Source: Rhodothermales bacterium (GTDB lineage Bacteria > Bacteroidota > Rhodothermia > Rhodothermales > JANQRZ01). From it: 64,000 nucleotides of DNA. Where the stretch lies: the NCBI GenBank assembly GCA_028284265.1, contig JANQRZ010000006.1, positions 207,610-271,609 on the forward strand. Reading direction: 5' to 3'. Both the position numbers and the translations under genes were made by a program. Positions 1-64,000 of the stretch are shown here, one piece after another (position 1 is the first letter of the stretch; the number at the start of each line of letters is the position of its first letter). The notes beneath the pieces are model-generated. The model saw only the letters and a program-made list of their open reading frames with translations, was not told where the DNA came from and did not search any database.

Positions 1-2515
1 CGACCTCGAACGGGATCGTCGCGCTCGCCCGAAACGGGTTGGGGTAGGCCGCGCCGAGCGCGAAGCGTGTTGGCTGCGTCGGCGTCTCGTCCTCGCTGTC
101 GGTCAGCAGACGCTCGACAGCATCGAAGCGAATCACCGTGCCGACGGCCGGGGTGGTGCCATCGCCCGCGAGGTCCGCCACCACCATCCCGTCGAGGCCG
201 CCGAGTACACCGACAAAGCGAGCGTCACCGTTCCGGTAGCAGAAGTCGATGTAGTAACGCTGGCTCCGACATGGCTCTTGCTCACCCGTTCTGGGGTCGG
301 TATAAATCTCTTCCTGCGTGTCGCCGTCGGTCTCAGGGTCGTAGGTTGCCCCCACACCGCCGAAGCCGTTGGCGGCGGCCTCGAACAGGGCATAGCCAGT
401 CGGTCGGTCGGGCATCATGCCGATGACGCTCTGTGTGACGCCGAGGACGAGGGTGTCGCTGCCTGCGATGACGGCTTGCTCGGCGTGATAGGCATCAGCC
501 CAGTTGGCGACCGGTTCGCCACCGTTCAACGCACGCAGGACCGGGATCATTCGCACGTCGTCCTCGCTGTCGGCCTCGGTCCCGATGTTCCAAAGTTCGA
601 AGGGGACGCTCGTTATGAGGTCTGTGCCGATGGGCGCGGCCGAACTGTAGATGCCGAGGCACGCTCCGGCGGTGGCGCAAGCCTTCGTGAAGCGCCACTC
701 GAAGTTGTCATCCTCCGTCGTGTCGATGTCGCGGAAGAGGTCGCCGAGGTCATTGTCGGGGTTGGTCAGGACGTAGTCGTCGGTGGCGTTGGGACTGAGC
801 CAGACGGTGTTGCCGGGGTAGCCCGCCGCGCAGCCGGGATCGTCGGGGTCGGGACACACATCGCCGTCCGGGTTGGCGACCTCGATGATGCCGACGCTCT
901 GCCCGAAGTTGTTGTTGGCGTAGAAGTAGGTTTGGAACGAGCGCGAGTCGGAGTAAAGGCTCGCATTGAATCCGTCGATGGCTTTGACGCGCCAGTAGCA
1001 GGTGGCGATCTCATTTACGATGCCGCAGCCTGCCCCGAAACTCGGCTCCTCCGAATAGAACACGTCGCGCTCCACGAAGTCCGGGTCGCGGGCGATCTCG
1101 ATGCGGTAGCGCTCGGCCTTCGGCACGGCGGTCCACGCGAGCAAGGCAAAGGTTTCGACGAAGAGTCCGCCGTCCTCGGGGCCGAGCAATTGCGGCGTGG
1201 CGAGGAGGCCGGGGGCCGGGATCGGCGGGGCGGGTTCGTAGAGGCGGCCCTGATCGTAGCGAAACTGGATCGCGTCCGAGGCTTCTTGGAGGAGCGCGAC
1301 GGAGTGCAGGCGGTCGGTGCCCTGCTTGAAGAGGAGGGCGAGGTCGAACGTCCGCGCCTCGCTGGGGGCAAGCGTGAAGGGCGGCGATGTGATCAAGTTG
1401 CGTCGGTCCCCGGAAGGGTTGGGGTTGCCCTGACCGTCTGCGTTTTCCTCGCTCCAGAATTCGCCCGTGACAGGGTTGCCGGGGAAAGCCCACATGATGG
1501 TATCGCCGTCGGTTTCGTAGCCACCAAAACCCTCGGTCAGCGGAGTACCGTCGCTCCAGATCCCTCGCATATGGTTGTATTTGTAGATGGCGAGATCGGG
1601 GTCACCAAGCGCAGGGTCGGCGGTGCTCTGAAAGTATGTCGCTGCGTCGGCACCCGTGAGGAAATCATAGCCCACGGCAGGAGGGATGCCGTAGACACCA
1701 TCTTCCTCCGCCTCGTTGTAGGTGAAGGCCATCCCGCGCGTCGAGTCGCTCCCTACGTAATCGTCAGCCGCGTCGCCGAGGTCGGGGTCTACGAAGAGGG
1801 TGAAGTAGGCGTCTTCGAGCGGCTGGCTGTTGCGGTTCACCACCTCGTAGCGGTAGAAGGTGTACTGTCCGAGACCCTCCTCCGCCGAAGCGAAAGCGGT
1901 CACGCGCACCTCCAGTCCAATCGGAAGCGTCTGGGATTCGAGGTGGTCATTGCCTACATCATTCATCACCCAGAACGCGGTCTGGTGGCCGTAGATCAGG
2001 GGCCGGTCCCCGTCTTCGAGGTCGTATTCGCCGTCGTTGTTGGCATCGGTGAACGGCGCGCCGAGGTCTATCGGCCAGTTCGCCACGTTGAACGGGGCGG
2101 TGCCGGTTTCCTCGTATTGCTGAAGATCGAAGACGCTGACATTCCAGATGCGGTCGTAGATCGAACAGTCATCAGGGCTGGGGAGTGTGCCGTCCTCGTT
2201 GAGCGGTCCCGGCCAGAACTCGAAGTCGTCGTACCGCGAGCCTGCCGCCCGGAGGTCGCCATCGACGAGGCCCGCGACCCAGATGCCCGCAGCGAAAAGC
2301 GGCGAGGTGTTGAGGCTGTCCTTCGGAACCACGTAGCCGATGCCGTTGGTGGTCGAGCCGCCGTAGAAGAGGCTGCCCGTGTTGAACAGCCGGGCCTGCA
2401 CATCGGCGATGTTGAGGTCAGCCTCTGCCCGACCAAGCGCGCAGTTGCCGGGTGTCTGGGCGAGTGCTGGGGCCGAGAGGAGGAGGGTAGCGAGAACCGT
2501 AGCAACAAAGCGCAT
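1..2515 (-). CDS. secreted protein with T9SS (Por) C-terminal sorting domain; 3' end cut by window edge
   Basis: ATG at 2515..2513 is followed by MRFVATVLATLLLSAPALAQ (signal peptide). This minus frame (first base = 1 mod 3) has no stop down to nt 1, which is why it is absent from the ORF track. The last residues read ...PTRFALGAAYPNPFRASATIPFEV, the start of a T9SS CTD signature (YPNPF). Plus-strand ORF 278..2533 is its antisense shadow. The interior was translated by eye only. Confidence 0.7.
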   Translation of the reverse strand, partial: MRFVATVLATLLLSAPALAQTPGNCALGRAEADLNIADVQARLFNTGSLFYGGSTTNGIGYVVPKDSLNTSPLFAAGIWVAGLVDGDLRAAGSRYDDFEFWPGPLNEDGTLPSPDDCSIYDRIWNVSVFDLQQYEETGTAPFNVANWPIDLGAPFTDANNDGEYDLEDGDRPLIYGHQTAFWVMNDVGNDHLESQTLPIGLEVRVTAFASAEEGLGQYTFYRYEVVNRNSQPLEDAYFTLFVDPDLGDAADDYVGSDSTRGMAFTYNEAEEDGVYGIPPAVGYDFLTGADAATYFQSTADPALGDPDLAIYKYNHMRGIWSDGTPLTEGFGGYETDGDTIMWAFPGNPVTGEFWSEENADGQGNPNPSGDRRNLITSPPFTLAPSEARTFDLALLFKQGTDRLHSVALLQEASDAIQFRYDQGRLYEPAPPIPAPGLLATPQLLGPEDGGLFVETFALLAWTAVPKAERYRIEIARDPDFVERDVFYSEEPSFGAGCGIVNEIATCYWRVKAIDGFNASLYSDSRSFQTYFYANNNFGQSVGIIEVANPDGDVCPDPDDPGCAAGYPGNTVWLSPNATDDYVLTNPDNDLGDLFRDIDTTEDDNFEWRFTKACATAGACLGIYSSAAPIGTDLITSVPFELWNIGTEADSEDDVRMIPVLRALNGGEPVANWADAYHAEQAVIAGSDTLVLGVTQSVIGMMPDRPTGYALFEAAANGFGGVGATYDPETDGDTQEEIYTDPRTGEQEPCRSQRYYIDFCYRNGDARFVGVLGGLDGMVVADLAGDGTTPAVGTVIRFDAVERLLTDSEDETPTQPTRFALGAAYPNPFRASATIPFEV

Positions 2516-2605
2516 GGCGACAAGCATGGGTGAGCAGGACCACTCCAAGAAAGGCGATGCACCGTTACCGCGTAAGGCAAAACCCCGTACCCGCCCAAAA
2601 CACCT

Positions 2606-2636
2606 CCGCCGCCCCGGACCAAGTCCGAAGCGGCGG
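2606..2636 (-). terminator. candidate intrinsic terminator of the sdh operon
   Basis: CCGCCGC (2606..2612) pairs with GCGGCGG (2630..2636), with an inner CGGAC/GTCCG stem. On the minus strand the hairpin is followed by AGGUGUUUUGGG, a short interrupted U-tract. It lies downstream of the sdhB stop. Confidence 0.35.
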
Positions 2637-2758
2637 GGTGTGCAAGCAGTGAGTAGGATTTCGTGTCGCTCGTTTGCTGAGCCGTCCCGAAGGACGTTAC
2701 CCCATTATACGACCGGGTGCAAGGCGGTTCCAATCAAGTAGCGCAAGCGTTGAATCTG

Positions 2759-2879
2759 GTCATCCTGAGCGAAGGTCCGAAGGACCATAGTCGAAGGATC
2801 TTTCCGGGGAAGGTTTCGATGATTCATTGAGACTGAGCCCGAAGAGATCCTTCGACTCGCGTTGCTCGCTCAGGATGAC
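2759..2879. repeat. 121-bp nested inverted-repeat element (REP/MITE-like)
   Basis: Outer arms GTCATCCTGAGCGA (2759..2772) and TCGCTCAGGATGAC (2866..2879) are perfect reverse complements. Inner arms GTCGAAGGATCT (2790..2801) and AGATCCTTCGAC (2845..2856) are also perfect. There is a small GGTCC-GAA-GGACC hairpin at 2774..2786. The element starts 26 nt downstream of the sdhB stop. Confidence 0.6.
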
Positions 2880-2904
2880 AGGATGAAAACTTGCGGATGG
2901 ACGC

Positions 2905-3615
2905 CTAGTACCGCGCCGTGACGGACTTGCGCTTGAGGGCCGAGAGCCAGCGCGTGATGTCGATCCCCTTCGGGCAGGCTTGGACGCAGTTGAAGATGGT
3001 GTAGCACTTCCACAGCCCGTCCTTTGAGTCGACGACCTCCAGCCGCTCCTCGGTGCCTTGGTCGCGGGAGTCGAAGGTGTAGCGGTAGGCTTTGAGCATG
3101 GCGGCCGGACCGAGGTAATCAGGATCGGCCCAGGTGCTCGGGCAGGAGTGGGTGCAGGCCCCGCAGAGGATGCACTTGGTCGCATCCTCGATCACGGCGT
3201 GCTGCTCGGGGCTTTGGCGGCGCTCCTTCTCCGGCGGCGGCGTGTGGTTGACCAGCCACGGCATCACGGCGCGGTACTTCTCGAAGAAGTTGGTCTGATC
3301 GACCACGAGGTCTTTGATGACCGGGGCCGCCGGGAGCGGTTCGAACGAGATCGTCCCGCCGCTGTTGCCGACGAGGTCTTGGACGAGGATCGAGCAGGCG
3401 AGCTTGTTCTCGCCGTTGATCTGCATGGCGTCGGAGCCGCAGATGCCGTGGGCGCAGCTCTTGCGGAAGGTCAGCGACCCGTCCATGTGCCACTTGATGT
3501 AGGTCAGCAGGTCGAGCGCCCGGTCCATTGGGTCGGCCTCGACCGGGTAGGTCTCCCAGTGCGGCTCGCTGTCGTGCTCCGGGTCGTAGCGCTTGATCTT
3601 GACGGTAATCTGCAT
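2905..3615 (-). CDS. sdhB: succinate dehydrogenase/fumarate reductase iron-sulfur subunit
   Basis: 236 aa with Cys clusters typical of SdhB (CAHGICGSDAMQING; CILCGACTHSCP; CYTIFNCVQACPKGI). Lies directly downstream of sdhA. Confidence 0.95.
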   Translation of the reverse strand: MQITVKIKRYDPEHDSEPHWETYPVEADPMDRALDLLTYIKWHMDGSLTFRKSCAHGICGSDAMQINGENKLACSILVQDLVGNSGGTISFEPLPAAPVIKDLVVDQTNFFEKYRAVMPWLVNHTPPPEKERRQSPEQHAVIEDATKCILCGACTHSCPSTWADPDYLGPAAMLKAYRYTFDSRDQGTEERLEVVDSKDGLWKCYTIFNCVQACPKGIDITRWLSALKRKSVTARY

Positions 3616-3633
3616 GGGGTCGGCGTGCCGGGT

Positions 3634-5376
3634 TTAGTACTTGCGCTCTTTCGGCTGGAAGCGGGTGATGATGACGTCCTTGTAGTCGAACCGGTAGTCT
3701 CCGTCATCGGCCCAGTAGAGGGTGTGCTTGAGCCAGTTGGCGTCGTCGCGGTCGGTGTAGTCCTCGCGGAGGTGCGCGCCCCGGCTCTCGGGTCGGTTGT
3801 GTGCGCTCGCGGCGATGGACTCGGCGTAGTCGACCATGTACCCGATCTCGACGGCGTCCATCAGGTCGGTGTTGAACTTGGTGCCCTTGTCGCCGACGAC
3901 GACGTTCTTGGCGCGCTGCCGAAGCTCCTTGAGGTCCGAGAGCGCGGTCGAGAGGGTCTCGTCGTTGCGGAAGACGGAGACGTTGGTCATCATCGTCTCC
4001 TGCAAGTCGGTGCGGATCGAGACGGCCTTCTCACCTTCGGTGCGACTGCGGATCGACTCCAGCAGGTCACGAGTGGTCTGCTCGGCATCATCCGGGAGGT
4101 TGCGTTTCTTGGTCCCGTCGCGCTTGATCTCATCGGCCATCGCGATGCCTGCGCGGCGGCCGAACACGACGAGGTCGAGCAGCGAGTTGGTCCCGAGGCG
4201 GTTCGCGCCGTGGACGCTCACGCACGCCGTCTCGCCGATGGCGTAGAAGCCGGGCACGACGTCGTTCTCACGGTCCGGCCCGGAGACAACCTGCCCGTCG
4301 ACGTTGGTCGGGATGCCGCCCATCGCGTAGTGGCACGTCGGCGCAACCGGGATCGGCGTCTTGACCGGGTCAATGCCGAGGTAGACGCGGCTGAACTCGG
4401 TGATCTCCGGCAACTTGTGCTCCAGAACCTCGGTCCCAACGTGCGTCATGTCGAGCACGACGTGGTCCTTGCCGTTGATGCCGCGTCCCTCGCGGATCTC
4501 CTTGTAGATGCACTGCGAGACCATGTCGCGCGGCGCGAGGTCTTTCACGGTCGGTGCGTAGCGCTCCATGAAGCGCTCGCCCTCGGAGTTGCGGAGGATG
4601 CCGCCCTCGCCGCGTGCGCCCTCGGTGATGAGGATGCCCAATCGGTAGAGGCCCGTCGGGTGGAACTGGACGAACTCCATGTCTTCGAGCGGGAAGCCGT
4701 TGCGAAGCGCAATCGCCATTCCGTCGCCCGTGCCCGCGTGGGCGTTTGAGGTCGTTTTGAACGCCCGTCCGTAGCCACCCGTCGCGAAGCAGGTGATCTT
4801 GGAGTGGAACGTGTGGACCTCGCCCGTCAGAATCTCATAGGCCACGATTCCGACGACCGCGCCGTCCTCATCCTTCACGAGGTCGAGCATCTGGAACTCA
4901 TCGTAGAACTTGACCTCCTTCTGGGTACACTGGTCGTAGAGCGTGTGGAGGATGGTGTGGCCCGTCCGGTCGGCGGCGTGGCAGGCGCGGCGGACGGCGG
5001 CCTCGCCGAAGTTGCGCGTGTGCCCGCCGAAGCGGCGCTGCGAGATCAGCCCCTCTTGGTTTCGCGAGAAGGGCACGCCGTAGTGCTCCAGTTCGATGAT
5101 CGTCCGAGGGGCGTCCCGGCACATCTGCTCGATGGCGTCCTGGTCGCCGAGGTAGTCCGACCCTTTGACGGTGTCGAACGTGTGCCAGAGCCACGAGTCT
5201 TCCTCCTCGTTGCCGAGTGCCGCGCCGATGCCGCCCTGCGCTGCGCCGGTGTGCGAGCGGAGCGGATGGAGCTTCGAGACGACGGCCACGTCGGCTCCGC
5301 CTTCGCGCGCGTAGAGCGCCGCCATCAGGCCCGCGCCGCCCGCGCCAACGATTACGATGTCGTGCGTAAAGGTCAT
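3634..5376 (-). CDS. sdhA: succinate dehydrogenase flavoprotein subunit
   Basis: 580 aa with N-terminal FAD fold [16 protein letters not shown] and SHTGAAQGG (covalent FAD His region). Full-length similarity to SdhA/FrdA is recognisable by eye. Confidence 0.95.
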
Positions 5377-5380
5377 AGCG

Positions 5381-5932
5381 CTAGAGGTTCAGGCCCGCGA
5401 CCGTCACCGAGTAGGTGCCGATGACGAAGAGCACGAGCGCGAGGCCCCACGAGAGGGTGATCGCCGTGGCCCGCGCCATGTCGTTGCGGATGTAGTCGGA
5501 GAGAATGTTGTTCAGCCCGTAGAAGCCGTGGTGCAGGGCGAAGATCAGGAAGAGGATGTTGAAGCCCTTCCAGAGCACCGCATAGACCGGGTCGGCGAGG
5601 CGGAGCATCAGGATGTCGTAGGGTGTGGCACCGGACGGCTTGCTGCCGGGCTGCTGCTGCGCCGGGACGATGGCGTTCGCCGGAGCCTCCTCCTGCATCG
5701 CTTGCTTGCGGGCTTCGACGGCGGCGTTGGCCTCGTCGGAATAGGTCGGGAGCACGCCTTGCGCGGCCTGCTCGGCGGTGACCACGTCTTTCGAGATCGA
5801 GGCCGTCGTGCGGTCGTAGTGCTGGACCCAGAAGTGGGTGATGAGGAGGAAGACGAGGAACGTCCCGGTGATCCGGTGGAGGAACCACTGGAACGCGCTC
5901 GACCGGGCGGACTTTCCGTATTTGCTAGGCAT
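5381..5932 (-). CDS. sdhD: succinate dehydrogenase membrane anchor subunit (SdhD-like) with a hydrophilic insertion
   Basis: 183 aa with hydrophobic helices flanking a ~45-aa polar stretch ([21 protein letters not shown]...). Positioned between sdhC and sdhA in C-D-A-B order. Confidence 0.6.
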
Positions 5933-5944
5933 CGGGGCGCGGGC

Positions 5945-6346
5945 TTAGGAACCGAAGTGCGAGATGAGGGCGGCGATGCTCGGGTAGCCGCCGACGATGA
6001 ACAGGAGCGCGGCCACGCCGCCGAGTGTCCAGAACAGCTTCTTCTGGTTCGGGCTCCAGCCGAGGAAGTCAATCAGGACGATCCGCAGCCCGTTGAGCGC
6101 GTGCCACACTACCGCGCCGAGGAGTAGGAACTCGCCGACCTTGAAGATCGGACCGTGGTACTCGGTGATGAGGGCGTTGTAGGCGTCGGGATTGGTGACC
6201 GCCTTGAGGCCCCAGACGTGGACGATGAGGTAGCCGACGAGGGCGAGGCCGGTGAGCCGGTGGAGCATCCACGCGAACATCCCCGTGCGGATTTTGTAGC
6301 GCGTGAACGCCTTCGGCTTGTGCTCCCGGACAGTGGACGTAGCCAT
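5945..6346 (-). CDS. sdhC: succinate dehydrogenase cytochrome b subunit
   Basis: Three predicted TM helices with His residues (MLHRLTGLALVGYLIVHVWG). First gene of the sdh operon. The ATG at 6346 is preferred over the TTG at 6385 used by the ORF track. Confidence 0.75.
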   Translation of the reverse strand: MATSTVREHKPKAFTRYKIRTGMFAWMLHRLTGLALVGYLIVHVWGLKAVTNPDAYNALITEYHGPIFKVGEFLLLGAVVWHALNGLRIVLIDFLGWSPNQKKLFWTLGGVAALLFIVGGYPSIAALISHFGS

Positions 6347-6515
6347 GACAAGCAAGTTGGGTGAAGCGGACGCAGCGACTTTCAATAATAACTGAAAGTA
6401 GGCATCCGGGTTGCAGCAGCGCTCGAAGTTACGGCGAAAGCAGCTTCGGCGGGTGTATCAAAGACCGAGGGCGTACCTCCGAAGAGACACGCCCTCGTGA
6501 GAACGCGTTGGAGCG

Positions 6516-7661
6516 CTACCGTCCGGCAATCGGCCCGACCGTCTCGCCACGCGGGCCGACGTATTCGGCGCGGGGGCGGATCAGGCGGTTGTCCTCCCAC
6601 TGCTCCAAGAGGTGCGCCGTCCAGCCGGTGATGCGAGAGATCGCAAAGATCGGCGTGTAGAGGTCGCGCTCGATGCCGAGGAGGTAGTAGACCGAGGCGC
6701 TGAAGAAGTCGACGTTCGGGTAGAGACCCTTCGCGTCGTGGACCTCCTCCATCATCGTGCGCGAGGTTTCGTACCAGTAGCGGTCGTTTTTCTCATCCGA
6801 AAGCCCTTCCAGCATGTCGCGGAGGATGATGGCGCGTGGGTCGTAGGTCTTGTAGACCCGGTGGCCGAAGCCCATGATCTTTTCCTTCGCATCCAGCTTC
6901 TCCCGCACGTAGGCGGCGGGCGTCTTGCCGCTTTGCTGGATGTCGAGCAGGGTCTCCATCACCTTGATGTTGGCTCCGCCGTGGAGCGGTCCTTTGAGGG
7001 CACCGATAGCTCCGGTGACGGCGGAGTACATGTCGGAGAGCGTGGAGCCGATGACACGGCAGGTGAACGTGCTGGCGTTCAGGCCGTGCTCGGCGTGGAG
7101 GACGAGGGCAGCGTCCATGATCGCCTCCGCGCGTTCGCCGGGGGCCTCGCCGTTGAGCATGTAGAGGAAGTCGTAGGCCATCGACCCCTCGCCTTTCGGC
7201 GCGACTGGCTCCAGCCCTTTGCGGATGCGGTCGAAGGCGGCAACGATGGTCGGCATCTTGGCCGTGAGGCGGATCGCGTTGCGGTAGTTGGCCTCGCGGT
7301 CGTGGCTCTCGGTGTCGGCGTCGAAGTCCGCCAGCATGCTCGTCGCCGTGCGGAGCGCCGACATTGAGTTGGCGTCCTTCGGCGTGTGGTGCCGAAGGTG
7401 GTCGAGCACTTCGTTCGGGAGCGCGCGTTCGGCTTGGAGCTGCGCCGTCAGTTCGTCGAGTTGCTGTTGGTTCGGGAGGTTTCCGTTCCAGAGGAGGTAG
7501 GCCACTTCCTCGAATGATGCGTTCTTCGCGAGGTCCTTGATGTCGTAGCCACGGTAGAGCAGTTCGCCTTCCTGGCCGTTGATGTACGAGAGTTCAGTGT
7601 CGAGCGCGACGACGCCTTCGAGGCCGCGGGACTTGACGGGAGCGGGGGCAGAATCAGCCAT
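6516..7661 (-). CDS. gltA: citrate synthase
   Basis: 381 aa with GFGHRVYKTYDPRA and the catalytic His/Asp context typical of citrate synthases. Confidence 0.9.
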   Translation of the reverse strand: MADSAPAPVKSRGLEGVVALDTELSYINGQEGELLYRGYDIKDLAKNASFEEVAYLLWNGNLPNQQQLDELTAQLQAERALPNEVLDHLRHHTPKDANSMSALRTATSMLADFDADTESHDREANYRNAIRLTAKMPTIVAAFDRIRKGLEPVAPKGEGSMAYDFLYMLNGEAPGERAEAIMDAALVLHAEHGLNASTFTCRVIGSTLSDMYSAVTGAIGALKGPLHGGANIKVMETLLDIQQSGKTPAAYVREKLDAKEKIMGFGHRVYKTYDPRAIILRDMLEGLSDEKNDRYWYETSRTMMEEVHDAKGLYPNVDFFSASVYYLLGIERDLYTPIFAISRITGWTAHLLEQWEDNRLIRPRAEYVGPRGETVGPIAGR

Positions 7662-8351
7662 GAGATGCGAGGCGAACAGAGTGATGGAACCAGAGGAGCC
7701 AGCGGCACCCTTCGGCGACAGACCATCCTGTCAGGGCGCACAATGGGTCAGGAATATACGTGAGGCACCGTCCGGCTCCGGGGAAATCTCGTTAAGACAG
7801 AGAGCCGATCCGTGGTGCGGACGGCCCCTGCACGTCCGAGGCACGCTTCGCCCATGCGAAGCCGTTCGGGAACGCTCGGCGGGCCATTTGGGTACTTGGA
7901 GGCGATGGAGGCTCACCCGTATTTTCCTCTGTCCGTTTCCCCCTTGTCACGCTCTGGGAAGCGACCCTTTTTAGCTGTAGCCGCGCTCTGCCGACCCTCT
8001 GTTATGGACCGGCCTTGCAGCGCGCCGGATCGATGCTCACGCTGTGGTCTTCCGACCTTCCGTGCAGCGCAGCGGCGGTCCCTCTTTACTCTGCCTTGCT
8101 GACGCTATCCGTTTTGCTGACGCACCGCACTTTCCACTTTCTCGCACGCCTGATCGAGACCGCCCTCGCGGTGCTCGGCGCTGGCCGTGGCCCTCGCCTG
8201 CTGCCGTCCCTCCAAGGCTCGCTCCGCCCGTCTGTGGCGTCTTCAGCGACTGGAGCGGGACGACATTGCTATACACAGGGCACGGAGCCACGCCACCGGG
8301 CGTCTTTCCGCCGTTCGGCTGCTCCCGAACGTGCGCCTTTACCCACCGTGT

Positions 8352-11096
8352 ATGTCCAAGGAAATCATCATCAACGTAACTGGCGGGCAGTCTCGCATCG
8401 CCATTGTGGAAGATGGGGAGCTTGTTGAGCTCTACATAGAAAACCCCGAGAACGTCCGCACCATCGGGGACATCTATCTCGGGCGGGTGCGCCGCATCCT
8501 GCCCGGTATCAAGGCGGCCTTCGTCGATATCGGCCAGAAGCAGGACGCCTTCCTCCATTTCTCTGACCTGTCGGACAACATTCCGGCGCTCCTCGAACTC
8601 TCCGAAGGCAAGGTCCCGGACTGGTCCACGAAGTCGCTCCCGAAGGCTCCGAAGCAGGACGACGACAAACCCGCCGATCTGGAGTTGGAGACGCCCGAAG
8701 AGCAGCGCGCCGCCAAGCGCCGCCGCGACCTGAAGCGGACCCACGGCAAGAACCGTCGCGGTCGGGGGCGGAAGAACGAGGAGGCATCTGAGACGACATC
8801 GAAGCAGGCTGCCGCCGAGCCGCAGGCCGAGCAAAAGGAGCAGGCCGCCGAGAACTCGGAGGCGAAGCGTCGGGACCGCTCGGATAGCCGGAGTCAGCGC
8901 GACCGGAGGGGCCGAGGCCAGAGCCGCCGCGAGCAGGCCGTGCCGCAGCCGCCGGAGAGCGAGGTCGTGCCCGACACCGCCCCGGAGATTCTGCCGCCGG
9001 ATGCCGTCGCCGAGCCGCCGAGCCGCGATGACGCCCCGACCTCCAAGTCGCAAGCCGATACCCAACCTTCGTCCGATGACAAGCCCAAGCGGCGGCGCGG
9101 TCGCCGGGGCGGTCGAGGCCGGAACCGGAGCCGTCGCCAGACGGTGCAGCCGACCAACGAGCAGCAGCCGGAGCAGCCTGACACCGAGGCACAGTCTGCC
9201 GATACCGAGACGACGGAGCAGCCGAAGGCAGAAGCCTCGTCCAACGCCTCGCGCAGCCGCCGGGGTCGTTCCCGCCGGTCGGAGTCCTCGGACGCCAAGC
9301 CGAACGCGGAGGCCAATGGAGCAGACCGCCGCGACGAGACCCCCCAGCCGTCGCCCGAGGCTTCGTCTGAACAGCCCAAAGCCGAGCAGCCGAAGTCCGA
9401 ACAGTCGAAGCCAGAGCGCAAGCAGAAGCCTAAAGCAGAGCGCCCCGAACCCAAGCCAGAGGTCGTCGATGCCTCCGCTGCGGCGTCCTCGCGGTTCGTC
9501 ATCGACCTCACCTCGAAGACGGGGCGCGTTGGCCGGGTGGAGGAAGAGGAGGAAGAAGAGGAACGCTCCTCGCGCAGCCGGGGTGGTCGTCGTCGCGGCG
9601 GGCGTCGCCGGGGCCGGTCCCGGTCAGGAGGCTCGTCGAACAACGGATCGGGAGGAGGAAATAGCCAAGATGGCAAAAGCCGGAACAGCCGGTCCTCCAA
9701 TCGGGGCCGATCCCAAAGCAACGGGTCTTCCAATCGCTCTGGTTCGTCCGACCGAGGTTCCTCGAACGGATCGGACTCGAACGTCCGCCCAGAGACCCAT
9801 CTCAAGCAGGACCAGAAGCTCATCGTCAAGATCACCAAGGAGCCGATCTCCTCGAAGGGGCCGCGCGTCTCGACGGACGTGTCGCTCGCGGGTCGATTCC
9901 TTGTCCTGATTCCGCAGGCGGACTACGTCGCGGTCTCGAAGAAAATCGAGTCGTCGAAGGAGCGGCGGCGGCTGCGCGCCCTCGCCCGGAGCCTCCTGCC
10001 CGAGAGCTTCGGCCTGATCGTCCGCACCGTCGCCGAGAACCGCGATGCGAAGGCGCTCAACACGGACCTCCGACTGCTGCTCGACAAGTGGAAGAAGATT
10101 GAGGACCAACTCAAAGAGAAGCCGAAGCCGCCGAAGGAGTTGCATCAGGACGTCAACATGGTGTCCTCCATCATCCGCGACCTCTTCAGCGACGACTACG
10201 ACCGGATCGTGGTGGACGACCCGGCGGTCCACCGAAACATCAAGAGCTACGTGCAGGCCGTCGCGCCGCAGATGGCTCCGCTCGTCAAGCTGCACAAGGG
10301 CAAGGAGCACGTCTTCCGCACCTACAAGATCGACCGCGACGTGCGCGCCGCGTTCGAGAGCCGGGTCTCGCTGCCGGGCGGTGGGTACCTGTTCATCGAG
10401 CACACCGAGGCGATGCACGTCGTGGACGTGAATTCGGGCCGCGCCGGGAAGGGGCTGTCTCAGGAAGAGAACGCGCTCCGCGTCAACCTCGAATCGGCCC
10501 GTGCGATTGCCAAGCAGCTTCGGTTGCGCGACCTCGGTGGGATCATCTGCGTCGACTTCATCGACATGCGGAGCGACTCGGCCCGCCGCAAGCTCTACGA
10601 CGAACTCAAGAAGGAATTCCGCAAGGACCGGGCGGTGACCAAGCTCCTGCCGATGTCCGACTTCGGCGTCATTCAGATCACCCGCCAGCGCCTCCGCCCG
10701 AGCATCACCACGACGACCGACGTGGATGACCTGCCCGCGCCGCTGCCCGAGTCCGAGGAGCCGCGCCGCGCCGAGCGCGAGTCGGTCGCCGAGGGCGAAA
10801 CGCTGACGGCGAGTGAGGTCGTCGCCAAGCTGGAGCAGTGGCTGGCGACGTACCGCGCCGAGGTGCAGGAGCAGCATCGCAAGCGGCCCATCCTGATCCG
10901 TGTCCACCCGTTCCTCGCGGCCTATCTCCAACGCGGCGTGCCGAGCGCGATCACCCGCTGGCGCTTCCGCACCTGGCTCAAGTTCCGCCTCGACGTGGAT
11001 GACAGCGCCGACCCGCTCTCGTTCTCCGTCCGCGACGAGAAGTCCGGCAAGAACCTTACCCGGAAGTACGACCCCGACCTGCGGGAAACTGCCTAG
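8352..11096 (+). CDS. Rne/Rng family ribonuclease (RNase G-like core) with a large S1-domain insertion
   Basis: The ATG at 8352 gives MSKEIIINVTGGQSRIAIVEDGELVELY...AAFVDIGQKQDAFLHFSDL, which is collinear with the E. coli RNase G N-terminus. The core resumes at KLIVKITKEPISSKGPRVSTDVSLAGRFLVLIP and continues through GGYLFIEHTEAMHVVDVNSG and LRDLGGIICVDFIDM. The ORF-track start at 8187 was rejected. Confidence 0.9.
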   Translation: MSKEIIINVTGGQSRIAIVEDGELVELYIENPENVRTIGDIYLGRVRRILPGIKAAFVDIGQKQDAFLHFSDLSDNIPALLELSEGKVPDWSTKSLPKAPKQDDDKPADLELETPEEQRAAKRRRDLKRTHGKNRRGRGRKNEEASETTSKQAAAEPQAEQKEQAAENSEAKRRDRSDSRSQRDRRGRGQSRREQAVPQPPESEVVPDTAPEILPPDAVAEPPSRDDAPTSKSQADTQPSSDDKPKRRRGRRGGRGRNRSRRQTVQPTNEQQPEQPDTEAQSADTETTEQPKAEASSNASRSRRGRSRRSESSDAKPNAEANGADRRDETPQPSPEASSEQPKAEQPKSEQSKPERKQKPKAERPEPKPEVVDASAAASSRFVIDLTSKTGRVGRVEEEEEEEERSSRSRGGRRRGGRRRGRSRSGGSSNNGSGGGNSQDGKSRNSRSSNRGRSQSNGSSNRSGSSDRGSSNGSDSNVRPETHLKQDQKLIVKITKEPISSKGPRVSTDVSLAGRFLVLIPQADYVAVSKKIESSKERRRLRALARSLLPESFGLIVRTVAENRDAKALNTDLRLLLDKWKKIEDQLKEKPKPPKELHQDVNMVSSIIRDLFSDDYDRIVVDDPAVHRNIKSYVQAVAPQMAPLVKLHKGKEHVFRTYKIDRDVRAAFESRVSLPGGGYLFIEHTEAMHVVDVNSGRAGKGLSQEENALRVNLESARAIAKQLRLRDLGGIICVDFIDMRSDSARRKLYDELKKEFRKDRAVTKLLPMSDFGVIQITRQRLRPSITTTTDVDDLPAPLPESEEPRRAERESVAEGETLTASEVVAKLEQWLATYRAEVQEQHRKRPILIRVHPFLAAYLQRGVPSAITRWRFRTWLKFRLDVDDSADPLSFSVRDEKSGKNLTRKYDPDLRETA
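8652..9791 (+). other. low-complexity, highly charged (R/S/E/K/Q/P/G) insertion inside the S1 domain of the RNase
   Basis: About 380 residues between the two halves of the S1 fold. Includes EQPKAE-type repeats, an E9 run, and RGG/RS-like tracts (RSRGGRRRGGRRRGRSRSGGSS..., SRNSRSSNRGRSQSNGSSNRSGSSDRGSSNG). E. coli RNase G has ~25 residues at this position. Confidence 0.8.
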
Positions 11097-11103
11097 TCGC
11101 TCA

Positions 11104-11394
11104 ATGAAGCCGCTGCAGATCGTCGAGGCGTTGGAAGAGGCCGTTACGCAACTCGGCGTGACGGTGCGGCGGGAGCGCGGGAGCTTCCGGGGTGGGCTAT
11201 GCACGATTGATGGCGAAGCGGTTGTCGTCCTGAACAAGCGGACACCCGTTGAGGCCCACCTCGCTATTCTTGCCGAAGCACTCCGGTCGCTTCCGGTCGA
11301 TGAGGTTTACCTCCGACCCGCTGTCCGTGACGCCGTGGAAGAGGCGTGGGCGGCCCGCGATGCGGGCGTCGGCGTCGAGATCGAAGAGGAGTAA
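11104..11394 (+). CDS. hypothetical small protein (96 aa)
   Basis: The ATG at 11104 lies 8 nt after the RNase stop (MKPLQIVEALEEAVTQLGVTVRRERGSF...). Composition looks coding. No family recognised. Confidence 0.5.
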   Translation: MKPLQIVEALEEAVTQLGVTVRRERGSFRGGLCTIDGEAVVVLNKRTPVEAHLAILAEALRSLPVDEVYLRPAVRDAVEEAWAARDAGVGVEIEEE

Positions 11395-11396
11395 GG

Positions 11397-12278
11397 ATGA
11401 GCACAGACGGCGGGGAGAGTAGGGAAGGAATGGAGGGACTCGGTTTCCTCCCAGCCCTCCATTCCCCCCACGCCCATCCAACCCTCCAAATCACGCTCCT
11501 CGGTACCGGCACCTCAACGGGGGTGCCCGTCATCGGCTGCGGCTGCCGCGTCTGCACGTCCGATGATCCGCGCGACAACCGGATGCGTTGCGCCGCGCAC
11601 GTCGCCGCCGAGACTGAGCACGGCCCCGTGCATCTGCAGATCGACATTGGGCCGGACTTCCGGCAGCAGGCGCTCCGCTTCGGGTTGGAGCGTGTCGATG
11701 CTCTACTCTTCACGCACCACCACTTCGATCACGTCGTCGGCCTCGACGACCTTCGGCCCTACTTCTTCGACAACCGAGCGCCGGTCCCGGCCTATGCCGA
11801 TGCGAGCACGGCAGGCGTCCTGCGCGAGATGTTCCGCTACATCTTCGACCGGACTTACCCCGGCGCGTCGCTCCTCGATCTGTGCGAAGTCGATGGGCCG
11901 TTCACGGTGCGGAGTCGATATGATCCCCAAGCCGAGGTTCACGTAGAGCCGCTGCGGGCCTATCACGGAGACCTGCCGGTGCTGGGCTACCGGGTCGGGC
12001 GCTTCGCCTATCTGACGGACGTGAACCGGATTCCCGAGGCCACCTTTGCCCAACTCGGCGGTCTCGATGTACTCGTGCTTGATGGGCTTCGCCGCGAGGC
12101 TCATCCGACACATTTCACCTTCGACGAGGCCGTATCGGCAGCGCAGCGAATCGGTGCGCGGCAGACGTACTTTATCCACATGACCCACGGTGCGCTCCAC
12201 GCCGAGATCGATGCCGAGTTGCCCGATGGGATCGCGCTCGGGTACGATGGGTTAACCTTCGACGTCCGACCTGCCTGA
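11397..12278 (+). CDS. MBL-fold metallo-hydrolase (PhnP/GPMB-like)
   Basis: LGTGTSTGVPVIGCGCRVCTSDDPRDNRMRC and the HHHFDH metal motif (FTHHHFDHVVGLDDL). The start could also be the downstream Met at 11430. Confidence 0.8.
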   Translation: MSTDGGESREGMEGLGFLPALHSPHAHPTLQITLLGTGTSTGVPVIGCGCRVCTSDDPRDNRMRCAAHVAAETEHGPVHLQIDIGPDFRQQALRFGLERVDALLFTHHHFDHVVGLDDLRPYFFDNRAPVPAYADASTAGVLREMFRYIFDRTYPGASLLDLCEVDGPFTVRSRYDPQAEVHVEPLRAYHGDLPVLGYRVGRFAYLTDVNRIPEATFAQLGGLDVLVLDGLRREAHPTHFTFDEAVSAAQRIGARQTYFIHMTHGALHAEIDAELPDGIALGYDGLTFDVRPA

Positions 12279-12282
12279 ACTG

Positions 12283-12699
12283 ATGAAGCTCCTCGTCCTC
12301 AACGGTCCCAACCTGAACTTGCTTGGCCAGCGCGAGCCGGAGGTCTACGGCTCCACGACCGTGGCCGACATTGAGGCCGGGTTGCGCGCCGCGTTTCCCG
12401 AGGTGAACTTCGCCTTTGAGCAGCACAACGGCGAGGGCGATCTCATCGACGCGCTCCACGGAACGGATGCCGATGGCGTGGTCCTCAACCCCGGCGGCTA
12501 CGCGCACACGAGCGTCGCTTTACACGATGCCGTCGCGGCTATCGAAACGCCGGTCGTGGAGGTCCACATCTCGAACGTCTTCGGGCGCGAGGATTTCCGG
12601 CAGCGGCTGCTGATCGCTCCGGCAGCAGCAGGCGTCATCACGGGGTTCGGCGTGGCGGGCTACCGGCTGGCGGTGCAGTACTTCCTCGACCGAGTCTGA
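12283..12699 (+). CDS. aroQ: type II 3-dehydroquinate dehydratase
   Basis: 138 aa; LVLNGPNLNLLGQREPEVYG, NPGGYAHTSVALHDA and VEVHISN are hallmark AroQ motifs. Confidence 0.95.
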   Translation: MKLLVLNGPNLNLLGQREPEVYGSTTVADIEAGLRAAFPEVNFAFEQHNGEGDLIDALHGTDADGVVLNPGGYAHTSVALHDAVAAIETPVVEVHISNVFGREDFRQRLLIAPAAAGVITGFGVAGYRLAVQYFLDRV

Positions 12700-12700
12700 C

Positions 12701-13207
12701 GTGGCAGGCTACAAAGGACACCTCGCGGGCTCGCTCGCCTTCTTCGGCGTCTACCTCGCCGGACTCGCGTTCATTTTCTCCGTCGATCAGGCGTACCAGC
12801 AGTTCAGCGAGCTGGAGCTGATCGGCGTGCCGGTGGTGCTGTGCGGGCTGTGCCTGATGTTCGGGCTGTGGCCGGACGTAGATACCAACTCAAAGGGGCA
12901 GAACCTCTTCTACTCGATCTTCTTCGTCCTCGACGTGATCCTCATCATCGGGCGGCGGTTCGAGTGGGCAGCCTACCTCGGGCTTTTTGCGATTCTGCCG
13001 GTTCTCGGCAAGCACCGGGGCTGGACGCACACCTACTGGGCGATGCTGCTGATCCCGTCGCCGCTGCTCATCTTGCCGTACCTCCTTTTCCCCGACCGCC
13101 CGTTCGCCGGGCTACCGTTCTACGGCGCGGCGGTCGTGGGGTACTTCTCGCACCTCTTCATGGACGGCCTCGTGATCTCGTTCCCGCATCGCCGCGCCCG
13201 GCGCTAA
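12701..13207 (+). CDS. membrane-bound metal-dependent hydrolase (YdjM/DUF457-like)
   Basis: Multi-TM 168-aa protein with HRGWTHT and GYFSHLFMDG motifs. Uses a GTG start. Confidence 0.6.
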   Translation: MAGYKGHLAGSLAFFGVYLAGLAFIFSVDQAYQQFSELELIGVPVVLCGLCLMFGLWPDVDTNSKGQNLFYSIFFVLDVILIIGRRFEWAAYLGLFAILPVLGKHRGWTHTYWAMLLIPSPLLILPYLLFPDRPFAGLPFYGAAVVGYFSHLFMDGLVISFPHRRARR

Positions 13208-13896
13208 ACCTCAGCGCGGGCAGCGGGGCGATCGGCCTCGACCCAGCCGTCGTGCAGTTCGATGGTGCGGCTGCCGTAGGCAGTCCAGCGCTCAGAGTGC
13301 GTCACCTGAATCACCGTCACGCCGTCGTCTTCATTGAGCGCCTTGAACGCATCCATCACCTCCTGACCCTGCGACGAGTGGAGGTTGCCCGTCGGCTCGT
13401 CGGCGAGGATGAGGCGGGGGCGGATGATGAGCGCGCGTGCCACACCGACAAGCTGCTGCTGCCCGCCGGAGAGTTGGTGCGGGAAGAGGTCGGCCTTCGC
13501 CACCATGCCGAAGCGGTCGAGCATCTCGGCGACGCGGGCCTGCCGCTCGGCCTTCGGCGTCTTGGTGTAGAGCAGTGGCGTCTCTAGGTTCTCATAGACC
13601 GTCAACTCGTCGATCAGGTGGTAGGCTTGGAAGACGAAACCGATGTGCTCGCGGTGGAGCGCTGTCCGCTTCTTCTCGCTGAGTTGGTGGACTGGCTCGC
13701 CCTCGAAGTGGTACGATCCCTCGCTCGGCTCCTCCAGCATACCGACGATGTTCATCAGGGTGGACTTGCCGGAGCCGGACGGCCCTTGCACGGTGACGAA
13801 CTCGCCCTCGCGCACGGACAGGTCCACGTTACGGAGGACGTAGGTTTTCTGCTGGCCTTGCTTGTAGAATTTGCTGATGCCGCGTAGCTCGATCAT
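13204..13896 (-). CDS. ABC transporter ATP-binding protein, MacB/LolD/FtsE type
   Basis: Walker [10 protein letters not shown], signature LSGGQQQ, Walker [10 protein letters not shown]-loop VTH. Last gene of the operon that starts at 20800. It is the only ATPase of this type in the window. Confidence 0.95.
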
Positions 13897-13941
13897 GTCG
13901 GTTCGGTAGTCGGAGTGGGTAGGAGCAGGAGTCGTTCGGGG

Positions 13942-14733
13942 TTAGCCGCGTTCGATGTTGACGCCGCCGTTGGTGGTGACGGCGCGGACCGGCGGCCCTC
14001 CGTCGCCGAGGGTGGTCTGTACGCGCCGCCCGACATCGCCCTGCACCATCACGGGGAAGTCGATCCGCATTCGGCCGTTGATGGTGCCGGTTTCGAGGTC
14101 GGCGGAGTAGCCGTCGGGGACGACCAGCTTGACGCCGCCGTTGGTGGTGCGGGCGTCGAGGCCATAGCCGTCCCAGCGGTCGCCGGTGAGCCGGACGCTG
14201 AGGCCGCCGTTGGTCGTCCGGCCTCGCACGTCGCCACCGAGGCCGTCGAGGCTGACGCCGCCGTTTTGCGTGTCGAAGCGGATCTGGCCGGTGACCCCGT
14301 CGATGCTGATGCCGCCGTTTCTTGCTTCGAGGTCGAGGTTAGAGGCGCGAGGCACCATCAGCCGGAAGCTGACGCCGACCCACGCATCGCGGCCCGACCT
14401 CGGCACGCGGCTCTCGATGGTCCCGTCCGTCTCGACCTCGGACTCCGCAACGAGGCGGCGCACCTCGTCGCGGTCCTCGCCGACGGCCTGCACGCGGGCG
14501 CGGACCAAGACTTCGTCGCGGTCCCATGCCTCGACCCGGATGCCGCCGTTCTTACCGGCATCCACCGAGAGCGTGCGGCGTGGCGCGAGGGTGAACTCGC
14601 GGACCTCGCAGGCTCGCTCCGCATCGTAATTGTTGTTGTCCTCGGTGCACCATGCGTCGTCGGCGATAGTGCGCTGCGCGGCTGCAGGGAGCGCGATGAG
14701 CGTGAGGAAAAGGAGCAGGCTGAAGAGTCGCAT
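13942..14733 (-). CDS. DUF4097-like beta-strand repeat (putative adhesin-fold) secreted protein
   Basis: Signal peptide MRLFSLLLFLTLIALPAAAQ. Reiterated NGG(I/V/L)(S/K/N)(I/L/V) strands (NGGIRVE, NGGISID, NGGVSLD, NGGLSVR, NGGVKLV, NGGVNIE). Confidence 0.75.
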   Translation of the reverse strand: MRLFSLLLFLTLIALPAAAQRTIADDAWCTEDNNNYDAERACEVREFTLAPRRTLSVDAGKNGGIRVEAWDRDEVLVRARVQAVGEDRDEVRRLVAESEVETDGTIESRVPRSGRDAWVGVSFRLMVPRASNLDLEARNGGISIDGVTGQIRFDTQNGGVSLDGLGGDVRGRTTNGGLSVRLTGDRWDGYGLDARTTNGGVKLVVPDGYSADLETGTINGRMRIDFPVMVQGDVGRRVQTTLGDGGPPVRAVTTNGGVNIERG

Positions 14734-14773
14734 GACGAGAGGAGCGTGAGTGGGAAGGTACAGGGATGGTGCG

Positions 14774-17206
14774 TCAGTCGTAGCGGAGAGATTTGACCGG
14801 ATCGGCGAGGGCAGCCCGGACGGCGCGGAGGCTGATGGTCAGCAGGGCGATGGCGAGCGCCAGCCCGCCCGCGAGCAGGAAGATGCCGGGGCTGATGTCG
14901 ATGCGGTAGGCGAACCCATCGAGCCAGCGGCGCAGCCCGACATAGGCCAGCGGGGCCGCGATCACGGCTGCGATGAACACGAGGCGGGCGAAGTCTTTCG
15001 AGAGCAGAAGCACAATGCTCCCGACGCTCGCGCCGAGCACCTTGCGGACCCCAATCTCGCGGGCGCGCTGATCAGCAATGAACGCCGCCAGTCCGAGTAG
15101 CCCGAGGCATGCGATGAACAGGGCCAGTCCCGACGCAATGCCGAAGAGCCGCCCCGTGCGGACCTCCGCTGTGTAGAAGTCGCCCAGCCGCTGGTCGAGG
15201 AAGTTGTACTCGAACGGGCGGTCCGGGTCGAACGCCTCGCCGATGGTCCGCAACGCGGCGATGGTGGCAGGCAGGTTCTCCGGGCTGACCCGCGCCGTGA
15301 AATAGTCGATGGATTGGACCGGGTTGTCCCACGCCCCGATCACGAGTGGACGGATTTGCTCGTGGAGCGACCGGAAGTGGAAGTCTTCGACCACGCCGAT
15401 CACGTTCAGTGTGAGGTCCGGTTCGGCCTCGCCGTCGTCCTGCGCGCCGGGAATCGTGAGGCGTTGCCCGATGGGGTTGGTCAGGCCGAGGGCGCGCACA
15501 GCGGTTTCGTTGAGGAAGACGGCGGCGGAGTCTGCCGGTCGGCTCGGGGAGAAGTTGCGGCCCGCTTGGAGCGTCACCTCGAAGGTCGATAGGAAGTCTT
15601 CGTCCGCCCCGATGAAGGCGAGCGTTCGGGGCGTCGCGTCAGCCGCGCCCTCGGGGATGGCCTCGATCTCGACGATGTCTTTCCAGTCGCCCGGCACCCG
15701 CGAGGTCGTCGAGACGCTCTGGACAGCGGGCACCGCGGCGATCTCAGCCTTGATGGCGCGGAACTGCCGCCGCACATCCCCGCTGTTGATATCGACCACG
15801 ACGAGGCCGTCGGCCTCGAACCCGAGCGGCTTCGACTGGATGTAGTCGAGCTGGCGCATCACCGTCAGCGTCGCCACGATGATGCCGATGGACAGCGCGA
15901 ACTGGCCCACGATCAAACTGCGCCGAAGCGCCGCGCCGCGCCGCTGGCCTTCCAGCCCCCGGAGCGCGAGCGCCGGACGAAACCGCGAGAGATAGAGCGC
16001 CGGGTAGCTCCCAGCCACAATGCCCACGATGAGGGCCAGCCCGACGAGCGCCGCGAGCAACCAGCCCGCCGAAACCGGCGAGAGCGTCAGCGATTTTCCT
16101 GCAAGTGTGTTGAACGCCGGGAGGACGAGCGCGACCAGCCCGATAGCCGCCGCGACGGATACGCCCGATAGCAGCACCGATTCGCTCAGGAACTGCCCTG
16201 CGAGTTGCCCCCGGTGTGCGCCGAGGGCCTTGCGTACCCCGACTTCCCGCGACCGCCGCATCGAGCGTGCCGTCGCGAGGTTCATGTAGTTGATCGAGGC
16301 GATGAGGAGGACGAAGAGCGCAATCGCCGAGAAGACGTAGAGGTAGGTGATCGGGCGCTTGTCGCGGTTGAACACATCCTCGATCTCGCCCGAGCCGAAG
16401 TGGATGTCGGCGAGGGGCTGGAGGGTGATTGCCTCCGTCGTGGCCTCCTCGGTCTGGTGCCGGTCCAGCATCCCCGCAAGTCGGGCCTCGACTACCGGAG
16501 CCGACTGGGCCTCGTCGAGCGCGACGTAGGTAAGGAATGAGCGGGAGTTGGGCGTCCAGTTGGCCGCGTAGTCGTTCCACCACCGGGTCTCGGTGGCAAA
16601 CGTGGCTGCCGAGAACAGCATGGAGAACGTGAGGTGCGAGTTGGCGGGCGGGTCGCGCAGCACTGCCGTCACGGTCATCGCTCCGAAGCCTTCCACCTCG
16701 ACCGTTTCGCCGATTGGGTCTTCGTCGCCAAAATATTGCCGTGCCGACGACTCGGTGAGGACGATGCTGTGGGGCGTGTCGAGCGCGGCGGTCGTGCCCT
16801 GCATCAACTCGAATCCATCGAACACATCGAAGAAACTCGGCTCGGCCACGAGGTAGTCGCCCACGTAGGCGCGCTGCTCACCGCGCTCGACGGTGAAGCG
16901 CCACAGGCTGATGAGCCGCGTCGCGGCGGCAACCTCGGGCACCTCATCCACGAGCGCCACGCTCACAGGCCCCGCCGTCGCGGCTATGAGTTGGTCGCCG
17001 AGATCCGGCGTGGCGCGGGTCTCGACCACGCGGAAGGTCCGGTCCGACGCCTCGTGGAAGCGGTCGAAGCGAAGCTCGTCGAGGACGTACAGCCCGATCA
17101 GCAGGCAACACGCCACACCGACGGTGAGGCCCGCGACGTTGATGAACGCATAGCCTTGGTCCCGGCGGAGCGCACGGAGGGCCGTTATGAGATAGTTCTT
17201 CAGCAT
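14774..17206 (-). CDS. duplicated FtsX/MacB-type ABC permease (paralogue 1)
   Basis: 810 aa. N-terminus MLKNYLITALRALRRDQGYAFINVAGLTVGVACC. Two FtsX modules (INYMNLATARSMRRSREVGVRKALGA...; GLLGLAAFIADQRAREIGVRKVLGAS...). C-terminus ADPVKSLRYD. Confidence 0.9.
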   Translation of the reverse strand: MLKNYLITALRALRRDQGYAFINVAGLTVGVACCLLIGLYVLDELRFDRFHEASDRTFRVVETRATPDLGDQLIAATAGPVSVALVDEVPEVAAATRLISLWRFTVERGEQRAYVGDYLVAEPSFFDVFDGFELMQGTTAALDTPHSIVLTESSARQYFGDEDPIGETVEVEGFGAMTVTAVLRDPPANSHLTFSMLFSAATFATETRWWNDYAANWTPNSRSFLTYVALDEAQSAPVVEARLAGMLDRHQTEEATTEAITLQPLADIHFGSGEIEDVFNRDKRPITYLYVFSAIALFVLLIASINYMNLATARSMRRSREVGVRKALGAHRGQLAGQFLSESVLLSGVSVAAAIGLVALVLPAFNTLAGKSLTLSPVSAGWLLAALVGLALIVGIVAGSYPALYLSRFRPALALRGLEGQRRGAALRRSLIVGQFALSIGIIVATLTVMRQLDYIQSKPLGFEADGLVVVDINSGDVRRQFRAIKAEIAAVPAVQSVSTTSRVPGDWKDIVEIEAIPEGAADATPRTLAFIGADEDFLSTFEVTLQAGRNFSPSRPADSAAVFLNETAVRALGLTNPIGQRLTIPGAQDDGEAEPDLTLNVIGVVEDFHFRSLHEQIRPLVIGAWDNPVQSIDYFTARVSPENLPATIAALRTIGEAFDPDRPFEYNFLDQRLGDFYTAEVRTGRLFGIASGLALFIACLGLLGLAAFIADQRAREIGVRKVLGASVGSIVLLLSKDFARLVFIAAVIAAPLAYVGLRRWLDGFAYRIDISPGIFLLAGGLALAIALLTISLRAVRAALADPVKSLRYD

Positions 17207-17227
17207 GGCGATGGCGTGTGGTGTGGC

Positions 17228-17500
17228 TTATTCGGGGACCGCGTCCTCCTGTTGCGCTCGCAGCCGGAACATCACCGGCACGCGCTCTGCCGTCGGCGTG
17301 CCGATCTGGACGAGCAGCCACTCCTCGCCGTGGCTCGCGATGAACTCGCGCAGCGCCTCGACCCGCGACGGGTTGTCTTCCGGCCACTCCAGCGTTTCGA
17401 CGCGGTACTGCACGCGCTGCTTCTGGCCGTCGATCACGACGTCTACGTCGATCGTGCGGGTCTGGTCAATCGGGGGAATGGGGACGCAAATCTGACTCAT
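17228..17500 (-). CDS. hypothetical 90-aa protein (no signal peptide)
   Basis: Compact ORF lying 21 nt upstream of the permease and 30 nt downstream of the repeat-protein gene. Composition looks coding. No family recognised. Confidence 0.5.
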   Translation of the reverse strand: MSQICVPIPPIDQTRTIDVDVVIDGQKQRVQYRVETLEWPEDNPSRVEALREFIASHGEEWLLVQIGTPTAERVPVMFRLRAQQEDAVPE

Positions 17501-17530
17501 CGGGATCAGGCGTTTGGTGAGCGGTAAGGG

Positions 17531-19351
17531 TTAGCGGGTATCGGCGCGGTAGACGGTAATGCCCCAGTAGAGCGGGTCATCAGGCGGCGAGGCGTTCCAG
17601 TCGCCGAAGGCGTGCGAGCCGTCGGTGCGGTAGCGGAGTTCGTAGTCGCCCGCAGGGAGGGTGAGGGTAACGTTCGCCATGCGGTTCTTCTTCGCGCCGC
17701 CCGCCCGCTCCGTCGTCCGGTAGGTCATCTCCCAGACAGCCCGCCCGGTCTCGGCATCCTCGATCCAGCCGTAGTCGTACATGTGGTCACCGCTGCCTTC
17801 GCCGAGGGCGTAGATGCGGACCTCGGTAGGCCGGTCGAGGGTAAAGCGCTGTCGCCCGCGGTCGCTGTCGCGGACGCGCGTGATCTGGGCGATGACATTC
17901 GCCTCGGTGCGATCCCTCTCGGCGAATGTTTGAATGCGATCCGCGCCCTCTGCGGTGAGGAGCGAGAGACCCCAGTACTCGCCCCCGACGGGTGGGGAGG
18001 CGTTCCAGTCGCGGTACGCATGGGAGTCGTCGGTGACGTAGTAGGCGATATAGTCGCCCGCGTCGAGGGTCACGATGCCGTCGAAGACGCGGTTTTTCTG
18101 GGCACCGCCCGCGTGCTCGGTCCGACCGTCGCGCATGTCCCAGACGCGCTCGCGGGTGTCGGCGTCCACAATCCAGCCATAGTCGTGGAAATCAGTGGCG
18201 TGGTCCGTGGCTTCGCCGAGGGCATAGACCCGCACATTGGTTCGGCGGTCGAGGGTGAAGCCACGGGCCTCGAAGTCATCGTCGCGGGCACGGGTGAGCG
18301 AGAGGAAGGTCTCCGCCGGCGGGACGTGCTCGTAGTCGAACAACTCAACGTTCGCCCGGTCGCTGGTGCGAAGCGTCAGGCCCCAGAAGACCGGATCGAA
18401 GGCGGGCACGGCGTTCCACTCGTTGGATGCGTGCGAGTCGTCGGTGACGACGAACGCGGCGTAGCGACCGGCAGGAAGCGAGAGGGTCTCGCGGACGACA
18501 CGGTTCTTGTCCGAGCCCCCCGCCCACTCGGACGAGTAACCGTCGAAGGTCCAGACGGTCTCGCGGGTGTCGGCGTTGAGAATCCAGCCGTAGTCGTAGG
18601 CTTCATCGCGCCTCGCCTCGCCGATGGCATAGAGGTCGATCTCGGTCGGTCGGTTGAGGACGAAGCCCTGCTGCTCGTAGGTTTCGTCCTCCAGCCCGAC
18701 GAGGGTCACAAAGGCGTTCGCAGTGAAGGCATCGTAGGCCTCTTGAAGGGCATCGCGGTCGCCGGTGCGTCCGTCGCCGCGCACGACGAGGCGGAAGTCG
18801 CGGAAGGCTTCGTTCTCGACGAACTCGCCCCCGTAGCCCTGGCGCTGCCACGTCCCTCGGTCGCCGTCGAAGAAGCTCGAAATCGTGTGGCTGATGGTTC
18901 CGATGAGACCTCGGTGGTCGTCATCGTCATCATCACTCCAGTAATACGACATGCCGGGGTAGGAGGCGTAGTAGGCCTCGTAGGTGCCCGCCGGAAGCTG
19001 AACGGTGCCCTCGAAGGTGTGGACGCCGCGCCGCTCGTCGGTGTCCGCCTCGCGGAGCGTCCAGACCACCTCGCGGGTGCGGGCGTCGAGGATCCACGCT
19101 TCGCCGGGCCAGTAGTCGGGGCGCTCCCAGCGCTTGTCCCAGTCCCAGCCGTCCCATCGGTCCCGGCCCCGGTCCTTCGCCCCGAGGGCTTCGACACGGA
19201 CGGTCTGTGGTGAGGCGAGCGTGAACGACGCCATCGCAAGCTCGCGGGGCGAGAAGTCGCGGAGGTCGACGAGGGTTCGGCTCTGGGCCGAGGCAGGACT
19301 GCTCAGGCCGATGAGGGCGAGCAGCAGGATAGAAGCGAGGAGGCGAATCAT
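17531..19351 (-). CDS. secreted protein with four tandem copies of an uncharacterised ~120-aa module
   Basis: Signal peptide MIRLLASILLLALIGLSSPASAQ. Repeats lie at roughly aa 40-145 (degenerate), 213-330, 348-468 and 486-603. They share F.L.R.T.V.(I/V)YA(L/I)GE...(Y/H)DYGWI.DA.T(R/G)..VW.M....AGG..KNR....L.AG.Y...Y.TD.SHA...WN..P....WG. Confidence 0.8.
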   Translation of the reverse strand: MIRLLASILLLALIGLSSPASAQSRTLVDLRDFSPRELAMASFTLASPQTVRVEALGAKDRGRDRWDGWDWDKRWERPDYWPGEAWILDARTREVVWTLREADTDERRGVHTFEGTVQLPAGTYEAYYASYPGMSYYWSDDDDDDHRGLIGTISHTISSFFDGDRGTWQRQGYGGEFVENEAFRDFRLVVRGDGRTGDRDALQEAYDAFTANAFVTLVGLEDETYEQQGFVLNRPTEIDLYAIGEARRDEAYDYGWILNADTRETVWTFDGYSSEWAGGSDKNRVVRETLSLPAGRYAAFVVTDDSHASNEWNAVPAFDPVFWGLTLRTSDRANVELFDYEHVPPAETFLSLTRARDDDFEARGFTLDRRTNVRVYALGEATDHATDFHDYGWIVDADTRERVWDMRDGRTEHAGGAQKNRVFDGIVTLDAGDYIAYYVTDDSHAYRDWNASPPVGGEYWGLSLLTAEGADRIQTFAERDRTEANVIAQITRVRDSDRGRQRFTLDRPTEVRIYALGEGSGDHMYDYGWIEDAETGRAVWEMTYRTTERAGGAKKNRMANVTLTLPAGDYELRYRTDGSHAFGDWNASPPDDPLYWGITVYRADTR

Positions 19352-19357
19352 GGCGGT

Positions 19358-20800
19358 TTAGTTGTCTTCTGCTAGGGTGCCCATGATGGCCGGGCCGATC
19401 TCTTCGGCGATGGGCGGGTCGAAGTTGGCGAGTACGAGCACCGTGTAGCCCGACTCGAAATCTGATTCCCATGTCGAGTTGAGGCCCGGTGCGCCTCCGG
19501 CCCGACCGAAGGCAGCATCGGGTTGCCTTTCGGGATCGTAGTCGGCTAGGAAGAGGCGTGTCATCGCCGGGCTAAGAAGTCGGTGGTCAAGGAGCGCTCG
19601 CTCGAAGCGGAGTAGGTCTTCGGCGGTGGCATAGCCGCCGCCTGCGGGTGTGCCGCGAGGGCCGAGACCATCCGGCAGTGGCTCGGCATAGCCGGGTTCG
19701 CTTCGCTGGGTGTAAGGCACCGCGAGGTTCGGCGCATCGCGCCAGTACGAGTCCGTGTTCTCCATGCCAGCAGGTGTATAGACATGCTCCCGCACGAAGT
19801 CGTAGTACGACTCGCCGGATACGCTTTCGACGATCCCACCGAGCACCTCGTAGCCGACGTTGCTGTACTGCCACTGCGTGCCCGGCTCGAAGTCCAGTGG
19901 GATGTCACGTAGGAACGCGAGGTAGTCGTTGATCTCACGAAGCTCCGTTCGCTGCGCGAGGTAGACGGGATGGTCCCAGTAGTGTCCCCAGCCGGAGCGG
20001 TGCTGGAGCAGGTGCCGCGTCGTTACTCGGTCTGCGACCTCATCGGGGAAGCCGTCGAGGTAGGTGCCGATGGGCGCATCGAGATCGAGCTTACCCATCT
20101 CGGCGAGCTTGAGGGTGGCAACGCCGGTGATGAGCTTGTTGAGCGAGCCAATGTTGAAGCGCGTGTCGAGGGTGTTGCGCTGCCCCTCGGCTTTGTTCGC
20201 CCAGCCGTAGGCCTCGCTAAAGATCACCTCCCCGTGCCGCGCTACAAGCACGACGCCGGAGAAAGCCTCATCGGTCTCGGCCTGTTCTAGGTAGGCGTTC
20301 ACCTCGTCGAGGCTACTGAACTGAATGCCCTCGTTCTCCCCGGCAGCTTCTACTTGGAATCCACGGATCGGGTGAGGCGGAGCCTCATCAACCATGAGTG
20401 TCACTTGGAAGGCCGGACCGCCTGCGGGGTTACGAACGACAAAAGACCCTTCGTATGGACTGCGCAGCTCCACGTCCATGATCTCGGCATCGCCCAAATC
20501 GTTGTGGAGCATTCTCAACATCCTGACGATCTGGTCCTCCGATACCCGAGTCTTCAGGTCGGAACTGATGGCTGTCGCGGCGAAGGCACGGTGCGTTTCT
20601 GGGTCGGGGCTACAGACCGTAGCGAAAAAGGCATTGGCCTGCGCCCCGATGGCATCAGGCGGGAGCTGGCGCATCCGGTCGCAGTCATCGCGGAGTGCTG
20701 CGAGCGACTGGTCATCAGTGTAGACCGTGAAAGACAGGCTGCCGAGGGTGACAAGCAGCACGAAGAGGTAAGGCATGGTGCGAGGAGATGGCGGGAGCAT
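19358..20800 (-). CDS. beta-lactamase-fold serine hydrolase (class C/DD-peptidase-like) with an extra N-terminal domain
   Basis: SxxK motif (FNIGSLNKLITG) and YxN motif (QYSNVGYEVLG). The start is trimmed to the Met at 20800 (alternative 20776) because the ORF-track extension to 20944 runs through the promoter/UAS module. Confidence 0.8.
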   Translation of the reverse strand: MLPPSPRTMPYLFVLLVTLGSLSFTVYTDDQSLAALRDDCDRMRQLPPDAIGAQANAFFATVCSPDPETHRAFAATAISSDLKTRVSEDQIVRMLRMLHNDLGDAEIMDVELRSPYEGSFVVRNPAGGPAFQVTLMVDEAPPHPIRGFQVEAAGENEGIQFSSLDEVNAYLEQAETDEAFSGVVLVARHGEVIFSEAYGWANKAEGQRNTLDTRFNIGSLNKLITGVATLKLAEMGKLDLDAPIGTYLDGFPDEVADRVTTRHLLQHRSGWGHYWDHPVYLAQRTELREINDYLAFLRDIPLDFEPGTQWQYSNVGYEVLGGIVESVSGESYYDFVREHVYTPAGMENTDSYWRDAPNLAVPYTQRSEPGYAEPLPDGLGPRGTPAGGGYATAEDLLRFERALLDHRLLSPAMTRLFLADYDPERQPDAAFGRAGGAPGLNSTWESDFESGYTVLVLANFDPPIAEEIGPAIMGTLAEDN

Positions 20801-20822
20801 AGGGGTATCTCCCGTTCCTCCG

Positions 20823-20838
20823 CGCAAGCCATATGCCG
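20823..20838 (-). promoter_or_regulatory. sigma54-type -24/-12 promoter (copy 5)
   Basis: Minus strand reads CGGCATATGGCTTGCG, with the GG-N10-GC spacing of TGGCAC-N5-TTGC. Lies 23 nt upstream of the ATG at 20800. Confidence 0.65.
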
Positions 20839-20891
20839 CCGCTGCCGTGCGCTCAAAACGGTGCGTCCGGGCACATTGAGCTATCGCCAAG

Positions 20892-20928
20892 TGTGCGTTT
20901 GCGCCCACCCGATGTGCGCAGGCGCGCA
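20892..20928 (-). promoter_or_regulatory. tandem palindromic upstream sites (putative enhancer/UAS, copy 5)
   Basis: Site A is tgtgcgtttgcgccca (20892..20907) and site B is tgtgcgcaggcgcgca (20913..20928). Their centres are 21 bp apart. The site A centre is 63 bp from the -24 GG. Confidence 0.55.
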
Positions 20929-20948
20929 GCCGACTTCGCCTCAAACCG

Positions 20949-21851
20949 TCAGGGCAGGTTCACCAAGCGGTCCAGATCGATCTGGTAGATGTCTGAGTTG
21001 TTGCCCGCGAGGTGGGCATAGAAGAGGTACCGACCATCGGGGGAGAACGCAGGCGTCCACTCGTAGTCTGCCGTGTTGATTGTGTCTCCCAGATTGGCGA
21101 CGGATGACCACGCCCCGTCCTCATTGTAGACCACGAACAGGTCGCCTCGTCCCTGCCCCCCTTCGCGCTCCGAGTAGAAGATGATGAAGCGCTCCTCCGG
21201 GTCCACGATGGCCTCGCCATCGGTGGCCTCACTGTTGAAGGGCACTATCACTGGTTCGGCATAGTGTCCCTCCACCAACGCCGCCCGGTGGATATCGACG
21301 CCGCCCGGTCCCCCGGCTCGGTTGGAGTGGAAGTAGAGGTCGCCCTTCGCCGTCGTGTGGGGATGGCTGTCGATGCCGTCGCCGTTGAGGGGTGCGGGTA
21401 GGTGCTGGGGCGTGCCCCAGCCGTCGTCCGTTCGCTCGACAAACCAGAGGTCGTTGTGCGAGCGTTCGCCTGTGTCATCGACAGGCCGCTTCGAGGCGAA
21501 GTAGAGCCGGTCGCCGTCGAACGACGGATACTCGTCGCTGTACTGACCGGAGAACGGAAGCACCGTCGGTTCTTGCCACGCGCCCTCTGCGAAGTGGGAG
21601 ACGTAGAGGGCAGGTGTGTCTCGCCACGATGCGCGCCGGGTGAAATAGAACGTCCGTCCGTCCGGCGAGAACGTCGGGCCGTACTCGATGGCGTCTGTGC
21701 TGATGACGCCGGGTGCGAAGAGCAGCGGCTCCTCCAACGTTTCGGCGGTCTGGTACGGATGAGGCTGTGCTACGGCGTTGCAGCACACCAAAAACGCGAC
21801 GAGCGTGGCAATCCCAAGAGGCTGCGAAATCGCACGGTGGAAGGCGGGCAT
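20949..21851 (-). CDS. TolB-like/PD40 beta-propeller repeat secreted protein
   Basis: Signal peptide plus repeated F(S/T)PDG(R)..(Y)F motifs (TFSPDGRTFYF, PSFDGDRLYFAS, AFSPDGRYLFYA). Confidence 0.7.
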   Translation of the reverse strand: MPAFHRAISQPLGIATLVAFLVCCNAVAQPHPYQTAETLEEPLLFAPGVISTDAIEYGPTFSPDGRTFYFTRRASWRDTPALYVSHFAEGAWQEPTVLPFSGQYSDEYPSFDGDRLYFASKRPVDDTGERSHNDLWFVERTDDGWGTPQHLPAPLNGDGIDSHPHTTAKGDLYFHSNRAGGPGGVDIHRAALVEGHYAEPVIVPFNSEATDGEAIVDPEERFIIFYSEREGGQGRGDLFVVYNEDGAWSSVANLGDTINTADYEWTPAFSPDGRYLFYAHLAGNNSDIYQIDLDRLVNLP

Positions 21852-21880
21852 AGGGATAGATGTTTGAAAGCAAAGATGGG

Positions 21881-22354
21881 CTAGTCGTCCAGCGTCTCGG
21901 AGAGCTGGATGGTGTTTCCGTCAGGATCACGGATTTGGATCAGGCGCAGGTCGTGGGCCGGGAAGTCGATGGCTCTGGGCCGCTCCCCGGTGGCGGCCTC
22001 TACACGGTCGGCGATGACGTCCACATCGGGCACCCAGAACCCGACCTTGTAGAAGCCGAGATCCCGGTCTACGTTCGGGGCCTCAGCACGCCAGATCAAC
22101 TCGACGAACAGGTGCTCGCTCGTCAGGTTGATGATGCGCGCTGTGCTGTCGTCGGCGGTCCAGCGGTCGTGCTCCGCCAAGCCGAACGCCTGGCTGTACC
22201 AGTCAGCCGACTTGTCTATGTTCTCCACGAGCACAGCGAAGAACTGACGTGCACTGATCTCGGACACCCACGGCTCGGCCTGCTGCGCACTCGCTGCCGT
22301 GCTAGCGAACAGCACCAGTAGCAAGCAGTGGAGTACTCGGAGTGATGTAGCCAT
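21881..22354 (-). CDS. VOC/glyoxalase-family protein with signal peptide
   Basis: 157 aa, N-terminal MATSLRVLHCLLLVLFASTAASAQ. Glyoxalase-like beta-alpha-beta pattern, with C-terminal IQIRDPDGNTIQL typical of VOC proteins. Confidence 0.6.
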   Translation of the reverse strand: MATSLRVLHCLLLVLFASTAASAQQAEPWVSEISARQFFAVLVENIDKSADWYSQAFGLAEHDRWTADDSTARIINLTSEHLFVELIWRAEAPNVDRDLGFYKVGFWVPDVDVIADRVEAATGERPRAIDFPAHDLRLIQIRDPDGNTIQLSETLDD

Positions 22355-22359
22355 GCCGG

Positions 22360-24732
22360 TTATTCGTAGCGAAGGGCCTTGACGGGGTCGACCGTCGCGG
22401 CCCGGAAGGCGTGGTAGCTCACCGTCAGCAGCGCGATGGCAAGGACCGTGAGTCCGGCGAGGGCAAACACGCCGGGGCCGAGCGCTGTCCGGTAGGCGAA
22501 CCCGTCAAGCCATCGCTCCGCTGCCATCCACGCCAGCGGACAGGCCACTGCGAACGCGATGAGAACGGGCTTGGCGAAGTCCTTGCTCAGGAGCACCACC
22601 ACGCTCGCCGCCGACGCGCCGAGCACTTTCCGCACGCCGACCTCTTTCGTCCGTTGAACGGCTAGGAACGAGGCCAGCCCGAACAGACCGAGGCAGGCGA
22701 TAAGGAGCGCCACCAGCGCGCCGATACCGACGATCTTGCCCCACCGCTCCTCCGCCTGATAGAGTCGGTCGAGATCGCTGTCGAGGAAGGAGTAGGTGAA
22801 AGGCTGGGCCGTCGAGAGGGTGCGCCACGTTGTCTCCAGCTTGGCGAGTGTTGCTGGAAGATCGTCCGTGCGGAGGCGGAGCGCGATGCCCTGCGAGTCG
22901 TTGAAGTTGGGGAAGAGGAGATAGGGGGCAATCGGCTCGCGCAGCGACGTGTAGTGGAAGTCCTTGACCACGCCGACGATCTCGCGCTCCTGCCCCCAGA
23001 TGGTGGCCTGCTTGCCGATGGCCTCCTCGGGCGAGGTCCAGCCGATCTCGCGTACCGCCGTCTCATTGAGCAGCACGGCCCGGTCGGCGCTCGCGTCCCG
23101 GCTTTGCGAGAAGTTGCGACCGGCGGCGAGTTCCATCCCCATCGTGCCGACGTAGGCGTCGTCCACCCAGCCCATGAACATGCGAAATGGGTCGCCCGTC
23201 ATGCCTTCGGGCCGGAAGTCCGTCGTGGCGGGCATCTGGGTGCCGGGGAGCGAGGTCGTCGCGGTGACGCTCGTGACTTCGGGCAGTGCGGCGAAGGTGG
23301 CCTTGACCGTGCCCGGCTGCTGCGCCACGGTCGAGTCGCGCACGGGGACGATCACGACCTGTTCCTCATCGAAGCCGAGTTTCTCACTCTGGATGAAGTC
23401 AAGCTGTTGATAGACCACGCCCGCCCCGACGACGAGGACGACCGCCGCGATGTACTGCGCTACCACGAGGGCCTGCCGCAGCGGCGAGCGCGTCCCCGTG
23501 CTCGCGCCCTTCAACGCCATACGCGGAGCCGAGGCCGAGAGTACGAGTGCCGGATAGCCACCCGCCGCGAGGCCGGTCAGGAGCGCGATGCCGAGCGCCA
23601 CACCGAGCACGAGGCCGCTGCCGTAGTCGAGGGCAAGCTCGCCGCCGAGGAGGGTGCCAAAGGCGGGCAGCAACAATTCGATCAAACCCAGCGCTACGAC
23701 GAGGGCGAGGCCCGCCATTACGAGCGATTCCGTGAGCACCTGCACCGCAAGTTGATTGCGCTGGGCACCGACCGCCTTGCGGACGCCGATCTCCTTCGCC
23801 CGTCGGGCAAATTGAGCGGTGGTGAGGTTCGTGTAGTTGATGCACGCCAACAGCAGGATGATCGCGGCGAGGGCGGCGAGGAGCCAGACGTACCGGATGT
23901 CGCTGTTGGCCTCTAGCTCGCCCCGGTAGTCGGAATAGAGGTGGATGTCGGTGAGCGGCTGGAGCCGGTAGACGGTTACGCTCTCCTCGCCGAGTGTTCG
24001 GTCCACGAAGTCGGGAAGCTTGGCGTCAAGCGCCGCCGGATCCACGCTTTCCGCGAGCGTGAGGTAGGTTGGAAAAGCACCGAGGCCCCAGTTGTCGAGC
24101 ACGTTGTCCCAGCCCATCACGTCGTCCAGTGCCTCGACCGAGCCGAGCATCGAGAAGCTGAAGTGCGAGGTGCGCGGCGGGTCGGCGAGGACGGCGGTCA
24201 CGGTCATCGCGTGCTCGGCGTTCAGCATGAGCGTCTGGCCGAGCGGGTCATCTTCGCCGAAGTAGGTCTGCGCCGCCGACTCGGTCAGGACGAGCGAGAA
24301 CGGCGCGGCGAGCGCCTCCTCCGGCGTCCCGCGCAAGAACTCGAAGCCGAAGACTTGGAAGAACTGCGCGTCGGTGAAGAGCAAGTCCTCCTCATAGAAC
24401 CCCGTGTCGTCCCGACTCACGAGGGGCGTGAACCAGTAGCGGAACAGCCGCGTCGCGTGCTCGATCTCGGGATAGTCGGCCAGCAGCGCAGGAGCAAGCG
24501 GGGCCTCCGGCGTCACGTCCTCAGCCAGCGCGTTGTCCTGCTGCACGATCCGGTAGGTCCGTTCGGCGTTCGGGTGGAAGCGGTCGTAGCTCACCTCGTC
24601 GCGGAGGAACAGCAGCAGCAGCAGGCAGCACGCGATGCCGAGTCCGAGTCCGTAGATGTTGATGAACCCGTAGAGCTTCTGCTTACGCAGCGTGCGGAGG
24701 GTGGCCTTGAGGTAATTGGTCCACATAAACAC
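22360..24732 (-). CDS. duplicated FtsX/MacB-type ABC permease (paralogue 2)
   Basis: 790 aa with the same architecture (INYTNLTTAQFARRAKEIGVRKAVGA; GLFGLASFLAVQRTKEVGVRKVLGAS; C-terminus VDPVKALRYE). Lies 6 nt downstream of paralogue 3. Confidence 0.9.
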   Translation of the reverse strand: MFMWTNYLKATLRTLRKQKLYGFINIYGLGLGIACCLLLLLFLRDEVSYDRFHPNAERTYRIVQQDNALAEDVTPEAPLAPALLADYPEIEHATRLFRYWFTPLVSRDDTGFYEEDLLFTDAQFFQVFGFEFLRGTPEEALAAPFSLVLTESAAQTYFGEDDPLGQTLMLNAEHAMTVTAVLADPPRTSHFSFSMLGSVEALDDVMGWDNVLDNWGLGAFPTYLTLAESVDPAALDAKLPDFVDRTLGEESVTVYRLQPLTDIHLYSDYRGELEANSDIRYVWLLAALAAIILLLACINYTNLTTAQFARRAKEIGVRKAVGAQRNQLAVQVLTESLVMAGLALVVALGLIELLLPAFGTLLGGELALDYGSGLVLGVALGIALLTGLAAGGYPALVLSASAPRMALKGASTGTRSPLRQALVVAQYIAAVVLVVGAGVVYQQLDFIQSEKLGFDEEQVVIVPVRDSTVAQQPGTVKATFAALPEVTSVTATTSLPGTQMPATTDFRPEGMTGDPFRMFMGWVDDAYVGTMGMELAAGRNFSQSRDASADRAVLLNETAVREIGWTSPEEAIGKQATIWGQEREIVGVVKDFHYTSLREPIAPYLLFPNFNDSQGIALRLRTDDLPATLAKLETTWRTLSTAQPFTYSFLDSDLDRLYQAEERWGKIVGIGALVALLIACLGLFGLASFLAVQRTKEVGVRKVLGASAASVVVLLSKDFAKPVLIAFAVACPLAWMAAERWLDGFAYRTALGPGVFALAGLTVLAIALLTVSYHAFRAATVDPVKALRYE

Positions 24733-24738
24733 TTAGGG

Positions 24739-27174
24739 TTATTCGTGGTGTAAAGCCTTGATCGGGTCGGCGGTCGCAGCGCGGAGGGCCTGCGTGCTGA
24801 CCGTCACAAGCGCGATCACGAGAAGCAGAATGCCTGCGAGGAGGAAGGGCGTCGGACCCAGGGCGATCTGATAGGCGAACCCGTCGAGCCACGGGCGCAG
24901 CACCAGAATCGAGACCGGAACCGCCAGCGCGATGGCGACGATGACCAGCTTGATGAAGTCCCGCGAGAGCAGCAGAACGATCCCCGACACGGTGGCTCCG
25001 AGCACCTTGCGGACGCCGATTTCCTTGGTGCGCTGCGCCGCCATGTGGGCCGTCAGCCCGAAGAGGCCGAAGCAGGCGAGCAGCACCGCCAGCCCGGCAA
25101 AGAGCGTAATCAGACGACCCGTCCGCCGCTCGGCCTCGTAGAGTTGGGCAAAGGTGTCGTCGAGGAAGGTGTAGAGGAACGGGTGCTGCGGGGCGAACCG
25201 GGACCACGTAGCCTCGACCGCGGCGAGTGTGCCGGGTAGGTCCGCCTGGTCCACCCGCGCGATGGCGAGTAGGTTGGGCCGGTTGGTATTGCGTGGATCC
25301 GGGCCGAGGAGCGCCATCGGGCCGATCTCCCGGTGCAGCGAGGCGACGTGGAAGTCCCGGACCACGCCGACGACCGTGTAGACCGACTCGCCGGGCCATT
25401 CGATCTGGGCACCGATGGGATCGGTGAGCCCGAATTGCTGCACCGCCATTTCGTTCAGGAGGACGGCGAGCGAGTCGGAGGGGACGCTGCGGGATAGGCT
25501 TCGGCCTGCCACCACCTCCAGCCCCAGCGTCTCGACAAAGTCGAAGCTCGCGTAGGTGTACTCGATAGGCAGGCCTGTGTCGTCCGGCGCTCCGGCGATG
25601 CGCATGACCGCCCCGTCCACATGGCGACCGGGGACCTGCGCCGCGTTCGTGACACTCACCACACCCGGCAGTGCTCGGAGTGCGGTGCGGAACGCCTCGC
25701 CCTGCGGCCCCATCACCTCCGCGCCTTCGAGTACGACCACCTGCTCGGCCTCAAAGCCTAGCTGCTTCTCCAGCATGAATTGCGTCTGGCCGTACACGAC
25801 GACCGTACACACGATCAGCGCCATCGCAATCCCGAACTGGAACACCACGAGGCCGTCCCGAAGCCACGACCGCCGCCCCTTCGCTCGGTGGCTCTTGAGC
25901 ACCGCCATCGGGCGGAAGGCTGAAAGATAGAAGGCGGGATACGCCCCGGCTCCGATCCCGACGAGCACGCCCAGCCCGAGCAGTAGCGGAGCATAGCCTG
26001 TGATATCGCCCGGTGCAAAGCGCAGCGCGGCTCCGGTCGCCGTGCTCAACAGCGGCCCCACGATCTGGACGATGCCCACCGCCAGCGCGAGCGCGCCGAG
26101 GCTCATCAGCATCGACTCCGTCAGAAACTGGGCGACGAGTTGGGAGCGCCGCGAGCCGAGTGTCTTGCGGACGCCCACCTCCTGCGCCCGCCGGGCGGCC
26201 CGTGCGGTCGCTAGGTTGATGAAGTTGACGCACGCCAGCAGCAGCACAAGCACGGCGATGGCCGCGAACAGATAGACCACCCGCACATCGCCCGTCGGGG
26301 TTGGCTCGTCTTCGAGGGTCGAGCGCAGGTGGATGTCGGTGATCGGCTGGACGAAATAGCGATAACCGTTGCCCGCCTCTTCGAACGCCTCCAGCGTGGT
26401 CCCGAACGACTCGGAAATCTGAGGGCCACCGTAGGTGGCAAAGAGGACCGGGAGCTTGGCTTCGAGCGCCGCCGGATCGGTGCCGGGGCGCACGCGGACA
26501 TACGTGTAGACCCCGAACCCGAGCCAGCTCTCGGAGCGACTCTGGCGCTGGGTCGTGTACGACGCGAGCAGGTCAAAGTCGAGGTGCGTGTGCGTCGGGA
26601 GGTTCGCCATCACGCCCGTCACCGTGTACTCGAACACGTCGCGGTCGGACGGCTCGCGCACGGCGAGTGTCTGCCCGATGGGGTTGGTCTCGCCGAAGTA
26701 GCGCCGGACCGTGGACTCGGTCAGCACGACCGTGAACGGAGCACGGAGCGCCGTTTGCGGATCGCCCTGAAGCAGGGGCATCCCGAACACCTCGAAGAAC
26801 GTCGAGTCGGCGAAGAAGAAGCGATCTTCCGGGAAGGCTTGGTCGCCGGAGCGCACCGTCATCTGGCCCGACGGGTCGTACCAGAGCCGCGTCGCGTGCT
26901 CGACTTCGGGAAAGTCGGTCGCTAGGGTCGGGCCGAGGGGCCGGGCACTGTAGGCCGTCTGCATCTCTAGCTCCTGCATACGGAAGTCCAGTACCACGCG
27001 GTAGATGTTCTCCGCCCCATCGTAGGATTGGTCGTAGCTCAGCTCGCCGCGCACGTAGAGCGCGATGGCGACGCAGCACGCCATCCCGATAGCTAGGCCG
27101 AAGAGGTTGAGGAAGGTGTAGCCCCTGTGCTTCCGCAGGCTGCGAAGCGTGATGGTGAGATAGTTCTTCAGCAT
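24739..27174 (-). CDS. duplicated FtsX/MacB-type ABC permease (paralogue 3)
   Basis: 811 aa. N-terminus MLKNYLTITLRSLRKHRGYTFLNLFGLAIGMACC, two FtsX modules, C-terminus ADPIKALHHE. Confidence 0.9.
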   Translation of the reverse strand: MLKNYLTITLRSLRKHRGYTFLNLFGLAIGMACCVAIALYVRGELSYDQSYDGAENIYRVVLDFRMQELEMQTAYSARPLGPTLATDFPEVEHATRLWYDPSGQMTVRSGDQAFPEDRFFFADSTFFEVFGMPLLQGDPQTALRAPFTVVLTESTVRRYFGETNPIGQTLAVREPSDRDVFEYTVTGVMANLPTHTHLDFDLLASYTTQRQSRSESWLGFGVYTYVRVRPGTDPAALEAKLPVLFATYGGPQISESFGTTLEAFEEAGNGYRYFVQPITDIHLRSTLEDEPTPTGDVRVVYLFAAIAVLVLLLACVNFINLATARAARRAQEVGVRKTLGSRRSQLVAQFLTESMLMSLGALALAVGIVQIVGPLLSTATGAALRFAPGDITGYAPLLLGLGVLVGIGAGAYPAFYLSAFRPMAVLKSHRAKGRRSWLRDGLVVFQFGIAMALIVCTVVVYGQTQFMLEKQLGFEAEQVVVLEGAEVMGPQGEAFRTALRALPGVVSVTNAAQVPGRHVDGAVMRIAGAPDDTGLPIEYTYASFDFVETLGLEVVAGRSLSRSVPSDSLAVLLNEMAVQQFGLTDPIGAQIEWPGESVYTVVGVVRDFHVASLHREIGPMALLGPDPRNTNRPNLLAIARVDQADLPGTLAAVEATWSRFAPQHPFLYTFLDDTFAQLYEAERRTGRLITLFAGLAVLLACFGLFGLTAHMAAQRTKEIGVRKVLGATVSGIVLLLSRDFIKLVIVAIALAVPVSILVLRPWLDGFAYQIALGPTPFLLAGILLLVIALVTVSTQALRAATADPIKALHHE

Positions 27175-27183
27175 GGCAGGATG

Positions 27184-29574
27184 TTATTCGTAGCGAAGCG
27201 CTTTGACCGGGTCGGCGGTCGCGGCGCGGAGGGCTTGGGTGCTGACCGTCACAAGCGCGAGGAGAAGCACAAGCGCACCCGCGATCACGAAGGGGAGGAG
27301 ACCCACGTCGATCCGGTAGGCGAAGCCGTCGAGCCAGCGCTCGGCAGCGAACCACGCCAGCGGCGCGGCCACCACGAAGCCGATCCCGACGAGCCGGAGG
27401 AAGTCCACCGAGAGCAGCCCGATGATGCTTGCCACGCCCGCGCCGAGCACCTTGCGGACGCCGATCTCCTTCGTCCGCCGCTCCGCCGTGTAAGCCGCCA
27501 GCCCGAGGAGGCCGAGGCACGCCACGAGAATGGCGAGCACGGCGAAGAGGCCGAGCGTCTGCATCAGGCGGCGGTCGGACTGATAGAGTTGGGCGAAGGT
27601 GTCATCGAGAAACTGGTACTCAAACGGATAGCGCGGCTCGAACTGCGCCCACGTCGCCTCTAGGTGCGCGAGCGCGCCCGCCACATCGTCTCCGGCGAGG
27701 CGCACAGTCAGGCTACCGTTGCTGCCGTCGAGCGCCATGAACAGCGGGGCTACCTCTTGATACATCGCCGCGATCTGGAAGTCCTCAACCACGCCGATCA
27801 CCGTGCCCTCGTCGATCTCGCCGGGCATGTCGAAGCGCTTGCCGACCGCGTCGGTCCAGCCGAGGCTGCGGACCATCGCTTGGTTGAGCACGATGGCACT
27901 GGAGTCTGCCGGTCGGGCGGGGTCGAAGAAGCGTCCCTCAGCGAGGGTTAGCCCATATGTCTCGATCAGGTCCGTGTCATCGAGAAAGAGTCCGGCCGCC
28001 GTCAAGCCTTCATCCTCTGGACGCCCCTCGGGAACGACGGTGTGTGTCGAGAACCCTTGGCCGGGGACGTTGTTGGTGAGGGTCGCGTGCGTGATGCCGG
28101 GATGTCGCAACGCTTCGGCCTTGAATGCAGCGGCCTGATCGCCAATGTCGGTTCTGCCCGTCGGTAGCGTGACGAGGTGGTCGCGGTCATACCCGGGGTT
28201 CTCATCCAGCACGAATTGCATCTGGCTGTAGACGAGAAACGTACCTGCCAACAGCGCAATCGAGGCGGCGAACTGAGCCGTGACGAGCACCTGCCGGAAC
28301 CGCCGCCCGCCGAAGGTTTGGCTCCCTTTGAGTATCCGCGCCGGGCGGAACGCCGAGAGCACGAACGCCGGATACGTCCCCGCCGCGAGGCCAACTAATA
28401 ACCCCAGCCCCGCGAGCGCGATCAGCACCGGCGGATCGGTCCACGCGAAGGCGGGCATGGCTTTGCCGACCAGTTGGTTGAACGCAGGCCGCACTGTCTC
28501 GACGAGGACCAGCGCTAGGCCAAGCCCGAGACCCACGAGCAGCAACGCCTCGCTGAGAAACTGGCCGATAAGCTGGGGCCGCCGCGCACCTACCGACTTC
28601 CGCACGCCGACCTCGACCGCCCGCCGACTGGCCCGCGCCGTGGAAAGGTTCATGAAGTTGACGCACGCGATCAGCAGGATCAGCAGGGCGACGACACTGA
28701 GCACATAGACGTAGGCCCGGTTGCCTTGCACCATGCTCCGCTGGTAGAGGATGTCCATCGAGCCGAGGTAGATGTCGCCGAGCGGCTGGAGGTAGAGGCG
28801 GTACTGGTCGGCGCGTTCGGCGAAGTGCTCGGTCATGAAGCCCGGCAGCTTAGCTTCGAGCGCCGCCGGATCGGCGTCGGGGCGGAGCAGCACATAGGTA
28901 TAGATCGACTGCGGACGCCATATCGTGAGCCAGTTGAAGTCCAGTCCGCCGTTGCCCGGCACCACGCTCGACCACGAGACGAACGAGCCGTACTGGAGGT
29001 GCGAGTGCGGCGGTGTGTCCTCCACGATGCCCGTGACGGTATAGGTCAGGTCGCCGAACCCGAGGAGCGTCTGGCCGATGGGGTCGTCACTGCCAAAGAA
29101 GGCTTCGGCAAGGCGTTCCGTGAGCACGACTGAGAGCGGAGCTTCGAGTGCCGTCGCCGGGTCGCCGCGCAACAGGTCGAAGTCGAAGACCTCGAACACG
29201 TTGCGGTCGGCGAAGGTCACGCCGGGTACCGTCAGCGATGTCTCGCCGCGCTCAAAGAGGAGGTCGCCCCACCACGGGAGGATGCGGACGGTGGCCTCGA
29301 CTTCGGGATAGTCAGCGACGAGTTGCGGCCCCATTGGACCAGACGAGAGCGCGTGCAACTCGGTCCCGCCGGTCGGGAGCGTGTGCACCTTGTTGAGCCG
29401 GTAGAGGCGGTCGTTCTCGCTGTGGAAGCGGTCGAAGCTGCGCTCGTCGCGCACCCACAGGGCGATCAGCAGGCAGCACGCCAGCCCGACGGCCAGCCCT
29501 GCCACATTCAGCCCGGCATAGCCTTTCTGCCGACGGAGTTGACGGAGCGCGACGGTGAGGTAGTTCTTCAGCAT
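27184..29574 (-). CDS. duplicated FtsX/MacB-type ABC permease (paralogue 4)
   Basis: 796 aa. N-terminus MLKNYLTVALRQLRRQKGYAGLNVAGLAVGLACC, two FtsX modules, C-terminus ADPVKALRYE. First gene after promoter copy 4. Confidence 0.9.
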   Translation of the reverse strand: MLKNYLTVALRQLRRQKGYAGLNVAGLAVGLACCLLIALWVRDERSFDRFHSENDRLYRLNKVHTLPTGGTELHALSSGPMGPQLVADYPEVEATVRILPWWGDLLFERGETSLTVPGVTFADRNVFEVFDFDLLRGDPATALEAPLSVVLTERLAEAFFGSDDPIGQTLLGFGDLTYTVTGIVEDTPPHSHLQYGSFVSWSSVVPGNGGLDFNWLTIWRPQSIYTYVLLRPDADPAALEAKLPGFMTEHFAERADQYRLYLQPLGDIYLGSMDILYQRSMVQGNRAYVYVLSVVALLILLIACVNFMNLSTARASRRAVEVGVRKSVGARRPQLIGQFLSEALLLVGLGLGLALVLVETVRPAFNQLVGKAMPAFAWTDPPVLIALAGLGLLVGLAAGTYPAFVLSAFRPARILKGSQTFGGRRFRQVLVTAQFAASIALLAGTFLVYSQMQFVLDENPGYDRDHLVTLPTGRTDIGDQAAAFKAEALRHPGITHATLTNNVPGQGFSTHTVVPEGRPEDEGLTAAGLFLDDTDLIETYGLTLAEGRFFDPARPADSSAIVLNQAMVRSLGWTDAVGKRFDMPGEIDEGTVIGVVEDFQIAAMYQEVAPLFMALDGSNGSLTVRLAGDDVAGALAHLEATWAQFEPRYPFEYQFLDDTFAQLYQSDRRLMQTLGLFAVLAILVACLGLLGLAAYTAERRTKEIGVRKVLGAGVASIIGLLSVDFLRLVGIGFVVAAPLAWFAAERWLDGFAYRIDVGLLPFVIAGALVLLLALVTVSTQALRAATADPVKALRYE

Positions 29575-29607
29575 GGCGAGAGGTCAGGAGAGTAGGCTCC
29601 TGTCTTG

Positions 29608-29623
29608 CGCAAGCGATATGCCA
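29608..29623 (-). promoter_or_regulatory. sigma54-type -24/-12 promoter (copy 4)
   Basis: Minus strand reads TGGCATATCGCTTGCG. Lies 34 nt upstream of the ATG at 29574. Confidence 0.7.
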
Positions 29624-29676
29624 TGAGAGGCTCACCGTCCGAAGTGGCTCATGCAGCGTACCGATCCATTGCCCGG

Positions 29677-29713
29677 TGCGCGCTGCCGCACACTCGGTGG
29701 GCGCTAGCGCGCA
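29677..29713 (-). promoter_or_regulatory. tandem palindromic upstream sites (copy 4)
   Basis: Site A is tgcgcgctgccgcaca (29677..29692) and site B is tgggcgctagcgcgca (29698..29713). Centres are 21 bp apart. Site A is 63 bp from the -24 GG. The module ends 9 nt from the stop of the preceding permease gene. Confidence 0.55.
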
Positions 29714-29722
29714 GTGCCAGCG

Positions 29723-32101
29723 CTATTCGTAGCGAAGCGCTTTGACCGGATCGGTGGTGGCAGCACGGAGGGCTTGGGTGCTCACGGTCACGAGCGCGAT
29801 GGCGAGGGCCGCGAGTCCGGCGACAACGAAGACACCGGGGCCGAGGTCCACGCGGTAGGCGAACCCGTCGAGCCAGCGGCTCATCGCCAGCCATGCCAGC
29901 GGCGTCGCCACGACGAAGCCTATGAGCACGAGCCGGACGAAGTCCTTCGATAGCAGGGCGATCACACTCCCCACACTCGCGCCGAGCACCTTGCGGACGC
30001 CGATCTCCTTCGTGCGCTGCTCGGCGGCAAAGGCCGCGAGGCCGAACAGCCCGAGGCACGCGATCAGCACCGCCAGCGCGGCGAAGAGGCGAGCCAGCGC
30101 ACTCGTGCGCGCTTCGGCCCGGTAGAGATGGTTGAAGGTCTCGTCGAAGAAGGAGTACGTGAACGGATGCGCCGGGTCGAACGTCGCCCACGTCGCTTCG
30201 AGGGCGGCGAGCGTTTCCTCAACTTCGCCCGGTCGGATGCGCACCGAGACCGTCAACAGCCACCCCGGCGGCGGGATGAACAGCATGATCGGCTCGACGG
30301 TCTCGCGGAGGGACCGGTAGTGGAAGTCTTTCACGACGCCCACCACTGCCCCAACTGGTCGGTCTATCGCGGGCATCGCAATGGTCTCCGAAAACGGATC
30401 GTCCCAGCCAAGCGCACGGACGGCGGTCTCGCTCACGAGGTAGGTGCTGCTGTCCGTGGCGAAGTCTTCAGAGAACCCACGCCCGGCGACGATCTCCATC
30501 TCAAACGTGTCCAGAAAGTCGGGGTCGATGACGAGCATCCGCATCTCCGGTACCTCGTCGTCTGGGACGCCGGAGGGGGTGAAGGGAATGCCCCAGTCGC
30601 CGCCTCCGGGGAGGTTGCCCGAGGCCGTCACGTCCACCACGCCGGGATGCTGAAGCAAGGCTTCCTTGAGCGTCCCGAGGCGCTCCGTGAGGGCTTGGTC
30701 CCGCACGGGGATGGTGACGATTTGCTCGGTCTGAAACCCGAGGTCGGCGGACTCGATGAACCGGACCTGCTGCTGGACCACGCCGACCGCGACGAGCAGG
30801 AACACCGACACGGTGAACTGGACCACGACGAGGCTTCGCCGCAGCCACGCCCCACCAGTCGCACTGGCGGCTCCTTTGAGCACCCGCGCCGGACGGAACC
30901 GCGAGAGGACGAACGCTGGATAGCTCCCCGCCAGCACGCCGATGCCGAATCCAGCCACGAGCAGCGCGAGCCAGAACACAGGCTCCTGAATCGGGAGGGT
31001 AAGCTCGACGCCCGCGAGTTGGTTGAACGAGGGGAGGAGCGTCTGCGTCAGGAGCAGCGCGAGGCCGAGGCTGAGTACGATGAGCAGAAGCGCCTCGCCG
31101 ATGAACTGCCGTGCGAGGGCCGTGCGCGGGGCACCGATCGCCTTGCGGACGCCCACCTCCGTCGCCCGCCGCGCCGAGCGGGCCGTCGTCAGGTTGACGA
31201 AATTGACGACCGCCATCAGCAGGACGAGCAGCGCGAGGACAGCAAACGCGGAGACATACCCGAGGTCGCCTGTCGGCCCGATCTCGCGGTGGAGGTCAGA
31301 GTGGAGGTAGATCTCTGTCAGCGGCTGGAGGTGCGGAGTGATAGCGGAGAGTCCGCCCTCGGCTGGGTTTTGCGCTTGGAGTGCTTCGGTTATCACGGCC
31401 TCGCTCTCCGCGAGGTCGGCGGCATCGTCGAGCAGGAGGTAGGTATAGAATTGCGTCCGATTCCATAGCGTCGGCATCTCGGACGTATCCGACGCGAGCG
31501 AGATGAGATAGGAAAACGAGAAGTGGGAGGTAGTCGGTGGATCTTTCAGGATGCCCGTCACCCGGTACGTCTCGTCGTTGTTGAGCACCAGCGACTGCCC
31601 GACGGGATCGGCCTCGCCGAAGTAGCGAGCGGCGAGCGTTTCGGTGAGGACCATCGTATTCGGCTCCGTGAGCGCCGTCGTGGCATCACCCTGTACGAAC
31701 TCGAAGCTGAACACATCGAAGACATTCCCGTCGGCGAAGAGGCCACCTGCCTCATACGCCTGCACGTCGCCTCGCTCGAAAAGCTGGCTATTGAGCAGCC
31801 GGAACCGCGTCATCGTCTCCACCTGCGGGACCGCGTTGAGGACGGTTGGCCCCCACGGGCCGGGCACTTTCGCAAGGCCGGGGTCCCCGCCTCCATAACT
31901 TGCCTCCTCGTCGAAGATGGCGAGCCGGACGATGCGGTCCTTGTTTGCATGGTGCTGGTCGTAGCTCAGTTCGCCATAGACATAGAGCAGGATCGCCAAG
32001 CAGCACGCCATCCCCACGGCCAGCCCGGTTACGTTGAGGAGCGCGTAGCCTTTCTGGCGACGCAGATTGCGAAGGGCAACGACGAGGTAGTTCTTCAGCA
32101 T
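29723..32101 (-). CDS. duplicated FtsX/MacB-type ABC permease (paralogue 5)
   Basis: 792 aa. N-terminus MLKNYLVVALRNLRRQKGYALLNVTGLAVGMACC, two FtsX modules, C-terminus TDPVKALRYE. Confidence 0.9.
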   Translation of the reverse strand: MLKNYLVVALRNLRRQKGYALLNVTGLAVGMACCLAILLYVYGELSYDQHHANKDRIVRLAIFDEEASYGGGDPGLAKVPGPWGPTVLNAVPQVETMTRFRLLNSQLFERGDVQAYEAGGLFADGNVFDVFSFEFVQGDATTALTEPNTMVLTETLAARYFGEADPVGQSLVLNNDETYRVTGILKDPPTTSHFSFSYLISLASDTSEMPTLWNRTQFYTYLLLDDAADLAESEAVITEALQAQNPAEGGLSAITPHLQPLTEIYLHSDLHREIGPTGDLGYVSAFAVLALLVLLMAVVNFVNLTTARSARRATEVGVRKAIGAPRTALARQFIGEALLLIVLSLGLALLLTQTLLPSFNQLAGVELTLPIQEPVFWLALLVAGFGIGVLAGSYPAFVLSRFRPARVLKGAASATGGAWLRRSLVVVQFTVSVFLLVAVGVVQQQVRFIESADLGFQTEQIVTIPVRDQALTERLGTLKEALLQHPGVVDVTASGNLPGGGDWGIPFTPSGVPDDEVPEMRMLVIDPDFLDTFEMEIVAGRGFSEDFATDSSTYLVSETAVRALGWDDPFSETIAMPAIDRPVGAVVGVVKDFHYRSLRETVEPIMLFIPPPGWLLTVSVRIRPGEVEETLAALEATWATFDPAHPFTYSFFDETFNHLYRAEARTSALARLFAALAVLIACLGLFGLAAFAAEQRTKEIGVRKVLGASVGSVIALLSKDFVRLVLIGFVVATPLAWLAMSRWLDGFAYRVDLGPGVFVVAGLAALAIALVTVSTQALRAATTDPVKALRYE

Positions 32102-32108
32102 GGGGTTC

Positions 32109-34538
32109 TCATTCGTAGCGAAGCGCTTTGACTGGATCAGTCGTAGCCGTGCGGAGGGCCTGGATACTTACGGTTGCTAGGGCAACGAGGAGAGCGAGCG
32201 CTCCGGCCAGCAGGAAGACGCGGGGGCCGAGGTCGATGCGAGCTGCGAAGCTGTCGAGCCACTGCCGCATCGCGAGGTAGCCCACGGGCGCGGCGATAGC
32301 GATGGCGATGCCGACCAGCACGACGAAGTCTTTGGAGAGCAGCAGCACGAGTTGCGCCGCCGAGGCTCCCAGCACCTTGCGGATGCCGACCTCTTTCGTC
32401 CGCCGGGCCGCTGCGAGGGTTGCCACGCCGAACAAACCGAGGCCCGCGATGAGCACAGCGAAGAGAGCTCCGTAGCCGATGATCTGGCTCCACCGCTCCT
32501 CGCTCTGGTAGAGTTGGTCCATGTCAGCATCAAGGAAGCTGTACTGGAACGGCACGTCGTGGGTGAGACTTGCCCACGTAGCGCGCAGTTGGTCCAACGT
32601 TGCCGGTATCGCATCGGGCTGGATGCGGACCAGCACGTTCAGCACCGGGTCGCTCGACGTGGTGTAGAGCACGGCGGGTGCAACCTCCGCCTGCAAGGCC
32701 TCGAAGTGGAAGTCCCGGACCACCCCGACAATCGTCGGGTTTTGCAGACCGCCCCACTCGACCGGAAGCTGCCGCCCGACCGGGTTGTCCCAGCCGAAGT
32801 CGCGCGCGAGGGCTTCATTGACGAGGATGCTGCTCGTCGAATCGCTGGCGCGTTGCGGGTCGAGGTCGCGGCCTTGGATCAGGTCCATGCGGAGGGTTTC
32901 GAGGTAGTTGTCCGCGATACGCAGCGACACGACTTGCTTCAGCTCGCCCTCGTACCGGAAGCCACGCCGCCAGAGGCCGCGCCCGAAGGCGAAGTTGGAG
33001 CCGCTCACGCGGTCGATGGTCGGCTCGGCCTCGGCGAGCGAGCGGTAGCGGTCGAGCACGGTGTCGCTGTCCAGCCCGCGCGTCGGGATGACGACGACCT
33101 GCTCGCCCTGATAGCCGAGGTTGTGCGTCCGCAGGTGGCGAAGCTGCTGCGCCATCACGAGCGTGCTCACGATCAGGAATACCGAGAGGGTGAATTGCGC
33201 CGTCACCAGTCCATTCGCCAGCAGGCTGCGTCCGCCGACCTGCGCCCGGTTGCGCAGCGAGGCTACCGGCTGGAGGCGGGCCAACACGAGCGCCGGGTAG
33301 CCGCCCGCGATGAGGCTTGTCATGGCGAGCAAGACGAGCAGCGCGCCCCCTGCCCACAGCCCTTCAACTGCTCCGAAGTGTAGCGTCTTCCCGGCCAACT
33401 CATTGAAGACCGGCAGGAAAAGTGCAGCCAAGCCGATGCCGATGCCGAGGGCTAGCGCGCTCAGGAGCACGGCCTCGCCCCAGAACTGCGCGGCGAGTTG
33501 GCGGGGCTGCGCGCCCATCGCCTTCCGCACGCCGACCTCTTTCGCTCGCCGGGTCGAGCGCCCGAGAGCGAGAAGGGTGAAGTTGATGCAGGCGATCAGC
33601 AACACGGCCAGCGCGATGGCACCGAGGATGTAGGCGTAGCGCGGATCACTCGGTGGCGTGATGCCGGGGGGGACCTCCGGGTTGAGATGGATGTCGGTCA
33701 TCGGCTGGAGGCGGTAGACTGCAGGCGGGCCGTCGGTGGTCAGGACGCCGTTAGCGCGCATCTGGTCGAATATTGAGCCGAGGTGCGTTTCCATGAACTG
33801 AGGCATCTGCGTCTGCACGTTCGCAGCATCCGCTCCCTCGCGCAACATGACGTAGGTGATCGAGCGCGTTGCCCCCCAGCTATCCACGGCACGCTGCATG
33901 GCGCCGAGCCGCCGGACGAAGAGGTCGTAGGGAATCAAGACCTCGAACTGGACGCTGGAGCCTGTGGGTGGCGGAGCCGCTACGCCCGTCACGAGGAGGT
34001 CCACATAGCCCTCGCCGAGGCGCAGTTCGATCCGCTGGCCCAAAGCATCCGCCTCGCCGAAATAGCGGCGGGCCACCGACTCGGTGAGCACGACCGAGTA
34101 CGGGCCGGCGAGCGCGGTCTCCGGCCTGCCGCTCAGGAGTGGAAAGGAGAACACGTCGAAGAAAGCGGGGTCGGCAGCGAGGATGCCATCCTGCTCGACC
34201 ATCGTCTCACCGTGCCGAACGGTGAGAGCCGCATTGGGAAAGTCGAGCCTAACAAAGGCTTCGACTTCGGGGAACGTAGCCTGCATCGCAGGGCCTGCTG
34301 GAATCGGCATCGACAGTTCCCGGTCGAAGGGCGAGCTTGGCTCTACGACGTCGCGATAGAGCCGGTGGATGCGGTCAGCGTTGGTATGGAACTGGTCGTA
34401 GCTCAACTCGTCGCGCACGAACAGGAGCACGAGGAGGCAGAAGGCCAGCCCGATGGCGAGGCTGAACACGTTGATGGCCCCGAAGAGCTTCTGGCGTCCG
34501 AGTTGACGGAGCGCGGTGGAGAGGTAGTGCTTCAGCAT
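32109..34538 (-). CDS. duplicated FtsX/MacB-type ABC permease (paralogue 6)
   Basis: Start trimmed to MLKHYLSTALRQLGRQKLFG (ATG at 34538), which lies 2 nt after the stop of paralogue 7. The ORF-track extension to 34712 overlaps the upstream gene. Confidence 0.9.
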   Translation of the reverse strand: MLKHYLSTALRQLGRQKLFGAINVFSLAIGLAFCLLVLLFVRDELSYDQFHTNADRIHRLYRDVVEPSSPFDRELSMPIPAGPAMQATFPEVEAFVRLDFPNAALTVRHGETMVEQDGILAADPAFFDVFSFPLLSGRPETALAGPYSVVLTESVARRYFGEADALGQRIELRLGEGYVDLLVTGVAAPPPTGSSVQFEVLIPYDLFVRRLGAMQRAVDSWGATRSITYVMLREGADAANVQTQMPQFMETHLGSIFDQMRANGVLTTDGPPAVYRLQPMTDIHLNPEVPPGITPPSDPRYAYILGAIALAVLLIACINFTLLALGRSTRRAKEVGVRKAMGAQPRQLAAQFWGEAVLLSALALGIGIGLAALFLPVFNELAGKTLHFGAVEGLWAGGALLVLLAMTSLIAGGYPALVLARLQPVASLRNRAQVGGRSLLANGLVTAQFTLSVFLIVSTLVMAQQLRHLRTHNLGYQGEQVVVIPTRGLDSDTVLDRYRSLAEAEPTIDRVSGSNFAFGRGLWRRGFRYEGELKQVVSLRIADNYLETLRMDLIQGRDLDPQRASDSTSSILVNEALARDFGWDNPVGRQLPVEWGGLQNPTIVGVVRDFHFEALQAEVAPAVLYTTSSDPVLNVLVRIQPDAIPATLDQLRATWASLTHDVPFQYSFLDADMDQLYQSEERWSQIIGYGALFAVLIAGLGLFGVATLAAARRTKEVGIRKVLGASAAQLVLLLSKDFVVLVGIAIAIAAPVGYLAMRQWLDSFAARIDLGPRVFLLAGALALLVALATVSIQALRTATTDPVKALRYE

Positions 34539-34540
34539 GG

Positions 34541-36910
34541 CTATTCGTAGCGGAGAGCTTTGACGGGATCGGTGGTGGCGGCACGAAGGGCCTGCGTGCT
34601 CACCGTCAGCAGGGCGATGGCGAAGAGGAGCACGCCCGCGATGAGGAACGGCTCCGGCCCGAGGCCGATGCGGTAGGCGAACCCGTCGAGCCACTGGCTG
34701 AGTCCAAACCACACGAGTGGCACCGCGATCACGAAGGCGACCGCGACGAGTGCGACGAAATCTTTGGCGAGCAGCAGCACGAGGTTCGGCACCGTTGCGC
34801 CGAGCACCTTCCGTACGCCGACTTCCTTCGTCCGGCGCTCCGCCGTGAATGAGGCGAGGCCGAACAGCCCAAGGCAGGCGACGAAGATGGCGAGGAAGGC
34901 GAAGATGCTCACGATCCGCCCGAGCTGCTCCTCGTTGCGGTAGAGTCGGTCGTACACGTCATCGAGGAAGCGGTACGAGAATGGGCGGTGTGCAGCGAAC
35001 TGGCCCCACACGGCTTCGAGATGGTCCATGCCGGCCCGCGTGTCGCCGGGCGCGAGGCGGACGGCGAGATGGAACACGTTGCCGGGGTCGTACCAGATGG
35101 CGAGTGGCTCGATTTGCTCGTGGAGCGAGCGGAAGTGGAAGTCCTTCGCCACACCGATCACCTCGCCCCAGCGCGAGTCCACCGCCACGCGCCGCCCGAT
35201 GGCCTCTGTCGGCGTCCAGCCGAGCCGTTCGACCGTCGTCTCATTGATGACGAACTGGTAGTTGGCTGAGTCCGGTTCGGGCGGTGTCGCGGGGAAGCCA
35301 CGTCCAGCCACGAGCGTTAACCCTAGCCCATCCGTCACGTTCGGATCAGAAGGGAGACCCTTGATAAGAAACCCCTCATCTTCGCCCATGCCTTCCGTGC
35401 GGAAGCCGGAAGTCCAGCCTAGCTGGCCGGGAACCTGGTTAATACCAGTCGTGGCAACTATCGCTGGACTCTGGGTGATGGCATTCTGCATCGCGGTAAC
35501 CTGTTCCTGCAGGATCGAGTCGGAGAGGGGGAGCACCACGAGGTGCTCCTTGTCAAACCCGAGTTGCTGTGCATTCAGGTACCTAAGCTGGCTCATCACC
35601 ACGAGCGTCCCGGCGATGAGGAACGCTGAGATACCGAACTGGAGCACGACGAGGCTCTTCCGCAGCCACGATGAGCCGGAGGATGTGGTACCCCGTCCGC
35701 GAAGCACGCGCGCCGGTTGGAAGCCGGAGAGGTAGAGCGCTGGGTAGCTTCCTGCCACCACACTCACGACGAGGAAGATGCTGACGATCAGCGCGACGAG
35801 TCCCGGCTCGGCGAGCGTCCCAAAGGTCAGCGCCTTGCCGCTCAGTTCATTAAACCACGGCAGCCCGATCCCGACGAGCGCCACAGCCAGTCCCAACCCG
35901 GCTAGTGTGAGCAGCGCCGACTCACTGAAAAACTGCCCGACGAGCTGCCCGCGGAACGCCCCGAGTGACTTCCGCAGGCCGACCTCCTTCGCCCGCTGCC
36001 CGGCGCGTGCCGTGGCGAGGTTCATGTAGTTGATGCACGCGATCAGGAGAATCAGCAGCGCTACCGTCGTGAAGCCGATCACATAGGTCATATCGCCTGT
36101 CGCGTCGATGTCGTAGGCGATGTCGCTGGCGAGGTGGATGTCTGGTAGTGGCTGGAGTGTGAGGATGCGCGAGTGCTCGCCTGCTGACCTCCGTTCCGCA
36201 ATGAACGCATCGATCTTCGCCTGCAATGGGGCGGCGGCGGTGGCACTCGGCAGGCGAATGAAGGTGAAAAAGTTGGCTGAGCCCCACTGCTCGTTGTTGG
36301 CCCAGTGCTCCCGCGAGGCAAATGAGGCGAGGAAGTCGAAGCGAAAGTGCGAGTTTGTGGGCACGTCCGCCATCACGCCCGTCACCTCGAACTCTTGGTC
36401 GTTGTTTCGGATGATGGTCTGCCCGACGGGATCGGTGTCGCCGAAGAACTTCTCCGCCGTTGATTCGGTCAGCACGACGGTGTTGGGTCGGGTCAGCGCT
36501 GTCTGTGCGTTGCCTGCCAGCAACTCGAACCCGTCGAAGACCTCGAAGAACGTCGAGTCGGCGAAGTAGAAGCGGTTATCGTCGAAGATGCGCCCGCCTG
36601 CCCGAACGACTCCGCCATGTGCCTCGATCCGCGTGGTTGTCTCCACCTCCGGAAACTCGCGCCTCAGGAGCGGGGCCACGATGTTCGGACTGATAGCGAT
36701 CGTTGCATCGAGTTGGGGAACGACCATGTTGACGCGGTAGACGGCGTCGGCGTCCTCGTGGAAGCGGTCGTAGCTCAGTTCATCGCGGACGAAAAGCAGC
36801 AGAAAGAGGCAGCACGCGACGCCGACAGCGAGGCCGGTGACGTTGAGCGCGGCGTAGCCGGGCTGACGGCGAAGGGTGCGGAGGGCGATGCGGAGATAGT
36901 TGAGCAGCAT
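34541..36910 (-). CDS. duplicated FtsX/MacB-type ABC permease (paralogue 7)
   Basis: Start trimmed to MLLNYLRIALRTLRRQPGYAALNVTGLAVGVACC (ATG at 36910). The ORF-track extension to 37063 runs through the promoter/UAS. Confidence 0.9.
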   Translation of the reverse strand: MLLNYLRIALRTLRRQPGYAALNVTGLAVGVACCLFLLLFVRDELSYDRFHEDADAVYRVNMVVPQLDATIAISPNIVAPLLRREFPEVETTTRIEAHGGVVRAGGRIFDDNRFYFADSTFFEVFDGFELLAGNAQTALTRPNTVVLTESTAEKFFGDTDPVGQTIIRNNDQEFEVTGVMADVPTNSHFRFDFLASFASREHWANNEQWGSANFFTFIRLPSATAAAPLQAKIDAFIAERRSAGEHSRILTLQPLPDIHLASDIAYDIDATGDMTYVIGFTTVALLILLIACINYMNLATARAGQRAKEVGLRKSLGAFRGQLVGQFFSESALLTLAGLGLAVALVGIGLPWFNELSGKALTFGTLAEPGLVALIVSIFLVVSVVAGSYPALYLSGFQPARVLRGRGTTSSGSSWLRKSLVVLQFGISAFLIAGTLVVMSQLRYLNAQQLGFDKEHLVVLPLSDSILQEQVTAMQNAITQSPAIVATTGINQVPGQLGWTSGFRTEGMGEDEGFLIKGLPSDPNVTDGLGLTLVAGRGFPATPPEPDSANYQFVINETTVERLGWTPTEAIGRRVAVDSRWGEVIGVAKDFHFRSLHEQIEPLAIWYDPGNVFHLAVRLAPGDTRAGMDHLEAVWGQFAAHRPFSYRFLDDVYDRLYRNEEQLGRIVSIFAFLAIFVACLGLFGLASFTAERRTKEVGVRKVLGATVPNLVLLLAKDFVALVAVAFVIAVPLVWFGLSQWLDGFAYRIGLGPEPFLIAGVLLFAIALLTVSTQALRAATTDPVKALRYE

Positions 36911-36941
36911 GAAGGCAGGAGGATGGGAGTGACTCCCATCG

Positions 36942-36957
36942 CGCAAGCCATATGCCA
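36942..36957 (-). promoter_or_regulatory. sigma54-type -24/-12 promoter (copy 1)
   Basis: Minus strand reads TGGCATATGGCTTGCG. Lies 32 nt upstream of the ATG at 36910. Confidence 0.7.
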
Positions 36958-37021
36958 CCTCACGCCCGTCTAATGCGATGCGCGTTGGGCGGCTTGAGAG
37001 CCTGCCGCACGCTTCAGGCAC

Positions 37022-37058
37022 TGTGCGCCAGCGCACAGCCTGTGTGCGCCTACGCGCA
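37022..37058 (-). promoter_or_regulatory. tandem palindromic upstream sites (copy 1)
   Basis: Site A tgtgcgccagcgcaca (37022..37037) is a perfect 7+7 palindrome. Site B is tgtgcgcctacgcgca (37043..37058). Centres are 21 bp apart. Site A is 74 bp from the -24 GG. The module ends 1 nt from the LysR stop codon. Confidence 0.6.
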
Positions 37059-37059
37059 G

Positions 37060-37962
37060 TCACACGCCATTGGTGTAGAGGATGGTCTGCCGGCGAAGCC
37101 GGTCTGCGACGGGTGGGAGATCGCCGTCACGCCAGAGCAGGCAGAGTGAGGTCATCGCCCTTACGTGATCGGGCACGTCGACCATCGGGCGGGCGATGAC
37201 GCCATCGGGTAGGTGCTGTCCGGCGGTCTCGGGAGCGATTGTGATCCCTACGCCTGCTGCCACTAGCACGAGCGTGGCGGCCAAGGGCTCGGCTTCCTCC
37301 ACGATGCGGGGTTGAAATCCTGCCGACTGGCACAGCGCCGAGACCGTTCCCATAAAACTTCCCACATGGTGCCGGGGAGCGAGCACGAACGATTCCCGCG
37401 CCAACTCAGTGAGTGGCACCGCCACCTGCGAGGCGAGGCGGTGATCGGCTGGAAGAAGTGCAATGAGGGGTTCGGCTCCCAGCGGCTCGATGGCTAGTCC
37501 ATTAGTGTCGGCAAACGGCCCGCGCCCGATTCCGATGTCGACTTCCCGCGCCCGAAGGGCACCGATGATCTCCTCTTGGAAACGCTCCACAAGATGAATT
37601 GACGTGCCGGGTGCTTCATCGCGGAAGGCCCGAAGAAGGACGGGGAGCAACCGCGCCGAGGCAGAACTCACATACCCGAGGCGGAGCGTACCGGACCGCC
37701 CGTCGGCGGCGGCTTGTGCGCTCTCGCGGGCACGGTCCACCCAGTGGAGTACCTCGCGCGCGTCGCGCAGGAAGGCGCGTCCACTGACCGTCAGGTTGGC
37801 CCCTCGCGTTGACCGGTCGAAGAGCTGTGTCCCGAGGTCGGCTTCGAGGCGTTGTATTTGCCGAGATAGGGCCGACTGCGACAGGTGGACCCGCAGCGCC
37901 GCCCGTCCGAAGTGCTGCTCCTCGGCTACGGCGACGAAACATTCGATCTGGCGAAGCTCCAT
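37060..37962 (-). CDS. LysR-family transcriptional regulator
   Basis: N-terminal wHTH MELRQIECFVAVAEEQHFGRAALRVHLSQSALSRQIQRLEADLG plus a LysR substrate-binding domain. Confidence 0.9.
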   Translation of the reverse strand: MELRQIECFVAVAEEQHFGRAALRVHLSQSALSRQIQRLEADLGTQLFDRSTRGANLTVSGRAFLRDAREVLHWVDRARESAQAAADGRSGTLRLGYVSSASARLLPVLLRAFRDEAPGTSIHLVERFQEEIIGALRAREVDIGIGRGPFADTNGLAIEPLGAEPLIALLPADHRLASQVAVPLTELARESFVLAPRHHVGSFMGTVSALCQSAGFQPRIVEEAEPLAATLVLVAAGVGITIAPETAGQHLPDGVIARPMVDVPDHVRAMTSLCLLWRDGDLPPVADRLRRQTILYTNGV

Positions 37963-38078
37963 AGCATATCATGCGTCTCGTGCATCGTGAGTCGCAAGAT
38001 ATGCATTGAAGTAAACAGTTGGGCATTGGCTCCGTAGTCCCTCGCTCATGCCGCTTGCCGACCCGACTCTCTGTTTCC

Positions 38079-39587
38079 ATGCCTGAACAACTTCATCCTG
38101 CATCGCTCCTGCTAGCCCTCCTCATGGTGCTCGCCGGATGCCGTCCTACCGCCCTTGCTCAGTCGGAATCGCCGACGCTTACGATGAAAGAAGAGATCGT
38201 GGTGTGGGGCGACAGCGTCAGCGCTGCATTCGATCGCGGCATTTTCAACGCACCCGCCAACCGCGCGCGAGGTTCAGAAGGGGCAGTTCCCGTGGAGGTG
38301 GTCCGCTTCCGGCGCACTGCGGGTGCCCCGGACAGCGTCCCGCCGATTTTCTATTTGCAGGGCGGTCCTGGTTATGGCACCATCGACGATTTTCTGGATG
38401 GCTCTGGATTCTACGTCTGGGAGGTGCAGCCCCTGCTCACCATCACCGATGTGGTCTTCGTCGGCCAGCGTGGATTTGGCCCTAGTCTGATGCCGTGTGA
38501 AGATAGCGAGGCGCTGACGCTGGCCGAGGCGTTCGGCAATGCGACTCGGGTGCAGGCGAGGCAGGAGGCGCTTAGGCGCTGTCGTCAGAGGTGGGAGGCT
38601 GAGGGGTGCGACCTCGCGGGGATCAATGTGGTCGAAGTCGCTGCCGACGTGGCCGACGTGGTGCGATTACTTGGCTACGATCAGGTTCAGCTCTATGGCA
38701 AGAGCTTCGGTTCGCATCAGGGTATGGCAATCCTCCGCTACCATCCCGACCTGGTTGCCCGCGCTACGCTCGGCGCGCTTGAAGGGCCGGACCACACCTA
38801 CGATTCGCCTGATGGAGTATTGGAGACGCTGGAACGGATCGCCACTTCAGCAGAGGCGTCCGACGCACTTCGGCCTCACATTCCCGAAGGCGGCCTCCTC
38901 GCGGCCTACCGTGACCTGATTCGCCGCGCCGATGCGGCACCCATCACGGCTCAGACCGAGCACCCGGATACCGAGGAATCGATTACGGTGCCCCTCGACG
39001 GCAATGCCCTCCGCGAACTGACGCTCGGCGTGTCGCGGGGGCTAAAATTCCGCTATCTGATGCCCGCGTGGCCGCTCGACCTATTGGAGATGCTGAACGG
39101 CGATTTCTACTGGGCGGGTCGCCGTATCACGGGCCTTCACACGTCAAACCGCCTTCGCAGCGCCGGGTGGTACGCCTTCGACTGCGCCTCTGGTATCACC
39201 GCCGAGCGAGGTGCTCGCTATCGCCAGTCCATCGCTGCCGACCTGCTCGGGCCGATCTGGCAGGAGTACGATACCGACTGTGCCGTGTGGGACGCCGACC
39301 TCGGTGATGACTTCCGCACCGGGTTCGCGACCAATGTGCCGACGCTGCTCCTGCACGGCACTTGGGACATGAATACCCCGTACACGAACGCGCTCGATCT
39401 GCTGCCCGCGTTCCACAACCACCACTTCGTCACCATCGAAGGCGGCTCGCACGGGGCGGTTCGTGAAGCTGCAGAAGTGAATCCAGTCTTCGAGGCGGGG
39501 CTATATCACTGGTTTGCAACAGGCGATGCTAGCCGGTTGCCTGAGCGTGTTGTCTTGCCGCCTGTGGAATGGGAAGCACCGGAGTAG
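38079..39587 (+). CDS. alpha/beta-hydrolase lipoprotein (prolyl/tripeptidyl aminopeptidase-like)
   Basis: Lipobox LLMVLAGC and nucleophile elbow GKSFGSH. The start is the ATG at 38079; the ORF track began at 38019. Divergent from the LysR gene. Confidence 0.75.
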   Translation: MPEQLHPASLLLALLMVLAGCRPTALAQSESPTLTMKEEIVVWGDSVSAAFDRGIFNAPANRARGSEGAVPVEVVRFRRTAGAPDSVPPIFYLQGGPGYGTIDDFLDGSGFYVWEVQPLLTITDVVFVGQRGFGPSLMPCEDSEALTLAEAFGNATRVQARQEALRRCRQRWEAEGCDLAGINVVEVAADVADVVRLLGYDQVQLYGKSFGSHQGMAILRYHPDLVARATLGALEGPDHTYDSPDGVLETLERIATSAEASDALRPHIPEGGLLAAYRDLIRRADAAPITAQTEHPDTEESITVPLDGNALRELTLGVSRGLKFRYLMPAWPLDLLEMLNGDFYWAGRRITGLHTSNRLRSAGWYAFDCASGITAERGARYRQSIAADLLGPIWQEYDTDCAVWDADLGDDFRTGFATNVPTLLLHGTWDMNTPYTNALDLLPAFHNHHFVTIEGGSHGAVREAAEVNPVFEAGLYHWFATGDASRLPERVVLPPVEWEAPE

Positions 39588-39630
39588 CACGCGGTGCTAG
39601 ATTGGCAGACCATCACCTGCCTCGACGCCC

Positions 39631-40716
39631 ATGCGCGCCCTCGCCCCGTTCTCGCTCGTCCTGTTCATAGCCCTCGCTGGATGCCAGTCCGACGCCCCGT
39701 CTGAGGACGAATCAGAGGACATGGTGCGGGCGCTCGTCGATCCGTCATGGGTCGTGCAACTCGATGCCCCCGACTCGCTCTTCGTTGCCCTTTCGGTGGT
39801 CGATGAGCAGACTGTCTGGGTGGCCGGTCAGCCTGGTCTCGTGGGTCGAACAGCAGACGGAGGTTCGACGTGGACCTTCTTCGACGGCCCGTGGCCCGAC
39901 ACGCTTGCCTTCCGCGATGTGGAAGCGTTCTCCGCCGATGAAGCGTTTGCCTTGTCCATCGGCCCCGGCCCGGCCTCGCGCATCTACCATACCGCTGACG
40001 GTGGCGCGACGTGGACGCTCCAGTTCGAGAACGACGACCCCAATGCTTTTTATGACTGCTTCTCCTTCTGGGACCGGCAGCGCGGGTTCGTCTTCAGCGA
40101 TAGCCACGAGGGTGCTTTCACCCTCCGGCGCACCGTTGACGGCGGCGCGACGTGGACGCTCGTTGATTCAGCGAACATTCCCGAGGCACGTCCCGGCGAA
40201 GGTTCCTTCGCCTCGTCCGGCACCTGCACCGCCGCGCAGCCCGGCGGCCTCGGCTGGTTCGGCACGGCCGCGTCTGGCGTTGATACCCGCGTCATCCGCA
40301 CGACGGACTACGGCGCGACGTGGACCGAGGCCGACACGCCCATCGAGAGCACCGCTCCCGACGAGGGTCTCGCCTCGCTCGCGTTCTTCGACCCGCAGCA
40401 CGGCGTCGCCTTCGGTGGCGTTGGGACCCGCCCGATGGCGAACGTCGCCGTCACCCGCGATGGCGGGGCGACATGGGAGGCACTCGGCGAGGGCGTCCTC
40501 GGCGGGCGCGTCTACGGATCGAGCATCGTGCCCGGCACGCCTACGCCGAGTCTTGTCGCGGTCTCGCCAACCGGCTCCGCCTACTCCATCGATGGCGGCG
40601 AAACGTGGGCCATGATCGACAGCGTCGAAGCGTGGAGCGTCGCGTTTCTGCGTGCCGACGTAGGGTGGGCAGGTGGGCGTGGCCACATCAGCCGCGTCGT
40701 CAACGGCTCCGAGTAG
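39631..40716 (+). CDS. BNR/Asp-box repeat beta-propeller lipoprotein (Ycf48-like)
   Basis: Lipobox FIALAGC. Six Asp-box motifs (ADGGSTWT, ADGGATWT, VDGGATWT, TDYGATWT, RDGGATWE, IDGGETWA). Confidence 0.8.
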   Translation: MRALAPFSLVLFIALAGCQSDAPSEDESEDMVRALVDPSWVVQLDAPDSLFVALSVVDEQTVWVAGQPGLVGRTADGGSTWTFFDGPWPDTLAFRDVEAFSADEAFALSIGPGPASRIYHTADGGATWTLQFENDDPNAFYDCFSFWDRQRGFVFSDSHEGAFTLRRTVDGGATWTLVDSANIPEARPGEGSFASSGTCTAAQPGGLGWFGTAASGVDTRVIRTTDYGATWTEADTPIESTAPDEGLASLAFFDPQHGVAFGGVGTRPMANVAVTRDGGATWEALGEGVLGGRVYGSSIVPGTPTPSLVAVSPTGSAYSIDGGETWAMIDSVEAWSVAFLRADVGWAGGRGHISRVVNGSE

Positions 40717-40750
40717 GTCTAGCCTTTCATTCATCTCCCGACCAGCGATC

Positions 40751-41209
40751 ATGGACCCAATCATCCGCTGCGCCGCTAGGACCGACCTCGACGCGCTTGC
40801 TACCCTGTTCGACGGCTATCGCCAGTTCTACCGTCAGTCCTCGGACCTCGCCGGGGCGCGGCGCTTCCTCGCGGAGCGGTTCGAGCACGAGGAGTCGGTG
40901 ATCTTCGTCGCGTCGCTGCCGGACATGGAGCACCTTGTCGGGTTTACGCAGCTCTACCCATTCTTCTCGTCCGTCGGGATGCAGCGCGTGTGGGTGCTCA
41001 ACGATTTGTTTGTGGCGCAGGGTGCTCGCCGTCGAGGCGTCGCACGGGCACTCATGGAGGCAGCGCACGACTTTGCCGCCTCGACGAGCGCGCTCCGCGT
41101 GGAGCTAGCGACAGAAGCGACGAACAAATCGGCGCAGACGCTCTATGAGGCCATCGGCTACGAGCGCGACTTGGACTGGCGCTATGGCTTCCATCTCGGC
41201 GAGCGCTAA
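40751..41209 (+). CDS. GNAT-family N-acetyltransferase
   Basis: 152 aa; an acetyl-CoA binding motif of the Q/RxxGxG/A type (VAQGARRRGVARALM). Start is the ATG at 40751. Confidence 0.8.
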   Translation: MDPIIRCAARTDLDALATLFDGYRQFYRQSSDLAGARRFLAERFEHEESVIFVASLPDMEHLVGFTQLYPFFSSVGMQRVWVLNDLFVAQGARRRGVARALMEAAHDFAASTSALRVELATEATNKSAQTLYEAIGYERDLDWRYGFHLGER

Positions 41210-41227
41210 GGGTGGTATCCGTTGCTC

Positions 41228-42031
41228 ATGAAGACCTGCATCGTTGATTCTTTCACCGACGTACCCTTCAAAGGCAACCCGGCGGGTGTTTGCCTCACGG
41301 CGTCGCCGCTGGGTGAGGCCATGATGCTCGCCATCGCGCAGGAGTTGGGCCTCTCCGAGACCGCCTTCGTTCAAAGCGAGGACGTGACCGGGCGCTTCTC
41401 GATCCGCTACTTCTCGCCGAAGATGGAGATTCCGCTGTGCGGTCACGCCACGCTGGCTTCGGCTAAGGTCCTCTTCGCCACACATGACCTGTCCGAAGCC
41501 CAGTTCACGACAGTTGAAGGCGTCGAACTTGCAGCCCGTGAGGTGGACGGACGAATCGAGATGGCTTTCCCCGTCTATGGCGTGCGCTCTGCCGCCGCGC
41601 CGTCTGCGCTGCTCGAAGCGCTCGGGCTTCGCGCTGTCGAGAACGTAGCCTATAACGAAGAGACCCAGATCTTGCTGCTGGAGATTGCACGCGCTGAGGA
41701 GCTAGCCGCGCTGGAGCCGGACTTCGCCGCGCTGCTTCAGTCGCACGATGCAATCAACGGTGTCCTCGTCACCGCACCGGGCACCGACGGCTACGACTTT
41801 CACTCGCGCTACTTCTGGCCGTGGAGCGGCACGAACGAGGACCCCGTAACCGGCGGCACGCACACGTTCCTCGCGCCGTACTGGTCGGCGCGGCTCGGCA
41901 AGACGACCCTGTGTTCCTTCCAGTCCTCGAAGCGGACCGGGTTCATGGAGGTCGAACTGACGGACGACAAGCTGTTGATTCGGGGTGAGGCGGTGATTGT
42001 GTTTGAGGGTGACCTCAAGCCTATGGGGTAG
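41228..42031 (+). CDS. PhzF-family isomerase
   Basis: MKTCIVDSFTDVPFKGNPAGVCL, SETAFV and RYFSP...E.PLCGHATLA are typical PhzF motifs. Confidence 0.85.
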   Translation: MKTCIVDSFTDVPFKGNPAGVCLTASPLGEAMMLAIAQELGLSETAFVQSEDVTGRFSIRYFSPKMEIPLCGHATLASAKVLFATHDLSEAQFTTVEGVELAAREVDGRIEMAFPVYGVRSAAAPSALLEALGLRAVENVAYNEETQILLLEIARAEELAALEPDFAALLQSHDAINGVLVTAPGTDGYDFHSRYFWPWSGTNEDPVTGGTHTFLAPYWSARLGKTTLCSFQSSKRTGFMEVELTDDKLLIRGEAVIVFEGDLKPMG

Positions 42032-45000
42032 CCACAGCCCGGTCCCGGTTGAGTTGAAGCACGAGGGCGTCCGGGTCAACGATGATGCGTTCTGGCTCGA
42101 ACGGCACGGTCAGCGAGATGCGCTCCGGCTGTCGAGGCGCGAGCCGGATGGTTGTGCGTGCTTCGAGGTATTCCGGGTTCAAGTCATCGCCGTCGAATCG
42201 CTCGCCCCGCGTGGCGGCAACCTCGACCGTCATCGTGCCCGTGCCGACGTTTTCGACGGTGGCCGACGCGAGCCACTGATTGCCGCGCTGCACGACCTCG
42301 ACATCGGAAAGCTGGTACTCGGGGAGGACGACATCGAAGAACCACTGATCGACGAAGTGCTGATACGCTACCGAGTCCGGTGCGAAGGGGCGAAGCGTCT
42401 CGATGAAGTCGTGCAGCGCCGGATAGTCGCCGTCAATGGGATCGACGTAGCGGTCGAAGAAGGTGCGGAGGCCTGCCTGCATAGCTGCTTCGCCGAGGTG
42501 GGTGTGCAGCATCCAGAGCGCCCACGCCCCCTTGTTGTAAACCAGCGTGCCGTCGGTCCGCCTGCTGCCGGTGACACGGTCGAGCGCTCGCTCGGCATCG
42601 ACGCGGCGCTGCTCGGTGTACGCCGACTCGATCTGTGTGGCGAAGGCGATGCGCCCGCGTAGTCCGTGGACAGCCTCGCGTAGCAGCAACGTTGAGTAGT
42701 GCGCTGCGCCTTCGATGAGCACATCCGCGCCCGGACCTTCGCCGGGACGGAGCAGGTTGCCCCACCACTGGTGTGCGACCTCGTGCGCGGTGACGATGAA
42801 GGCCGCCTCTGTCCGTCGGTCACGCTTGGTCAGGAAGCCCGAGGTCTCGGAGAAGCTGATATTCGTCGGGAAGCCGGTCGCGTTGGTTTCAAGGTTCGGG
42901 ACTTCGTTGAGGCGTAGCTCCTGCCACGGGTACGGATGGAACCACTCGGCATAGTGATAGCGGGCAGCGGCGAGAGTTTCTAGCATCTCCTCGACGTTGT
43001 AGTCATGGCCGGGGTGGTAGTAGATGGCGTTGCCGTCGTGCTCGGCCACCGCCCAGCGTCCAGCGATCACGTTGACCGTGCCGACGGGCGCATCACTCTC
43101 CCACACCACGGTCGTTCGTCTACCCTCGGTGTGCTCTGCTGTCTTCATCCCGACCGACGTGACGGTGTAGTCGCTCGGAGCAGTGATTGCGACGCGGGTA
43201 TCGAACAAGGCTCCACCACCTATGGGTGGGAGCGTCTGCTGCCAGAAATCGTCCGCGACCTCGGCAGGATCGGAGCGGTTGCCTTCGTGCCGCCCGAAGC
43301 GTTCGACAAAGCCGGGAATCGGGAGGAACTCACCGCGCAGCGTGGACAGGAGGACGCCTGCGGGAAGGATGAAGTGGCGCATCCCGCCGCCGTTGCGCGT
43401 GAAGCCGTCGGGATAGACCGCGCTATAGGCGAACCCGATCTGCACGGTGTCGCCGGACGCGAGCGGTTCGGGGAGCGGGAGGACGTGCAGCCCCGCTCGG
43501 TCCTCCTCGCTCACCTCGCTCTCGCTGAGTGTCCACGTCACCTCCTCGAACGAGTGCCCGACGGTGAAGGCTAGCCGAGACATCGCCGCGTCTTTGCGGT
43601 TGACGAGGGCGTACGTGCCGTTCACGCTCATCCGCCGCTTCGCCGGTTCGAGGTCGATGGCAAGGTCCATCGAAGTGATCTCAGGCGGGGGCACGTCGCG
43701 CCAGGTTGCCACATTCTGCTGCCAGTAGGCGCGGGCCTGTGCCTCGGTGGCCTCGCTCTGAAATCCGGTATTGACCTGATACGCGATGTAGCCGCCGAGC
43801 AGCAGCGGCACCGCAAGGGACGGGGCGAGCCGCAGCGCCATGCGGAAGAGCGGGCGTGGTCGGAGGCGATGGAGCGTTGCCGCCGCGTCCCGCTCGGTGC
43901 GAGGGAAGGCCCACACAGCGATGAACCCGAACAGGACGCCGGCCGACACCATCAGCAGGCGGTTCAGCAGGAGCGCTTCGCCGTTCAGTGGAAAGGTGCC
44001 CAGGTCGCTCCAGCGCAGCGTGCCCCACAGCGGCCAGTTGTCGACCCAGGTCATCGCTCCAGCCTGCATCCGGTAGAACGTCCACACGAGTGCGCCGAGG
44101 CCTACCGCGTAGGTGATGTAGCGGCTCCGCACCACCGCCAGCGTCGCTGTGACGAACGTGTTCCAGACGAAGAAGGTGGGCACGAGGCACAGGCCCCAGA
44201 CGAGGACGAACGGCCAGACCTCGACGCGCCCTTGCGACTGTCCGGCGAGCATCGTCAGACTCGTCGCCAAGCACACCGCGAGGATGACTGCGATGAGGAC
44301 GGCTTGGGCGAGACTCTTGGCGATCAGCAGCGCGCCCGTCTGAAACGGCGAGGCAAAGAGAATAGCCCCAAACCCCGTGGTGGTCTCCCGGTGGACCGAC
44401 TCGACCGTGTAGAACAGCAGCAGCAGGCAGACGAGGACGGTGATGATCTCAATGGTTCCGATCGCCAGAAACCCTGCTGTGTAGATCACCGGCGCGCCGA
44501 GGGCCGCGTTGCCCTCCATAGCGAACTCTAGCACGAGGAAGATGATGAACGGCAGGAAGAGGTAGAGCGCTGGGTGTCCTCGCAGCTCGCGCAGTTCGGC
44601 GCGGGCGATGTGGAGCGTGCTCGCCAGAAATCCGGGAGCGCGGCTGGTCATCCCGAGGTCGCGCAGCGGGCTGCTGTTCAGCAGCGCGACACCGGGCACG
44701 CTGGCCGGTGCGGTCACGGGATGCCTCCGCTTGAACCACCGGCTTGCCGGACTATCGCCGCCGATGGTCTGGCGGCAATGGCGAACGGACGCCACTACTG
44801 CCAAGAGTGGCACGGCGAGCGTGACGAGGCGGTTCAGCCAGAACGTCGCGTCTAGCGCGAGCGGGGCCGTGTTGTAGAATGCCACGCCTCGGTCTACGGC
44901 GAACAGCGTCTGCCGGAGCCACCGTAGGCCCGTCGGGTCGAGGATCATCAGCGCCCGGTTCAGGCTCTCGGGCAGCCACGTCGGATTCCACATCCAGAGG

Positions 45001-45599
45001 ACGAAGGTGACGGCCATGAAATAGGCGATGGGCACAGCATAGACCGCCATCGGTCGGCGCGTGCGCTCGCCCGCCGCGAAGGCCAGCCCGGCACACCACG
45101 CGAGGCCGGGGAAGGTGAACAGCCCGAGGGTTCCAGCGAAGTGCATCAGCCGAAACGGCCCACGCACGATCTCGGGGTTCGGCAAGAATTGAATTACCGC
45201 AAGGGCGATCACGAGATGTGGTAACAGCGCCGTACCGAGCATCGCCACTGCGCCGCCGAACTTGCCTGCGATGTATTCGGCAGATGTCAGCGGGGTGCTG
45301 TGGAGCAACTCCGAAATCCGCGCCTCATCGTCGCGCACGACGGCCATCCCGGACAGGATCGAGACGAAGAACGGATACAGAAAGAACCCGGCGAGGGCAA
45401 AGAACTGCGCGAGCGCATAGGGCGAGTTAGCGAAGGCTCGCACGCCGCCGACCGCCGTATCGTCCGACGGGATCATGGCTGTCGGGTTGAGGCTCATCGT
45501 GAGCACCACCATCAGCGCGATGAGTACCCAGAACAGCGGACTCGTCAGGTGGGTCCGTAGCTCTTGCTGGGCGATGGTCCAGATGCGCTGCCCGTTCAC
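42021..45599 (-). CDS. fusion protein: N-terminal multi-TM ABC-2-type permease plus C-terminal M1-family zinc aminopeptidase domain
   Basis: 1192 aa. The first ~560 aa are polytopic and hydrophobic. The C-terminal part carries HEVAHQWWGN (encoded at 42771..42785) with a downstream Glu (LIEGAAHY), i.e. a gluzincin M1 signature. Its start overlaps the stop of the ATPase gene by 4 nt. Confidence 0.8.
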   Translation of the reverse strand: MNGQRIWTIAQQELRTHLTSPLFWVLIALMVVLTMSLNPTAMIPSDDTAVGGVRAFANSPYALAQFFALAGFFLYPFFVSILSGMAVVRDDEARISELLHSTPLTSAEYIAGKFGGAVAMLGTALLPHLVIALAVIQFLPNPEIVRGPFRLMHFAGTLGLFTFPGLAWCAGLAFAAGERTRRPMAVYAVPIAYFMAVTFVLWMWNPTWLPESLNRALMILDPTGLRWLRQTLFAVDRGVAFYNTAPLALDATFWLNRLVTLAVPLLAVVASVRHCRQTIGGDSPASRWFKRRHPVTAPASVPGVALLNSSPLRDLGMTSRAPGFLASTLHIARAELRELRGHPALYLFLPFIIFLVLEFAMEGNAALGAPVIYTAGFLAIGTIEIITVLVCLLLLFYTVESVHRETTTGFGAILFASPFQTGALLIAKSLAQAVLIAVILAVCLATSLTMLAGQSQGRVEVWPFVLVWGLCLVPTFFVWNTFVTATLAVVRSRYITYAVGLGALVWTFYRMQAGAMTWVDNWPLWGTLRWSDLGTFPLNGEALLLNRLLMVSAGVLFGFIAVWAFPRTERDAAATLHRLRPRPLFRMALRLAPSLAVPLLLGGYIAYQVNTGFQSEATEAQARAYWQQNVATWRDVPPPEITSMDLAIDLEPAKRRMSVNGTYALVNRKDAAMSRLAFTVGHSFEEVTWTLSESEVSEEDRAGLHVLPLPEPLASGDTVQIGFAYSAVYPDGFTRNGGGMRHFILPAGVLLSTLRGEFLPIPGFVERFGRHEGNRSDPAEVADDFWQQTLPPIGGGALFDTRVAITAPSDYTVTSVGMKTAEHTEGRRTTVVWESDAPVGTVNVIAGRWAVAEHDGNAIYYHPGHDYNVEEMLETLAAARYHYAEWFHPYPWQELRLNEVPNLETNATGFPTNISFSETSGFLTKRDRRTEAAFIVTAHEVAHQWWGNLLRPGEGPGADVLIEGAAHYSTLLLREAVHGLRGRIAFATQIESAYTEQRRVDAERALDRVTGSRRTDGTLVYNKGAWALWMLHTHLGEAAMQAGLRTFFDRYVDPIDGDYPALHDFIETLRPFAPDSVAYQHFVDQWFFDVVLPEYQLSDVEVVQRGNQWLASATVENVGTGTMTVEVAATRGERFDGDDLNPEYLEARTTIRLAPRQPERISLTVPFEPERIIVDPDALVLQLNRDRAVATP

Positions 45600-46504
45600 G
45601 CGACTACCCGCTCGACGTGACGAGTCTCCTGTGCCTCAGCGGCGTGCATCAGCACCAGGTAGGCATCTTCCAGCGTCGGGCGCGTCGGAGCAAACCCGGC
45701 AGGCGGTGGGCCATCAGGCACGTAGAGCCGGACGAGGTTACGGCCTTCAACCAGATAGGCCTGCGTCACCTGACCCACTTCGGCGAGGGCCGTGAGTTGG
45801 TGGTGCGATGCCTCGCCCTCATAGACCTGTCCGTCGATGGCCGCGCGGGCCTCGCTCGGCGTGGTCTCGGTGAGAACTTGCCCTTTGCGGAGCACCGCGA
45901 AGCGCGGGCAGAGCACTGCCACGTCCTCGACGATGTGGGTCGAGAGCAGGACGGTCCGGTCCTCAGCCAACTCGCCGAGCAGGCGGTAGAATCGGATGCG
46001 CTCCTCCGGGTCGAGGCCCGCTGTCGGCTCGTCAACGATCAGCAGCGCCGGGTCACCCGCTATGGCTTGGGCGATGCCGAGGCGCTGCCGCATCCCGCCA
46101 GAATACCCCTTCACCTTGCGCTTGGCCGCGAACGTCAGGTTAACGCGCTCCAGTAGCTCGGCCACCAGTTTCTTCTGCCCACCCGGCGCGTTCACCCCTT
46201 TCAGGCGAAGCATATGGAGCAGCATCGCCTCGCCCGTCAGGTTCGGGTAGAAGCCGAAATACTGCGGCAAGTAGCCGAGTCGCGCCCAGAGTTGGTCGGG
46301 GTTCACTGTGATGTCATCGCCCTCGAAGTGAACGGTGCCCGAGGTTGGCTCGAGCAGGCCCGCGAGGGTTTTCATGAGCGTCGTCTTGCCCGCGCCGTTG
46401 GGGCCGAGCAGGCCGAACATGCCAGTCGGGATTTCTAGGTTGATACCCTGAAGCGCGGCGACGGGGCCGGGGTAGACTTTGACGAGGTCGCGGATGGTTA
46501 GCAT
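45596..46504 (-). CDS. ABC transporter ATP-binding protein (ABC-2/DrrA type)
   Basis: Walker A GPNGAGKTT, signature YSGGMRQRL, Walker B LLIVDEPTAGLDP. Confidence 0.9.
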   Translation of the reverse strand: MLTIRDLVKVYPGPVAALQGINLEIPTGMFGLLGPNGAGKTTLMKTLAGLLEPTSGTVHFEGDDITVNPDQLWARLGYLPQYFGFYPNLTGEAMLLHMLRLKGVNAPGGQKKLVAELLERVNLTFAAKRKVKGYSGGMRQRLGIAQAIAGDPALLIVDEPTAGLDPEERIRFYRLLGELAEDRTVLLSTHIVEDVAVLCPRFAVLRKGQVLTETTPSEARAAIDGQVYEGEASHHQLTALAEVGQVTQAYLVEGRNLVRLYVPDGPPPAGFAPTRPTLEDAYLVLMHAAEAQETRHVERVVA

Positions 46505-46576
46505 ACAGAGAGCGTTCGGCGGGTTGGCAAGATGCGCCGTAACGCGGTTGGGGTATTGTAGAAATTCGCCATCGGG

Positions 46577-47377
46577 CTATTCGGGACGGTGGTGCGTGAG
46601 ATAGGGGAGTGCTAGTAACTGGCTCGGCGTGTAGCCCGTGTAGCGTTTGATCTCCCGGATGAAGTGGGGCTGGTCGTGGTAGCCGTAGCGCGTCACGTAG
46701 TCGAACCAGTCGGTGCTACCGGTTCGGAAGAGGTCGGCGAGGACATGCTTGAAGCGGTGGCGGAGGAGAAACTGTTTCGGCGTCAGGCCGGTGTCGGCTT
46801 TGAAGTGCCGGGCGAGGGTGCTGTACGACGACTGGGTGAGCACCGCGAGGTCGCGGACCGAGGTGGTCGGGGTGACCGTAGCGGCTACCTCATGGACGAT
46901 CCCGGCACGCCGCTCGTCGAGTTGTTCCAGCAGCCACGCATCCAGTTCATCTGCGATACGCAGGGCCGGAAGGTTCACCACATGCCGCTCAACCCTGTCG
47001 AGGGCGCTGCCAAAGACTTCATGCGCTGAGACGACTGCTTCCCGAATAAGCTCGGGCGCACGGAGCCAGAGGAACGGGACGACAGAGGACAGCCCGCGCG
47101 GTTTGAACTTCACCACGATCATCTGTTCTAGCTCCGCCGGGTAGACGGTCAGGCCGCGCTCGATGTAGCCGAACAGGATGCTTTGGCGCGTCGCCCGCAT
47201 GCGTCCGAGGTACTGGTACCGGAGCACGCCCCGGATGCCGAGCACGAGTTCGGGTGCGAGCGAGGGGAACTCGTGGACGGGGTCGCAGAGGTGAACGAAT
47301 CCCTCGCTCTCATCGACGATCCAGTAGTAGTCGATGTGCTCGCGCAGCCGGGCGTCCTGAGGTAAAAACTTGGGCAT
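46577..47377 (-). CDS. AraC-family transcriptional regulator
   Basis: Start trimmed to MPKFLPQDARL (ATG at 47377). C-terminal double HTH (SYSTLARHFKADTGLTPKQFLLRHRF...GYHDQPHFIREIKRYTGYTPSQ). Confidence 0.8.
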   Translation of the reverse strand: MPKFLPQDARLREHIDYYWIVDESEGFVHLCDPVHEFPSLAPELVLGIRGVLRYQYLGRMRATRQSILFGYIERGLTVYPAELEQMIVVKFKPRGLSSVVPFLWLRAPELIREAVVSAHEVFGSALDRVERHVVNLPALRIADELDAWLLEQLDERRAGIVHEVAATVTPTTSVRDLAVLTQSSYSTLARHFKADTGLTPKQFLLRHRFKHVLADLFRTGSTDWFDYVTRYGYHDQPHFIREIKRYTGYTPSQLLALPYLTHHRPE

Positions 47378-47475
47378 GGACCGACGGAGCACAGGAGACG
47401 AAACAGTGCCGGCTACGCGGTGCGGCATGGCAAGGTTACGGTCCCAAGCAGCCCGGTTTCTCCTAAGGCAGTTGC

Positions 47476-48015
47476 TTAGGCAGAGCGAGTGATGATGCGC
47501 TCGATCTGTGCCCGGTGGGCGAGGTCGTGGCCTGCGTAGAGCCGGACCATATCCGCGATGGACTCCTCGCCACGCTCGCCGTGCAGGCCCGCGCGCTGGA
47601 GGTCGGTCTCCGACGCTGTATTCAAGAGACGGAGGTTGGCCGCGCGCACTGCCTGGAAAAGCTGGACCGAAAGGTCGGGCGGTTGCGAGGCATAGTTGAG
47701 GCGTGCGGCCCACAGGTCTTGGTCGTAGCCGTCAAGCCGGGGCCGGTCTTCGGCTAGCACCCGGCGGAGTCGGTAGCTCCACACGAGGTCGGAGTCAGCG
47801 AGGTGGTGGAGCACATCGGCCACCGACCACTTGCCTTCGGCTTCGGGCCTGCGGAGCCGTTCGAGAGCTACCTCGCGTACCACCTCAGTGCACCAAGCGG
47901 GTGTGTGTTGGAGGACCGTGCGCGGGTCGGTGTCGTGGAGCGTAGCGAGCAGCGCGGCTCGATATTGGGCGACGACCTCAGGGGTACTGTCGCCGGGAAG
48001 AGTCAGAACGGACAT
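47476..48015 (-). CDS. DinB-family protein
   Basis: Start trimmed to MSVLTLPGD (ATG at 48015). Four-helix-bundle His pattern (HHLADSDL...GHDLAHRAQI). Confidence 0.7.
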   Translation of the reverse strand: MSVLTLPGDSTPEVVAQYRAALLATLHDTDPRTVLQHTPAWCTEVVREVALERLRRPEAEGKWSVADVLHHLADSDLVWSYRLRRVLAEDRPRLDGYDQDLWAARLNYASQPPDLSVQLFQAVRAANLRLLNTASETDLQRAGLHGERGEESIADMVRLYAGHDLAHRAQIERIITRSA

Positions 48016-48019
48016 GGCA

Positions 48020-48238
48020 CTAGGAGGAAGGAGAGACGGGCGGGTATTTGTCGAGAAGGTGCGCGGGTCGGATCGGGCGAGGGACGAAGTGACCGCCGCA
48101 GTTGGGGCACACGCCCGCCAAGTCGCCTTCGACGCAGTCGCGGCAGAAGGTGCACTCGAATGAGCAGATGAAGGCGTCCGTGGAAGCCGGTGGCAGGGCG
48201 GCGTTGCAGCGTTCGCAGGCTGGGCGTAGCTCAAGCAT
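48020..48238 (-). CDS. DUF1272 zinc-ribbon protein
   Basis: MLELRPACERCNAALPPASTDAFICSFECTFCRDCVEGDLAGVCPNCGGHFVPRPIRP matches the DUF1272 Cys pattern. Its start overlaps the upstream GNAT gene end by 8 nt. Confidence 0.8.
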   Translation of the reverse strand: MLELRPACERCNAALPPASTDAFICSFECTFCRDCVEGDLAGVCPNCGGHFVPRPIRPAHLLDKYPPVSPSS

Positions 48239-48731
48239 GGGGAGGATGGGCGTCAGAGGAAAGGTGGTCGAAGGCTGTGTCCCCAAGGTAGAAGCGGACC
48301 TTCGGCTTGGAGGTCGCCCGGAGTCGCTCATAAAAGAGGATCGCCCGCCCATTCGAAGTCGGGGTCTGCCACTGCATCTGCGCGCATCCGGCACGGCACG
48401 CTTCCTGTGCAACCGTTGCTATGAGTTGTCGCCCGAGGCCCTGTCCTCGCGCTTTGGGAGTTAGATACAGGCAGTCAAGGTGGGCATAAGGAGCCGCGTC
48501 CCACGTTGATAGCTGAACGGCCCACGTCGCAAAGCCGATAAGCGTGCCGACTTGCTCTACGACGAGGCCGAAGAGTCGAGGAGACGGGGCGAAGAATAGG
48601 CTGTGCAGCGCCTCTGCCTTGCCCTCGCTCCGATACGCCTCACCCTCGTAGGCGGCGTGCGCCGCGCACAGCACGACCAGCGCATCAAGGTCGCTCGGAC
48701 GCACGGGACGGATGGTAGCAGCGGGGAGCAT
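48231..48731 (-). CDS. GNAT-family N-acetyltransferase
   Basis: Start at MLPAATIRPVRPSDLDALV (ATG at 48731). CoA-binding motif KARGQGLGRQLI. Confidence 0.75.
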   Translation of the reverse strand: MLPAATIRPVRPSDLDALVVLCAAHAAYEGEAYRSEGKAEALHSLFFAPSPRLFGLVVEQVGTLIGFATWAVQLSTWDAAPYAHLDCLYLTPKARGQGLGRQLIATVAQEACRAGCAQMQWQTPTSNGRAILFYERLRATSKPKVRFYLGDTAFDHLSSDAHPPHA

Positions 48732-48806
48732 AGGGCCAATTTCAGACCGGAGTCTGTTGAGTCCTAGGTCCAATCGGGTACAAGAGAGCAGACCACTTTG
48801 CCCGAC

Positions 48807-50330
48807 TCAGGGACCTGCCGCTTGCTCGACATAGGCCTCGTGCAGTAACGCGGTGAGGTGCTCGACGCCCCGTCGCAACGCCCGTTCGTCCACGCCTGCA
48901 TAGCCCAAGATGAGGCCGGGTTGTGCGGTGTCGCCGAGGTAGCAGGGCGAAAGCGGAGGGACGTGAAGTCCTGCCGCTGCCGCACGGGCAGAGACATCGA
49001 GGTCCGACACCCCGTCCTTGAGTCGGGCGCATACGTGCAGGCCAGTGTCGGAGGGGCCAATGGTCGTCATCTCGTCGAGGCCTCCACGGGCGGCATCGAG
49101 GAGAGCTGCTCGGCGTGCCCGGTAGAGGTCGCGGGTGCGACGGAGGTGGGCCGCGAAATGGCCCTGTGCTACGAAGGCAGCGACCGCAGCCTGCACAATG
49201 GACGAGGGCTGCCCGCCGAACGTCTCGACCGCCCGCTCCGCCGGGGCAACGAGCGCGTCCGGCAGCACCACGTAGGCCAGTCGGAGACCGGGAAAGAGCA
49301 CCTTGTTGAACGTACCGACATAGACCACGCTGCCCGTCCGGTCGAAGCTCTGGAGCGGCGCGAGGGGACCGCCGACGTGCCGAAACTCGCTGTCGTAGTC
49401 GTCTTCGATGATCCAGCTTCCGGTCGTGCGTGCCCAGTCGAGGAGCGCCACGCGCCGCGCCGCCGAGAGCGTCATGCCAGTTGGATACTGGTGCGACGGC
49501 GTGACATATACCAGCCGCGCCTCAGGAGCCGTCTCGACACCGGCCTCGACAAGCAGCCCATCCTGGTCGACCGGCACGGGGACGATGTTCGCGCCCGAGG
49601 CACCGAACACGGCACGGGCACCGAGGTAGCCCGGCTCCTCCAGCCAGACGGTGTCGCCTTCACTGAGAAGCAAACGCGCCAGCAGGTCGAGGGCCTGCTG
49701 CGTGCTCGACAGGATGAGGATGCGCTCGGCATCGCACTGGACACGCCGCGTCCGGGCGAGATGATCGGCGAGCGCGGTGCGGAGGGCATAGTCGCCCAAG
49801 AGCGGCGTCGAACGTTGCAGGCGGCGGCCCTGCTCGTGGAGCGTGTCGATGAGCAGCCGGTTCCACGCGGCGATGGGGAAGGCGTCCTCGCTCGGCAGGC
49901 ACGGGGCAAAGCCAGCCGGCGACGTAGGGTCGTCTCGGAATTGGGCAACCGAAGCGAGGCGTTGCCCCTGCGCGGCGAGTCGGCGTTCGGGCGCGGCGAG
50001 AGTGTGCGGATCGGGCAGGGCTTTGGCGAGGGGCTGCGGACGTACTGGCAGCAACTCGACGACATAGGTGCCGGAGCCACGCCGCCGCTCGATGAAGCCT
50101 TCGGCGACGAGTTCGTCGTAGGCTAGCTCGACCGTCGTCCGCGACACGGCAAGGTCGTGCGCGAGCACACGCGAGGCAGGCAGACGAGCGCCCGGCCCGA
50201 GGTGCTCGCGGCGGATCAGGTCGCGGAGGTGGTCGCGCAGCCGGTGGTAGATCGGTGCCTCCGGGTTGACCGGGTCCGATAACACGGCTGCTACGAGGTC
50301 GATGATGGGGGCGTCGGTGCGTCCGGCCAT
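48807..50330 (-). CDS. MocR-type regulator (GntR wHTH fused to a class I/II aminotransferase-like domain)
   Basis: N-terminal IYHRLRDHLRDLIRREHLGPGARLPASRVLAHDLAVSRTTVELAYDELVAEGFI plus a ~400-aa PLP-fold domain. Confidence 0.85.
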   Translation of the reverse strand: MAGRTDAPIIDLVAAVLSDPVNPEAPIYHRLRDHLRDLIRREHLGPGARLPASRVLAHDLAVSRTTVELAYDELVAEGFIERRRGSGTYVVELLPVRPQPLAKALPDPHTLAAPERRLAAQGQRLASVAQFRDDPTSPAGFAPCLPSEDAFPIAAWNRLLIDTLHEQGRRLQRSTPLLGDYALRTALADHLARTRRVQCDAERILILSSTQQALDLLARLLLSEGDTVWLEEPGYLGARAVFGASGANIVPVPVDQDGLLVEAGVETAPEARLVYVTPSHQYPTGMTLSAARRVALLDWARTTGSWIIEDDYDSEFRHVGGPLAPLQSFDRTGSVVYVGTFNKVLFPGLRLAYVVLPDALVAPAERAVETFGGQPSSIVQAAVAAFVAQGHFAAHLRRTRDLYRARRAALLDAARGGLDEMTTIGPSDTGLHVCARLKDGVSDLDVSARAAAAGLHVPPLSPCYLGDTAQPGLILGYAGVDERALRRGVEHLTALLHEAYVEQAAGP

Positions 50331-50335
50331 AGGCG

Positions 50336-52153
50336 TCAGTCCGCACGGAGTCGGGATAGCGCAGCGTCGAGTTCGGGGTCCCGACCGGCGATCACAGCGT
50401 TGGCGTCCAACGGGACGACCACATCCGGGACGATGCCTCGGTCGGGTCCCGGTTCAGACGGGCGCGAGGCGAAGAGCGGCACGTCCACCGAGACGCCCGA
50501 GTGGGGCAGCGTCAGGAATGCCATCTGTCCGGCATTGAGTCCCTTTAGCGAGCCGCCCGTTTCCTGTCCCACGAGGAGCGCCACTCCAGCCTCTTTGATC
50601 TGCTTGGCGAGGTAGAACGTCGCCGATGAGGCCGCCGCGTCGATTAGGACCGCCGTCGGTCCTTGGAAGGCATCGTCGGCGGGTGACAGGGTGACGGGCG
50701 GACGGCGCGGCATCGGGTACGTGCCATCTCCGGCAGGTGTTACCCGGTCTGAGAGGTCGTAGAAGTCGGAGGACCACGAGCGGACGTAGGGGCGCACGGT
50801 CTCAGGTACGAGGTCGTAGGCCGTTGAGCCGTTCCAGAAGGTGGCGGTCACCGGCTCGGTGAGGAGGTGGCGAAGCAGGAGCGTTGCGGCCGCGTCCATC
50901 CCGCCGGCGGTACCGCGCAGATCGACCACCAGCCGCCCGGCTCCCTCGGTGTTCATCTGCCGGAAGGCGTCGATCAGCCACGCATCATAGTCGCGCTCCA
51001 TCGAGAACGTGGCGAAGCTGCCGATCTTGAGATAGGCCGTCCCATCGTCCAGCATCTCGAACCGGAGCATATCGCCGCGCGAGCGGGGGAGCGAGGCGTC
51101 CCGCGTCCACAGCACCTCGCGCCGGGCCTCCTGCGTCATGCGGGGAACGACGAGGCTTTGCATCCCCTCGTCGGGCCGCCGGGCCATGAGGGTCAGGTCG
51201 CCCTCGGGTTGGAAGAGGAGGCTGTAGATCACGTCGAAGCGCTCGGCCGGGGCGAGTAAGTCCCACAGGTAGAGCCGAAAGCGCCGGTCGCCGTCGCGCT
51301 TTCCATCGCCCGAGGCGAAGGGGAGCAGAGCCTCGATTATATCAGGCACGGGGCGTCCATCCAGCGCCCGAATCTCGGTACCCGGTGGCAGCGCGCGGTC
51401 GGGGGTGGCATCGCCCGTCACGATCATCCGGTCGCCGACGAGCCGGAAGGTGAACGGCACGCGGTCGGGACGGTGGTAGAGCGCCGCCTCGGTGAGCGGC
51501 TGCTGGTTGTACATGCTGACCTGCGTATGCCCATCGCGTAGCGCCGCCACGGCGCGGGCGACGGCGAGATAGACCGAGGGCATCGGAATCGCGTCGCCGT
51601 ACTGCGCGCCGAGCGCGTCGGCGGTCTCGTCCAGTCGGTCGAAAATACGGGCGAGGTCCTTGGCGGTGTTGTGGAGCGTCAAGCCGGGGTGCAGCGCGTA
51701 GAGGCCTTCGCGGAGGACGGTGAGGTCTTCAGTCAATTCGGCCTGCGACAGTACCGGGACCGGCAGTCCGGTCTGGGGGCCATCGAAGGCGCGGCGGTCG
51801 GCCGTCATCTCGCCGGGCAGCAGGAGTCGGTTGCTGCCGCGCTCCCACCGGACCTCGGCTCCCGGCGATTCGATCACCACTTTGTATCCCACCTCCTCGG
51901 TGCCATCCGGGAAGTCGAGGCGTGCCGAGTAGACGCCGTTGCCATCGTCATCCTTCAAAGGCAGCGAGCGCTCCCACGACAGCGGGGCCGTGTCACCCCG
52001 AACGCCGACCACTGCATCGGGCGCGACCGTTTCGCTCGCCATGTCGATCTCGACCGAGACCGACTGGGCGTGCGCGAGGTGGAGCAGGCCGAGGCCGAGG
52101 AAAAGAAGGAGCCAGCGTGCAACGGGCAGCATTGGGCGATGGAGCGGAGGCAT
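50336..52153 (-). CDS. S41-family (tail-specific/C-terminal processing type) peptidase with an N-terminal CBM20-like module
   Basis: Start trimmed to MPPLHRPMLPVARWLLLFLGLGLLHLAHAQ (signal peptide; alternative start 52132). The S41-like C-terminal region includes VVDLRGTAGG and IDAAASSATFYLA...GQETGGS. The N-terminal module ends in RWERGSNR. Confidence 0.65.
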   Translation of the reverse strand: MPPLHRPMLPVARWLLLFLGLGLLHLAHAQSVSVEIDMASETVAPDAVVGVRGDTAPLSWERSLPLKDDDGNGVYSARLDFPDGTEEVGYKVVIESPGAEVRWERGSNRLLLPGEMTADRRAFDGPQTGLPVPVLSQAELTEDLTVLREGLYALHPGLTLHNTAKDLARIFDRLDETADALGAQYGDAIPMPSVYLAVARAVAALRDGHTQVSMYNQQPLTEAALYHRPDRVPFTFRLVGDRMIVTGDATPDRALPPGTEIRALDGRPVPDIIEALLPFASGDGKRDGDRRFRLYLWDLLAPAERFDVIYSLLFQPEGDLTLMARRPDEGMQSLVVPRMTQEARREVLWTRDASLPRSRGDMLRFEMLDDGTAYLKIGSFATFSMERDYDAWLIDAFRQMNTEGAGRLVVDLRGTAGGMDAAATLLLRHLLTEPVTATFWNGSTAYDLVPETVRPYVRSWSSDFYDLSDRVTPAGDGTYPMPRRPPVTLSPADDAFQGPTAVLIDAAASSATFYLAKQIKEAGVALLVGQETGGSLKGLNAGQMAFLTLPHSGVSVDVPLFASRPSEPGPDRGIVPDVVVPLDANAVIAGRDPELDAALSRLRAD

Positions 52154-52425
52154 GGAGGGAGAATGGGCTGCGAAGCTGTTCGGACTTATGATCGCGGGCT
52201 GCGAGCGGCTGCGGAACCGACCGGCTACGTCGCGCTGTATAGCCGAACCTCGCGGTTCGCCTGCTGCGCGCTTCTGGCCGGATCGGCTCCTCGTTCGCTC
52301 TCGCCCCACACGCTGAAAACCCGAACGGCTTCTGAGAGGAAGGTAGTCCTCCCAATCTGCGCGCTGGGCCGGGTGGCCCCTAGAGCCGCTTTCGCCGAAA
52401 AGATCAGACCACCCAATCGCGATGT

Positions 52426-54813
52426 CTACTCAGAGCGGAGCGCCTCCACCGGGTTCACGCTGGCTGCCCGCAGGGCCTGCGTACTGACCGTTGCGAGGGC
52501 GATCAGAAGTGCAAGCACGCCCGCGAGGACGAACACGCCCAGCCCGATCCCGGTGCGGTAGGCGAAGGTGTCCAGCCAGCGGTCCATGGCGAGGTACGCG
52601 ACGGGCACCGCGACCACAAACGCGACCGCGACAAGCTTGACCACGTCCTTCGTGAGCAGGCTGACCAAGCTCGGCACGCTGGCCCCGAGCACCTTGCGGA
52701 TGCCGATCTCTTTTGTCCGCTGCGCCGCCGCGTAGGCCGCCAGCCCGAACAGGCCGAGGCACGCGATGAAGACAGCCAGCCCGGCGAGGATGCCAAACAA
52801 CTGGCCGAACCGCCGCTCGGCCTCGTACTGCGCGCCGAACGCGTCGTCCACGAACTGGTAGTCGAACGGGCGCGTCGGAATCATATCGGCCCAGATCGCT
52901 TCTAGCTCCGAGAGAGTCTGGGATAGATCGCCGGTGCGGACGCGGGCCGTGAGCATACTGTGGTAGGCGTCGACAGCGACGATCCCGAGTGGCTCGACAG
53001 GCGTTTGCAGGCCGTTCGTGTGGAAGTCTTGCACCACGCCGACCACCTCGCCCTCGATCCCCCAGAACCGAGCCATCTTTCCGAGGATCGCTTCGGGCGA
53101 AGCGTAGCCTGCCTCCCGAACGGCGGTCTCGTTGAGCACGTAGGCCGCGAGCGATTCGCTCGTCGTCTCCGCGCCCGGTGCGCGTCCGGCGATGATCTGC
53201 ATGTCGTACACCTCCACAAAGTCAGGGTCTACGAGATAAGCGTCCACGGAGAAGTCGCGATTTCCCCCCTCAGGCCGCTCGATCTCGCCGCCTGCCCTCG
53301 GATTGCCTGCCGTCGGGGCTGTGATGGAGGACGTCACGCCCGTGACCGCCGGATGCGCGTCGAAACGCTGCTTTAGCGTTTCCAGTCGGGCGGTGTCCAT
53401 CTCACCGAATCGCGCCATGAGCAACTGGCCCGTCTCGTCCGTGCCGGGGTCGAAGCCGAGATCGCGGTTCTGCATGTACTGAAGCTGGTTGAACACGACT
53501 GCTGTGCCCGCGATGAGCGCGACCGAGATGCCGAACTGGAGCACGACGAGGCCCTGCCGGAGCACGGCCCCCTCGCGCCCACCTGCGAAGCGTCCCTTCA
53601 GCACCTGCGCGGGGTGAAAACCAGAGAGCACAAACGCCGGATACGCACCAGCGATCAGACCCACGAGTAGCGCTACCACGACCAAACCGGGGAGCCACGG
53701 TCCGAAGTCGGCGAGCGCGAGTGCCTTCTCGGTGAAGGTGTTGAACGCGGGGAGGACCAGCACCACGAGGCTGATGGCGACTAGGAGCGCCGCCGTGCTG
53801 AGAAGCACCGCCTCGGCGAGGAACTGCATCACGAGACGCGAGCGCGGCGCGCCGAGCGTCTTCCGCACGCCGACCTCCCGCGCCCGCTCGACGGACCGTG
53901 CCGTGGCGAGGTTGGTGAAGTTGACGCACGCGATGAGGAGGACGAAGAGCGCGATAGCCCCGAACACCTGAAGCGCCGCGAAGTCGCCGCGCGCGTTGGC
54001 AGGGCTGCGGTCCGAGCGGAGGTACACGTCCGTCAGTCGTTCGGGCCGGAAGATGATACGCTGCCCCATCTCGCGCATCTCATCTCCAGCCCGTTGCTCC
54101 GTGAAGGCAGGCAGTGCGGCCTCGAATGCCGCGAAGTCGGTCTCGGGCTGGAGCAGGACGTAGGTGTTGAAGTTGACCGAGAACCAGTTGTCGTACCACC
54201 AACTGGGCGCGTCGGCCGTCGAGAGCGAGACCACCGCATCGACCCGCTGGTGCGATTGAAGCGGTGTGTCGATCATAACCCCGGAGACTGTCAACGTCCG
54301 GTCTTGCTCAGACATCGTTTGCCCCACCGGGTCTTCATCGCCGAAGTATTTACGAGCGAGCGATTCCGAGAGGACGATCAGCCCCGGCTCGGCCAGCACC
54401 GAAGCTGGGTCGCCGCGTGTCAGCGATAGGCCATCGAAGACCTGGAAGAACGCCGGGTCGGCATACGCCACGACCTCTTGAAACACCTCGTCGCCACGAC
54501 GGAAGATGAAGTCGCTGCCGATGGTGCGGACGGCGTGCTCGACGCCCGGCAGGTCCTCTTCGAGCGCCGGTGCGAGTAGGCCCTGCGAGCTGACGTTCTT
54601 CCGCACTTCGCCCTCTACCACGAAGTCCACGCCGACGCGGACGATCCGGTCGGCGTTGGCGTGGAAGCGGTCATAGCTCAGTTCGTCGCTGATGTAGAGC
54701 GTGATGAGCAGGCAGCACGCGATCCCAACCGCCAAGCCGAGCACATTGATGGCCGCATAGCCGGGGCGGCGGCGGAGACTGCGGAAGGCGACAGTGAGCA
54801 GATTTTTCAGCAT
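52426..54813 (-). CDS. duplicated FtsX/MacB-type ABC permease (paralogue 8)
   Basis: 795 aa. N-terminus MLKNLLTVAFRSLRRRPGYAAINVLGLAVGIACC, two FtsX modules, C-terminus VNPVEALRSE. The only gene directly behind promoter copy 2. Confidence 0.9.
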   Translation of the reverse strand: MLKNLLTVAFRSLRRRPGYAAINVLGLAVGIACCLLITLYISDELSYDRFHANADRIVRVGVDFVVEGEVRKNVSSQGLLAPALEEDLPGVEHAVRTIGSDFIFRRGDEVFQEVVAYADPAFFQVFDGLSLTRGDPASVLAEPGLIVLSESLARKYFGDEDPVGQTMSEQDRTLTVSGVMIDTPLQSHQRVDAVVSLSTADAPSWWYDNWFSVNFNTYVLLQPETDFAAFEAALPAFTEQRAGDEMREMGQRIIFRPERLTDVYLRSDRSPANARGDFAALQVFGAIALFVLLIACVNFTNLATARSVERAREVGVRKTLGAPRSRLVMQFLAEAVLLSTAALLVAISLVVLVLPAFNTFTEKALALADFGPWLPGLVVVALLVGLIAGAYPAFVLSGFHPAQVLKGRFAGGREGAVLRQGLVVLQFGISVALIAGTAVVFNQLQYMQNRDLGFDPGTDETGQLLMARFGEMDTARLETLKQRFDAHPAVTGVTSSITAPTAGNPRAGGEIERPEGGNRDFSVDAYLVDPDFVEVYDMQIIAGRAPGAETTSESLAAYVLNETAVREAGYASPEAILGKMARFWGIEGEVVGVVQDFHTNGLQTPVEPLGIVAVDAYHSMLTARVRTGDLSQTLSELEAIWADMIPTRPFDYQFVDDAFGAQYEAERRFGQLFGILAGLAVFIACLGLFGLAAYAAAQRTKEIGIRKVLGASVPSLVSLLTKDVVKLVAVAFVVAVPVAYLAMDRWLDTFAYRTGIGLGVFVLAGVLALLIALATVSTQALRAASVNPVEALRSE

Positions 54814-54843
54814 AGCAGGAAGGGCTGGGTTCAGAACGCGCTT

Positions 54844-54859
54844 CGCAAGCGATATGCCG
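54844..54859 (-). promoter_or_regulatory. sigma54-type -24/-12 promoter (copy 2)
   Basis: Minus strand reads CGGCATATCGCTTGCG. Lies 31 nt upstream of the ATG at 54813. Confidence 0.7.
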
Positions 54860-54924
54860 CACCGTTGCTAGGGGTAAAACGGCTTGGCAGAGCGGCTCTA
54901 ACCTAGCGATGTCGGTATGTCGGG

Positions 54925-54961
54925 TGTGCGCTGGCGCACACCGGTTGTGCGTTAGCGCGCA
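54925..54961 (-). promoter_or_regulatory. tandem palindromic upstream sites (copy 2)
   Basis: Site A tgtgcgctggcgcaca (54925..54940) is a perfect palindrome. Site B is tgtgcgttagcgcgca (54946..54961). Centres are 21 bp apart. Site A is 75 bp from the -24 GG. The module ends 7 nt from the preceding stop codon. Confidence 0.6.
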
Positions 54962-54968
54962 GCCTCGC

Positions 54969-57338
54969 CTACTCGTTGCGAAGCGATTGGACTGGGTCAG
55001 CCGAGGCCGCGCGGTAGGCCTGCACGCCGACGGTCAGCGCAGCGAGCAGGAGCGCGACAGCCCCCGCGAGGATGAATGGCCATGCCCCGAGGTCGGCGCG
55101 GAAGGTGAAGTCGGAGAGCCAATGCTCGGCCCCGAAGTAGGCGAGGGGTAGGGCGACGACGCACGCCACGAGCACGAGCGCTACGAACTCCAGCGAGAGC
55201 AAGCCGACGAGGTTCGCGACCGTCGCACCGAGCACCTTGCGGACACCAACTTCCTTGCGCCGCCGCTCGGCCGCATAGGCGGCGAGGCCGAACAGCCCGA
55301 GGCACGCGATGAACGCCGCCACCGCCGCGAAGACGCTAGCGAGGGTCCCGATGCGCTGCTCGCTCTTGTACATCTCACCGTAGGTGTAGTCGAGGAACTC
55401 GTAGTCGAACGGGACGCCGGGGCTGAACCTGGCGAAGCTCTCTCGGAGCGCAGCGAGGGCCTCTTCCGTCTGGCCCGGCGCGGTCCGCACCGTGAGCAGC
55501 CAGAGATTGCTCAGGTCTTGGTCCAACAGCAGGATCGTCGGCTCGATGGGATCATAGAGCGAGGCCATGTGGAAATCCTTCACGACGCCGACGATCTGAC
55601 CATCACGCCCCCACATCGACAGGCCCTCGCCGATGGGCGTCTCCATTCCCATCACGCGCGCCGCTGCCTCGTTGACGACGAAGTTGGCCGAGTCTGCGCT
55701 GAAATCAGGAGAGAACGCGCGGCCCGCCGCCATCTCCATCCGCATCGTCTCGGGAAAGTCATAGTGGGTCTGGATGACGTGGAAGAGCGGCTTGCTCTCG
55801 GGGTCCTTGCCGTCCCACTCGGGGTCCGTCGTGGAAGAGCCGATGCTGAAGGGTGTGTTGTTGACCACTGACACGTTGAGGATGCTGGGCTGCGCGAGAA
55901 GCTCGCGGCGGAAGGCGTCGTACTGCCCGTGTGCCCCGCCTTCGAGCCGCATCGAAACCACATTCTCTCGGTCGAGGCCTAGGTTCTTGGTCTGGATGAA
56001 GTGGATCTGCTGGTATACGACGAACGTGCCCACGATCAGCAGGATCGACGCGGCGAACTGGAAGACGACGAGGCCTTTGCGGAGGAGCGCGCTGCCATGC
56101 GGGACATCGCCACCGCGCAGCACGCCCGCCGGGTCGAAGCCCGAGAGCACGAGCGCCGGATAGCTTCCTGCCAGCAGGCCCGCCCCGACGGACAGAGCGA
56201 GAAACAGCCCCCACATCCCGGCGCCGACCGAGCCGAGCGTGATCTCTTTGCCTGCTACCTCGCTGAAGAGCGGGAGTAGCACGACCACCACCGTCATGGC
56301 GAGGGCGAACGCGCCGAGCGCCGTCAGCACGGCCTCGCTCAGAAACTGCCCGACAAGCTTCCCGCGCGACGCGCCGAGTGTCTTTCGCACCCCGATCTCT
56401 CGCGCCCGCTGCGCCGACCGGGCGGTCGCGAGGTTCGTGAAGTTGATGCACGCGATCAGGAACAGGAAGAGCGCGACCACGCCGAAAATGCGGACGTACT
56501 CGATCCGTCCGCCCGCTTGCTGCCCGTCCTCGAACTGATTGTAGAGGTGCTGGTCGCCGAAGGGCTGGAGGAAGAGTGTGTTGCCCTCGCCGAACTCGAA
56601 GTTGTCCACGATCAGGTTCTCGATCTTGGCATCCACTGCCTCAGGATCCGCCCCCGGCGTGAGGCGAATGGTGAGCAGCATCGAGCTGTTGCCCCAGTGG
56701 TCGAGCCATGTGTTGCGCTCGTAGTGGTCCCGGCTCGGAAGCACCCAGTCGAACTGAAGCGAGGAATAGCTCGGTACCTCAGCCGCGATGGCTGTAACCT
56801 GAAAGTCGCGCCGGTCGTCCACGCGGACGGTCTCGCCGACCACGTCTTCGAACGGGCGGTCCGGGAAGAAGACGCCCGTGAGCCGCTCGGAGAGCACGAT
56901 ACCGTCAGGCTGGTCGAGGGCCGTCGCTGGATCGCCGACGACGAGTGGGAACGAGAAGATCTCGAAGAACGCGCTGTCGGCCCAGAGACCCTCCTCGCGG
57001 AGCGATACGGCCTCGTGCGAGAGCACCGCCTCCTGCGGCCACGTCATCCGCTCGGCATGCTCCACCTCGGGGAACTCGGCTTCGAGTACGTCCGCGACGG
57101 GTTTGGTGATGGCTGCCCCCGTGAGGATGGGTGCCTCGGAAAAGGCCATGTGCCGCTTGACTGCGTAGAGACGGTCCCCGTCAGCGTGGAAGCGGTCCTG
57201 CCGCATTTCGTCTTGCATCCAGAGCAGGATGAAGAAGGCACACGCCAGTCCGACGGCGAGGCCGAGGACGTTGAGCGCCGTATACCCTTTCTGGCGGCGG
57301 AAGAAACGGAGGGCGGTCGTGAGATAGCTCGTCAACAT
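54969..57338 (-). CDS. duplicated FtsX/MacB-type ABC permease (paralogue 9)
   Basis: 789 aa. N-terminus MLTSYLTTALRFFRRQKGYTALNVLGLAVGLACA, two FtsX modules, C-terminus ADPVQSLRNE. Confidence 0.9.
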   Translation of the reverse strand: MLTSYLTTALRFFRRQKGYTALNVLGLAVGLACAFFILLWMQDEMRQDRFHADGDRLYAVKRHMAFSEAPILTGAAITKPVADVLEAEFPEVEHAERMTWPQEAVLSHEAVSLREEGLWADSAFFEIFSFPLVVGDPATALDQPDGIVLSERLTGVFFPDRPFEDVVGETVRVDDRRDFQVTAIAAEVPSYSSLQFDWVLPSRDHYERNTWLDHWGNSSMLLTIRLTPGADPEAVDAKIENLIVDNFEFGEGNTLFLQPFGDQHLYNQFEDGQQAGGRIEYVRIFGVVALFLFLIACINFTNLATARSAQRAREIGVRKTLGASRGKLVGQFLSEAVLTALGAFALAMTVVVVLLPLFSEVAGKEITLGSVGAGMWGLFLALSVGAGLLAGSYPALVLSGFDPAGVLRGGDVPHGSALLRKGLVVFQFAASILLIVGTFVVYQQIHFIQTKNLGLDRENVVSMRLEGGAHGQYDAFRRELLAQPSILNVSVVNNTPFSIGSSTTDPEWDGKDPESKPLFHVIQTHYDFPETMRMEMAAGRAFSPDFSADSANFVVNEAAARVMGMETPIGEGLSMWGRDGQIVGVVKDFHMASLYDPIEPTILLLDQDLSNLWLLTVRTAPGQTEEALAALRESFARFSPGVPFDYEFLDYTYGEMYKSEQRIGTLASVFAAVAAFIACLGLFGLAAYAAERRRKEVGVRKVLGATVANLVGLLSLEFVALVLVACVVALPLAYFGAEHWLSDFTFRADLGAWPFILAGAVALLLAALTVGVQAYRAASADPVQSLRNE

Positions 57339-57347
57339 AGCAGGAGA

Positions 57348-59762
57348 TTATTCGGAGCGGAGGGCATGGACGGGGTCAGCGGTCGCGGCGCGCAGGGTCT
57401 GCGTGCTGACTGTGACGAGCGCAACGGTGAGGGCGACGACGCCTGCTATCAGAAACGGTGTTAGCCCGAGGTCGATGCGGTAGGCGAAGGTGCTTAGCCA
57501 TCGCTCGGCGGCGAGGTAGGCCACCGGCGCAGCAATCACGACGGCGACGAGGACGGGTCGGGCGAAGTCCCACGCGAGCAGGCCGACGATCTGGCGGACA
57601 CTCGCCCCAAGAACTTTGCGCACACCGATCTCTTTGCGTCGCTGCTGTGCCGCAAACGCGCTCAAACCGAGCAACCCGAGGCACGCGATCAGAATGGCGA
57701 GCGCCGTGAAGTACCCGAAGGCCTGCGCCATCTGAGCCTCCTGCCGGTACAGGGTCTCAAACTCCGAATCGAGAAACGAGGGCGAGAACGGCGTACCGCT
57801 GGAGAACTGGTTCCACGCTTGCTCCAGATCGGCCAGCCCGACTTCGAGCGTGCCGGGGCGGACACGGGCGAGCAAGTAGTCGTAGGGGAAGTCCGGGTCT
57901 TCCGGTAGTCGGATTACCAGCGGAAGGATCGGGTTGCGGAACGATTCGAGGTGGAAATCCTTCACGATGCCGACCACATCGTTTCGTTCGATCACAGCCT
58001 CGCTGGAGGGGCCAGGATTCAGAGAGACCTCGTCGAAGGCTGCCTCGTCCACGTTCGCAAACCCGGCCATCCGTGCCGCTGTCTCATTGATAAGAAACGC
58101 TGCCGAGTCAGTAGGCAGAGTGGGGTCGAAGCCGCGTCCCTCGGCGATCTCCATGCCGAGGGTAGGCAGGAGGTTGAAGTCTGAGAGGTACAACTGAACG
58201 TGAATGGCTTCCTCGCTCGACCGACCGGCAGGCACGTACACGTTGTCTGAGGAGCCTCTGCCCGCTGGATACTGATCGGTGAGCGTAGCGTGCGCGATGT
58301 TGGAGCTTTGGAGGACGGCTGCTTTGAACGATCGCTGTTGAGCACGGATGCCAGCGTCGGGGCGGAGCGGTAGGACAACGACTTGCTCCCGGTCGAATCC
58401 GAGTTTCTCTTGATGCGCGTACCGTAATTGCTCTTGCAACACGAGCGCACCCGTCACGAGGATCACCGACAGCGCGAACTGTGTGATGACCAACCCACGC
58501 CGCAAGGCCAGTCCGGAGCTACTTCGACTGAATCGCCCGCGTAGCACGCGCGACGGATCGTAGCCCGAGAGCACGTAGGCCGGATATGCCCCGGCTAGGA
58601 GTGTCACGAGGGGTGTCACCAGCCCAAGCGCACCGAGCGCACTGAGCGTGTCAGCCAGACCAATCTCAAGTCCCGTCAGGTTGTTGAACACGGGCAGAAG
58701 CAGGCCACCCAGTATGATGGCGATGAGCAGCGCGAGGCCGCTCAGAAGCGCCGTCTCAGCGAGGAACTGTCCGATGAGTTGCCTTCGCTCTGCACCCAGC
58801 GCCTTGCGCACCCCGACCTCCCGCGCCCGGTCCAGCGCCCGCGCTGTCGCGAGGTTGATGAAGTTGATGCTGGCGATCAGCAGTACAACGAGCGCAACGA
58901 TGCCGAAGACGATGACGTAGAGGATATCCCCGTTTACCCCCAGCTCGCCTGTGAGTCGCGAGTGCAGGTGGATGTTCGTGACAGGCTGAAGCTGGATCGC
59001 CATTGACGCCCCGAACTGCTCCAGCGCATCGCCCGCATCGGTCTCAGCCCGTGCGGCGAGGCGGTGCTCGACGGCTTCCGGCTGTGCCTCGGGGCGAAGC
59101 CGGAGGTAGGTGGCATAGCTAATGTTGGAGAGCCAAGCCTGCGCCCCAGTACGCTCCTCGCTCTCGTAGAGATTTCGCCTCCCGAGTACGTCGTACTGAA
59201 GGTGTGACGCCTCAGGCACATCGAGCACGACGCCCACGACCTCCGCCTCGGTCTCGCGCTCGCCCAACCGGACGATCTGCCCCACGGCCTCGCCGTCACC
59301 GAAGTAGCGCTGGGCGGTGCTTTCCGTCAGCACGACTTGGTCGGGTGCCGTGAGTGTACCGCCCGCCACGAACTCGACGCCGAACACATCGAAGAAGGTA
59401 TCGTCGGTGTAGAAGAACCGCTCGCCAATGAAAACCTCTTCACCAATATGAATAACAGGGTCCGCCTCATTGAGCCGCGTTACATGCTCTACGTCCGGGT
59501 CACTCTCGCCCAGCACAGTCGAGACAATCGGACTGGCCCGGGCGAAGTGGGTTAGCTCGTCTGGCATGCCGACCTCCGTCGTCACCCGATAGATGCGGTC
59601 GGCTTTGGGATAGTGGCGGTCGTAGGCCGTTTCGTGCTGGACATAGAGCGTGATGAGGAATGCGCACGCCAGACCTACTGCGAGTCCGATGACGTTGATG
59701 GCGGTATAGCCCTTCTGGCGATAGAAGGCGCGGAGGGCGGTCTTGAAATAGCTCGACAGCAT
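57348..59762 (-). CDS. duplicated FtsX/MacB-type ABC permease (paralogue 10)
   Basis: 804 aa. N-terminus MLSSYFKTALRAFYRQKGYTAINVIGLAVGLACA, two FtsX modules, C-terminus ADPVHALRSE. Confidence 0.9.
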   Translation of the reverse strand: MLSSYFKTALRAFYRQKGYTAINVIGLAVGLACAFLITLYVQHETAYDRHYPKADRIYRVTTEVGMPDELTHFARASPIVSTVLGESDPDVEHVTRLNEADPVIHIGEEVFIGERFFYTDDTFFDVFGVEFVAGGTLTAPDQVVLTESTAQRYFGDGEAVGQIVRLGERETEAEVVGVVLDVPEASHLQYDVLGRRNLYESEERTGAQAWLSNISYATYLRLRPEAQPEAVEHRLAARAETDAGDALEQFGASMAIQLQPVTNIHLHSRLTGELGVNGDILYVIVFGIVALVVLLIASINFINLATARALDRAREVGVRKALGAERRQLIGQFLAETALLSGLALLIAIILGGLLLPVFNNLTGLEIGLADTLSALGALGLVTPLVTLLAGAYPAYVLSGYDPSRVLRGRFSRSSSGLALRRGLVITQFALSVILVTGALVLQEQLRYAHQEKLGFDREQVVVLPLRPDAGIRAQQRSFKAAVLQSSNIAHATLTDQYPAGRGSSDNVYVPAGRSSEEAIHVQLYLSDFNLLPTLGMEIAEGRGFDPTLPTDSAAFLINETAARMAGFANVDEAAFDEVSLNPGPSSEAVIERNDVVGIVKDFHLESFRNPILPLVIRLPEDPDFPYDYLLARVRPGTLEVGLADLEQAWNQFSSGTPFSPSFLDSEFETLYRQEAQMAQAFGYFTALAILIACLGLLGLSAFAAQQRRKEIGVRKVLGASVRQIVGLLAWDFARPVLVAVVIAAPVAYLAAERWLSTFAYRIDLGLTPFLIAGVVALTVALVTVSTQTLRAATADPVHALRSE

Positions 59763-59771
59763 GGCGGTGTT

Positions 59772-62153
59772 TTATTCGTAGCGAAGCGACTTAACGGGGT
59801 CAGCGGTGGCAGCGCGGAGGGCTTGCGAACTGACCGTCACGAGCGCGATCACGAGGGCGATGGCTCCGGCGAGGACGAAGACGCCCGGTCCGAGTCCGAT
59901 CCGGTACGCGAAGCTCTCTAGCCAGCGCCCCATCCCGAGCCACGCCAGCGGCACCGCGATCACGAACCCCACCAATACGAGGCGGGCAAACTCTTTGGCA
60001 AGGAGGGTCACGATCTGCCCGGTACTCGCGCCGAGGACTTTCCGCACGCCGATCTCCTTGCGTCGCCGCTCGGCGGCGTAGGCTGCGAGGCCGAACAGCC
60101 CGAGGCACGCGATGAAGATGGCAACGCCCGCGAAAAATCCGAACAGCTTGCCGAGCCGCGCCTCGGCCCGGTAGAGCCGGTCGAAGTCTTCGTCGAGGAA
60201 GCGGTAGTCGAAGGCGTAGCCCGGCGCGAAGGTCTCCCATGTGGTGCGAACGTGCTCCAGCGTCGCCGGGAGGTCGGCAGGAGCCACGCGCATCGCAGCA
60301 TAGCCGAACCACGGGATGTAGTTGAGCACGAGCGGCTGGACCTCTTGGTGCAGCGACTGGAAGTGGAAGTCCTCAACCACGCCGATGATCTGGCCCATCG
60401 GTCGGTCCCACGCCCGGAACGGTGCGCCGATGGCCTCCTCCGGCGTCAGGCCGAGCACCGCCAGCGCGGTCTCGTTGAGGATGTACGTGTCGAGGGTGTC
60501 CGTGGCAATCTCGTCCGAAAACCCTCGTCCGGCGACAAGGTCGATCCCGAACACGTCGAGGTAGCCGGGACCGGCAGGGGCGGTGGCGAAGCTCTCGCCG
60601 CGCTCGTCCTCGCCCGCTTGGCCAGGCCAGTTGTAGCCCCGGCTCGTCCCGACGCGGCCCGGAAGGCCTCCCGCTTTTGCAAGGTGCAGGATGCTGGGGT
60701 CAGACTGAAGCTCCTGCGCGAACGGCTCGAAGCTCTCCCAGATCGGCGTCGGCGGACGGACGAAGAGGACTTGCTCTTTCTCGAAGCCGAGGTCGCGGCT
60801 CTGCATGAACCGGAGTTGGTCGTAAATCGTCAGCGTGGCGACGAGGAGGAACGCCGAGATCGCAAACTGGAAGACGATCAGGCCCTTCCGCAGCCAGAGT
60901 GCGCCGCCGCGCTGGTCGGTTTCACCCTTGAGCACCCTCGCTGGGCGGAACGCCGAGAGGTAGAGCGCCGGATAGCTCCCCGCCACCAGCCCCGCACCCA
61001 GCCCGATCCCGACGAGCAGCAGCACGGTCCAGACCTGCCCCAAGTCGAAGCTCGCGGTGGCCCCGATGGCTTCATTGAAGAACGGCAGCGCGAGGAGCGC
61101 TAGGCCGATGCCCACGGCAATCGCCAGCCCACTCAGCAGCACCGACTCGCCGAGGAACTGCCCCATGAGTTGCCTCCGGTAGGCTCCGACGGCTTTGCGG
61201 ACGCCGACCTCGCGGGCGCGCTGCGAGGCCCGCGCTGTGGCGAGGTTCATAAAGTTGACGCACGCGATCAGCAGGATCAGCAGGCCGATGGCCCCGAACG
61301 TCCAGAGGTACGTCGTGTCGCGGTGGCGGCCCGAGTCGAAGGTCAGCGATGTGTTGAAGTAGATGTCCGAGAGCGGCTGAAGCGCGAGCGTATACGCCAT
61401 AGCAGCCTCGCTCTCCGGATCGTCGAAGCCCTCCTGCCGCGCCAGGATTGACATCTTCTCGGTGAGGGCCTCGCGGTCCGTACCAGGATGCAGCAGGAGG
61501 TAGGTATTGAAGTTGTAGTTCGTGAAGTTGGTCAGCGCACCCTCGCCCATGATGGCCTCGATCAGCAGGAAGGAGCTGACAGCGCTGAAGGTGAACTGTG
61601 CGTTCGCGGGTACGTCCGCCATCACGCCGGTCACCGTCAGCGTGTGCTCATCATACTGGAGTGTTTGCCCGACTGGGTTGACATCGCCGAAGAATGCCTC
61701 AGCGATGCTCTCGGTGAGGACGAGGTCGTACTTCCCGTCGAGCACCGTCGCGGGGTCGCCTTGGAGGAGGTCGAACGAGAACGTCTGGAAGAAGCCCGAG
61801 TCGGCGAGGGCGAGGCCGTCGAGCTTGCGGACCGTCCCGTCGGGCAAGCGGAGGAACGGACTGCGGTGGTTCTCCAAGCGGACTGCCTGCTCGACCTCGG
61901 GGAAGGCCTCCTTGATCATCGGGGCGAAGCCTGCCGCCGAGTTCGCGTAGTGCCCGTCCGCATTCATGTAGGTGAGCCGGACGATTCGGTCGCCGCGCTC
62001 GTGGAAGCGGTCGAAGCTGCGCTCGTGCTGGATGAAAAGCACGATCAGGAAGCAGCACGCCAGCCCGAGGCCGAGGCCGCCGACGTTGATGAGCGAAAAG
62101 CCGGGTCGCTTGCGGAGCGTGCGGAGGGCGACCTTGAGGTAGTTGGCGAACAT
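59772..62153 (-). CDS. duplicated FtsX/MacB-type ABC permease (paralogue 11)
   Basis: Start trimmed to MFANYLKVALRTLRKRPGFSLINVGGLGLGLACC (ATG at 62153). C-terminus ADPVKSLRYE. Confidence 0.9.
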   Translation of the reverse strand: MFANYLKVALRTLRKRPGFSLINVGGLGLGLACCFLIVLFIQHERSFDRFHERGDRIVRLTYMNADGHYANSAAGFAPMIKEAFPEVEQAVRLENHRSPFLRLPDGTVRKLDGLALADSGFFQTFSFDLLQGDPATVLDGKYDLVLTESIAEAFFGDVNPVGQTLQYDEHTLTVTGVMADVPANAQFTFSAVSSFLLIEAIMGEGALTNFTNYNFNTYLLLHPGTDREALTEKMSILARQEGFDDPESEAAMAYTLALQPLSDIYFNTSLTFDSGRHRDTTYLWTFGAIGLLILLIACVNFMNLATARASQRAREVGVRKAVGAYRRQLMGQFLGESVLLSGLAIAVGIGLALLALPFFNEAIGATASFDLGQVWTVLLLVGIGLGAGLVAGSYPALYLSAFRPARVLKGETDQRGGALWLRKGLIVFQFAISAFLLVATLTIYDQLRFMQSRDLGFEKEQVLFVRPPTPIWESFEPFAQELQSDPSILHLAKAGGLPGRVGTSRGYNWPGQAGEDERGESFATAPAGPGYLDVFGIDLVAGRGFSDEIATDTLDTYILNETALAVLGLTPEEAIGAPFRAWDRPMGQIIGVVEDFHFQSLHQEVQPLVLNYIPWFGYAAMRVAPADLPATLEHVRTTWETFAPGYAFDYRFLDEDFDRLYRAEARLGKLFGFFAGVAIFIACLGLFGLAAYAAERRRKEIGVRKVLGASTGQIVTLLAKEFARLVLVGFVIAVPLAWLGMGRWLESFAYRIGLGPGVFVLAGAIALVIALVTVSSQALRAATADPVKSLRYE

Positions 62154-62186
62154 GGCGGATAGGCAGGACAGTGATGCCTGTCCGAT

Positions 62187-62202
62187 CACAAGCCATATGC
62201 CA
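62187..62202 (-). promoter_or_regulatory. sigma54-type -24/-12 promoter (copy 3, GT instead of GC at -12)
   Basis: Minus strand reads TGGCATATGGCTTGTG. Lies 34 nt upstream of the ATG at 62153. Confidence 0.6.
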
Positions 62203-62266
62203 GCCCCGACCTACCCCTTCGTAGGGTAGGCTAGAGGCCATCGTGTCCGACGAATCCACGGATCAG

Positions 62267-62303
62267 TGTGCGCTGGCGCACACCCGCTGGGCGCTGACGC
62301 GCA
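62267..62303 (-). promoter_or_regulatory. tandem palindromic upstream sites (copy 3)
   Basis: Site A tgtgcgctggcgcaca (62267..62282) is a perfect palindrome. Site B is tgggcgctgacgcgca (62288..62303). Centres are 21 bp apart. Site A is 74 bp from the -24 GG. The module ends 12 nt from the preceding stop codon. Confidence 0.6.
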
Positions 62304-62315
62304 GCCCGTGCGCTG

Positions 62316-64000
62316 CTACTCGTACCGGAGCGCCTTGACCGGGTCCGTGGTGGCCGCACGGAACGCCTGACCGGCCACAGTGAGGAGGGCGAATACCAAG
62401 GCTCCGACCGCCACAGCGAAGAACAGCCCAAGACCCGGCTCGGTGCGGTAGACGAACCCGTCGAGCCATCGCTGCATGACGAGCCATGCTATCGGGATGG
62501 CTAGGGCTGAAGCCAAGGCGACGAGCGCGAGGAAGTCTCGCGAGAGGAGGGCTACGAGGCCGAGCACGCTCGCACCGAGTGTCTTTCGGATGCCGACCTC
62601 CTTGGTCCGCCGCTCCGCCGCATAGGTCGCCAGCCCGAACAGGCCGAGGCAGGCGATCAGGAGACCGAAGACCGCGAAGGCTCCGAGGATCGTGCCGGTC
62701 CGCTGCTCCGACCGGTAGCGTGCGTCGAGGTCGTCGTTGAGGAAGGCAGCCTCGAACGCGCGCTCCGGCTGGACCTCGGCGTAGGCCTCGCCGAGCGCAG
62801 TCATGGTTTCGGCAGCGTTGCCGGGACGCACTTTGGCGAAGGCATAGCGCGCCGCCGATATGCTCGGGTTTCCATCGGCGTCAGGAAAGACGTCAGGGCT
62901 AAACAGGGCTGGGGCGATCTCGTACTGGAACGACGCGGCGTGAAAATCCTGCACCACGCCAACGATGCGCCCCCGGTGGTCCATGTAGGTGTTGCCGTTC
63001 TCATAGTAGAACATGCGCATCTCTTGCCCGAGGGCCTCCTCAGGCGTCCACCCTTGTGCCTCCACGAACGACTCGTTCACTACGAGCGCGCGCCCGTCGA
63101 AGGCTGAGTTGCCGAAGTTCTCCTCGCGGTCCACCGCCACGCCGATGTCGGCGGGCGCATCGGTGAATATCCGCCCTGCCACGAGGTCCACGCCGAAGAG
63201 GTCGAAGTATCCGGTGCCCACCAGTTGGTGGCTGGTCCGCCCGGCGTCGTCATTGAGGCGCTCGATGGGCGTGTAGGGTGGACGCTCGACGTTCGGAGTA
63301 CTACCGAACCCGAAGCCCGGTGCCCGCTGTGCGGTGGTGACGGCTACCACGCTCGGCTCTTGGCGGAGGCGTTCGGCGAGCACGTCGGGGTCGGCCTCCT
63401 TTCGCTGGATCACGACGACGTGGTCCTCCTCGAACCCAAGGTCGGCTTGCTGGAGGAACTGAAGCTGCTGCCACGCAATGGCAGTCGCGGCGACGAGGGC
63501 TACGGAGAGGGTGAACTGGAAGAGGACGAGGCCTTGGCGGAGCCGAGTCGCCTCGCGTCCGCCGCTACGCCCACCGGCGAGGACGTGCGCCGGACGGAAA
63601 CGTGAGAGGTAGAGCGCCGGATAGCTCCCCGCCAGTAGCCCTGTTCCGATCGCCGCCGCAAGCACCCACGCCCACAGGCCGCCGTCGCCCAGCCGGAAGG
63701 CGAGGTCGCGCCCGGCCAACTCGGCAAAGAAGGGGAGGAGTCCTACCGCTACCAAGACGGCCACGACGAGCGCGAGCAGGCTGAGGAGGAGCGATTCGCC
63801 GAAGAACTGCCCGACGAGTTGCCCACGCCGCGCGCCGAGCGTCTTCCGCACGCCGACTTCCCGCACCCGCTCCGTAGCCCGTGCCGTAGCGAGGTTCATG
63901 AAGTTGACGCACGCCAGCAGCAGCACAAAGAGCGCAACGAGGCCGAAGACCGCAACCGTTGTGGCGCTGCCGCCGGGCTGCCATTCGCCGCCGAGGCTGG
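62316..64000 (-). CDS. duplicated FtsX/MacB-type ABC permease (paralogue 12); 5' end beyond the window
   Basis: The frame stays open from 63926 to nt 64000 (…EWQPGGSATTVAVFGLVALFVLLLACVNFMNLATARATERVREVGVRKTLGA…). The ORF-track Met at 63926 is an internal GTG. C-terminus TDPVKALRYE. Confidence 0.9.
   Translation of the reverse strand, partial: SLGGEWQPGGSATTVAVFGLVALFVLLLACVNFMNLATARATERVREVGVRKTLGARRGQLVGQFFGESLLLSLLALVVAVLVAVGLLPFFAELAGRDLAFRLGDGGLWAWVLAAAIGTGLLAGSYPALYLSRFRPAHVLAGGRSGGREATRLRQGLVLFQFTLSVALVAATAIAWQQLQFLQQADLGFEEDHVVVIQRKEADPDVLAERLRQEPSVVAVTTAQRAPGFGFGSTPNVERPPYTPIERLNDDAGRTSHQLVGTGYFDLFGVDLVAGRIFTDAPADIGVAVDREENFGNSAFDGRALVVNESFVEAQGWTPEEALGQEMRMFYYENGNTYMDHRGRIVGVVQDFHAASFQYEIAPALFSPDVFPDADGNPSISAARYAFAKVRPGNAAETMTALGEAYAEVQPERAFEAAFLNDDLDARYRSEQRTGTILGAFAVFGLLIACLGLFGLATYAAERRTKEVGIRKTLGASVLGLVALLSRDFLALVALASALAIPIAWLVMQRWLDGFVYRTEPGLGLFFAVAVGALVFALLTVAGQAFRAATTDPVKALRYE

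Follow-up and report, generated by a model that had tools for sequence, protein, structure and literature searches.

Cluster I, a 24-kb region within the 64-kb stretch of Rhodothermales DNA analysed here (the window), probably consists of three transcription units, and the window of five, all of them members of one sigma-54 regulon under a two-component activator. Every same-strand block opens with a copy of the enhancer and sigma-54 promoter, abutting the stop codon of the previous gene. We propose that each unit would start from its own -24/-12 promoter, activated from paired 16-bp palindromes, and that an NtrC-family regulator encoded outside the window would switch on all units. The regulon would supply many alternative ADOP-like duplicated MacB-type permeases, a few ATPases and secreted accessory proteins, and it resembles an inducible response for envelope defence or export. 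The units may be packed head to tail without a canonical terminator because they share their activator, which would make insulation unnecessary, and each internal promoter would free its block from upstream transcription. The locus is a fresh example of a known regulatory layout and not a new mechanism. Long operons with internal sigma-54 promoters have been described before, in the flagellar genes of Pseudomonas putida.

Five cassettes of one design

The sequence-only reading had described three chained enhancer-promoter units in cluster I. These are real, and exact pattern matches fall at each of the three positions, but cluster I is not the only place where the layout occurs: the window contains five cassettes of one design, all on the minus strand, two of them in a further cluster (cluster II, Table 1). 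The promoter core GGCATATNGCTTG has exactly five matches in the window, on the minus strand only, and none in 100 shuffles. The enhancer pattern (TGNGCG-N4-CGCNCA, N5, TGNGCG-N4-CGCNCA) also matches exactly five times in the window and is absent from shuffles. Each enhancer is made of two 16-bp palindromes, TGTGCGC-NN-GCGCACA, 21 bp apart from centre to centre, and the predicted sigma-54 promoter lies 54 or 65-66 nt downstream of the pair, two spacings that differ by one helical turn. The promoters have the form (T/C)GGCA-N4-GCTTG, the five window sites reading (T/C)GGCATAT(G/C)GCTTG(C/T), with the -24 GG and -12 GC elements in the correct TGGCAC-N5-TTGC register at all five. All five are oriented toward a gene start, the first ATG being found 24-35 nt past the -12 element. 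Tandem dyad-symmetric sites in helical phase with the promoter conform to the geometry of NtrC-type enhancers, whose expected range is ~80-150 bp upstream. Between cassettes, conservation is limited to the palindromes and the -24/-12 element, the spacers being unrelated.

In cluster I the enhancers do begin 1-20 nt past the preceding stop codon, as first reported, and the distances in cluster II are 7 and 12 nt. From stop codon to next ATG there are 148-162 nt at all five junctions (149 nt between the LysR gene and permease 7, with the start of the latter set at 36910). Genes within a unit are separated by 2-45 nt; the tight spacing noted earlier holds, but its upper limit of 40 nt does not, the gap between the DUF4097 gene and the ATPase gene being 45 nt.

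Table 1. Cassettes and genes of cluster I (units 1 to 3) and cluster II (units 4 and 5), each cluster in its direction of transcription
Feature	Position	Strand	Remarks
LysR-family regulator gene, directly upstream of unit 1	37060..37962	-	not conserved beside other cassettes
Unit 1 enhancer	37022..37058	-	pattern match; distal palindrome 37043-37058, proximal 37022-37037; 1 nt past LysR stop
Unit 1 predicted sigma-54 promoter TGGCATATGGCTTGC	36943..36957	-	core match at 36944; 65 nt downstream of proximal palindrome
Unit 1 genes	29723..36910	-	permease 7 34541-36910, permease 6 32109-34538, permease 5 29723-32101
Unit 2 enhancer, two palindromes	29677..29713	-	pattern match; 9 nt past permease 5 stop
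Unit 2 predicted sigma-54 promoter TGGCATATCGCTTGC	29609..29623	-	core match at 29610; 54 nt downstream of proximal palindrome
Unit 2 genes (whole unit)	20949..29574	-	permease 4 27184-29574, permease 3 24739-27174, permease 2 22360-24726
Unit 2 secreted VOC/glyoxalase-fold protein	21881-22354	-	
Unit 2 PD40/TolB-like propeller protein	20949-21851	-	
Unit 3 enhancer, two palindromes	20892..20928	-	pattern match; 20 nt past PD40 gene stop; orthologous junction conserved in relative L021
Unit 3 predicted sigma-54 promoter CGGCATATGGCTTGC	20824..20838	-	core match at 20825; 54 nt downstream of proximal palindrome
Unit 3 (13204..20800): beta-lactamase-fold protein	19358-20800	-	
Unit 3 four-repeat 606-aa secreted protein	17531-19351	-	
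Unit 3 90-aa protein	17228-17500	-	
Unit 3 permease 1	14774-17206	-	
Unit 3 DUF4097/toastrack protein	13942-14733	-	
Unit 3 MacB/DarD-type ABC ATPase	13204-13896	-	
Permease gene upstream of unit 5	62316-63926 and beyond	-	continues past window end
Unit 5 enhancer	62267..62303	-	pattern match; 12 nt past stop of the permease gene running off the window end
Unit 5 predicted sigma-54 promoter TGGCATATGGCTTGT	62188..62202	-	core match at 62189
Unit 5 genes	54969..62153	-	permease 11 59772-62153, permease 10 57348-59762, permease 9 54969-57338
Unit 4 enhancer	54925..54961	-	pattern match; 7 nt past permease 9 stop
Unit 4 predicted sigma-54 promoter CGGCATATCGCTTGC	54845..54859	-	core match at 54846
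Unit 4 gene, permease 8	52426..54813	-	

Junctions and transcript continuity

A hairpin followed by a U-tract was found at none of the five junctions, in agreement with the earlier claim that none lies between the units; within each junction T runs reach no more than 2-4 nt, and the longest does not lie behind the hairpin. The statement that there is no room for terminators was nevertheless too strong: the enhancer itself forms a strong hairpin, without a U-tract, at the junctions. The 37-nt double palindrome is an inverted repeat, and its sense RNA folds at -18 to -26 kcal/mol just behind the stop codon (hairpins were detected with a folding scan, an inverted-repeat search having missed imperfect ones). 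Four of the five junction hairpins rank among the top 0.1-0.75% of all 44-nt windows of the same strand, and they are as stable as the hairpin that follows the citrate synthase gene (6516-7661). The double site folds at -17 to -33 kcal/mol in every one of the 19 cassettes of our comparison set (window and relatives).

Such hairpins would fit insulated operons with separate mRNAs, in which the RNA hairpin would end or stabilise the upstream transcript without a U-tract, or the bound activator or a closed sigma-54 holoenzyme complex would act as a roadblock. This organism indeed places long hairpins after housekeeping genes, but each of the two seen has a run of 3-4 T shortly past the stem, whereas the junctions have the GC-rich hairpin after the stop codon and no U-tract directly behind it. 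Moreover, a hairpin of this kind necessarily arises wherever two similar palindromes are adjacent. Complementary central dinucleotides are found in just 5 of the 19 palindrome pairs (manual count), which makes them uninformative as a test of RNA pairing; nothing points to selection for pairing. Nor does base composition suggest Rho loading, as the junctions have no C-rich, G-poor bias. We consider insulation possible but unlikely. A conserved RNA structure in the enhancer-promoter spacer is not supported, as Z-scores were inconsistent, ranging from -3.2 to +1.3 (+0.2, +1.3 and +0.4 in cluster I).

It is doubtful, too, that cluster I is in effect a single 24-kb transcript in which the internal cassettes are boosters restoring levels toward the distal ATPase. 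The junctions are tight and devoid of canonical terminators, and there is a precedent in the Pseudomonas putida flagellar cluster, where long operons have FleQ/sigma-54 primary and internal promoters and read-through at junctions was demonstrated (bioRxiv 10.1101/2021.08.29.457346). However, (i) each block has a complete cassette, so upstream transcription is not needed, (ii) strong hairpins are present at the junctions and (iii) gene order is fluid. A single ATPase gene does stand at the far 3' end of cluster I, as the sequence-only reading pointed out, but this is not a conserved design: in two relatives (L054 and L056) the cassette is directly upstream of the 90-aa and ATPase genes. With five units under one activator, which we prefer, some read-through would be likely but incidental. 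Read-through into one 24-kb transcript is plausible, and such a transcript is not required because every block has its own promoter.

A dual role of the 37-bp double palindrome seems improbable. It would act as a DNA enhancer for the downstream unit and as an RNA 3' hairpin ending or protecting the upstream message, and activator occupancy could decide between fusion and separation of neighbouring units. If true, arrays of interchangeable permeases with a few shared ATPases would be subject to conditional operon fusion. The chained layout in any case offers a clean natural case in which to ask whether co-regulated sigma-54 units need insulation.

A predicted two-component activator

The window contains no gene for a two-component regulator, a kinase or a fusion protein and no rpoN, and the assignment of the activator therefore comes from relatives alone. 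Chained copies of the cassette are likewise found in Rhodothermales relatives (L003, L021, L039, L048, L054, L056, L058 and L061), and the gap between palindromes and promoter is bimodal across the 19 cassettes (53-54 or 64-66 nt). At nine related loci (L008, L009, L010, L018, L055, L060, L061, L062 and L064) the cassette is divergent beside genes for an NtrC-family response regulator and a histidine kinase, and precedes membrane-fusion protein, ATPase and permease genes. One of these loci, L008, is that of a cultured relative, Rubrivirga sp. IMCC45206 (NZ_CP177357). Another, L060, shares a metagenome-assembled genome with L021, in which the unit 3 junction of the window has its orthologue. 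The regulators of these relatives have receiver, sigma-54 AAA+ and Fis-type HTH domains and match the NtrC1 and ZraR structures with E values of 1e-82 to 1e-90, while reaching the cut-off of no named NCBIfam equivalog. In the kinases, two membrane helices are separated by a loop of only ~6 residues, which leaves no periplasmic sensor domain. We predict from this comparison that such a regulator-kinase pair, encoded outside the window, activates the window cassettes. Regulator homology alone does not predict the regulon, because a Calditrichaeota homologue (L063) comes without the pump and without the motif. A pattern scan of a genome collection that did not contain the window's own genome gave mostly chance matches.

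Could the palindromes be bound by another regulator, either the LysR protein encoded next to unit 1 or some other enhancer-binding protein? Only 1 nt separates the end of the LysR gene from the unit 1 enhancer and the predicted two-component system is not in the window, but we find this very improbable. LysR is not one of the AAA+ activators that sigma-54 promoters require; its gene lies beside only one of the five cassettes, with no LysR homologue by the cassettes in the relatives compared, and it was rejected as the cassette regulator for these reasons. Besides, nine independent loci put an NtrC-family regulator beside the same motif. That the ~110-nt elements, five copies with similar length and similar ends, are non-regulatory REP/MITE-like repeats or leftovers of recent duplication is hardly credible and was rejected, as the functional motifs alone are conserved, their orientation always matches the downstream gene, their spacing keeps helical phase and the motif is conserved in distant relatives by an enhancer-binding protein gene. 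Recent duplication of the cassettes was likewise rejected: the 12 window permeases are mutually 37-47% identical and form a star-like tree, which indicates that the cassettes were kept through old divergence.

The predicted system resembles ZraSR/zraP and NtrBC-type systems in its receiver, AAA+ and Fis-HTH regulator and in its divergent target promoter with tandem dyad sites, but its kinase has no periplasmic domain and its regulon is made of ABC exporter parts. In the BceRS-BceAB modules of Firmicutes, a kinase without extracellular sensor domain is found beside a MacB-superfamily ABC transporter that is under its control. The relatives would offer an analogous case, with a sensor-domain-less kinase encoded beside a MacB-superfamily ABC transporter, although the regulator is a sigma-54 activator and not OmpR-type, and permease architecture and phylum differ. 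By this analogy, it is tempting to speculate that the kinase senses through the transporter in a Bce-like manner.

Two known clusters have a comparable layout. The P. putida flagellar cluster also shows long same-strand gene strings with repeated sigma-54 promoters under one enhancer-binding protein. It differs in its cargo (flagellar genes there, transporter permease paralogues here) and in its activator (FleQ as against a predicted phosphorylated response regulator), while the cassettes described here are far more uniform and abut stop codons. The Klebsiella nif cluster (~24 kb) is also a compact multi-operon cluster, in which a cassette of NifA enhancer and sigma-54 promoter recurs at every one of several neighbouring operons. 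Nevertheless, NifA is no response regulator and has TGT-N10-ACA as its site, and the nif operons, transcribed in both directions, have an unrelated function.

The permease arrays and their partners

The 12 permeases of the window, anciently diverged from one another, are ADOP-like; those of unit 1 are duplicated MacB_PCD+FtsX permeases, and in each of three full-length permeases scanned against Pfam there are two MacB_PCD and two FtsX stretches. Five permeases score 293-337 bits against the ADOP family TIGR03434 without reaching its curated cut-off of 622.3; four of these align over their full length, permease 1 over residues 241-810 only. For 11 of the 12 permeases no ATPase gene is nearby, whereas a single gene separates permease 1 from the ATPase. 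Another ABC ATPase gene in the window (45596-46504) belongs to an unrelated ABC-2 system. The window arrays are like ADOP in the full-length match, the duplicated domain pair and the large paralogous arrays, and perhaps in that most members have no adjacent ATPase gene, but unlike it in their scores below the cut-off and in their host, Rhodothermales instead of Acidobacteria. A further difference lies in the ATPases, the adaptor protein and the regulator to which the present arrays can be linked. In relatives, ATPase genes occur inside permease arrays, and an ATPase, a MacB-type permease and a periplasmic adaptor are found under the same cassette, where the window has ATPase and permeases without adaptor.

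The best NCBIfam names for the fusion protein, ATPase and permease are DarC, DarD and DarB, all with scores below the cut-offs. With DarBCD/MacAB-type pumps these proteins would share a separate ATPase, a duplicated MacB_PCD/FtsX permease of ~780-800 aa and, in relatives, a periplasmic adaptor; no outer-membrane factor was noticed in the window or the relative loci. The DarBCD darobactin exporter differs further, as here there are no peptide biosynthesis genes and many permease paralogues per ATPase.

The "orphan" permeases of the ADOP type form large and abundant families of paralogues without known function, partner or regulator, and our search for literature on them turned up almost nothing. 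Sigma-54 promoters have already been linked in silico to FtsX-type permeases (PMC12316311). The locus and its relatives would tie permease arrays to one enhancer motif, a sigma-54 two-component system, ATPases and a membrane-fusion protein, and these ties yield testable hypotheses on the regulator and on the pairing of ATPases with permeases.

Rfam and tRNA scans of the window found nothing. The gene labels given earlier agree with Pfam and NCBIfam, and the sequence of the 606-aa protein does show the four repeats attributed to it. On the 3' side of permease 8, ~270 nt of non-coding DNA with short T-runs are followed by a peptidase S41 gene.

A repeated sigma-54 cassette in front of every gene block

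Conserved, phased and repeated sigma-54 cassettes, each a double-palindrome enhancer followed by a -24/-12 promoter, head each gene block. A re-reading of the sequence bore out exactly the three cluster I junctions described in the sequence-only reading (units 1-3, a unit being a cassette with the gene block behind it). Within the 64-kb window the minus strand has five copies of the promoter core GGCATATNGCTTG and the plus strand none, with no match in 100 dinucleotide-preserving shuffles, and the double palindrome TGNGCG-N4-CGCNCA, N5, TGNGCG-N4-CGCNCA is present in exactly five copies and in none of the shuffles. The window therefore contains two cassettes beyond the three first noticed, both in cluster II (units 4 and 5; see table).

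Along transcription, a distal 16-bp palindrome precedes a proximal one (consensus TGTGCGC-NN-GCGCACA, exactly 21 bp apart), a spacer and the promoter (T/C)GGCATAT(G/C)GCTTG(C/T), whose register is correct relative to TGGCAC-N5-TTGC and whose -12 element lies 24-35 nt ahead of the ATG in the window cassettes. When these five were aligned, conservation was limited to palindromes and promoter. The spacer measures 54 nt in units 2 and 3 and 65-66 nt in units 1, 4 and 5; over the 19 cassettes of the window and its relatives, its length is strictly bimodal (53-54 or 64-66 nt), the two classes differing by one helical turn. Such a face-of-helix constraint is expected of enhancers.

In many cassettes there is a short T-run (CGTTT(C/T)G-like) some 19-22 nt ahead of GGCA. 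Its place in the enhancer-promoter spacer is fairly constant among permease-type cassettes, and the cassettes found at Rubrivirga-type regulator loci (L008, L009, L018) lack it; it may serve DNA bending or bind an architectural protein. The leaders behind the promoters are strongly pyrimidine-/C-rich, without a Shine-Dalgarno-like purine run.

Features of the window and their coordinates
Feature	Coordinates	Strand	Remarks
Cassette, cluster II	54845-54961	minus	head of second permease array
Cassette, cluster II	62188-62303	minus	head of second permease array
VOC-fold protein			unit 2; secreted
PD40 propeller protein			unit 2; secreted
Beta-lactamase-fold protein			unit 3
Four-repeat 606-aa protein			unit 3; secreted
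90-aa protein	17228-17500	minus	unit 3
Toastrack/DUF4097 protein	13942-14733		unit 3; weak LiaG/LiaX matches
ABC ATPase			unit 3; closest to DarD, MacB, LolD
Succinate dehydrogenase iron-sulfur subunit gene	2905-3615		
Hairpin after succinate dehydrogenase gene	2606-2636	minus	
Citrate synthase gene	6516-7661		
Hairpin after citrate synthase gene	6466-6497	minus	
Hairpin at convergent stop codons	13189-13232		-27 kcal/mol
Cluster II spacer folds	62210-62245; about 54865-54915	minus	
C-rich leaders	36911-36935; about 20801-20815	minus	
T-run (examples)	20856-20859; 54877-54880		
ABC-2/peptidase M1 protein	42021-45599	minus	1192 aa
Its ABC ATPase	45596-46504	minus	
Open reading frame	278-2533	plus	751 aa

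Cassettes in relatives and the predicted activator

A pattern scan of a collection with one genome per species, which lacked the window's own genome, found true cassettes in the Rhodothermales lineage only (Rubrivirga, Rubricoccaceae, Salinibacteraceae and Rhodothermaceae assemblies); in the other hits either the second palindrome was missing or the promoter was not credible. The loci of the rumen Clostridiales assembly RUG11909 (L002, L007, L012, L020, L024, L026, L042) matched by chance and are unrelated to the regulon; the repeat found there (~190 nt, on seven contigs of one assembly) includes a GC-rich hairpin as well as TGTGCGCTTGCGCACA. Rhodothermaceae bacterium SS_bin_10 is the closest relative. 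In its locus L021 the unit 3 junction has an orthologue, with the PD40 gene followed after 20 nt by enhancer, promoter and beta-lactamase-fold gene; the proteins are about 80% identical. The window's LysR gene is also present on a 15-kb Logan contig (run SRR20820731).

At nine loci (L008, L009, L010, L018, L055, L060, L061, L062, L064) the cassette adjoins, and diverges from, an NtrC-family response regulator gene, behind which a histidine kinase gene follows wherever the sequence reaches that far; behind the cassette lie genes for a membrane-fusion protein, an ATPase, ADOP-like permeases and often a toastrack protein. Since L060 and L021 share an assembly, one genome near the window's has both a regulator-linked cassette and an orthologue of a window cassette. 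L064 comes from a lower-GC genome, and a Por_Secre_tail gene close to the locus suggests a Bacteroidota host; its palindromes are the same, although its regulator is just 61% identical. The regulator strongly matches the NtrC1 and ZraR structures and scores under the cut-off of every named NCBIfam equivalog. The two N-terminal membrane helices of the kinases are linked by about six residues and thus leave no periplasmic sensor domain. In the window, no gene was found for an enhancer-binding protein, histidine kinase, membrane-fusion protein or rpoN.

We propose, with fair confidence, that a single NtrC-family two-component system would activate all the cassettes plus the core fusion-protein/ATPase/permease operon. 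More tentatively, the kinase could sense via the membrane, the transporter or the toastrack proteins; the regulon itself could be an inducible response for envelope defence or export that offers many alternative permeases.

The repetition of one activator's enhancer and sigma-54 promoter across compact multi-operon clusters is classic in nif clusters. In the Pseudomonas putida flagellar cluster, read-through was demonstrated in long operons with internal FleQ/sigma-54 promoters (bioRxiv 10.1101/2021.08.29.457346), and a 2025 in-silico survey linked FtsX-type permeases (COG0577) in several classes to sigma-54 promoters (PMC12316311). What appears to be new is that the enhancer motif is defined, that a two-component system is assigned to it, that ADOP-like arrays are tied in, and that enhancers regularly abut stop codons. 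The sigma-54 regulon architecture predicted from the sequence is real, conserved and well-defined.

Unit junctions, hairpins and read-through

From the stop codon of the same-strand gene ahead to the start of the enhancer there are 1, 9, 20, 7 and 12 nt at the five cassettes, the three cluster I values being those already reported, and 148-162 nt separate stop codon and next ATG at all five junctions. Genes within units lie 2-45 nt apart, so that the earlier range of 2-40 nt holds at its lower end only. Chaining recurs in L003, L021, L039, L048, L056, L058 and L061 (9-27 nt from same-strand stop to enhancer) and in L054 (about 5 nt, read by eye).

A simple scan found no hairpin-plus-U at any junction, and matches across the region were rarer than in shuffles. 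This lack is informative because the organism places hairpins and T-runs after housekeeping genes: 14-bp GC-rich hairpins with a short T-run follow the succinate dehydrogenase iron-sulfur subunit and citrate synthase genes, and are probably genuine terminators showing its terminator form. The sequence-only reading was right that hairpin-plus-U-tracts are missing between units, no U-tract lying behind the enhancers, but it overlooked that a pair of similar palindromes set next to each other amounts to a single long inverted repeat. The sense RNA of the five window enhancers folds at -26.1, -24.1, -18.1, -22.5 and -23.1 kcal/mol (-17 to -33 over all 19 cassettes; -24.2 for the citrate synthase hairpin), and four of the five rank in the top 0.1-0.75% of same-strand 44-nt windows. 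Such a hairpin might conceivably serve as a 3' end or stabiliser of the upstream RNA. However, none of the five junctions inspected has a U-tract after it or a C-over-G bias indicative of Rho loading, only 5 of the 19 cassettes have central dinucleotides that pair between the two palindromes (counted by hand), and the enhancer-promoter spacers share no consistent RNA structure; the hairpin is thus probably a by-product of enhancer symmetry.

Compared with shuffles, folding is better for the two spacers of cluster II (z = -2.4 and -3.2), which include a 9-bp hairpin CCTACCCCT...AGGGGTAGG, but not for the three of cluster I. Another hairpin spans the stop codons of the ATPase gene and a convergent YdjM-like gene, whose 3' ends overlap by 4 nt.

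Because each block would have its own activator-dependent promoter under the same activator, insulation would be worth little and compaction tolerated. Some read-through between units is likely from this layout, without being required. The read-through proposal would be a conjectural and non-essential addition. Gene order is fluid in relatives, the 90-aa and ATPase genes lying directly downstream of a cassette in L054 and L056, for instance, which argues for autonomous modules and against a 24-kb transcript designed to terminate at the ATPase.

Permeases and accompanying genes

Each of the ~800-aa permeases contains MacB_PCD and FtsX modules, two of either kind. They match the ADOP family TIGR03434 best, over the full length in four of the five scanned; as their scores (293-337 bits) fall under its cut-off of 622, we call them ADOP-like rather than members. 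The 12 window permeases are 37-47% identical to one another in a star-like tree; they are old paralogues, and the cassettes were kept while they diverged.

No family matched the 90-aa protein. Three other lineages have homologues of it (L054 191-430, L056 677-931 and L064 171-425; 85%, 81% and 43% identity), each directly adjoining a gene for a MacB/DarD-type ATPase, and it may be an ATPase accessory factor. The toastrack/DUF4097 protein recurs in permease arrays (also L060 3175-3990 and L061 6782-7597), including those linked to the two-component system. The 751-aa open reading frame has no Pfam match and may or may not be a real gene. The 1192-aa protein is a fusion of an ABC-2 membrane domain with a peptidase M1 domain. 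Its gene and the one for its own ABC ATPase overlap, and the pair is a system apart from the permease arrays.

Follow-up and report, generated by a model that had tools for sequence, protein, structure and literature searches.

A six-gene operon that probably closes a sigma-54-dependent array of duplicated MacB-type permeases

Six genes coding for an exported serine hydrolase, an exported repeat protein, a 90-residue protein, a MacB-type permease, a DUF4097 protein and an ABC ATPase follow one another in a 64-kb stretch of DNA, here called the window. Do their products form one dedicated envelope machine, as an earlier note on this DNA proposed, or is this the end of a larger permease array to which individual genes have been added? 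All six genes are co-directional on the minus strand (13204-20800). Recomputed intergenic spacers of 6, 30, 21, 40 and 45 nt reproduce the values of the earlier note, and its open reading frames, strand and promoter (copy 5 of a repeated cassette) were likewise confirmed. The features of the operon and of the DNA immediately upstream are as follows.

13204..13896, minus strand: MacB/LolD/YbbA-type ABC ATPase, 230 aa, the sole one of its type in the 64-kb window
13942..14733, minus strand: exported DUF4097/toastrack beta-helix protein, 263 aa (PF13349, E 3e-7)
14774..17206, minus strand: duplicated MacB-type permease, 810 aa, 8 TM, two periplasmic MacB_PCD and two FtsX domains
17228..17500, minus strand: p90, 90 aa, cytoplasmic, no Pfam family
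17531..19351, minus strand: rep4, exported four-domain beta-sandwich repeat protein, 606 aa, no Pfam family
19358..20800, minus strand: exported PF00144 serine hydrolase, 480 aa, beta-lactamase/PBP4*/AmpH-like fold (PF00144, E 9e-61)
20824-20837, minus strand: -24/-12 sigma-54-type element, GGCATATGGCTTGC (20824..20838, cGGCATATGGCTTGC), GG-GC gap of the canonical 10 nt
20891..20929, minus strand: upstream activator sequence, copy 5, two 16-bp palindromes 21 bp apart centre to centre, TGCGCGC-CT-GCGCACA (20928-20913) and TGGGCGC-AA-ACGCACA (20907-20892)
20949-21851, minus strand: exported PD40 beta-propeller protein, at the 3' end of the preceding permease operon
21881-22354, minus strand: exported glyoxalase-fold protein, at the 3' end of the preceding permease operon

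N-terminal hydrophobic export signals were seen on the hydrolase, rep4 and the DUF4097 protein, in line with the three extracytoplasmic products proposed earlier; hydrophobic-segment analysis gave none for p90 or the ATPase. No terminator-like site was found between the six genes and the PD40 gene upstream, so read-through from the promoter at 29609 may occur. The six-gene operon structure is itself predicted from sequence conservation.

The first gene starts at the ATG at 20800, 23 nt past the -12 GC. A start at the TTG of the long open reading frame was considered and rejected, and the gene call in a second assembly of the same organism (locus L089) agrees with 19358..20800. The encoded hydrolase has an extra N-terminal domain of ~165 aa. 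The SxxK and YxN motifs noticed earlier are present as S-L-N-K and Y-S-N, accompanied by a G-G-G third box, and together with the fold they place the protein in the PF00144 class. Models for AmpH, PBP4B, D-aminopeptidase and class C enzymes match weakly, far under their cut-offs. Assignment to a named equivalog (AmpC, AmpH, PBP4B or D-aminopeptidase) was rejected, the best scores being 56-80 bits against cut-offs of 266-550 bits. The protein is best described as a predicted generic serine hydrolase, and a reading as a resistance beta-lactamase is without support.

The permease has eight hydrophobic segments in a 1+3 pattern that occurs twice, with PF12704 and PF02687 in both halves; each half is thus a type VII ABC permease unit, with four TM segments and MacB_PCD between TM1 and TM2. 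Its nearest solved relatives are MacB structures, and YbbP was not matched (phmmer, E 0.001). The ATPase carries an intact Walker A motif (GPSGSGKS) and signature motif (LSGG) and belongs to the MacB/LolD/FtsE subfamily of nucleotide-binding domains. It matches the DarD, MacB, LolD and FtsE models at E 1e-58 to 1e-70 and, among PDB entries, MJ0796, the MacB nucleotide-binding domain, LolD, BceA and YbbA at E 1e-45 to 1e-58. The permease domains and the ATPase type bear out the FtsX-type transporter that had been proposed, as a member of the MacB/FtsX (type VII ABC) superfamily. That its ATPase is the only one holds for MacB-type ATPases; an ABC-2-type ATPase is also encoded in the window, at 45596-46504.

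The DUF4097 protein passes the PF13349 gathering score (30.4 bits against a cut-off of 22.9) and matches LiaG/LiaX weakly. Rhodothermales and Gemmatimonadota encode at least 4,867 homologues, annotated as DUF4097. The repeats of rep4 comprise three canonical copies and one degenerate N-terminal copy, in agreement with the earlier count of four, and an AF2 model shows four beta-sandwich domains (pLDDT 84). Its family shares the conserved motifs GEG..DYGWI..W.M..AGG..KNR..G.Y..D.SH..WN..PP..WG and numbers at least 1,948 homologues, every one named hypothetical, in Gemmatimonadota, Bacteroidota/Rhodothermales, Calditrichota and others. No sequence relative of rep4 was found in the PDB, and a structure search returned weak fold matches only, to collagen-binding, CUB, C1q and CBM-type binding domains. 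For p90, 35 close homologues (56-89% identity) were found, and a profile search reached 131 representative clusters.

Gene-neighbourhood comparison bears directly on whether the six genes belong together. Outside the second assembly of the same organism, where the order recurs at 100% identity, the six-gene set is present in none of about 95 related loci, nor in any of 88 loci anchored on rep4. The earlier note had named a gene order not conserved in relatives as what would speak against its reading, and this is what was found for the six-gene order. The closest syntenic relative, L090, has the order permease-permease-p90-DUF4097-ATPase and lacks the hydrolase, rep4 and the intervening permease. 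The order p90-permease-DUF4097-ATPase is common to the window and one other genome, L091, whose permease at the same position is an orthologue with 75% identity. The equivalent operons in L090, L091, L096 and L097 have neither a hydrolase gene nor a rep4 gene. L090 and L091 have a toastrack gene in front of the ATPase gene, and L092, L093, L094, L096 and L097 lack it; where relatives have it, its product is 71-82% identical.

The sole constant pairing among the compared loci is p90 followed by the ATPase, found in all eight that are independent (window/L089, L090, L091, L092, L093, L094, L096 and L097). The ATPase is 91-94% identical in L090, L091, L093, L094, L096 and L097, across which p90 is 80-89% identical, and a promoter cassette lies directly before p90 in L091, L093, L094 and L096. 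Since related genomes keep only p90 and the ATPase, the six-gene set appears to be a lineage-specific mosaic and not a dedicated envelope machine. By this comparison, the predicted core of the operon is the invariant p90-then-ATPase pair, with the permease and toastrack genes between them in this lineage, and p90 is a putative conserved cytoplasmic companion of the ATPase. The hydrolase and rep4 genes, between the promoter and p90, are on the same evidence variable cargo and not fixed subunits, and the toastrack protein would also count as variable accessory cargo.

The surroundings of rep4 elsewhere point the same way. Its genes usually stand alone and lie in permease arrays only sometimes; most of those in the 88 loci have no transporter gene within 10 kb. 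The closest rep4 homologue (73% identity), in L005, directly follows a cassette and has neither the hydrolase nor p90 beside it. In Gemmatimonadales the rep4 gene belongs to a syntenic housekeeping block that includes the genes for acyl-CoA dehydrogenase and EtfAB, and the permeases adjoining rep4 genes in six loci do not form one orthologous clade. A PF00144 gene directly upstream of a rep4 gene was found in one distant Cytophagia MAG, L048.

These data weigh against the six products forming a single surveillance or remodelling machine, in which the permease and ATPase would mechanically control the PF00144 hydrolase, as in FtsEX-EnvC/PcsB or YbbAP-TesA, with rep4 and the toastrack protein as adaptors. 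The tight spacing behind a single promoter cassette, the three exported products, the known partnership between a duplicated FtsX-type permease and a periplasmic serine hydrolase and the recurrence of the PF00144-rep4 adjacency in L048 would all fit such a machine. It is nevertheless quite improbable: the set is known from the same organism only, hydrolase and rep4 are missing from the equivalent operons, the L005 rep4 homologue follows its cassette without a hydrolase or p90, the neighbouring permeases are not one clade, and most rep4 genes have no transporter gene nearby. Further, these phyla are rich in PF00144 genes, so that chance could account for two adjacencies in about 90 loci.

Alternatively, the hydrolase and rep4 may be a separate two-gene periplasmic module, a binding protein and a serine hydrolase acting on a polymer or peptide, that came to lie behind the cassette and shares the transporter's regulation without being physically linked to it. 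The 6-nt gap between the two genes, the repeated adjacency in L048, the resemblance of rep4 to binding-domain folds and the joint absence of both genes from syntenic relatives are consistent with this, but the pairing occurs in only two of about 90 loci, L005 and most others have rep4 without any PF00144 gene, and the Gemmatimonadales gene keeps different, housekeeping company. We consider this module unlikely.

The reading we favour, in which the six genes are the last operon of a larger permease array, draws on the promoter cassettes. Five near-identical minus-strand copies occur in the window, every one in an intergenic gap; the four other than copy 5, and the permease genes behind them, are listed below.

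29609-29622, minus strand: cassette, upstream activator sequence at about 29676-29714
36943-36956, minus strand: cassette, upstream activator sequence at about 37021-37059
54845-54858, minus strand: cassette, upstream activator sequence at about 54924-54962
62188-62201, minus strand: cassette, upstream activator sequence at about 62266-62304
22360..37063, minus strand: six further duplicated permease genes in two units, behind the cassettes at 29609-29622 and 36943-36956
52426..63926, minus strand: five more duplicated permease genes, behind the cassettes at 54845-54858 and 62188-62201, the last cut by the window end

The window thus holds about 12 permease paralogues, with 8 TM segments and about 35-46% protein identity. 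A relaxed form of the promoter motif matches 23 times against 10.4 expected, and none of 100 shuffles reached 23. Nine further cassettes were found in six related loci, and the 14 aligned copies give TGGCATATSGCTTGC as the -24/-12 consensus and CTGYGCGC-NN-GCGCRCA-N5-TGKGCGC-NN-GCGCACA as that of the palindrome pair. In all 14 the palindromes lie 55-70 nt upstream of the promoter element, and the spacer sequence between is not conserved. A sigma-54 promoter was defined as TGGCAC-N5-TTGC with GG and GC 10 nt apart and inverted-repeat activator sites about 70-150 bp upstream; the GG/GC spacing and the two palindromes mark the window's element as a putative sigma-54-type promoter with activator sites, both predicted from conservation. 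No enhancer-binding-protein gene or sigma-54 gene lies within the 64-kb window. In L008 a cassette sits between a divergent Response_reg/Sigma54_activat/HTH_8 gene and an array of MFP, ATPase and permease genes.

The cassette might instead be a remnant of tandem permease duplication, motif and clustering being without regulatory meaning and the genes using other promoters. Because the permeases are paralogues, the DNA in front of them could have been copied in the same duplications, and a sigma-70-type scan gave nothing useful, though such a scan does not cover Bacteroidota-type promoters. Against this, two short elements are near-invariant while the spacer between them is not conserved and the paralogues are so divergent, which we take as the footprint of selection. 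The GG/GC spacing is canonical, genes that are not permeases (p90, rep4 and MFP genes) also have a cassette in front, and a sigma-54 activator gene lies beside the cassette in L008. A remnant without function is therefore very improbable indeed.

We propose that the six genes are probably the last operon in a regulon, dependent on sigma-54, that comprises about 12 duplicated 8-TM MacB-type (type VII ABC) permeases sharing one ATPase, where one ATPase for all permeases refers to the 64-kb window, since the rest of the genome may encode further ATPases of the MacB type. An NtrC-type response regulator would bind the palindromes and switch on sigma-54 polymerase at every cassette at once. The single ATPase would bind as two copies to the paired coupling helices of any permease paralogue present, as in YbbA2-YbbP, and ATP binding and hydrolysis would move the paired periplasmic domains. 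By this mechanotransmission, compounds would be extracted or expelled from the periplasm or from the inner membrane's outer leaflet, and the presence of permease paralogues would let a wider set of substrates be handled. The exported proteins presumably made along with the transporter (serine hydrolase, rep4, toastrack, PD40, glyoxalase-fold and an S41 peptidase) may bind or degrade the compounds handled, and p90 may be a cytoplasmic-side assembly or regulatory partner of the shared ATPase. The p90 model, a small alpha/beta fold of moderate confidence (pLDDT 69), matches no known fold and no PDB entry, so this role is guessed from where p90 lies and how well it is conserved.

The nearest described parallel is YbbAP-TesA of E. 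coli, a type VII ABC transporter-lipid hydrolase complex in which a duplicated FtsX-type permease works with a periplasmic serine hydrolase at an ATPase:permease ratio of 2:1 (PDB 9GE6-9GE8; PMC12646458). The window shares with it a separate small ATPase (matching YbbA at E 2.5e-45), one FtsX-type permease of about 800 aa, duplicated and pseudo-symmetric, that has two Porter/Sabre domains in the periplasm, and an exported serine hydrolase encoded nearby. In contrast, YbbP has 10 TM segments and the window permease 8, the hydrolase there has a GDSL fold and here a PF00144 fold, and one permease per ATPase is replaced by about 12 paralogues to one ATPase gene. The window's predicted regulation by sigma-54 cassettes also differs, and its hydrolase is not conserved with the transporter, a PF00144 gene occurring in only one other rep4 locus. 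Because of this precedent, the earlier comparison with FtsEX and its hydrolase partners was a legitimate analogy, but the six genes as one system are not supported.

FtsEX systems themselves combine a single-copy 4-TM FtsX with a periplasmic coiled-coil or peptidoglycan-hydrolase partner (EnvC, PcsB, CwlO or RipC). Assignment to them was rejected, the permease being duplicated and matching FtsX_Gpos at E 0.008 only, and no LytM, CHAP or NlpC/P60 partner is present. With MacAB-TolC, LolCDE and FtsEX the window has in common a MacB/LolD/FtsE-type ATPase and the 4-TM FtsX unit with MacB_PCD, and the array of L008 is headed by a MacA-like MFP gene. The window permease differs in being a fused pseudo-dimer with massive paralogy, and no MFP, TolC, LolA/B or EnvC-like gene lies within the 64 kb.

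Long tandem arrays of MacB_PCD/FtsX permeases, mostly without an adjacent ATPase, are also typical of the acidobacterial duplicated orphan permeases (ADOP, TIGR03434). A 42-kb cluster of ten ADOP paralogues in Psychroflexus torquis is highly expressed and of unknown function (PMC3914696). Our permease scores 293.2 bits against TIGR03434 (residues 241-810), below the NCBIfam curated cut-off of 622.3, and is thus an ADOP relative that falls outside the family as NCBI delimits it. PadR regulators often accompany classical ADOP genes, an example lying near L006, whereas the window's arrays bear the sigma-54 cassette and end in the p90-ATPase module. Toastrack (DUF4097/LiaG/YvlB) proteins are known from operons with an ABC ATPase and permease; their predicted location is mostly inside the cell, and links with PspC, LiaF or HAAS-PadR are predicted for them (Ravi et al. 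2024; PMC11237479). The window's DUF4097 gene similarly lies immediately before the ATPase gene and next to a permease gene, but its product begins with a signal peptide that looks cleavable, lacks a PspC or LiaF partner and is optional across loci.

Few membrane-protein families of Bacteroidota/Rhodothermales, Gemmatimonadota and Acidobacteriota are as expanded as the duplicated 'orphan' MacB-type permeases, and next to nothing is known of the ATPase that energises them, their regulation or their substrates. A tempting reading of this locus is corrected, in that the beta-lactamase-fold gene is probably not a fixed transporter partner, and two unannotated conserved families, rep4 and p90, are brought to attention. 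It is conceivable, if rather doubtful, that p90 is an unrecognised cytoplasmic subunit or gatekeeper distributing one MacB-type ATPase among a dozen co-induced permease paralogues, and that rep4 is a new class of periplasmic partner repeatedly recruited to such arrays, together forming a 'one engine, many heads' type VII ABC regulon. If true, this would explain how orphan duplicated permeases are powered in Bacteroidota, Rhodothermota, Gemmatimonadota and Acidobacteriota. The locus offers a testable picture of such an array: a shared sigma-54 and activator cassette, one ATPase gene at its end and a conserved 90-aa companion.

Six minus-strand ORFs spanning 13204-20800 form a predicted operon behind a -24/-12 sigma-54-type element, GGCATATGGCTTGC, at 20824-20837. 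The element lies 23 nt upstream of the first start codon, the hydrolase ATG at 20800, a start with which an independent gene call in a second assembly of the same organism (L089; 100% identity across all genes) concurs. Its GG-to-GC separation is 10 nt, canonical for sigma-54 promoters. When recomputed, the intergenic spacers of 6, 30, 21, 40 and 45 nt given in the earlier note matched exactly.

Genes of the operon, in order from the promoter
minus strand, serine hydrolase, 480 aa, PF00144 (E 9e-61)
minus strand, rep4, four-repeat protein, 606 aa, matching no family
minus strand, p90, 90 aa, matching no family
minus strand, permease, 810 aa, two MacB_PCD and two FtsX domains
minus strand, DUF4097/toastrack protein, 263 aa
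13204-13896, minus strand, ABC ATPase, 230 aa, MacB/LolD/DarD/YbbA type

The hydrolase contains the S-L-N-K and Y-S-N motifs and a GGG box. Against named equivalogs (AmpH, PBP4B, D-aminopeptidase and class C beta-lactamases) it scores far under all curated cut-offs; judged from its sequence, it is a generic serine hydrolase and no recognisable resistance enzyme. Three products are exported, as the earlier note had proposed: an N-terminal hydrophobic export signal is found on the hydrolase, on Rep4 and on the toastrack protein. Such a signal is also present on the PD40 and glyoxalase-fold proteins encoded upstream and absent from p90 and the ATPase. The permease has eight hydrophobic segments in a 1+3 pattern that occurs twice. 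At least 4,867 homologues of the toastrack protein, from Rhodothermales and Gemmatimonadota, make up a family of proteins ~265-275 aa long. Toastrack genes are known to adjoin ABC ATPase and permease genes, and their domains were predicted to be mainly intracellular (Ravi et al., PMC11237479), whereas the protein encoded here has a signal peptide. At the distal end of the operon, the ATPase gene overlaps the 3' end of a convergent YdjM-family gene (12701-13207, plus strand) by 4 nt, leaving no space for an intrinsic terminator. The same junction in the related locus L090 carries an inserted PIN/PhdYeFM toxin-antitoxin pair. A PADLOC search for defence systems matched generic ABC-ATPase models alone, and an Rfam search of the window found no RNA family.

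The sigma-54-type element is one of five minus-strand copies (20824, 29609, 36943, 54845 and 62188), all intergenic and upstream of minus-strand genes. The exact classical consensus TGGCAC-N5-TTGC gave chance-level matches only. The real motif has T, not C, at position 6; a relaxed motif gave 23 matches against 10.4 expected, a count reached in none of 100 shuffles. Every copy is preceded, at a distance of ~55-70 nt, by two 16-bp palindromes (TGYGCGC-NN-GCGCRCA) whose centres are 21 bp apart. Nine further copies of this cassette of palindrome pair and promoter element were found in six related loci. When all 14 cassettes are aligned, the two palindromes and the -24/-12 element hardly vary while the intervening spacer is not conserved, and the flanking permease paralogues share just ~35-46% protein identity; read from this alignment, the pattern is the footprint of selection and not of recent duplication. 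This conservation supports the reading of the genes as a sigma-54 operon. In L008 the cassette is flanked on one side by a divergent Response_reg/Sigma54_activat/HTH_8 gene and on the other by an MFP-ATPase-permease array, a position that suggests an NtrC-type response regulator as the putative activator. No activator gene is present among window ORFs of at least 150 aa. A scan of 12.5-30 kb for terminators and sigma-70 promoters gave results at or under shuffle expectation. Because it detected no terminator-like boundary between the PD40 gene and the operon, transcription from the 29609 promoter may read through into the operon.

The four other cassettes precede units of an array of ~12 paralogous duplicated permease genes (22360-37063 and 52426-63926). 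The ATPase had been described as the only one. It is indeed the sole MacB-type ATPase in the window, but a second ABC ATPase, of ABC-2 type, is encoded at 45596-46504 and belongs with an adjacent fusion of an ABC-2 membrane domain and an M1 peptidase domain. The fusion protein has 1192 aa, and its gene and the ATPase gene upstream of it occupy 42021-46504 (minus strand); the permease array of L090 also adjoins such a pair. The 3' ends of permease units repeatedly encode exported accessory proteins. Downstream of the single permease of cassette 54845 is a gene for a signal-peptide-bearing S41 peptidase that includes a CBM20-like domain (50336-52309, minus strand), and the three permeases behind cassette 29609 are followed by genes for the glyoxalase-fold protein (21881-22354, minus strand) and the PD40 propeller protein (20949-21851, minus strand), both with signal sequences. 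Elsewhere in the window, an RNase E/G homologue (8187-11096, plus strand) carries a ~400-aa low-complexity insertion rich in R, S, E, K and P.

Comparison with related loci separates constant from variable members of the operon.

Gene order at related p90-ATPase loci
L090, syntenic relative: cassette-permease-permease-p90-DUF4097-ATPase
L091: cassette-p90-permease-DUF4097-ATPase
L093, L094, L096: cassette-p90-ATPase
L097: five permeases, then p90-ATPase
L092: two permeases, then p90-ATPase

L090 shares the neighbours YdjM, dehydroquinase, MBL-fold, RNase E/G and citrate synthase with the window. The L091 permease, DUF4097 protein and ATPase are 75%, 71% and 92% identical to their window counterparts. 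p90 lies upstream of the ATPase gene in all eight independent loci with downstream sequence present; a toastrack gene occurs in three of the eight, and a permease separates p90 from the ATPase gene in two. Among p90-anchored loci, the hydrolase and rep4 are found in the window organism only. The simplest history, as far as gene order can tell, is an ancestral cassette driving p90-ATPase, with the hydrolase and rep4 genes inserted between cassette and p90 in the window lineage. The earlier note had likened the six genes to an envelope-surveillance or -remodelling machine. A six-part machine is not supported: p90-anchored relatives lack the hydrolase and rep4, and tblastn with eight window proteins recovered the six-gene set in none of 88 rep4-anchored loci. 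The observation behind that proposal holds as a whole, with small corrections.

p90 has just 35 close homologues, at 56-89% identity. The protein is cytoplasmic; its N-terminal M-x-Q-I-C-[VI]-P-I-P motif is strictly conserved, and it also has a W-x-L-V-Q-I-G core. An exhaustive profile search extended the family to 131 representative clusters of 85-100-aa proteins, including low-GC Bacteroidota-like versions; neither p90 nor any of these clusters has a Pfam family. The AF2 model (pLDDT 69) has a beta-beta-alpha-beta-beta fold, and comparison with the PDB gave no sequence match under E 0.07 and no fold match under E 0.2. A metagenome scan recovered three short loci only, yet these confirmed the adjacency of p90 and the ATPase gene.

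The rep4 family has at least 1,948 homologues, every one annotated as hypothetical, with no family in Pfam or NCBIfam and no sequence relative found in the PDB. Three canonical repeats of ~120 aa each and one degenerate N-terminal repeat carry the conserved motifs GEG..DYGWI..W.M..AGG..KNR..G.Y..D.SH..WN..PP..WG. The AF2 model (pLDDT 84, pTM 0.78) comprises four beta-sandwich domains, for which Foldseek against the PDB returned weak beta-sandwich matches (ColG collagen-binding domains, C1q head, CUB and CBM51; TM <=0.29), so no function is transferable. The modelled domains and these low-TM matches to binding modules point to an exported multi-domain protein that is probably ligand-binding. 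Anchoring on rep4 gave 571 confirmed loci in species-representative genomes, the best 80 of which come from Gemmatimonadota, Bacteroidota, Rhodothermales, Calditrichota, KSB1, Latescibacterota, Marinimicrobia, Ignavibacteriales and Acidobacteriota. By tblastn, most of the 88 loci hold rep4 without any partner. Unbiased clustering found as recurrent neighbours only permeases and the housekeeping synteny of Gemmatimonadales, where rep4 shares a block with genes for acyl-CoA dehydrogenases and EtfAB. A same-strand duplicated permease array contains or adjoins rep4 at a minority of loci (L004, L005, L008, L046, L056, L061, L071 and L084). A dedicated permease partner was rejected, as the permeases beside rep4 do not group as a single orthologous clade (NJ tree, no bootstrap). 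The closest homologue (L005, 73% identity) has a cassette directly upstream and a permease 12 nt downstream, and its locus lacks both the hydrolase and p90.

A wider PF00144-rep4 pairing was also rejected, direct adjacency outside the window occurring in L048 only, a Cytophagia MAG with a PF00144 gene directly upstream of rep4. There (1551-11794), rep4 is preceded on its own strand by three PF00144+TPR genes in a row and a DUF5916/CBM9 gene, with 62 nt between the end of the final PF00144 gene and rep4; downstream are an FGE-sulfatase-domain gene and an ECF sigma/anti-sigma pair. In one Gemmatimonadota lineage (L006, 10001-12973, and L007) a HisKA/HATPase_c histidine kinase gene begins 22 nt after rep4. 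In two Gemmatimonadota/Longimicrobiales MAGs (L032, 3977-6500; L049, 1339-3900) rep4 is tail-to-tail with a DUF4097 gene whose product is 43-46% identical to the window toastrack protein. In three unrelated MAGs (L015, 3235-6122; L087, 554-3170; L076, 9243-11761) a MacB-type ATPase gene, its product 49-63% identical to the window ATPase, lies directly upstream on the same strand; no duplicated permease was detected in their available sequence.

In these comparisons a conserved sigma-54-type cassette precedes every array unit, the window has one MacB-type ATPase gene, and the p90-ATPase core is constant while accessory genes vary. ATPase conservation (91-94%) exceeds that of the permeases, which fits one ATPase for many partners. 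From knowledge of type VII ABC systems (PMC5985334, PMC12646458), each 8-TM permease would be a fused pseudo-dimer whose two coupling helices bind two ATPase copies, and ATP-driven movements would be passed on to paired periplasmic domains. p90 is predicted to be a cytoplasmic assembly or regulatory partner of the ATPase, always co-transcribed with it. The exported hydrolase, Rep4, toastrack, PD40, glyoxalase-fold and S41 proteins would be co-regulated periplasmic accessories and not fixed subunits.

The closest solved system is YbbAP-TesA, in which the ATPase is a separate protein, the permease is duplicated and the serine hydrolase is periplasmic (PMC12646458). However, YbbP has 10 TM segments against eight in the window permease, its hydrolase, of GDSL fold, is conserved together with the transporter whereas that of the window belongs to PF00144, and YbbAP-TesA has no counterpart to the array of paralogues. 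Among described gene families the closest is ADOP (TIGR03434), under whose curated cut-off the window permease falls; a highly expressed ten-paralogue ADOP cluster without assigned function is known from Psychroflexus torquis (PMC3914696). What remains of interest is the p90-ATPase pair, two large or conserved protein families that carry no annotation, and a regulon architecture in which a shared cassette and one ATPase are combined with many permeases.

Follow-up and report, generated by a model that had tools for sequence, protein, structure and literature searches.

Twelve fused FtsX permeases in a Rhodothermales bacterium as candidate alternative subunits of one MacAB-like pump

Several described systems resemble the locus analysed here in part. 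In MacAB-TolC, the NBD of MacB is fused N-terminally to a homodimerising half-transporter of four transmembrane (TM) helices, and the tolC gene is often unlinked. Among fused two-FtsX permeases only YbbP has been solved; in YbbAP-TesA this one permease works with a homodimer of the ATPase YbbA. Members of the ADOP family (TIGR03434) are full-length duplicated FtsX/MacB_PCD proteins that form large paralogous families with few ATPase genes; to our knowledge, their genes are essentially never found beside an ABC ATPase. Group II ECF transporters and MsiK/MsmK rely on one ATPase module that is common to many interchangeable membrane specificity subunits, and we know of no demonstration of such sharing in type VII or MacB-type systems. 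Genes annotated as ADOP can be numerous: Dyadobacter has 28-33 copies (PMC11573002), and ten lie clustered in Psychroflexus torquis (PMC3914696). HAAS-FtsX/MacB_PCD fusions have also been described (PMC11237479). The darobactin exporter DarBCD (PMC8442675) combines a fused double-FtsX permease of 777 aa with an HlyD-type adaptor (MFP) and a MacB-type ATPase; it has a single permease and a single ATPase and is linked to a RiPP cluster.

Here, we compare these systems with an array of fused permeases found in a stretch of 64,000 nucleotides from a Rhodothermales bacterium (the window; table 1). The permease family is already known from annotation as ADOP-like, and the logic of the cassette to which it belongs appears to be undescribed. 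We assign a probability of roughly 55% to the reading in which the twelve permeases serve as alternative membrane subunits of a single MacAB-like type VII ABC pump, with a common and probably heterodimeric ATPase pair.

Seven permease ORFs, all intact and on the minus strand, occupy positions 14774-36910, and five further paralogues (P08-P12) at 52426-64000 bring the number to the twelve originally predicted, the last being cut by the window end. The start of P11 is likely to be the ATG, because the alternative GTG at 62189 falls within a promoter. The original prediction described the first seven as double-FtsX permeases with two extracytoplasmic regions and no ATPase domain, and Pfam, hydropathy and an AF2 model agree. 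Two stretches score above the gathering score for FtsX (PF02687) in all seven proteins; MacB_PCD (PF12704, 106-133 bits) is matched by two stretches in six and by one in P05; and ABC_tran is absent from all seven. Hydropathy and the AF2 model of P05 (pLDDT 88.8) both give eight TM helices, arranged twice as TM1-PCD-TM2-4. The model contains two alpha/beta periplasmic domains (residues 46-280 and 452-652) and short cytoplasmic coupling helices between TM2 and TM3 (313-321 and 697-705). The two halves of each chain are ~25-28% identical to each other. Foldseek matched the model to YbbP, MacB, LolC/E, BceB and HrtB at probability 1.00, with YbbP, MacB and LolCE at the top. By their FtsX and MacB_PCD domains and their fold, the proteins are type VII ABC permeases and covalent pseudo-dimers of the MacB/LolCE type. 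The fused double-FtsX permease family comprises 23,553 clusters (50% identity, E<=1e-30).

Table 1. Coordinates of the permease array, neighbouring genes and candidate regulatory sites in the window.
Feature	Position	Strand	Remarks
ATPase A1	13204..13896	-	ABC_tran (Pfam), MacB/LolD/FtsE class; cassette tail gene
DUF4097 'toastrack' protein	13942..14733	-	PF13349, 30 bits; signal-peptide-like N-terminus; between P01 and A1
Permease P01	14774..17206	-	810 aa; fused double FtsX/MacB_PCD
90-aa ORF	17228..17500	-	Predicted as gene also in independent assembly
606-aa secreted protein	17531..19351	-	~4 internal repeats; same sub-operon
PF00144 beta-lactamase-family serine hydrolase	19358..20800	-	Pfam 206 bits
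Sigma-54-type promoter core GGCATATGGCTTG, module 1	20825..20837	-	Upstream of PF00144 hydrolase
Paired palindromes, module 1	20892..20928	.	Putative enhancer (bEBP) site
PD40 (TolB-like beta-propeller) protein	20949..21851	-	
Glyoxalase/bleomycin-resistance-fold protein	21881..22324	-	
Permease P02	22360..24726	-	
Permease P03	24739..27174	-	
Permease P04	27184..29574	-	
Sigma-54-type promoter, module 2	29610..29622	-	Upstream of P04
Paired enhancer palindromes (putative), module 2	29677..29713	.	
Permease P05	29723..32101	-	Protein used for AF2 model
Permease P06	32109..34538	-	
Permease P07	34541..36910	-	
Sigma-54-type promoter, module 3	36944..36956	-	Upstream of P07
Paired enhancer palindromes (putative), module 3	37022..37058	.	
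Other ABC ATPase	45596-46504		ABC-2 system member, not MacB type
Permease P08	52426..54813	-	
Sigma-54-type promoter, module 4	54846..54858	-	Upstream of P08
Paired enhancer palindromes (putative), module 4	54925..54961	.	
Permease P09	54969..57338	-	L163 orthologue 84% identical
Permease P10	57348..59762	-	
Permease P11	59772..62153	-	Likely start = ATG at 62153
Sigma-54-type promoter, module 5	62189..62201	-	Upstream of P11
Paired enhancer palindromes (putative), module 5	62267..62303	.	
Permease P12	62316..64000	-	C-terminal 560/831 aa in window; full protein = P0121

These proteins fall short of the curated cutoffs of ADOP, DarBCD and YbbP. Their top NCBIfam match is ADOP, at 285-337 bits under a cutoff of 622.3 bits, followed by DarB; the DarBCD equivalog cutoffs of NF038008 and NF038007 (700 and 375 bits) exceed the scores of the permeases (70-115 bits) and of A1 (237 bits, with DarD as its top NCBIfam match). 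The RiPP cluster to which DarBCD is linked is not seen here. NF041854 (YbbP, cutoff 999 bits) gave 19 bits with a single protein. Several features are shared with MacAB-TolC: the four-TM FtsX fold, the MacB periplasmic core domain between TM1 and TM2, the TM2-TM3 coupling helix, an NBD of the MacB/LolD class and, in the cassettes of relatives, an HlyD-type adaptor at the operon head. The differences are that the window permeases are fused eight-TM chains without an NBD, that two kinds of NBD (A1 and A2, below) are encoded as polypeptides of their own and that a cassette holds an amplified set of permease genes, between 6 and more than 12.

Any two of the twelve paralogues are 37-47% identical, close pairs being absent, and the identity is unevenly distributed: it falls from 61.5% in the cytoplasmic elements (66-72% in the coupling loops and 74% at the C-terminus) through 51% in the TM helices to 32% in the periplasmic domains. 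The pattern of conserved cytoplasmic and variable periplasmic parts, originally noted by eye, is thereby put into numbers, and the same divergence supports the proposal that the duplications are old and that the periplasmic parts have diversified. Orthologues of P05 and P12 in other genomes are closer to them than any paralogue in their own genome. One-to-one orthology with the permeases of loci L002 and L164 was also sought, and yielded a clear partner for P11 only (62%), the others being ~35-44% identical to everything; judged by sequence comparison, the permease repertoire is one of fast turnover.

It could be supposed that the paralogues are redundant or decaying, or that each has a dedicated ATPase encoded elsewhere; nothing was found in favour of this, and we regard it as scarcely credible. 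Relaxed selection had been named in advance as a sign of decay; dN/dS is 0.12-0.23 for three permeases compared with orthologues in one close relative, and it is low in the periplasmic and TM parts alike. The twelve ORFs are intact and permease GC3 resembles that of housekeeping genes. The three testable genes are under purifying selection and are not decaying. The closeness of P05 and P12 to outside orthologues speaks against the same supposition, as does a finished Rhodothermales chromosome on which a complete array consists of A2, six permeases and A1, giving two ATPases for six permeases.

A1 lies 878 bp downstream of P01, and no second MacB-type ATPase accompanies it within the window. 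Its nearest PDB sequences are MJ0796, the MacB NBD and LolD, and its orthogroup is 57-82% identical across phyla, the next ABC ATPases reaching at most 49%. The original prediction of a single nearby ATPase therefore holds for the window; the cassette as it is found in relatives has two, with A2 at the head and A1 at the tail. Its conserved order is MFP, A2, N permeases and A1, and its distribution takes in Rhodothermales, Bacteroidota and Gemmatimonadota as well as other phyla. At least 16 of 28 loci have fused permeases no more than 10 kb from A1, in many cases as arrays of three to four or more ending at A1. In a metagenome sample of 80 loci and ~205 permease genes, the A1 type always follows the last permease (6 loci) and the A2 type always precedes the first (7 loci). 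The MFP gene stands immediately upstream of A2 in every checked locus with upstream sequence, including the closest relatives; L163, L165 and ~20 other loci have it there.

An MFP homologue was likewise said to be lacking; none is present within the window, but this statement does not extend to the cassette, given the position of MFP in relatives. The lack of both MFP and A2 is best explained by the end of the window falling inside the array. The P12 counterparts of three relatives have MFP-A2 or A2 at a distance of two to four permease genes on the upstream side; in relatives that carry P12 orthologues, MFP-A2 lies two to three permeases away. An A2 orthologue, P0236, is 96% identical to the A2 of L163 and lies on a contig of 457,999 bp, the size also recorded for the contig carrying P05 and P12; the window genome thus seems to encode A2 on the same contig, its place just beyond the window being suggested by synteny. 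No outer-membrane partner was found among the window ORFs examined, and no TolC-like gene stands beside MFP at four cassette loci. The single-cassette reading is weakened by gaps inside the array, where the two permease blocks have ~15 kb of unrelated genes between them and P01 and P02 lie ~5 kb apart.

ATPase numbers were judged from the complete array of the finished relative and from 80+80 sampled loci. Since ATPase genes are far fewer than permease genes, the ATPases would have to be shared, as had been suggested for a single ATPase serving many permeases; what has changed is that two ATPases, not one, would do so. The further suggestion that these proteins act as mechanotransducers in preference to a classical efflux pump fares less well. 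An MFP directly upstream of A2 makes a classical MacAB-like tripartite pump more likely, not less.

The two ATPase classes differ in motifs that matter for how they might pair. The window A1 carries LSGGQQQL and GNLHS where a canonical R and D are expected, and in a comparison of the classes the post-signature Arg and the D-loop Asp are never present in A1 and always present in A2. In a neighbour-joining tree and by identity grouping, A1 is monophyletic and A2 paraphyletic; a two-cluster hierarchical split of the ATPases did not separate them. The genes adjoin directly, with one permease or none, at seven loci (L011, L016, L021, L023, L024, L025 and L027), and L011, L021 and L023 hold MFP-A2-A1 modules with no permease in cis. 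Since A1 lacks two residues that A2 keeps, the motifs point to an A1/A2 heterodimer, and gene adjacency is consistent with one; pairing each permease with two copies of the A1 product, as first proposed, is correspondingly disfavoured.

Two separate homodimers would be the conventional arrangement, as the NBDs of MacB, LolD, YbbA and FtsE are all homodimeric. A2 and MFP would then power the adjoining permease or permeases for efflux, and A1 another subset, here at least P01 and possibly without an adaptor. In both classes Walker A, Walker B, the catalytic Glu and the H-loop His are intact, and the MFP-A2-permease-A1-permease order of some Gemmatimonadota and Bacteroidota loci (L005, L008 and L020) can equally be read as two systems, each with its own homodimeric ATPase; the homodimeric NBD of YbbA (PMC12646458) is a precedent. 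We nevertheless consider this unlikely: the loss of the D-loop Asp and post-signature Arg from A1 would be unusual in a self-sufficient homodimer, A2 and A1 adjoin at the seven loci listed above, and the arrays of Bacteroidota and Rhodothermales, flanked by A2 and A1, show no dividing line between the supposed subsets.

With ADOP, a family named 'orphan', as top match, the permeases might instead be sensors or scaffolds that work independently of an ATPase, like some ADOP proteins that are fused to HAAS/PadR-associated signalling modules. The existence of HAAS-FtsX/MacB_PCD fusions lends this some weight, as does the absence of a nearby ATPase from nine of ten fully bounded permease blocks. 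We judge it very improbable here. The window permeases, from a Rhodothermales lineage, have no N-terminal extension and no adjoining PadR gene, nor any HAAS association, and their most conserved parts are the elements that contact the NBD. The A1 and A2 genes are, moreover, syntenic with the arrays. ADOP genes are set apart by their distance from ATPase genes, whereas P01 is close to A1 and the arrays of relatives are bracketed by A2 and A1; being linked to A1, A2 and MFP, arrays of the window type are not truly orphan.

The genes that accompany the permeases raise another reading, in which the proteins are extractors like LolCDE or YbbAP-TesA that pass hydrophobic or envelope-bound molecules from the inner membrane to periplasmic partners, with a separate partner or substrate for each paralogue. 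The beta-lactamase-family hydrolase, the PD40 propeller, the DUF4097 protein and the 606-aa repeat protein (for which no Pfam family was matched) would be the candidate partners. The best full-length structural match is indeed YbbP (9ge6_A; E 3.6e-20, TM-score 0.48, identity 15%), and hydrolase genes lie alongside both systems, YbbAP being known to act together with a hydrolase (PMC12646458). PF00144 hydrolases recur in or beside arrays (the window, L163, L015, L087, L093, L117 and L148), as do weak homologues of the DUF4097 protein (L096, L149 and L150), and the window hydrolase opens the sub-operon that runs through P01 to A1, with its own sigma-54 promoter 25 nt upstream. We think extraction quite unlikely all the same, as an HlyD-type adaptor stands at the cassette head wherever this is visible and fits a trans-envelope pump. 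YbbP also has ten TM helices and another periplasmic layout, in contrast to the eight TM helices and two PCDs found here. The hydrolase association may be incidental, because PF00144 is a very common family and the hydrolases of the window and L163 are only 29% identical.

A shared promoter architecture runs through the array. Five exact copies of GGCATATSGCTTG occur in the window against 0.05 expected, all on the minus strand and 25-36 nt upstream of a start codon, and at each of the five sites GG and GC elements are present at -24/-12 spacing (TGGCAY-N5-TTGC). The palindrome TGYGCG-N4-CGCRCA has 11 matches against 3.1 expected, ten of which form five pairs (21 nt apart within the pair of module 1). 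These ten lie 70-105 nt upstream of the sigma-54 sites and cover all five. The same layout of promoter and paired palindromes is found in three relatives. Internal sigma-54 promoters as a general feature of Bacteroidota are unsupported, since matches were limited to 5 of 249 upstream regions, nearly all of them from Rhodothermales. Nothing informative came from scans for sigma-70 promoters or intrinsic terminators.

No bEBP gene is present in the window. Sigma54_activat response regulators adjoin the cassette in three of the loci examined (L005, L023 and L165), with MFP-A2-A1 in L023 followed by a sigma-54 two-component system, and one relative with a P12 orthologue also has a divergent sigma-54 response regulator and kinase. 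A LysR gene (37060-37962) was rejected as regulator of the array, because it is divergent from a hydrolase gene at 38019 and P07 has a sigma-54 module of its own.

In the MacAB-like pump that we favour, each permease is a fused pseudo-dimer, in which a unit of one TM helix, the MacB periplasmic domain and three further TM helices occurs twice. The window would hold only the tail of the cassette, A1 and the last twelve permeases, with the head (MFP and A2) expected a few genes past position 64000. A1 and A2 would form one heterodimeric ATPase that docks on the strongly conserved coupling helices at the cytoplasmic side of any permease that is at hand, and ATP-driven mechanotransmission would move the two divergent periplasmic domains, which would set substrate or partner specificity. 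MFP would connect this complex with a duct in the outer membrane. From the paired palindromes, a bound NtrC-type activator would fire the sigma-54 promoter before each sub-operon; with such a promoter and activator at every sub-operon, the permeases, the beta-lactamase-family hydrolase and A1 would be co-induced. We infer that all the permeases share the ATPases and MFP and that the system acts in efflux. More tentatively, and at somewhat less than an even chance, the HlyD adaptor and the A1/A2 heterodimer may be one energising module used in trans by at least twelve interchangeable fused permeases, whether encoded in arrays or scattered as 'orphans'. The MFP-A2-A1 modules that have no permease in cis, and the nine of ten fully bounded permease blocks that have no ATPase nearby, fit such use in trans. 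The logic would be that of the ECF and MsiK/MsmK systems, which differ in being importers of unrelated folds.

Some Bacteroidota genomes encode tens of such permeases, long annotated as 'orphan permeases of unknown function'. A testable proposal for how they are powered and controlled emerges from the comparative data: a conserved MFP-A2-...-A1 module, sometimes encoded without a permease, may serve many specificity subunits and, in Rhodothermales, be tied to a sigma-54 regulon. If true, module sharing and a heterodimeric NBD pair would both be firsts for the MacB superfamily, and the system would amount to a combinatorial envelope pump, the analogue of ECF group II among type VII ABC exporters. 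It would also account for the long-standing 'orphan' status of a very large ADOP-like family and indicate which genes to delete or co-express for substrate discovery.

The window is a chromosomal piece of 65% GC with sdhABC and genes for citrate synthase and RNase E/G, all of them housekeeping genes, and its relatives carry Rhodothermales names. Its minus strand carries seven intact ORFs of 788–811 aa, and five more permease ORFs lie between 52426 and 64000, the last of which ends at the window edge (P01–P12, numbered along the array). The seven had been described from sequence as duplicated-FtsX permeases lacking an ATPase domain, and this description stands: Pfam assigns MacB_PCD (PF12704) and FtsX (PF02687) to each, generally twice, and finds no ATPase domain in any of them. 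Hydropathy gives eight transmembrane (TM) helices, in the order TM1, ~240-aa periplasmic domain, TM2–4, repeated twice. An AlphaFold2 model of P05, built from an alignment of 67 sequences, is confident (pLDDT 88.8, pTM 0.85). The PDB structures that match it best all belong to the MacB (type VII ABC) superfamily: YbbP, the sole full-length match (E 3.6e-20), MacB, LolC/E, 3is6 (the periplasmic domain of a Porphyromonas gingivalis permease), BceB and HrtB. The two halves within one permease are only about 25–28% identical, so the internal fusion long predates the expansion into paralogues.

The twelve paralogues share 37–47% pairwise identity, with no close pairs. Identity is 61.5% in the pooled cytoplasmic elements (N-terminal helix 57%, the two TM2–TM3 loops 66% and 72%, C-terminal helix 74%), 51% in the TM helices and 31–32% in the two periplasmic domains, which puts figures on the original prediction of conserved termini and cytoplasmic loops beside weakly similar extracytoplasmic domains. 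In the P05 model the conserved loops are short helices (residues 313–321 and 697–705), whose positions match those of the coupling helices that contact the nucleotide-binding domain (NBD) in MacB-type transporters. Regional identities and helix positions together indicate that the parts expected to contact an ATPase have been conserved, whereas those facing outward have diverged. Decay, raised earlier as a point to check, is not seen: all twelve ORFs are intact (P12 for the part within the window), and GC3 (0.76–0.87) is in line with that of housekeeping genes. Against orthologues at 82–85% identity in a close relative, locus L163, dN/dS for the three genes tested is 0.12 (P12), 0.23 (P11) and 0.18 (P09), alike in periplasmic and TM parts. 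For both P05 and P12, orthologues found elsewhere are closer than any paralogue in the same genome.

The product of the ATPase gene at 13204–13896 is a MacB/LolD/FtsE-class NBD. Its orthogroup, A1, was obtained by scanning one genome per species; the members share 57–82% identity with it, the lower boundary is sharp (next sequences ≤49%), and they come from Rhodothermales, Bacteroidota, Gemmatimonadota, Acidobacteriota, Calditrichia, Planctomycetota and Kapaibacteriota. Of the 28 loci, at least 16 have fused ~800-aa permeases no more than 10 kb from A1; in Bacteroidota/Rhodothermales these typically form a co-directional array of 3–4 or more that terminates at A1. A second ATPase type, A2, with 45–52% identity to A1, recurs at A1 loci. 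Both retain the Walker A Lys, Walker B Asp-Glu and H-loop His. The residue following LSGGQQQ is Leu (30) or Ile (2) and never Arg among 33 A1 sequences, but Arg in 20 of 20 A2 sequences; the D-loop position is His (18) or Asn (14) and never Asp in A1, but Asp in all 20 A2. Given these consistent differences and the adjacency of A2 and A1 genes in seven loci, the most economical reading would be an A1/A2 heterodimer that puts one NBD on each half of the fused permease.

The layout of the cassette emerges from relatives. Scanning metagenomes with the permease alignment as seed yielded 80 loci (1.05 Mb, ~205 permease genes) with arrays of up to eight; A1-type genes always directly follow the last permease (6 loci) and A2-type genes always directly precede the first (7 loci). 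Further loci were reached through close orthologues of full-length P12 (P0121). L163 (P12 orthologue 85% identical) reads HlyD-family membrane-fusion protein (MFP), A2, a 128-aa protein, three permeases, the P12 orthologue, a permease, the P11 and P09 orthologues, a PF00144 hydrolase and a permease. L165 (73%) has a divergent histidine kinase and sigma-54 response regulator, then MFP, A2, two permeases, the P12 orthologue, a PIN toxin–antitoxin pair and at least four more permeases. L164, a finished 3.67-Mb chromosome with a P12-like permease (51%), has A2, six permeases, a PIN pair and an A1 82% identical to that of the window, thus six permeases against two ATPases. The PIN pairs lie on the opposite strand, directly after the P12 orthologue in L165 and one permease further, just before A1, in L164. 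The 128-aa protein of L163, the closest relative, has a signal peptide, no Pfam match and no homologue among the other fetched loci.

An MFP homologue lies directly upstream of A2 in all A2 loci with upstream sequence (about 22), and the window's own genome appears to encode an A2 (P0236) on a 457,999-bp contig, the size also recorded for the contig of P05 and P12. The original prediction of a single cognate ATPase and no membrane-fusion partner therefore holds inside the window only, whose boundary falls within the array; the system has two ATPases and an adaptor. MFP-A2-A1 modules without a permease in cis occur in L011 (Calditrichia) and in L021 and L023 (Gemmatimonadaceae), the last with a sigma-54 response regulator and PAS histidine kinase immediately after it, while no MacB-type ATPase was found near nine of ten metagenomic permease blocks flanked on either side by 5 kb or more of other DNA. 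The ATPases are conserved far better than the permeases: A2 is 96% identical between the window's genome and L163, against 82–85% for orthologous permeases, and for most members of the array there is no one-to-one orthologue. These three observations support sharing in trans, as had been suggested, although by two ATPases rather than one. The earlier doubt about a classical efflux pump is weakened by the adaptor, and a tripartite pump of the classical kind is the likelier mode of action.

Regulation was not part of the original description. A sigma-54 consensus search gave two matches, both in the array's only sizeable gaps. The refined core GGCATAT[C/G]GCTTG has five exact copies in the window (0.05 expected), all on the minus strand and 25–36 nt ahead of the ATG of the hydrolase gene (20800), P04, P07, P08 and P11. 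Two TGYGCG-N4-CGCRCA palindromes, 21 nt apart, lie 70–105 nt upstream of each core; 10 of the 11 matches in the window (3.1 expected) belong to these five pairs. Gaps inside the units are only 2–12 nt. The sub-operons are hydrolase, 606-aa repeat protein, 90-aa ORF, P01, DUF4097, A1; P04, P03, P02, possibly on through glyoxalase-fold and PD40 genes; P07, P06, P05; P08; and P11, P10, P09. The same architecture occupies gaps in L163, L164 and L165. An NtrC-type activator is the candidate regulator, and a sigma-54 activator gene adjoins the cassette in L005, L023 and L165; internal sigma-54 promoters were rarely detected outside Rhodothermales.

Coordinates of features in the window and in fetched loci
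Feature	Locus	Position	Strand
P01	window	14774-17206	-
P02	window	22360-24726	-
P03	window	24739-27174	-
P04	window	27184-29574	-
P05	window	29723-32101	-
P06	window	32109-34538	-
P07	window	34541-36910	-
P08	window	52426-54813	-
P09	window	54969-57338	-
P10	window	57348-59762	-
P11	window	59772-62153	-
P12 (cut)	window	62316-64000	-
A1	window	13204-13896	-
DUF4097	window	13942-14733	
DUF4097	L096	~15440-15976	
DUF4097	L149	47-328	
DUF4097	L150	312-2034	
606-aa protein	window	17531-19351	-
PF00144 hydrolase	window	19358-20800	
PF00144 hydrolase	L163	19802-21295	
PF00144 hydrolase	L015	3176-5050	
128-aa protein	L163	2118-2504	
PIN pair	L164	14979-15628	
PIN pair	L165	12497-13140	
MFP-A2-A1	L011	7991-10658	
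MFP-A2-A1	L021	7611-10663	
MFP-A2-A1	L023	7676-13590	
ABC-2 system	window	42021-46504	-
RNase E/G homologue	window	8187-11096	+
Secreted protein ORF	window	2-2704	-
Rejected ORF	window	278-2533	+

The 606-aa protein, encoded between the hydrolase and P01, is secreted and contains a ~140-aa repeat in about four copies (DYGWI.DA.TRE.VW ... AGG..KNR ... LPAG.Y ... DDSHA...WNA.P....WG), with no Pfam match above threshold. PF00144 (beta-lactamase-family) serine hydrolase genes also lie in or beside arrays in L163, L015, L087, L093, L117 and L148; they are non-orthologous (window and L163 29% identical), and could be functional partners, as in YbbAP-TesA, or a coincidence with a common family. DUF4097 'toastrack' proteins occur in or at the edge of arrays in L096, L149, L150 and the window, where one lies between P01 and A1. 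The separate ABC-2 system comprises a 302-aa ATPase and then a 1192-aa protein in which ABC-2 membrane domains are fused to an M1 aminopeptidase domain. The N-terminal half of the RNase E/G homologue has a very long low-complexity K/R/S/E/Q-rich insert. The long ORF that runs past the window start encodes a secreted protein with a T9SS-type C-terminal motif (…YPNPF…), and a 751-aa plus-strand ORF was rejected as its antisense shadow.

The best NCBIfam match of the window permeases is the acidobacterial duplicated orphan permease (ADOP, TIGR03434), at 285–337 bits against a cutoff of 622; by this score they are ADOP-like, not ADOP. The family is very common (23,553 clusters at 50% identity, E ≤ 1e-30). 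In Psychroflexus torquis, ten 'ADOP' paralogues, highly translated and with ATP-binding genes nearby, form a 42-kb cluster (PMC3914696), and Dyadobacter genomes have 28–33 ADOP copies (PMC11573002). The HAAS/PadR-coupled FtsX-PCD fusions of Acidobacteria (PMC11237479) are a different sub-type. It may include the many family members (e.g. P0360, P0120 and P0368) with 70–92 extra N-terminal residues (865–900 aa in total), an extension absent from the window's proteins. Functionally, the nearest analogues are MacAB-TolC, DarBCD (fused permease, MFP and ATPase; PMC8442675) and YbbAP-TesA (PMC12646458). In the part of the literature covered, no published account was found of an MFP-A2-permeases-A1 cassette, two ATPase classes or sigma-54 modules. 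The genes themselves are known at annotation level; the interest lies in the logic of the cassette.
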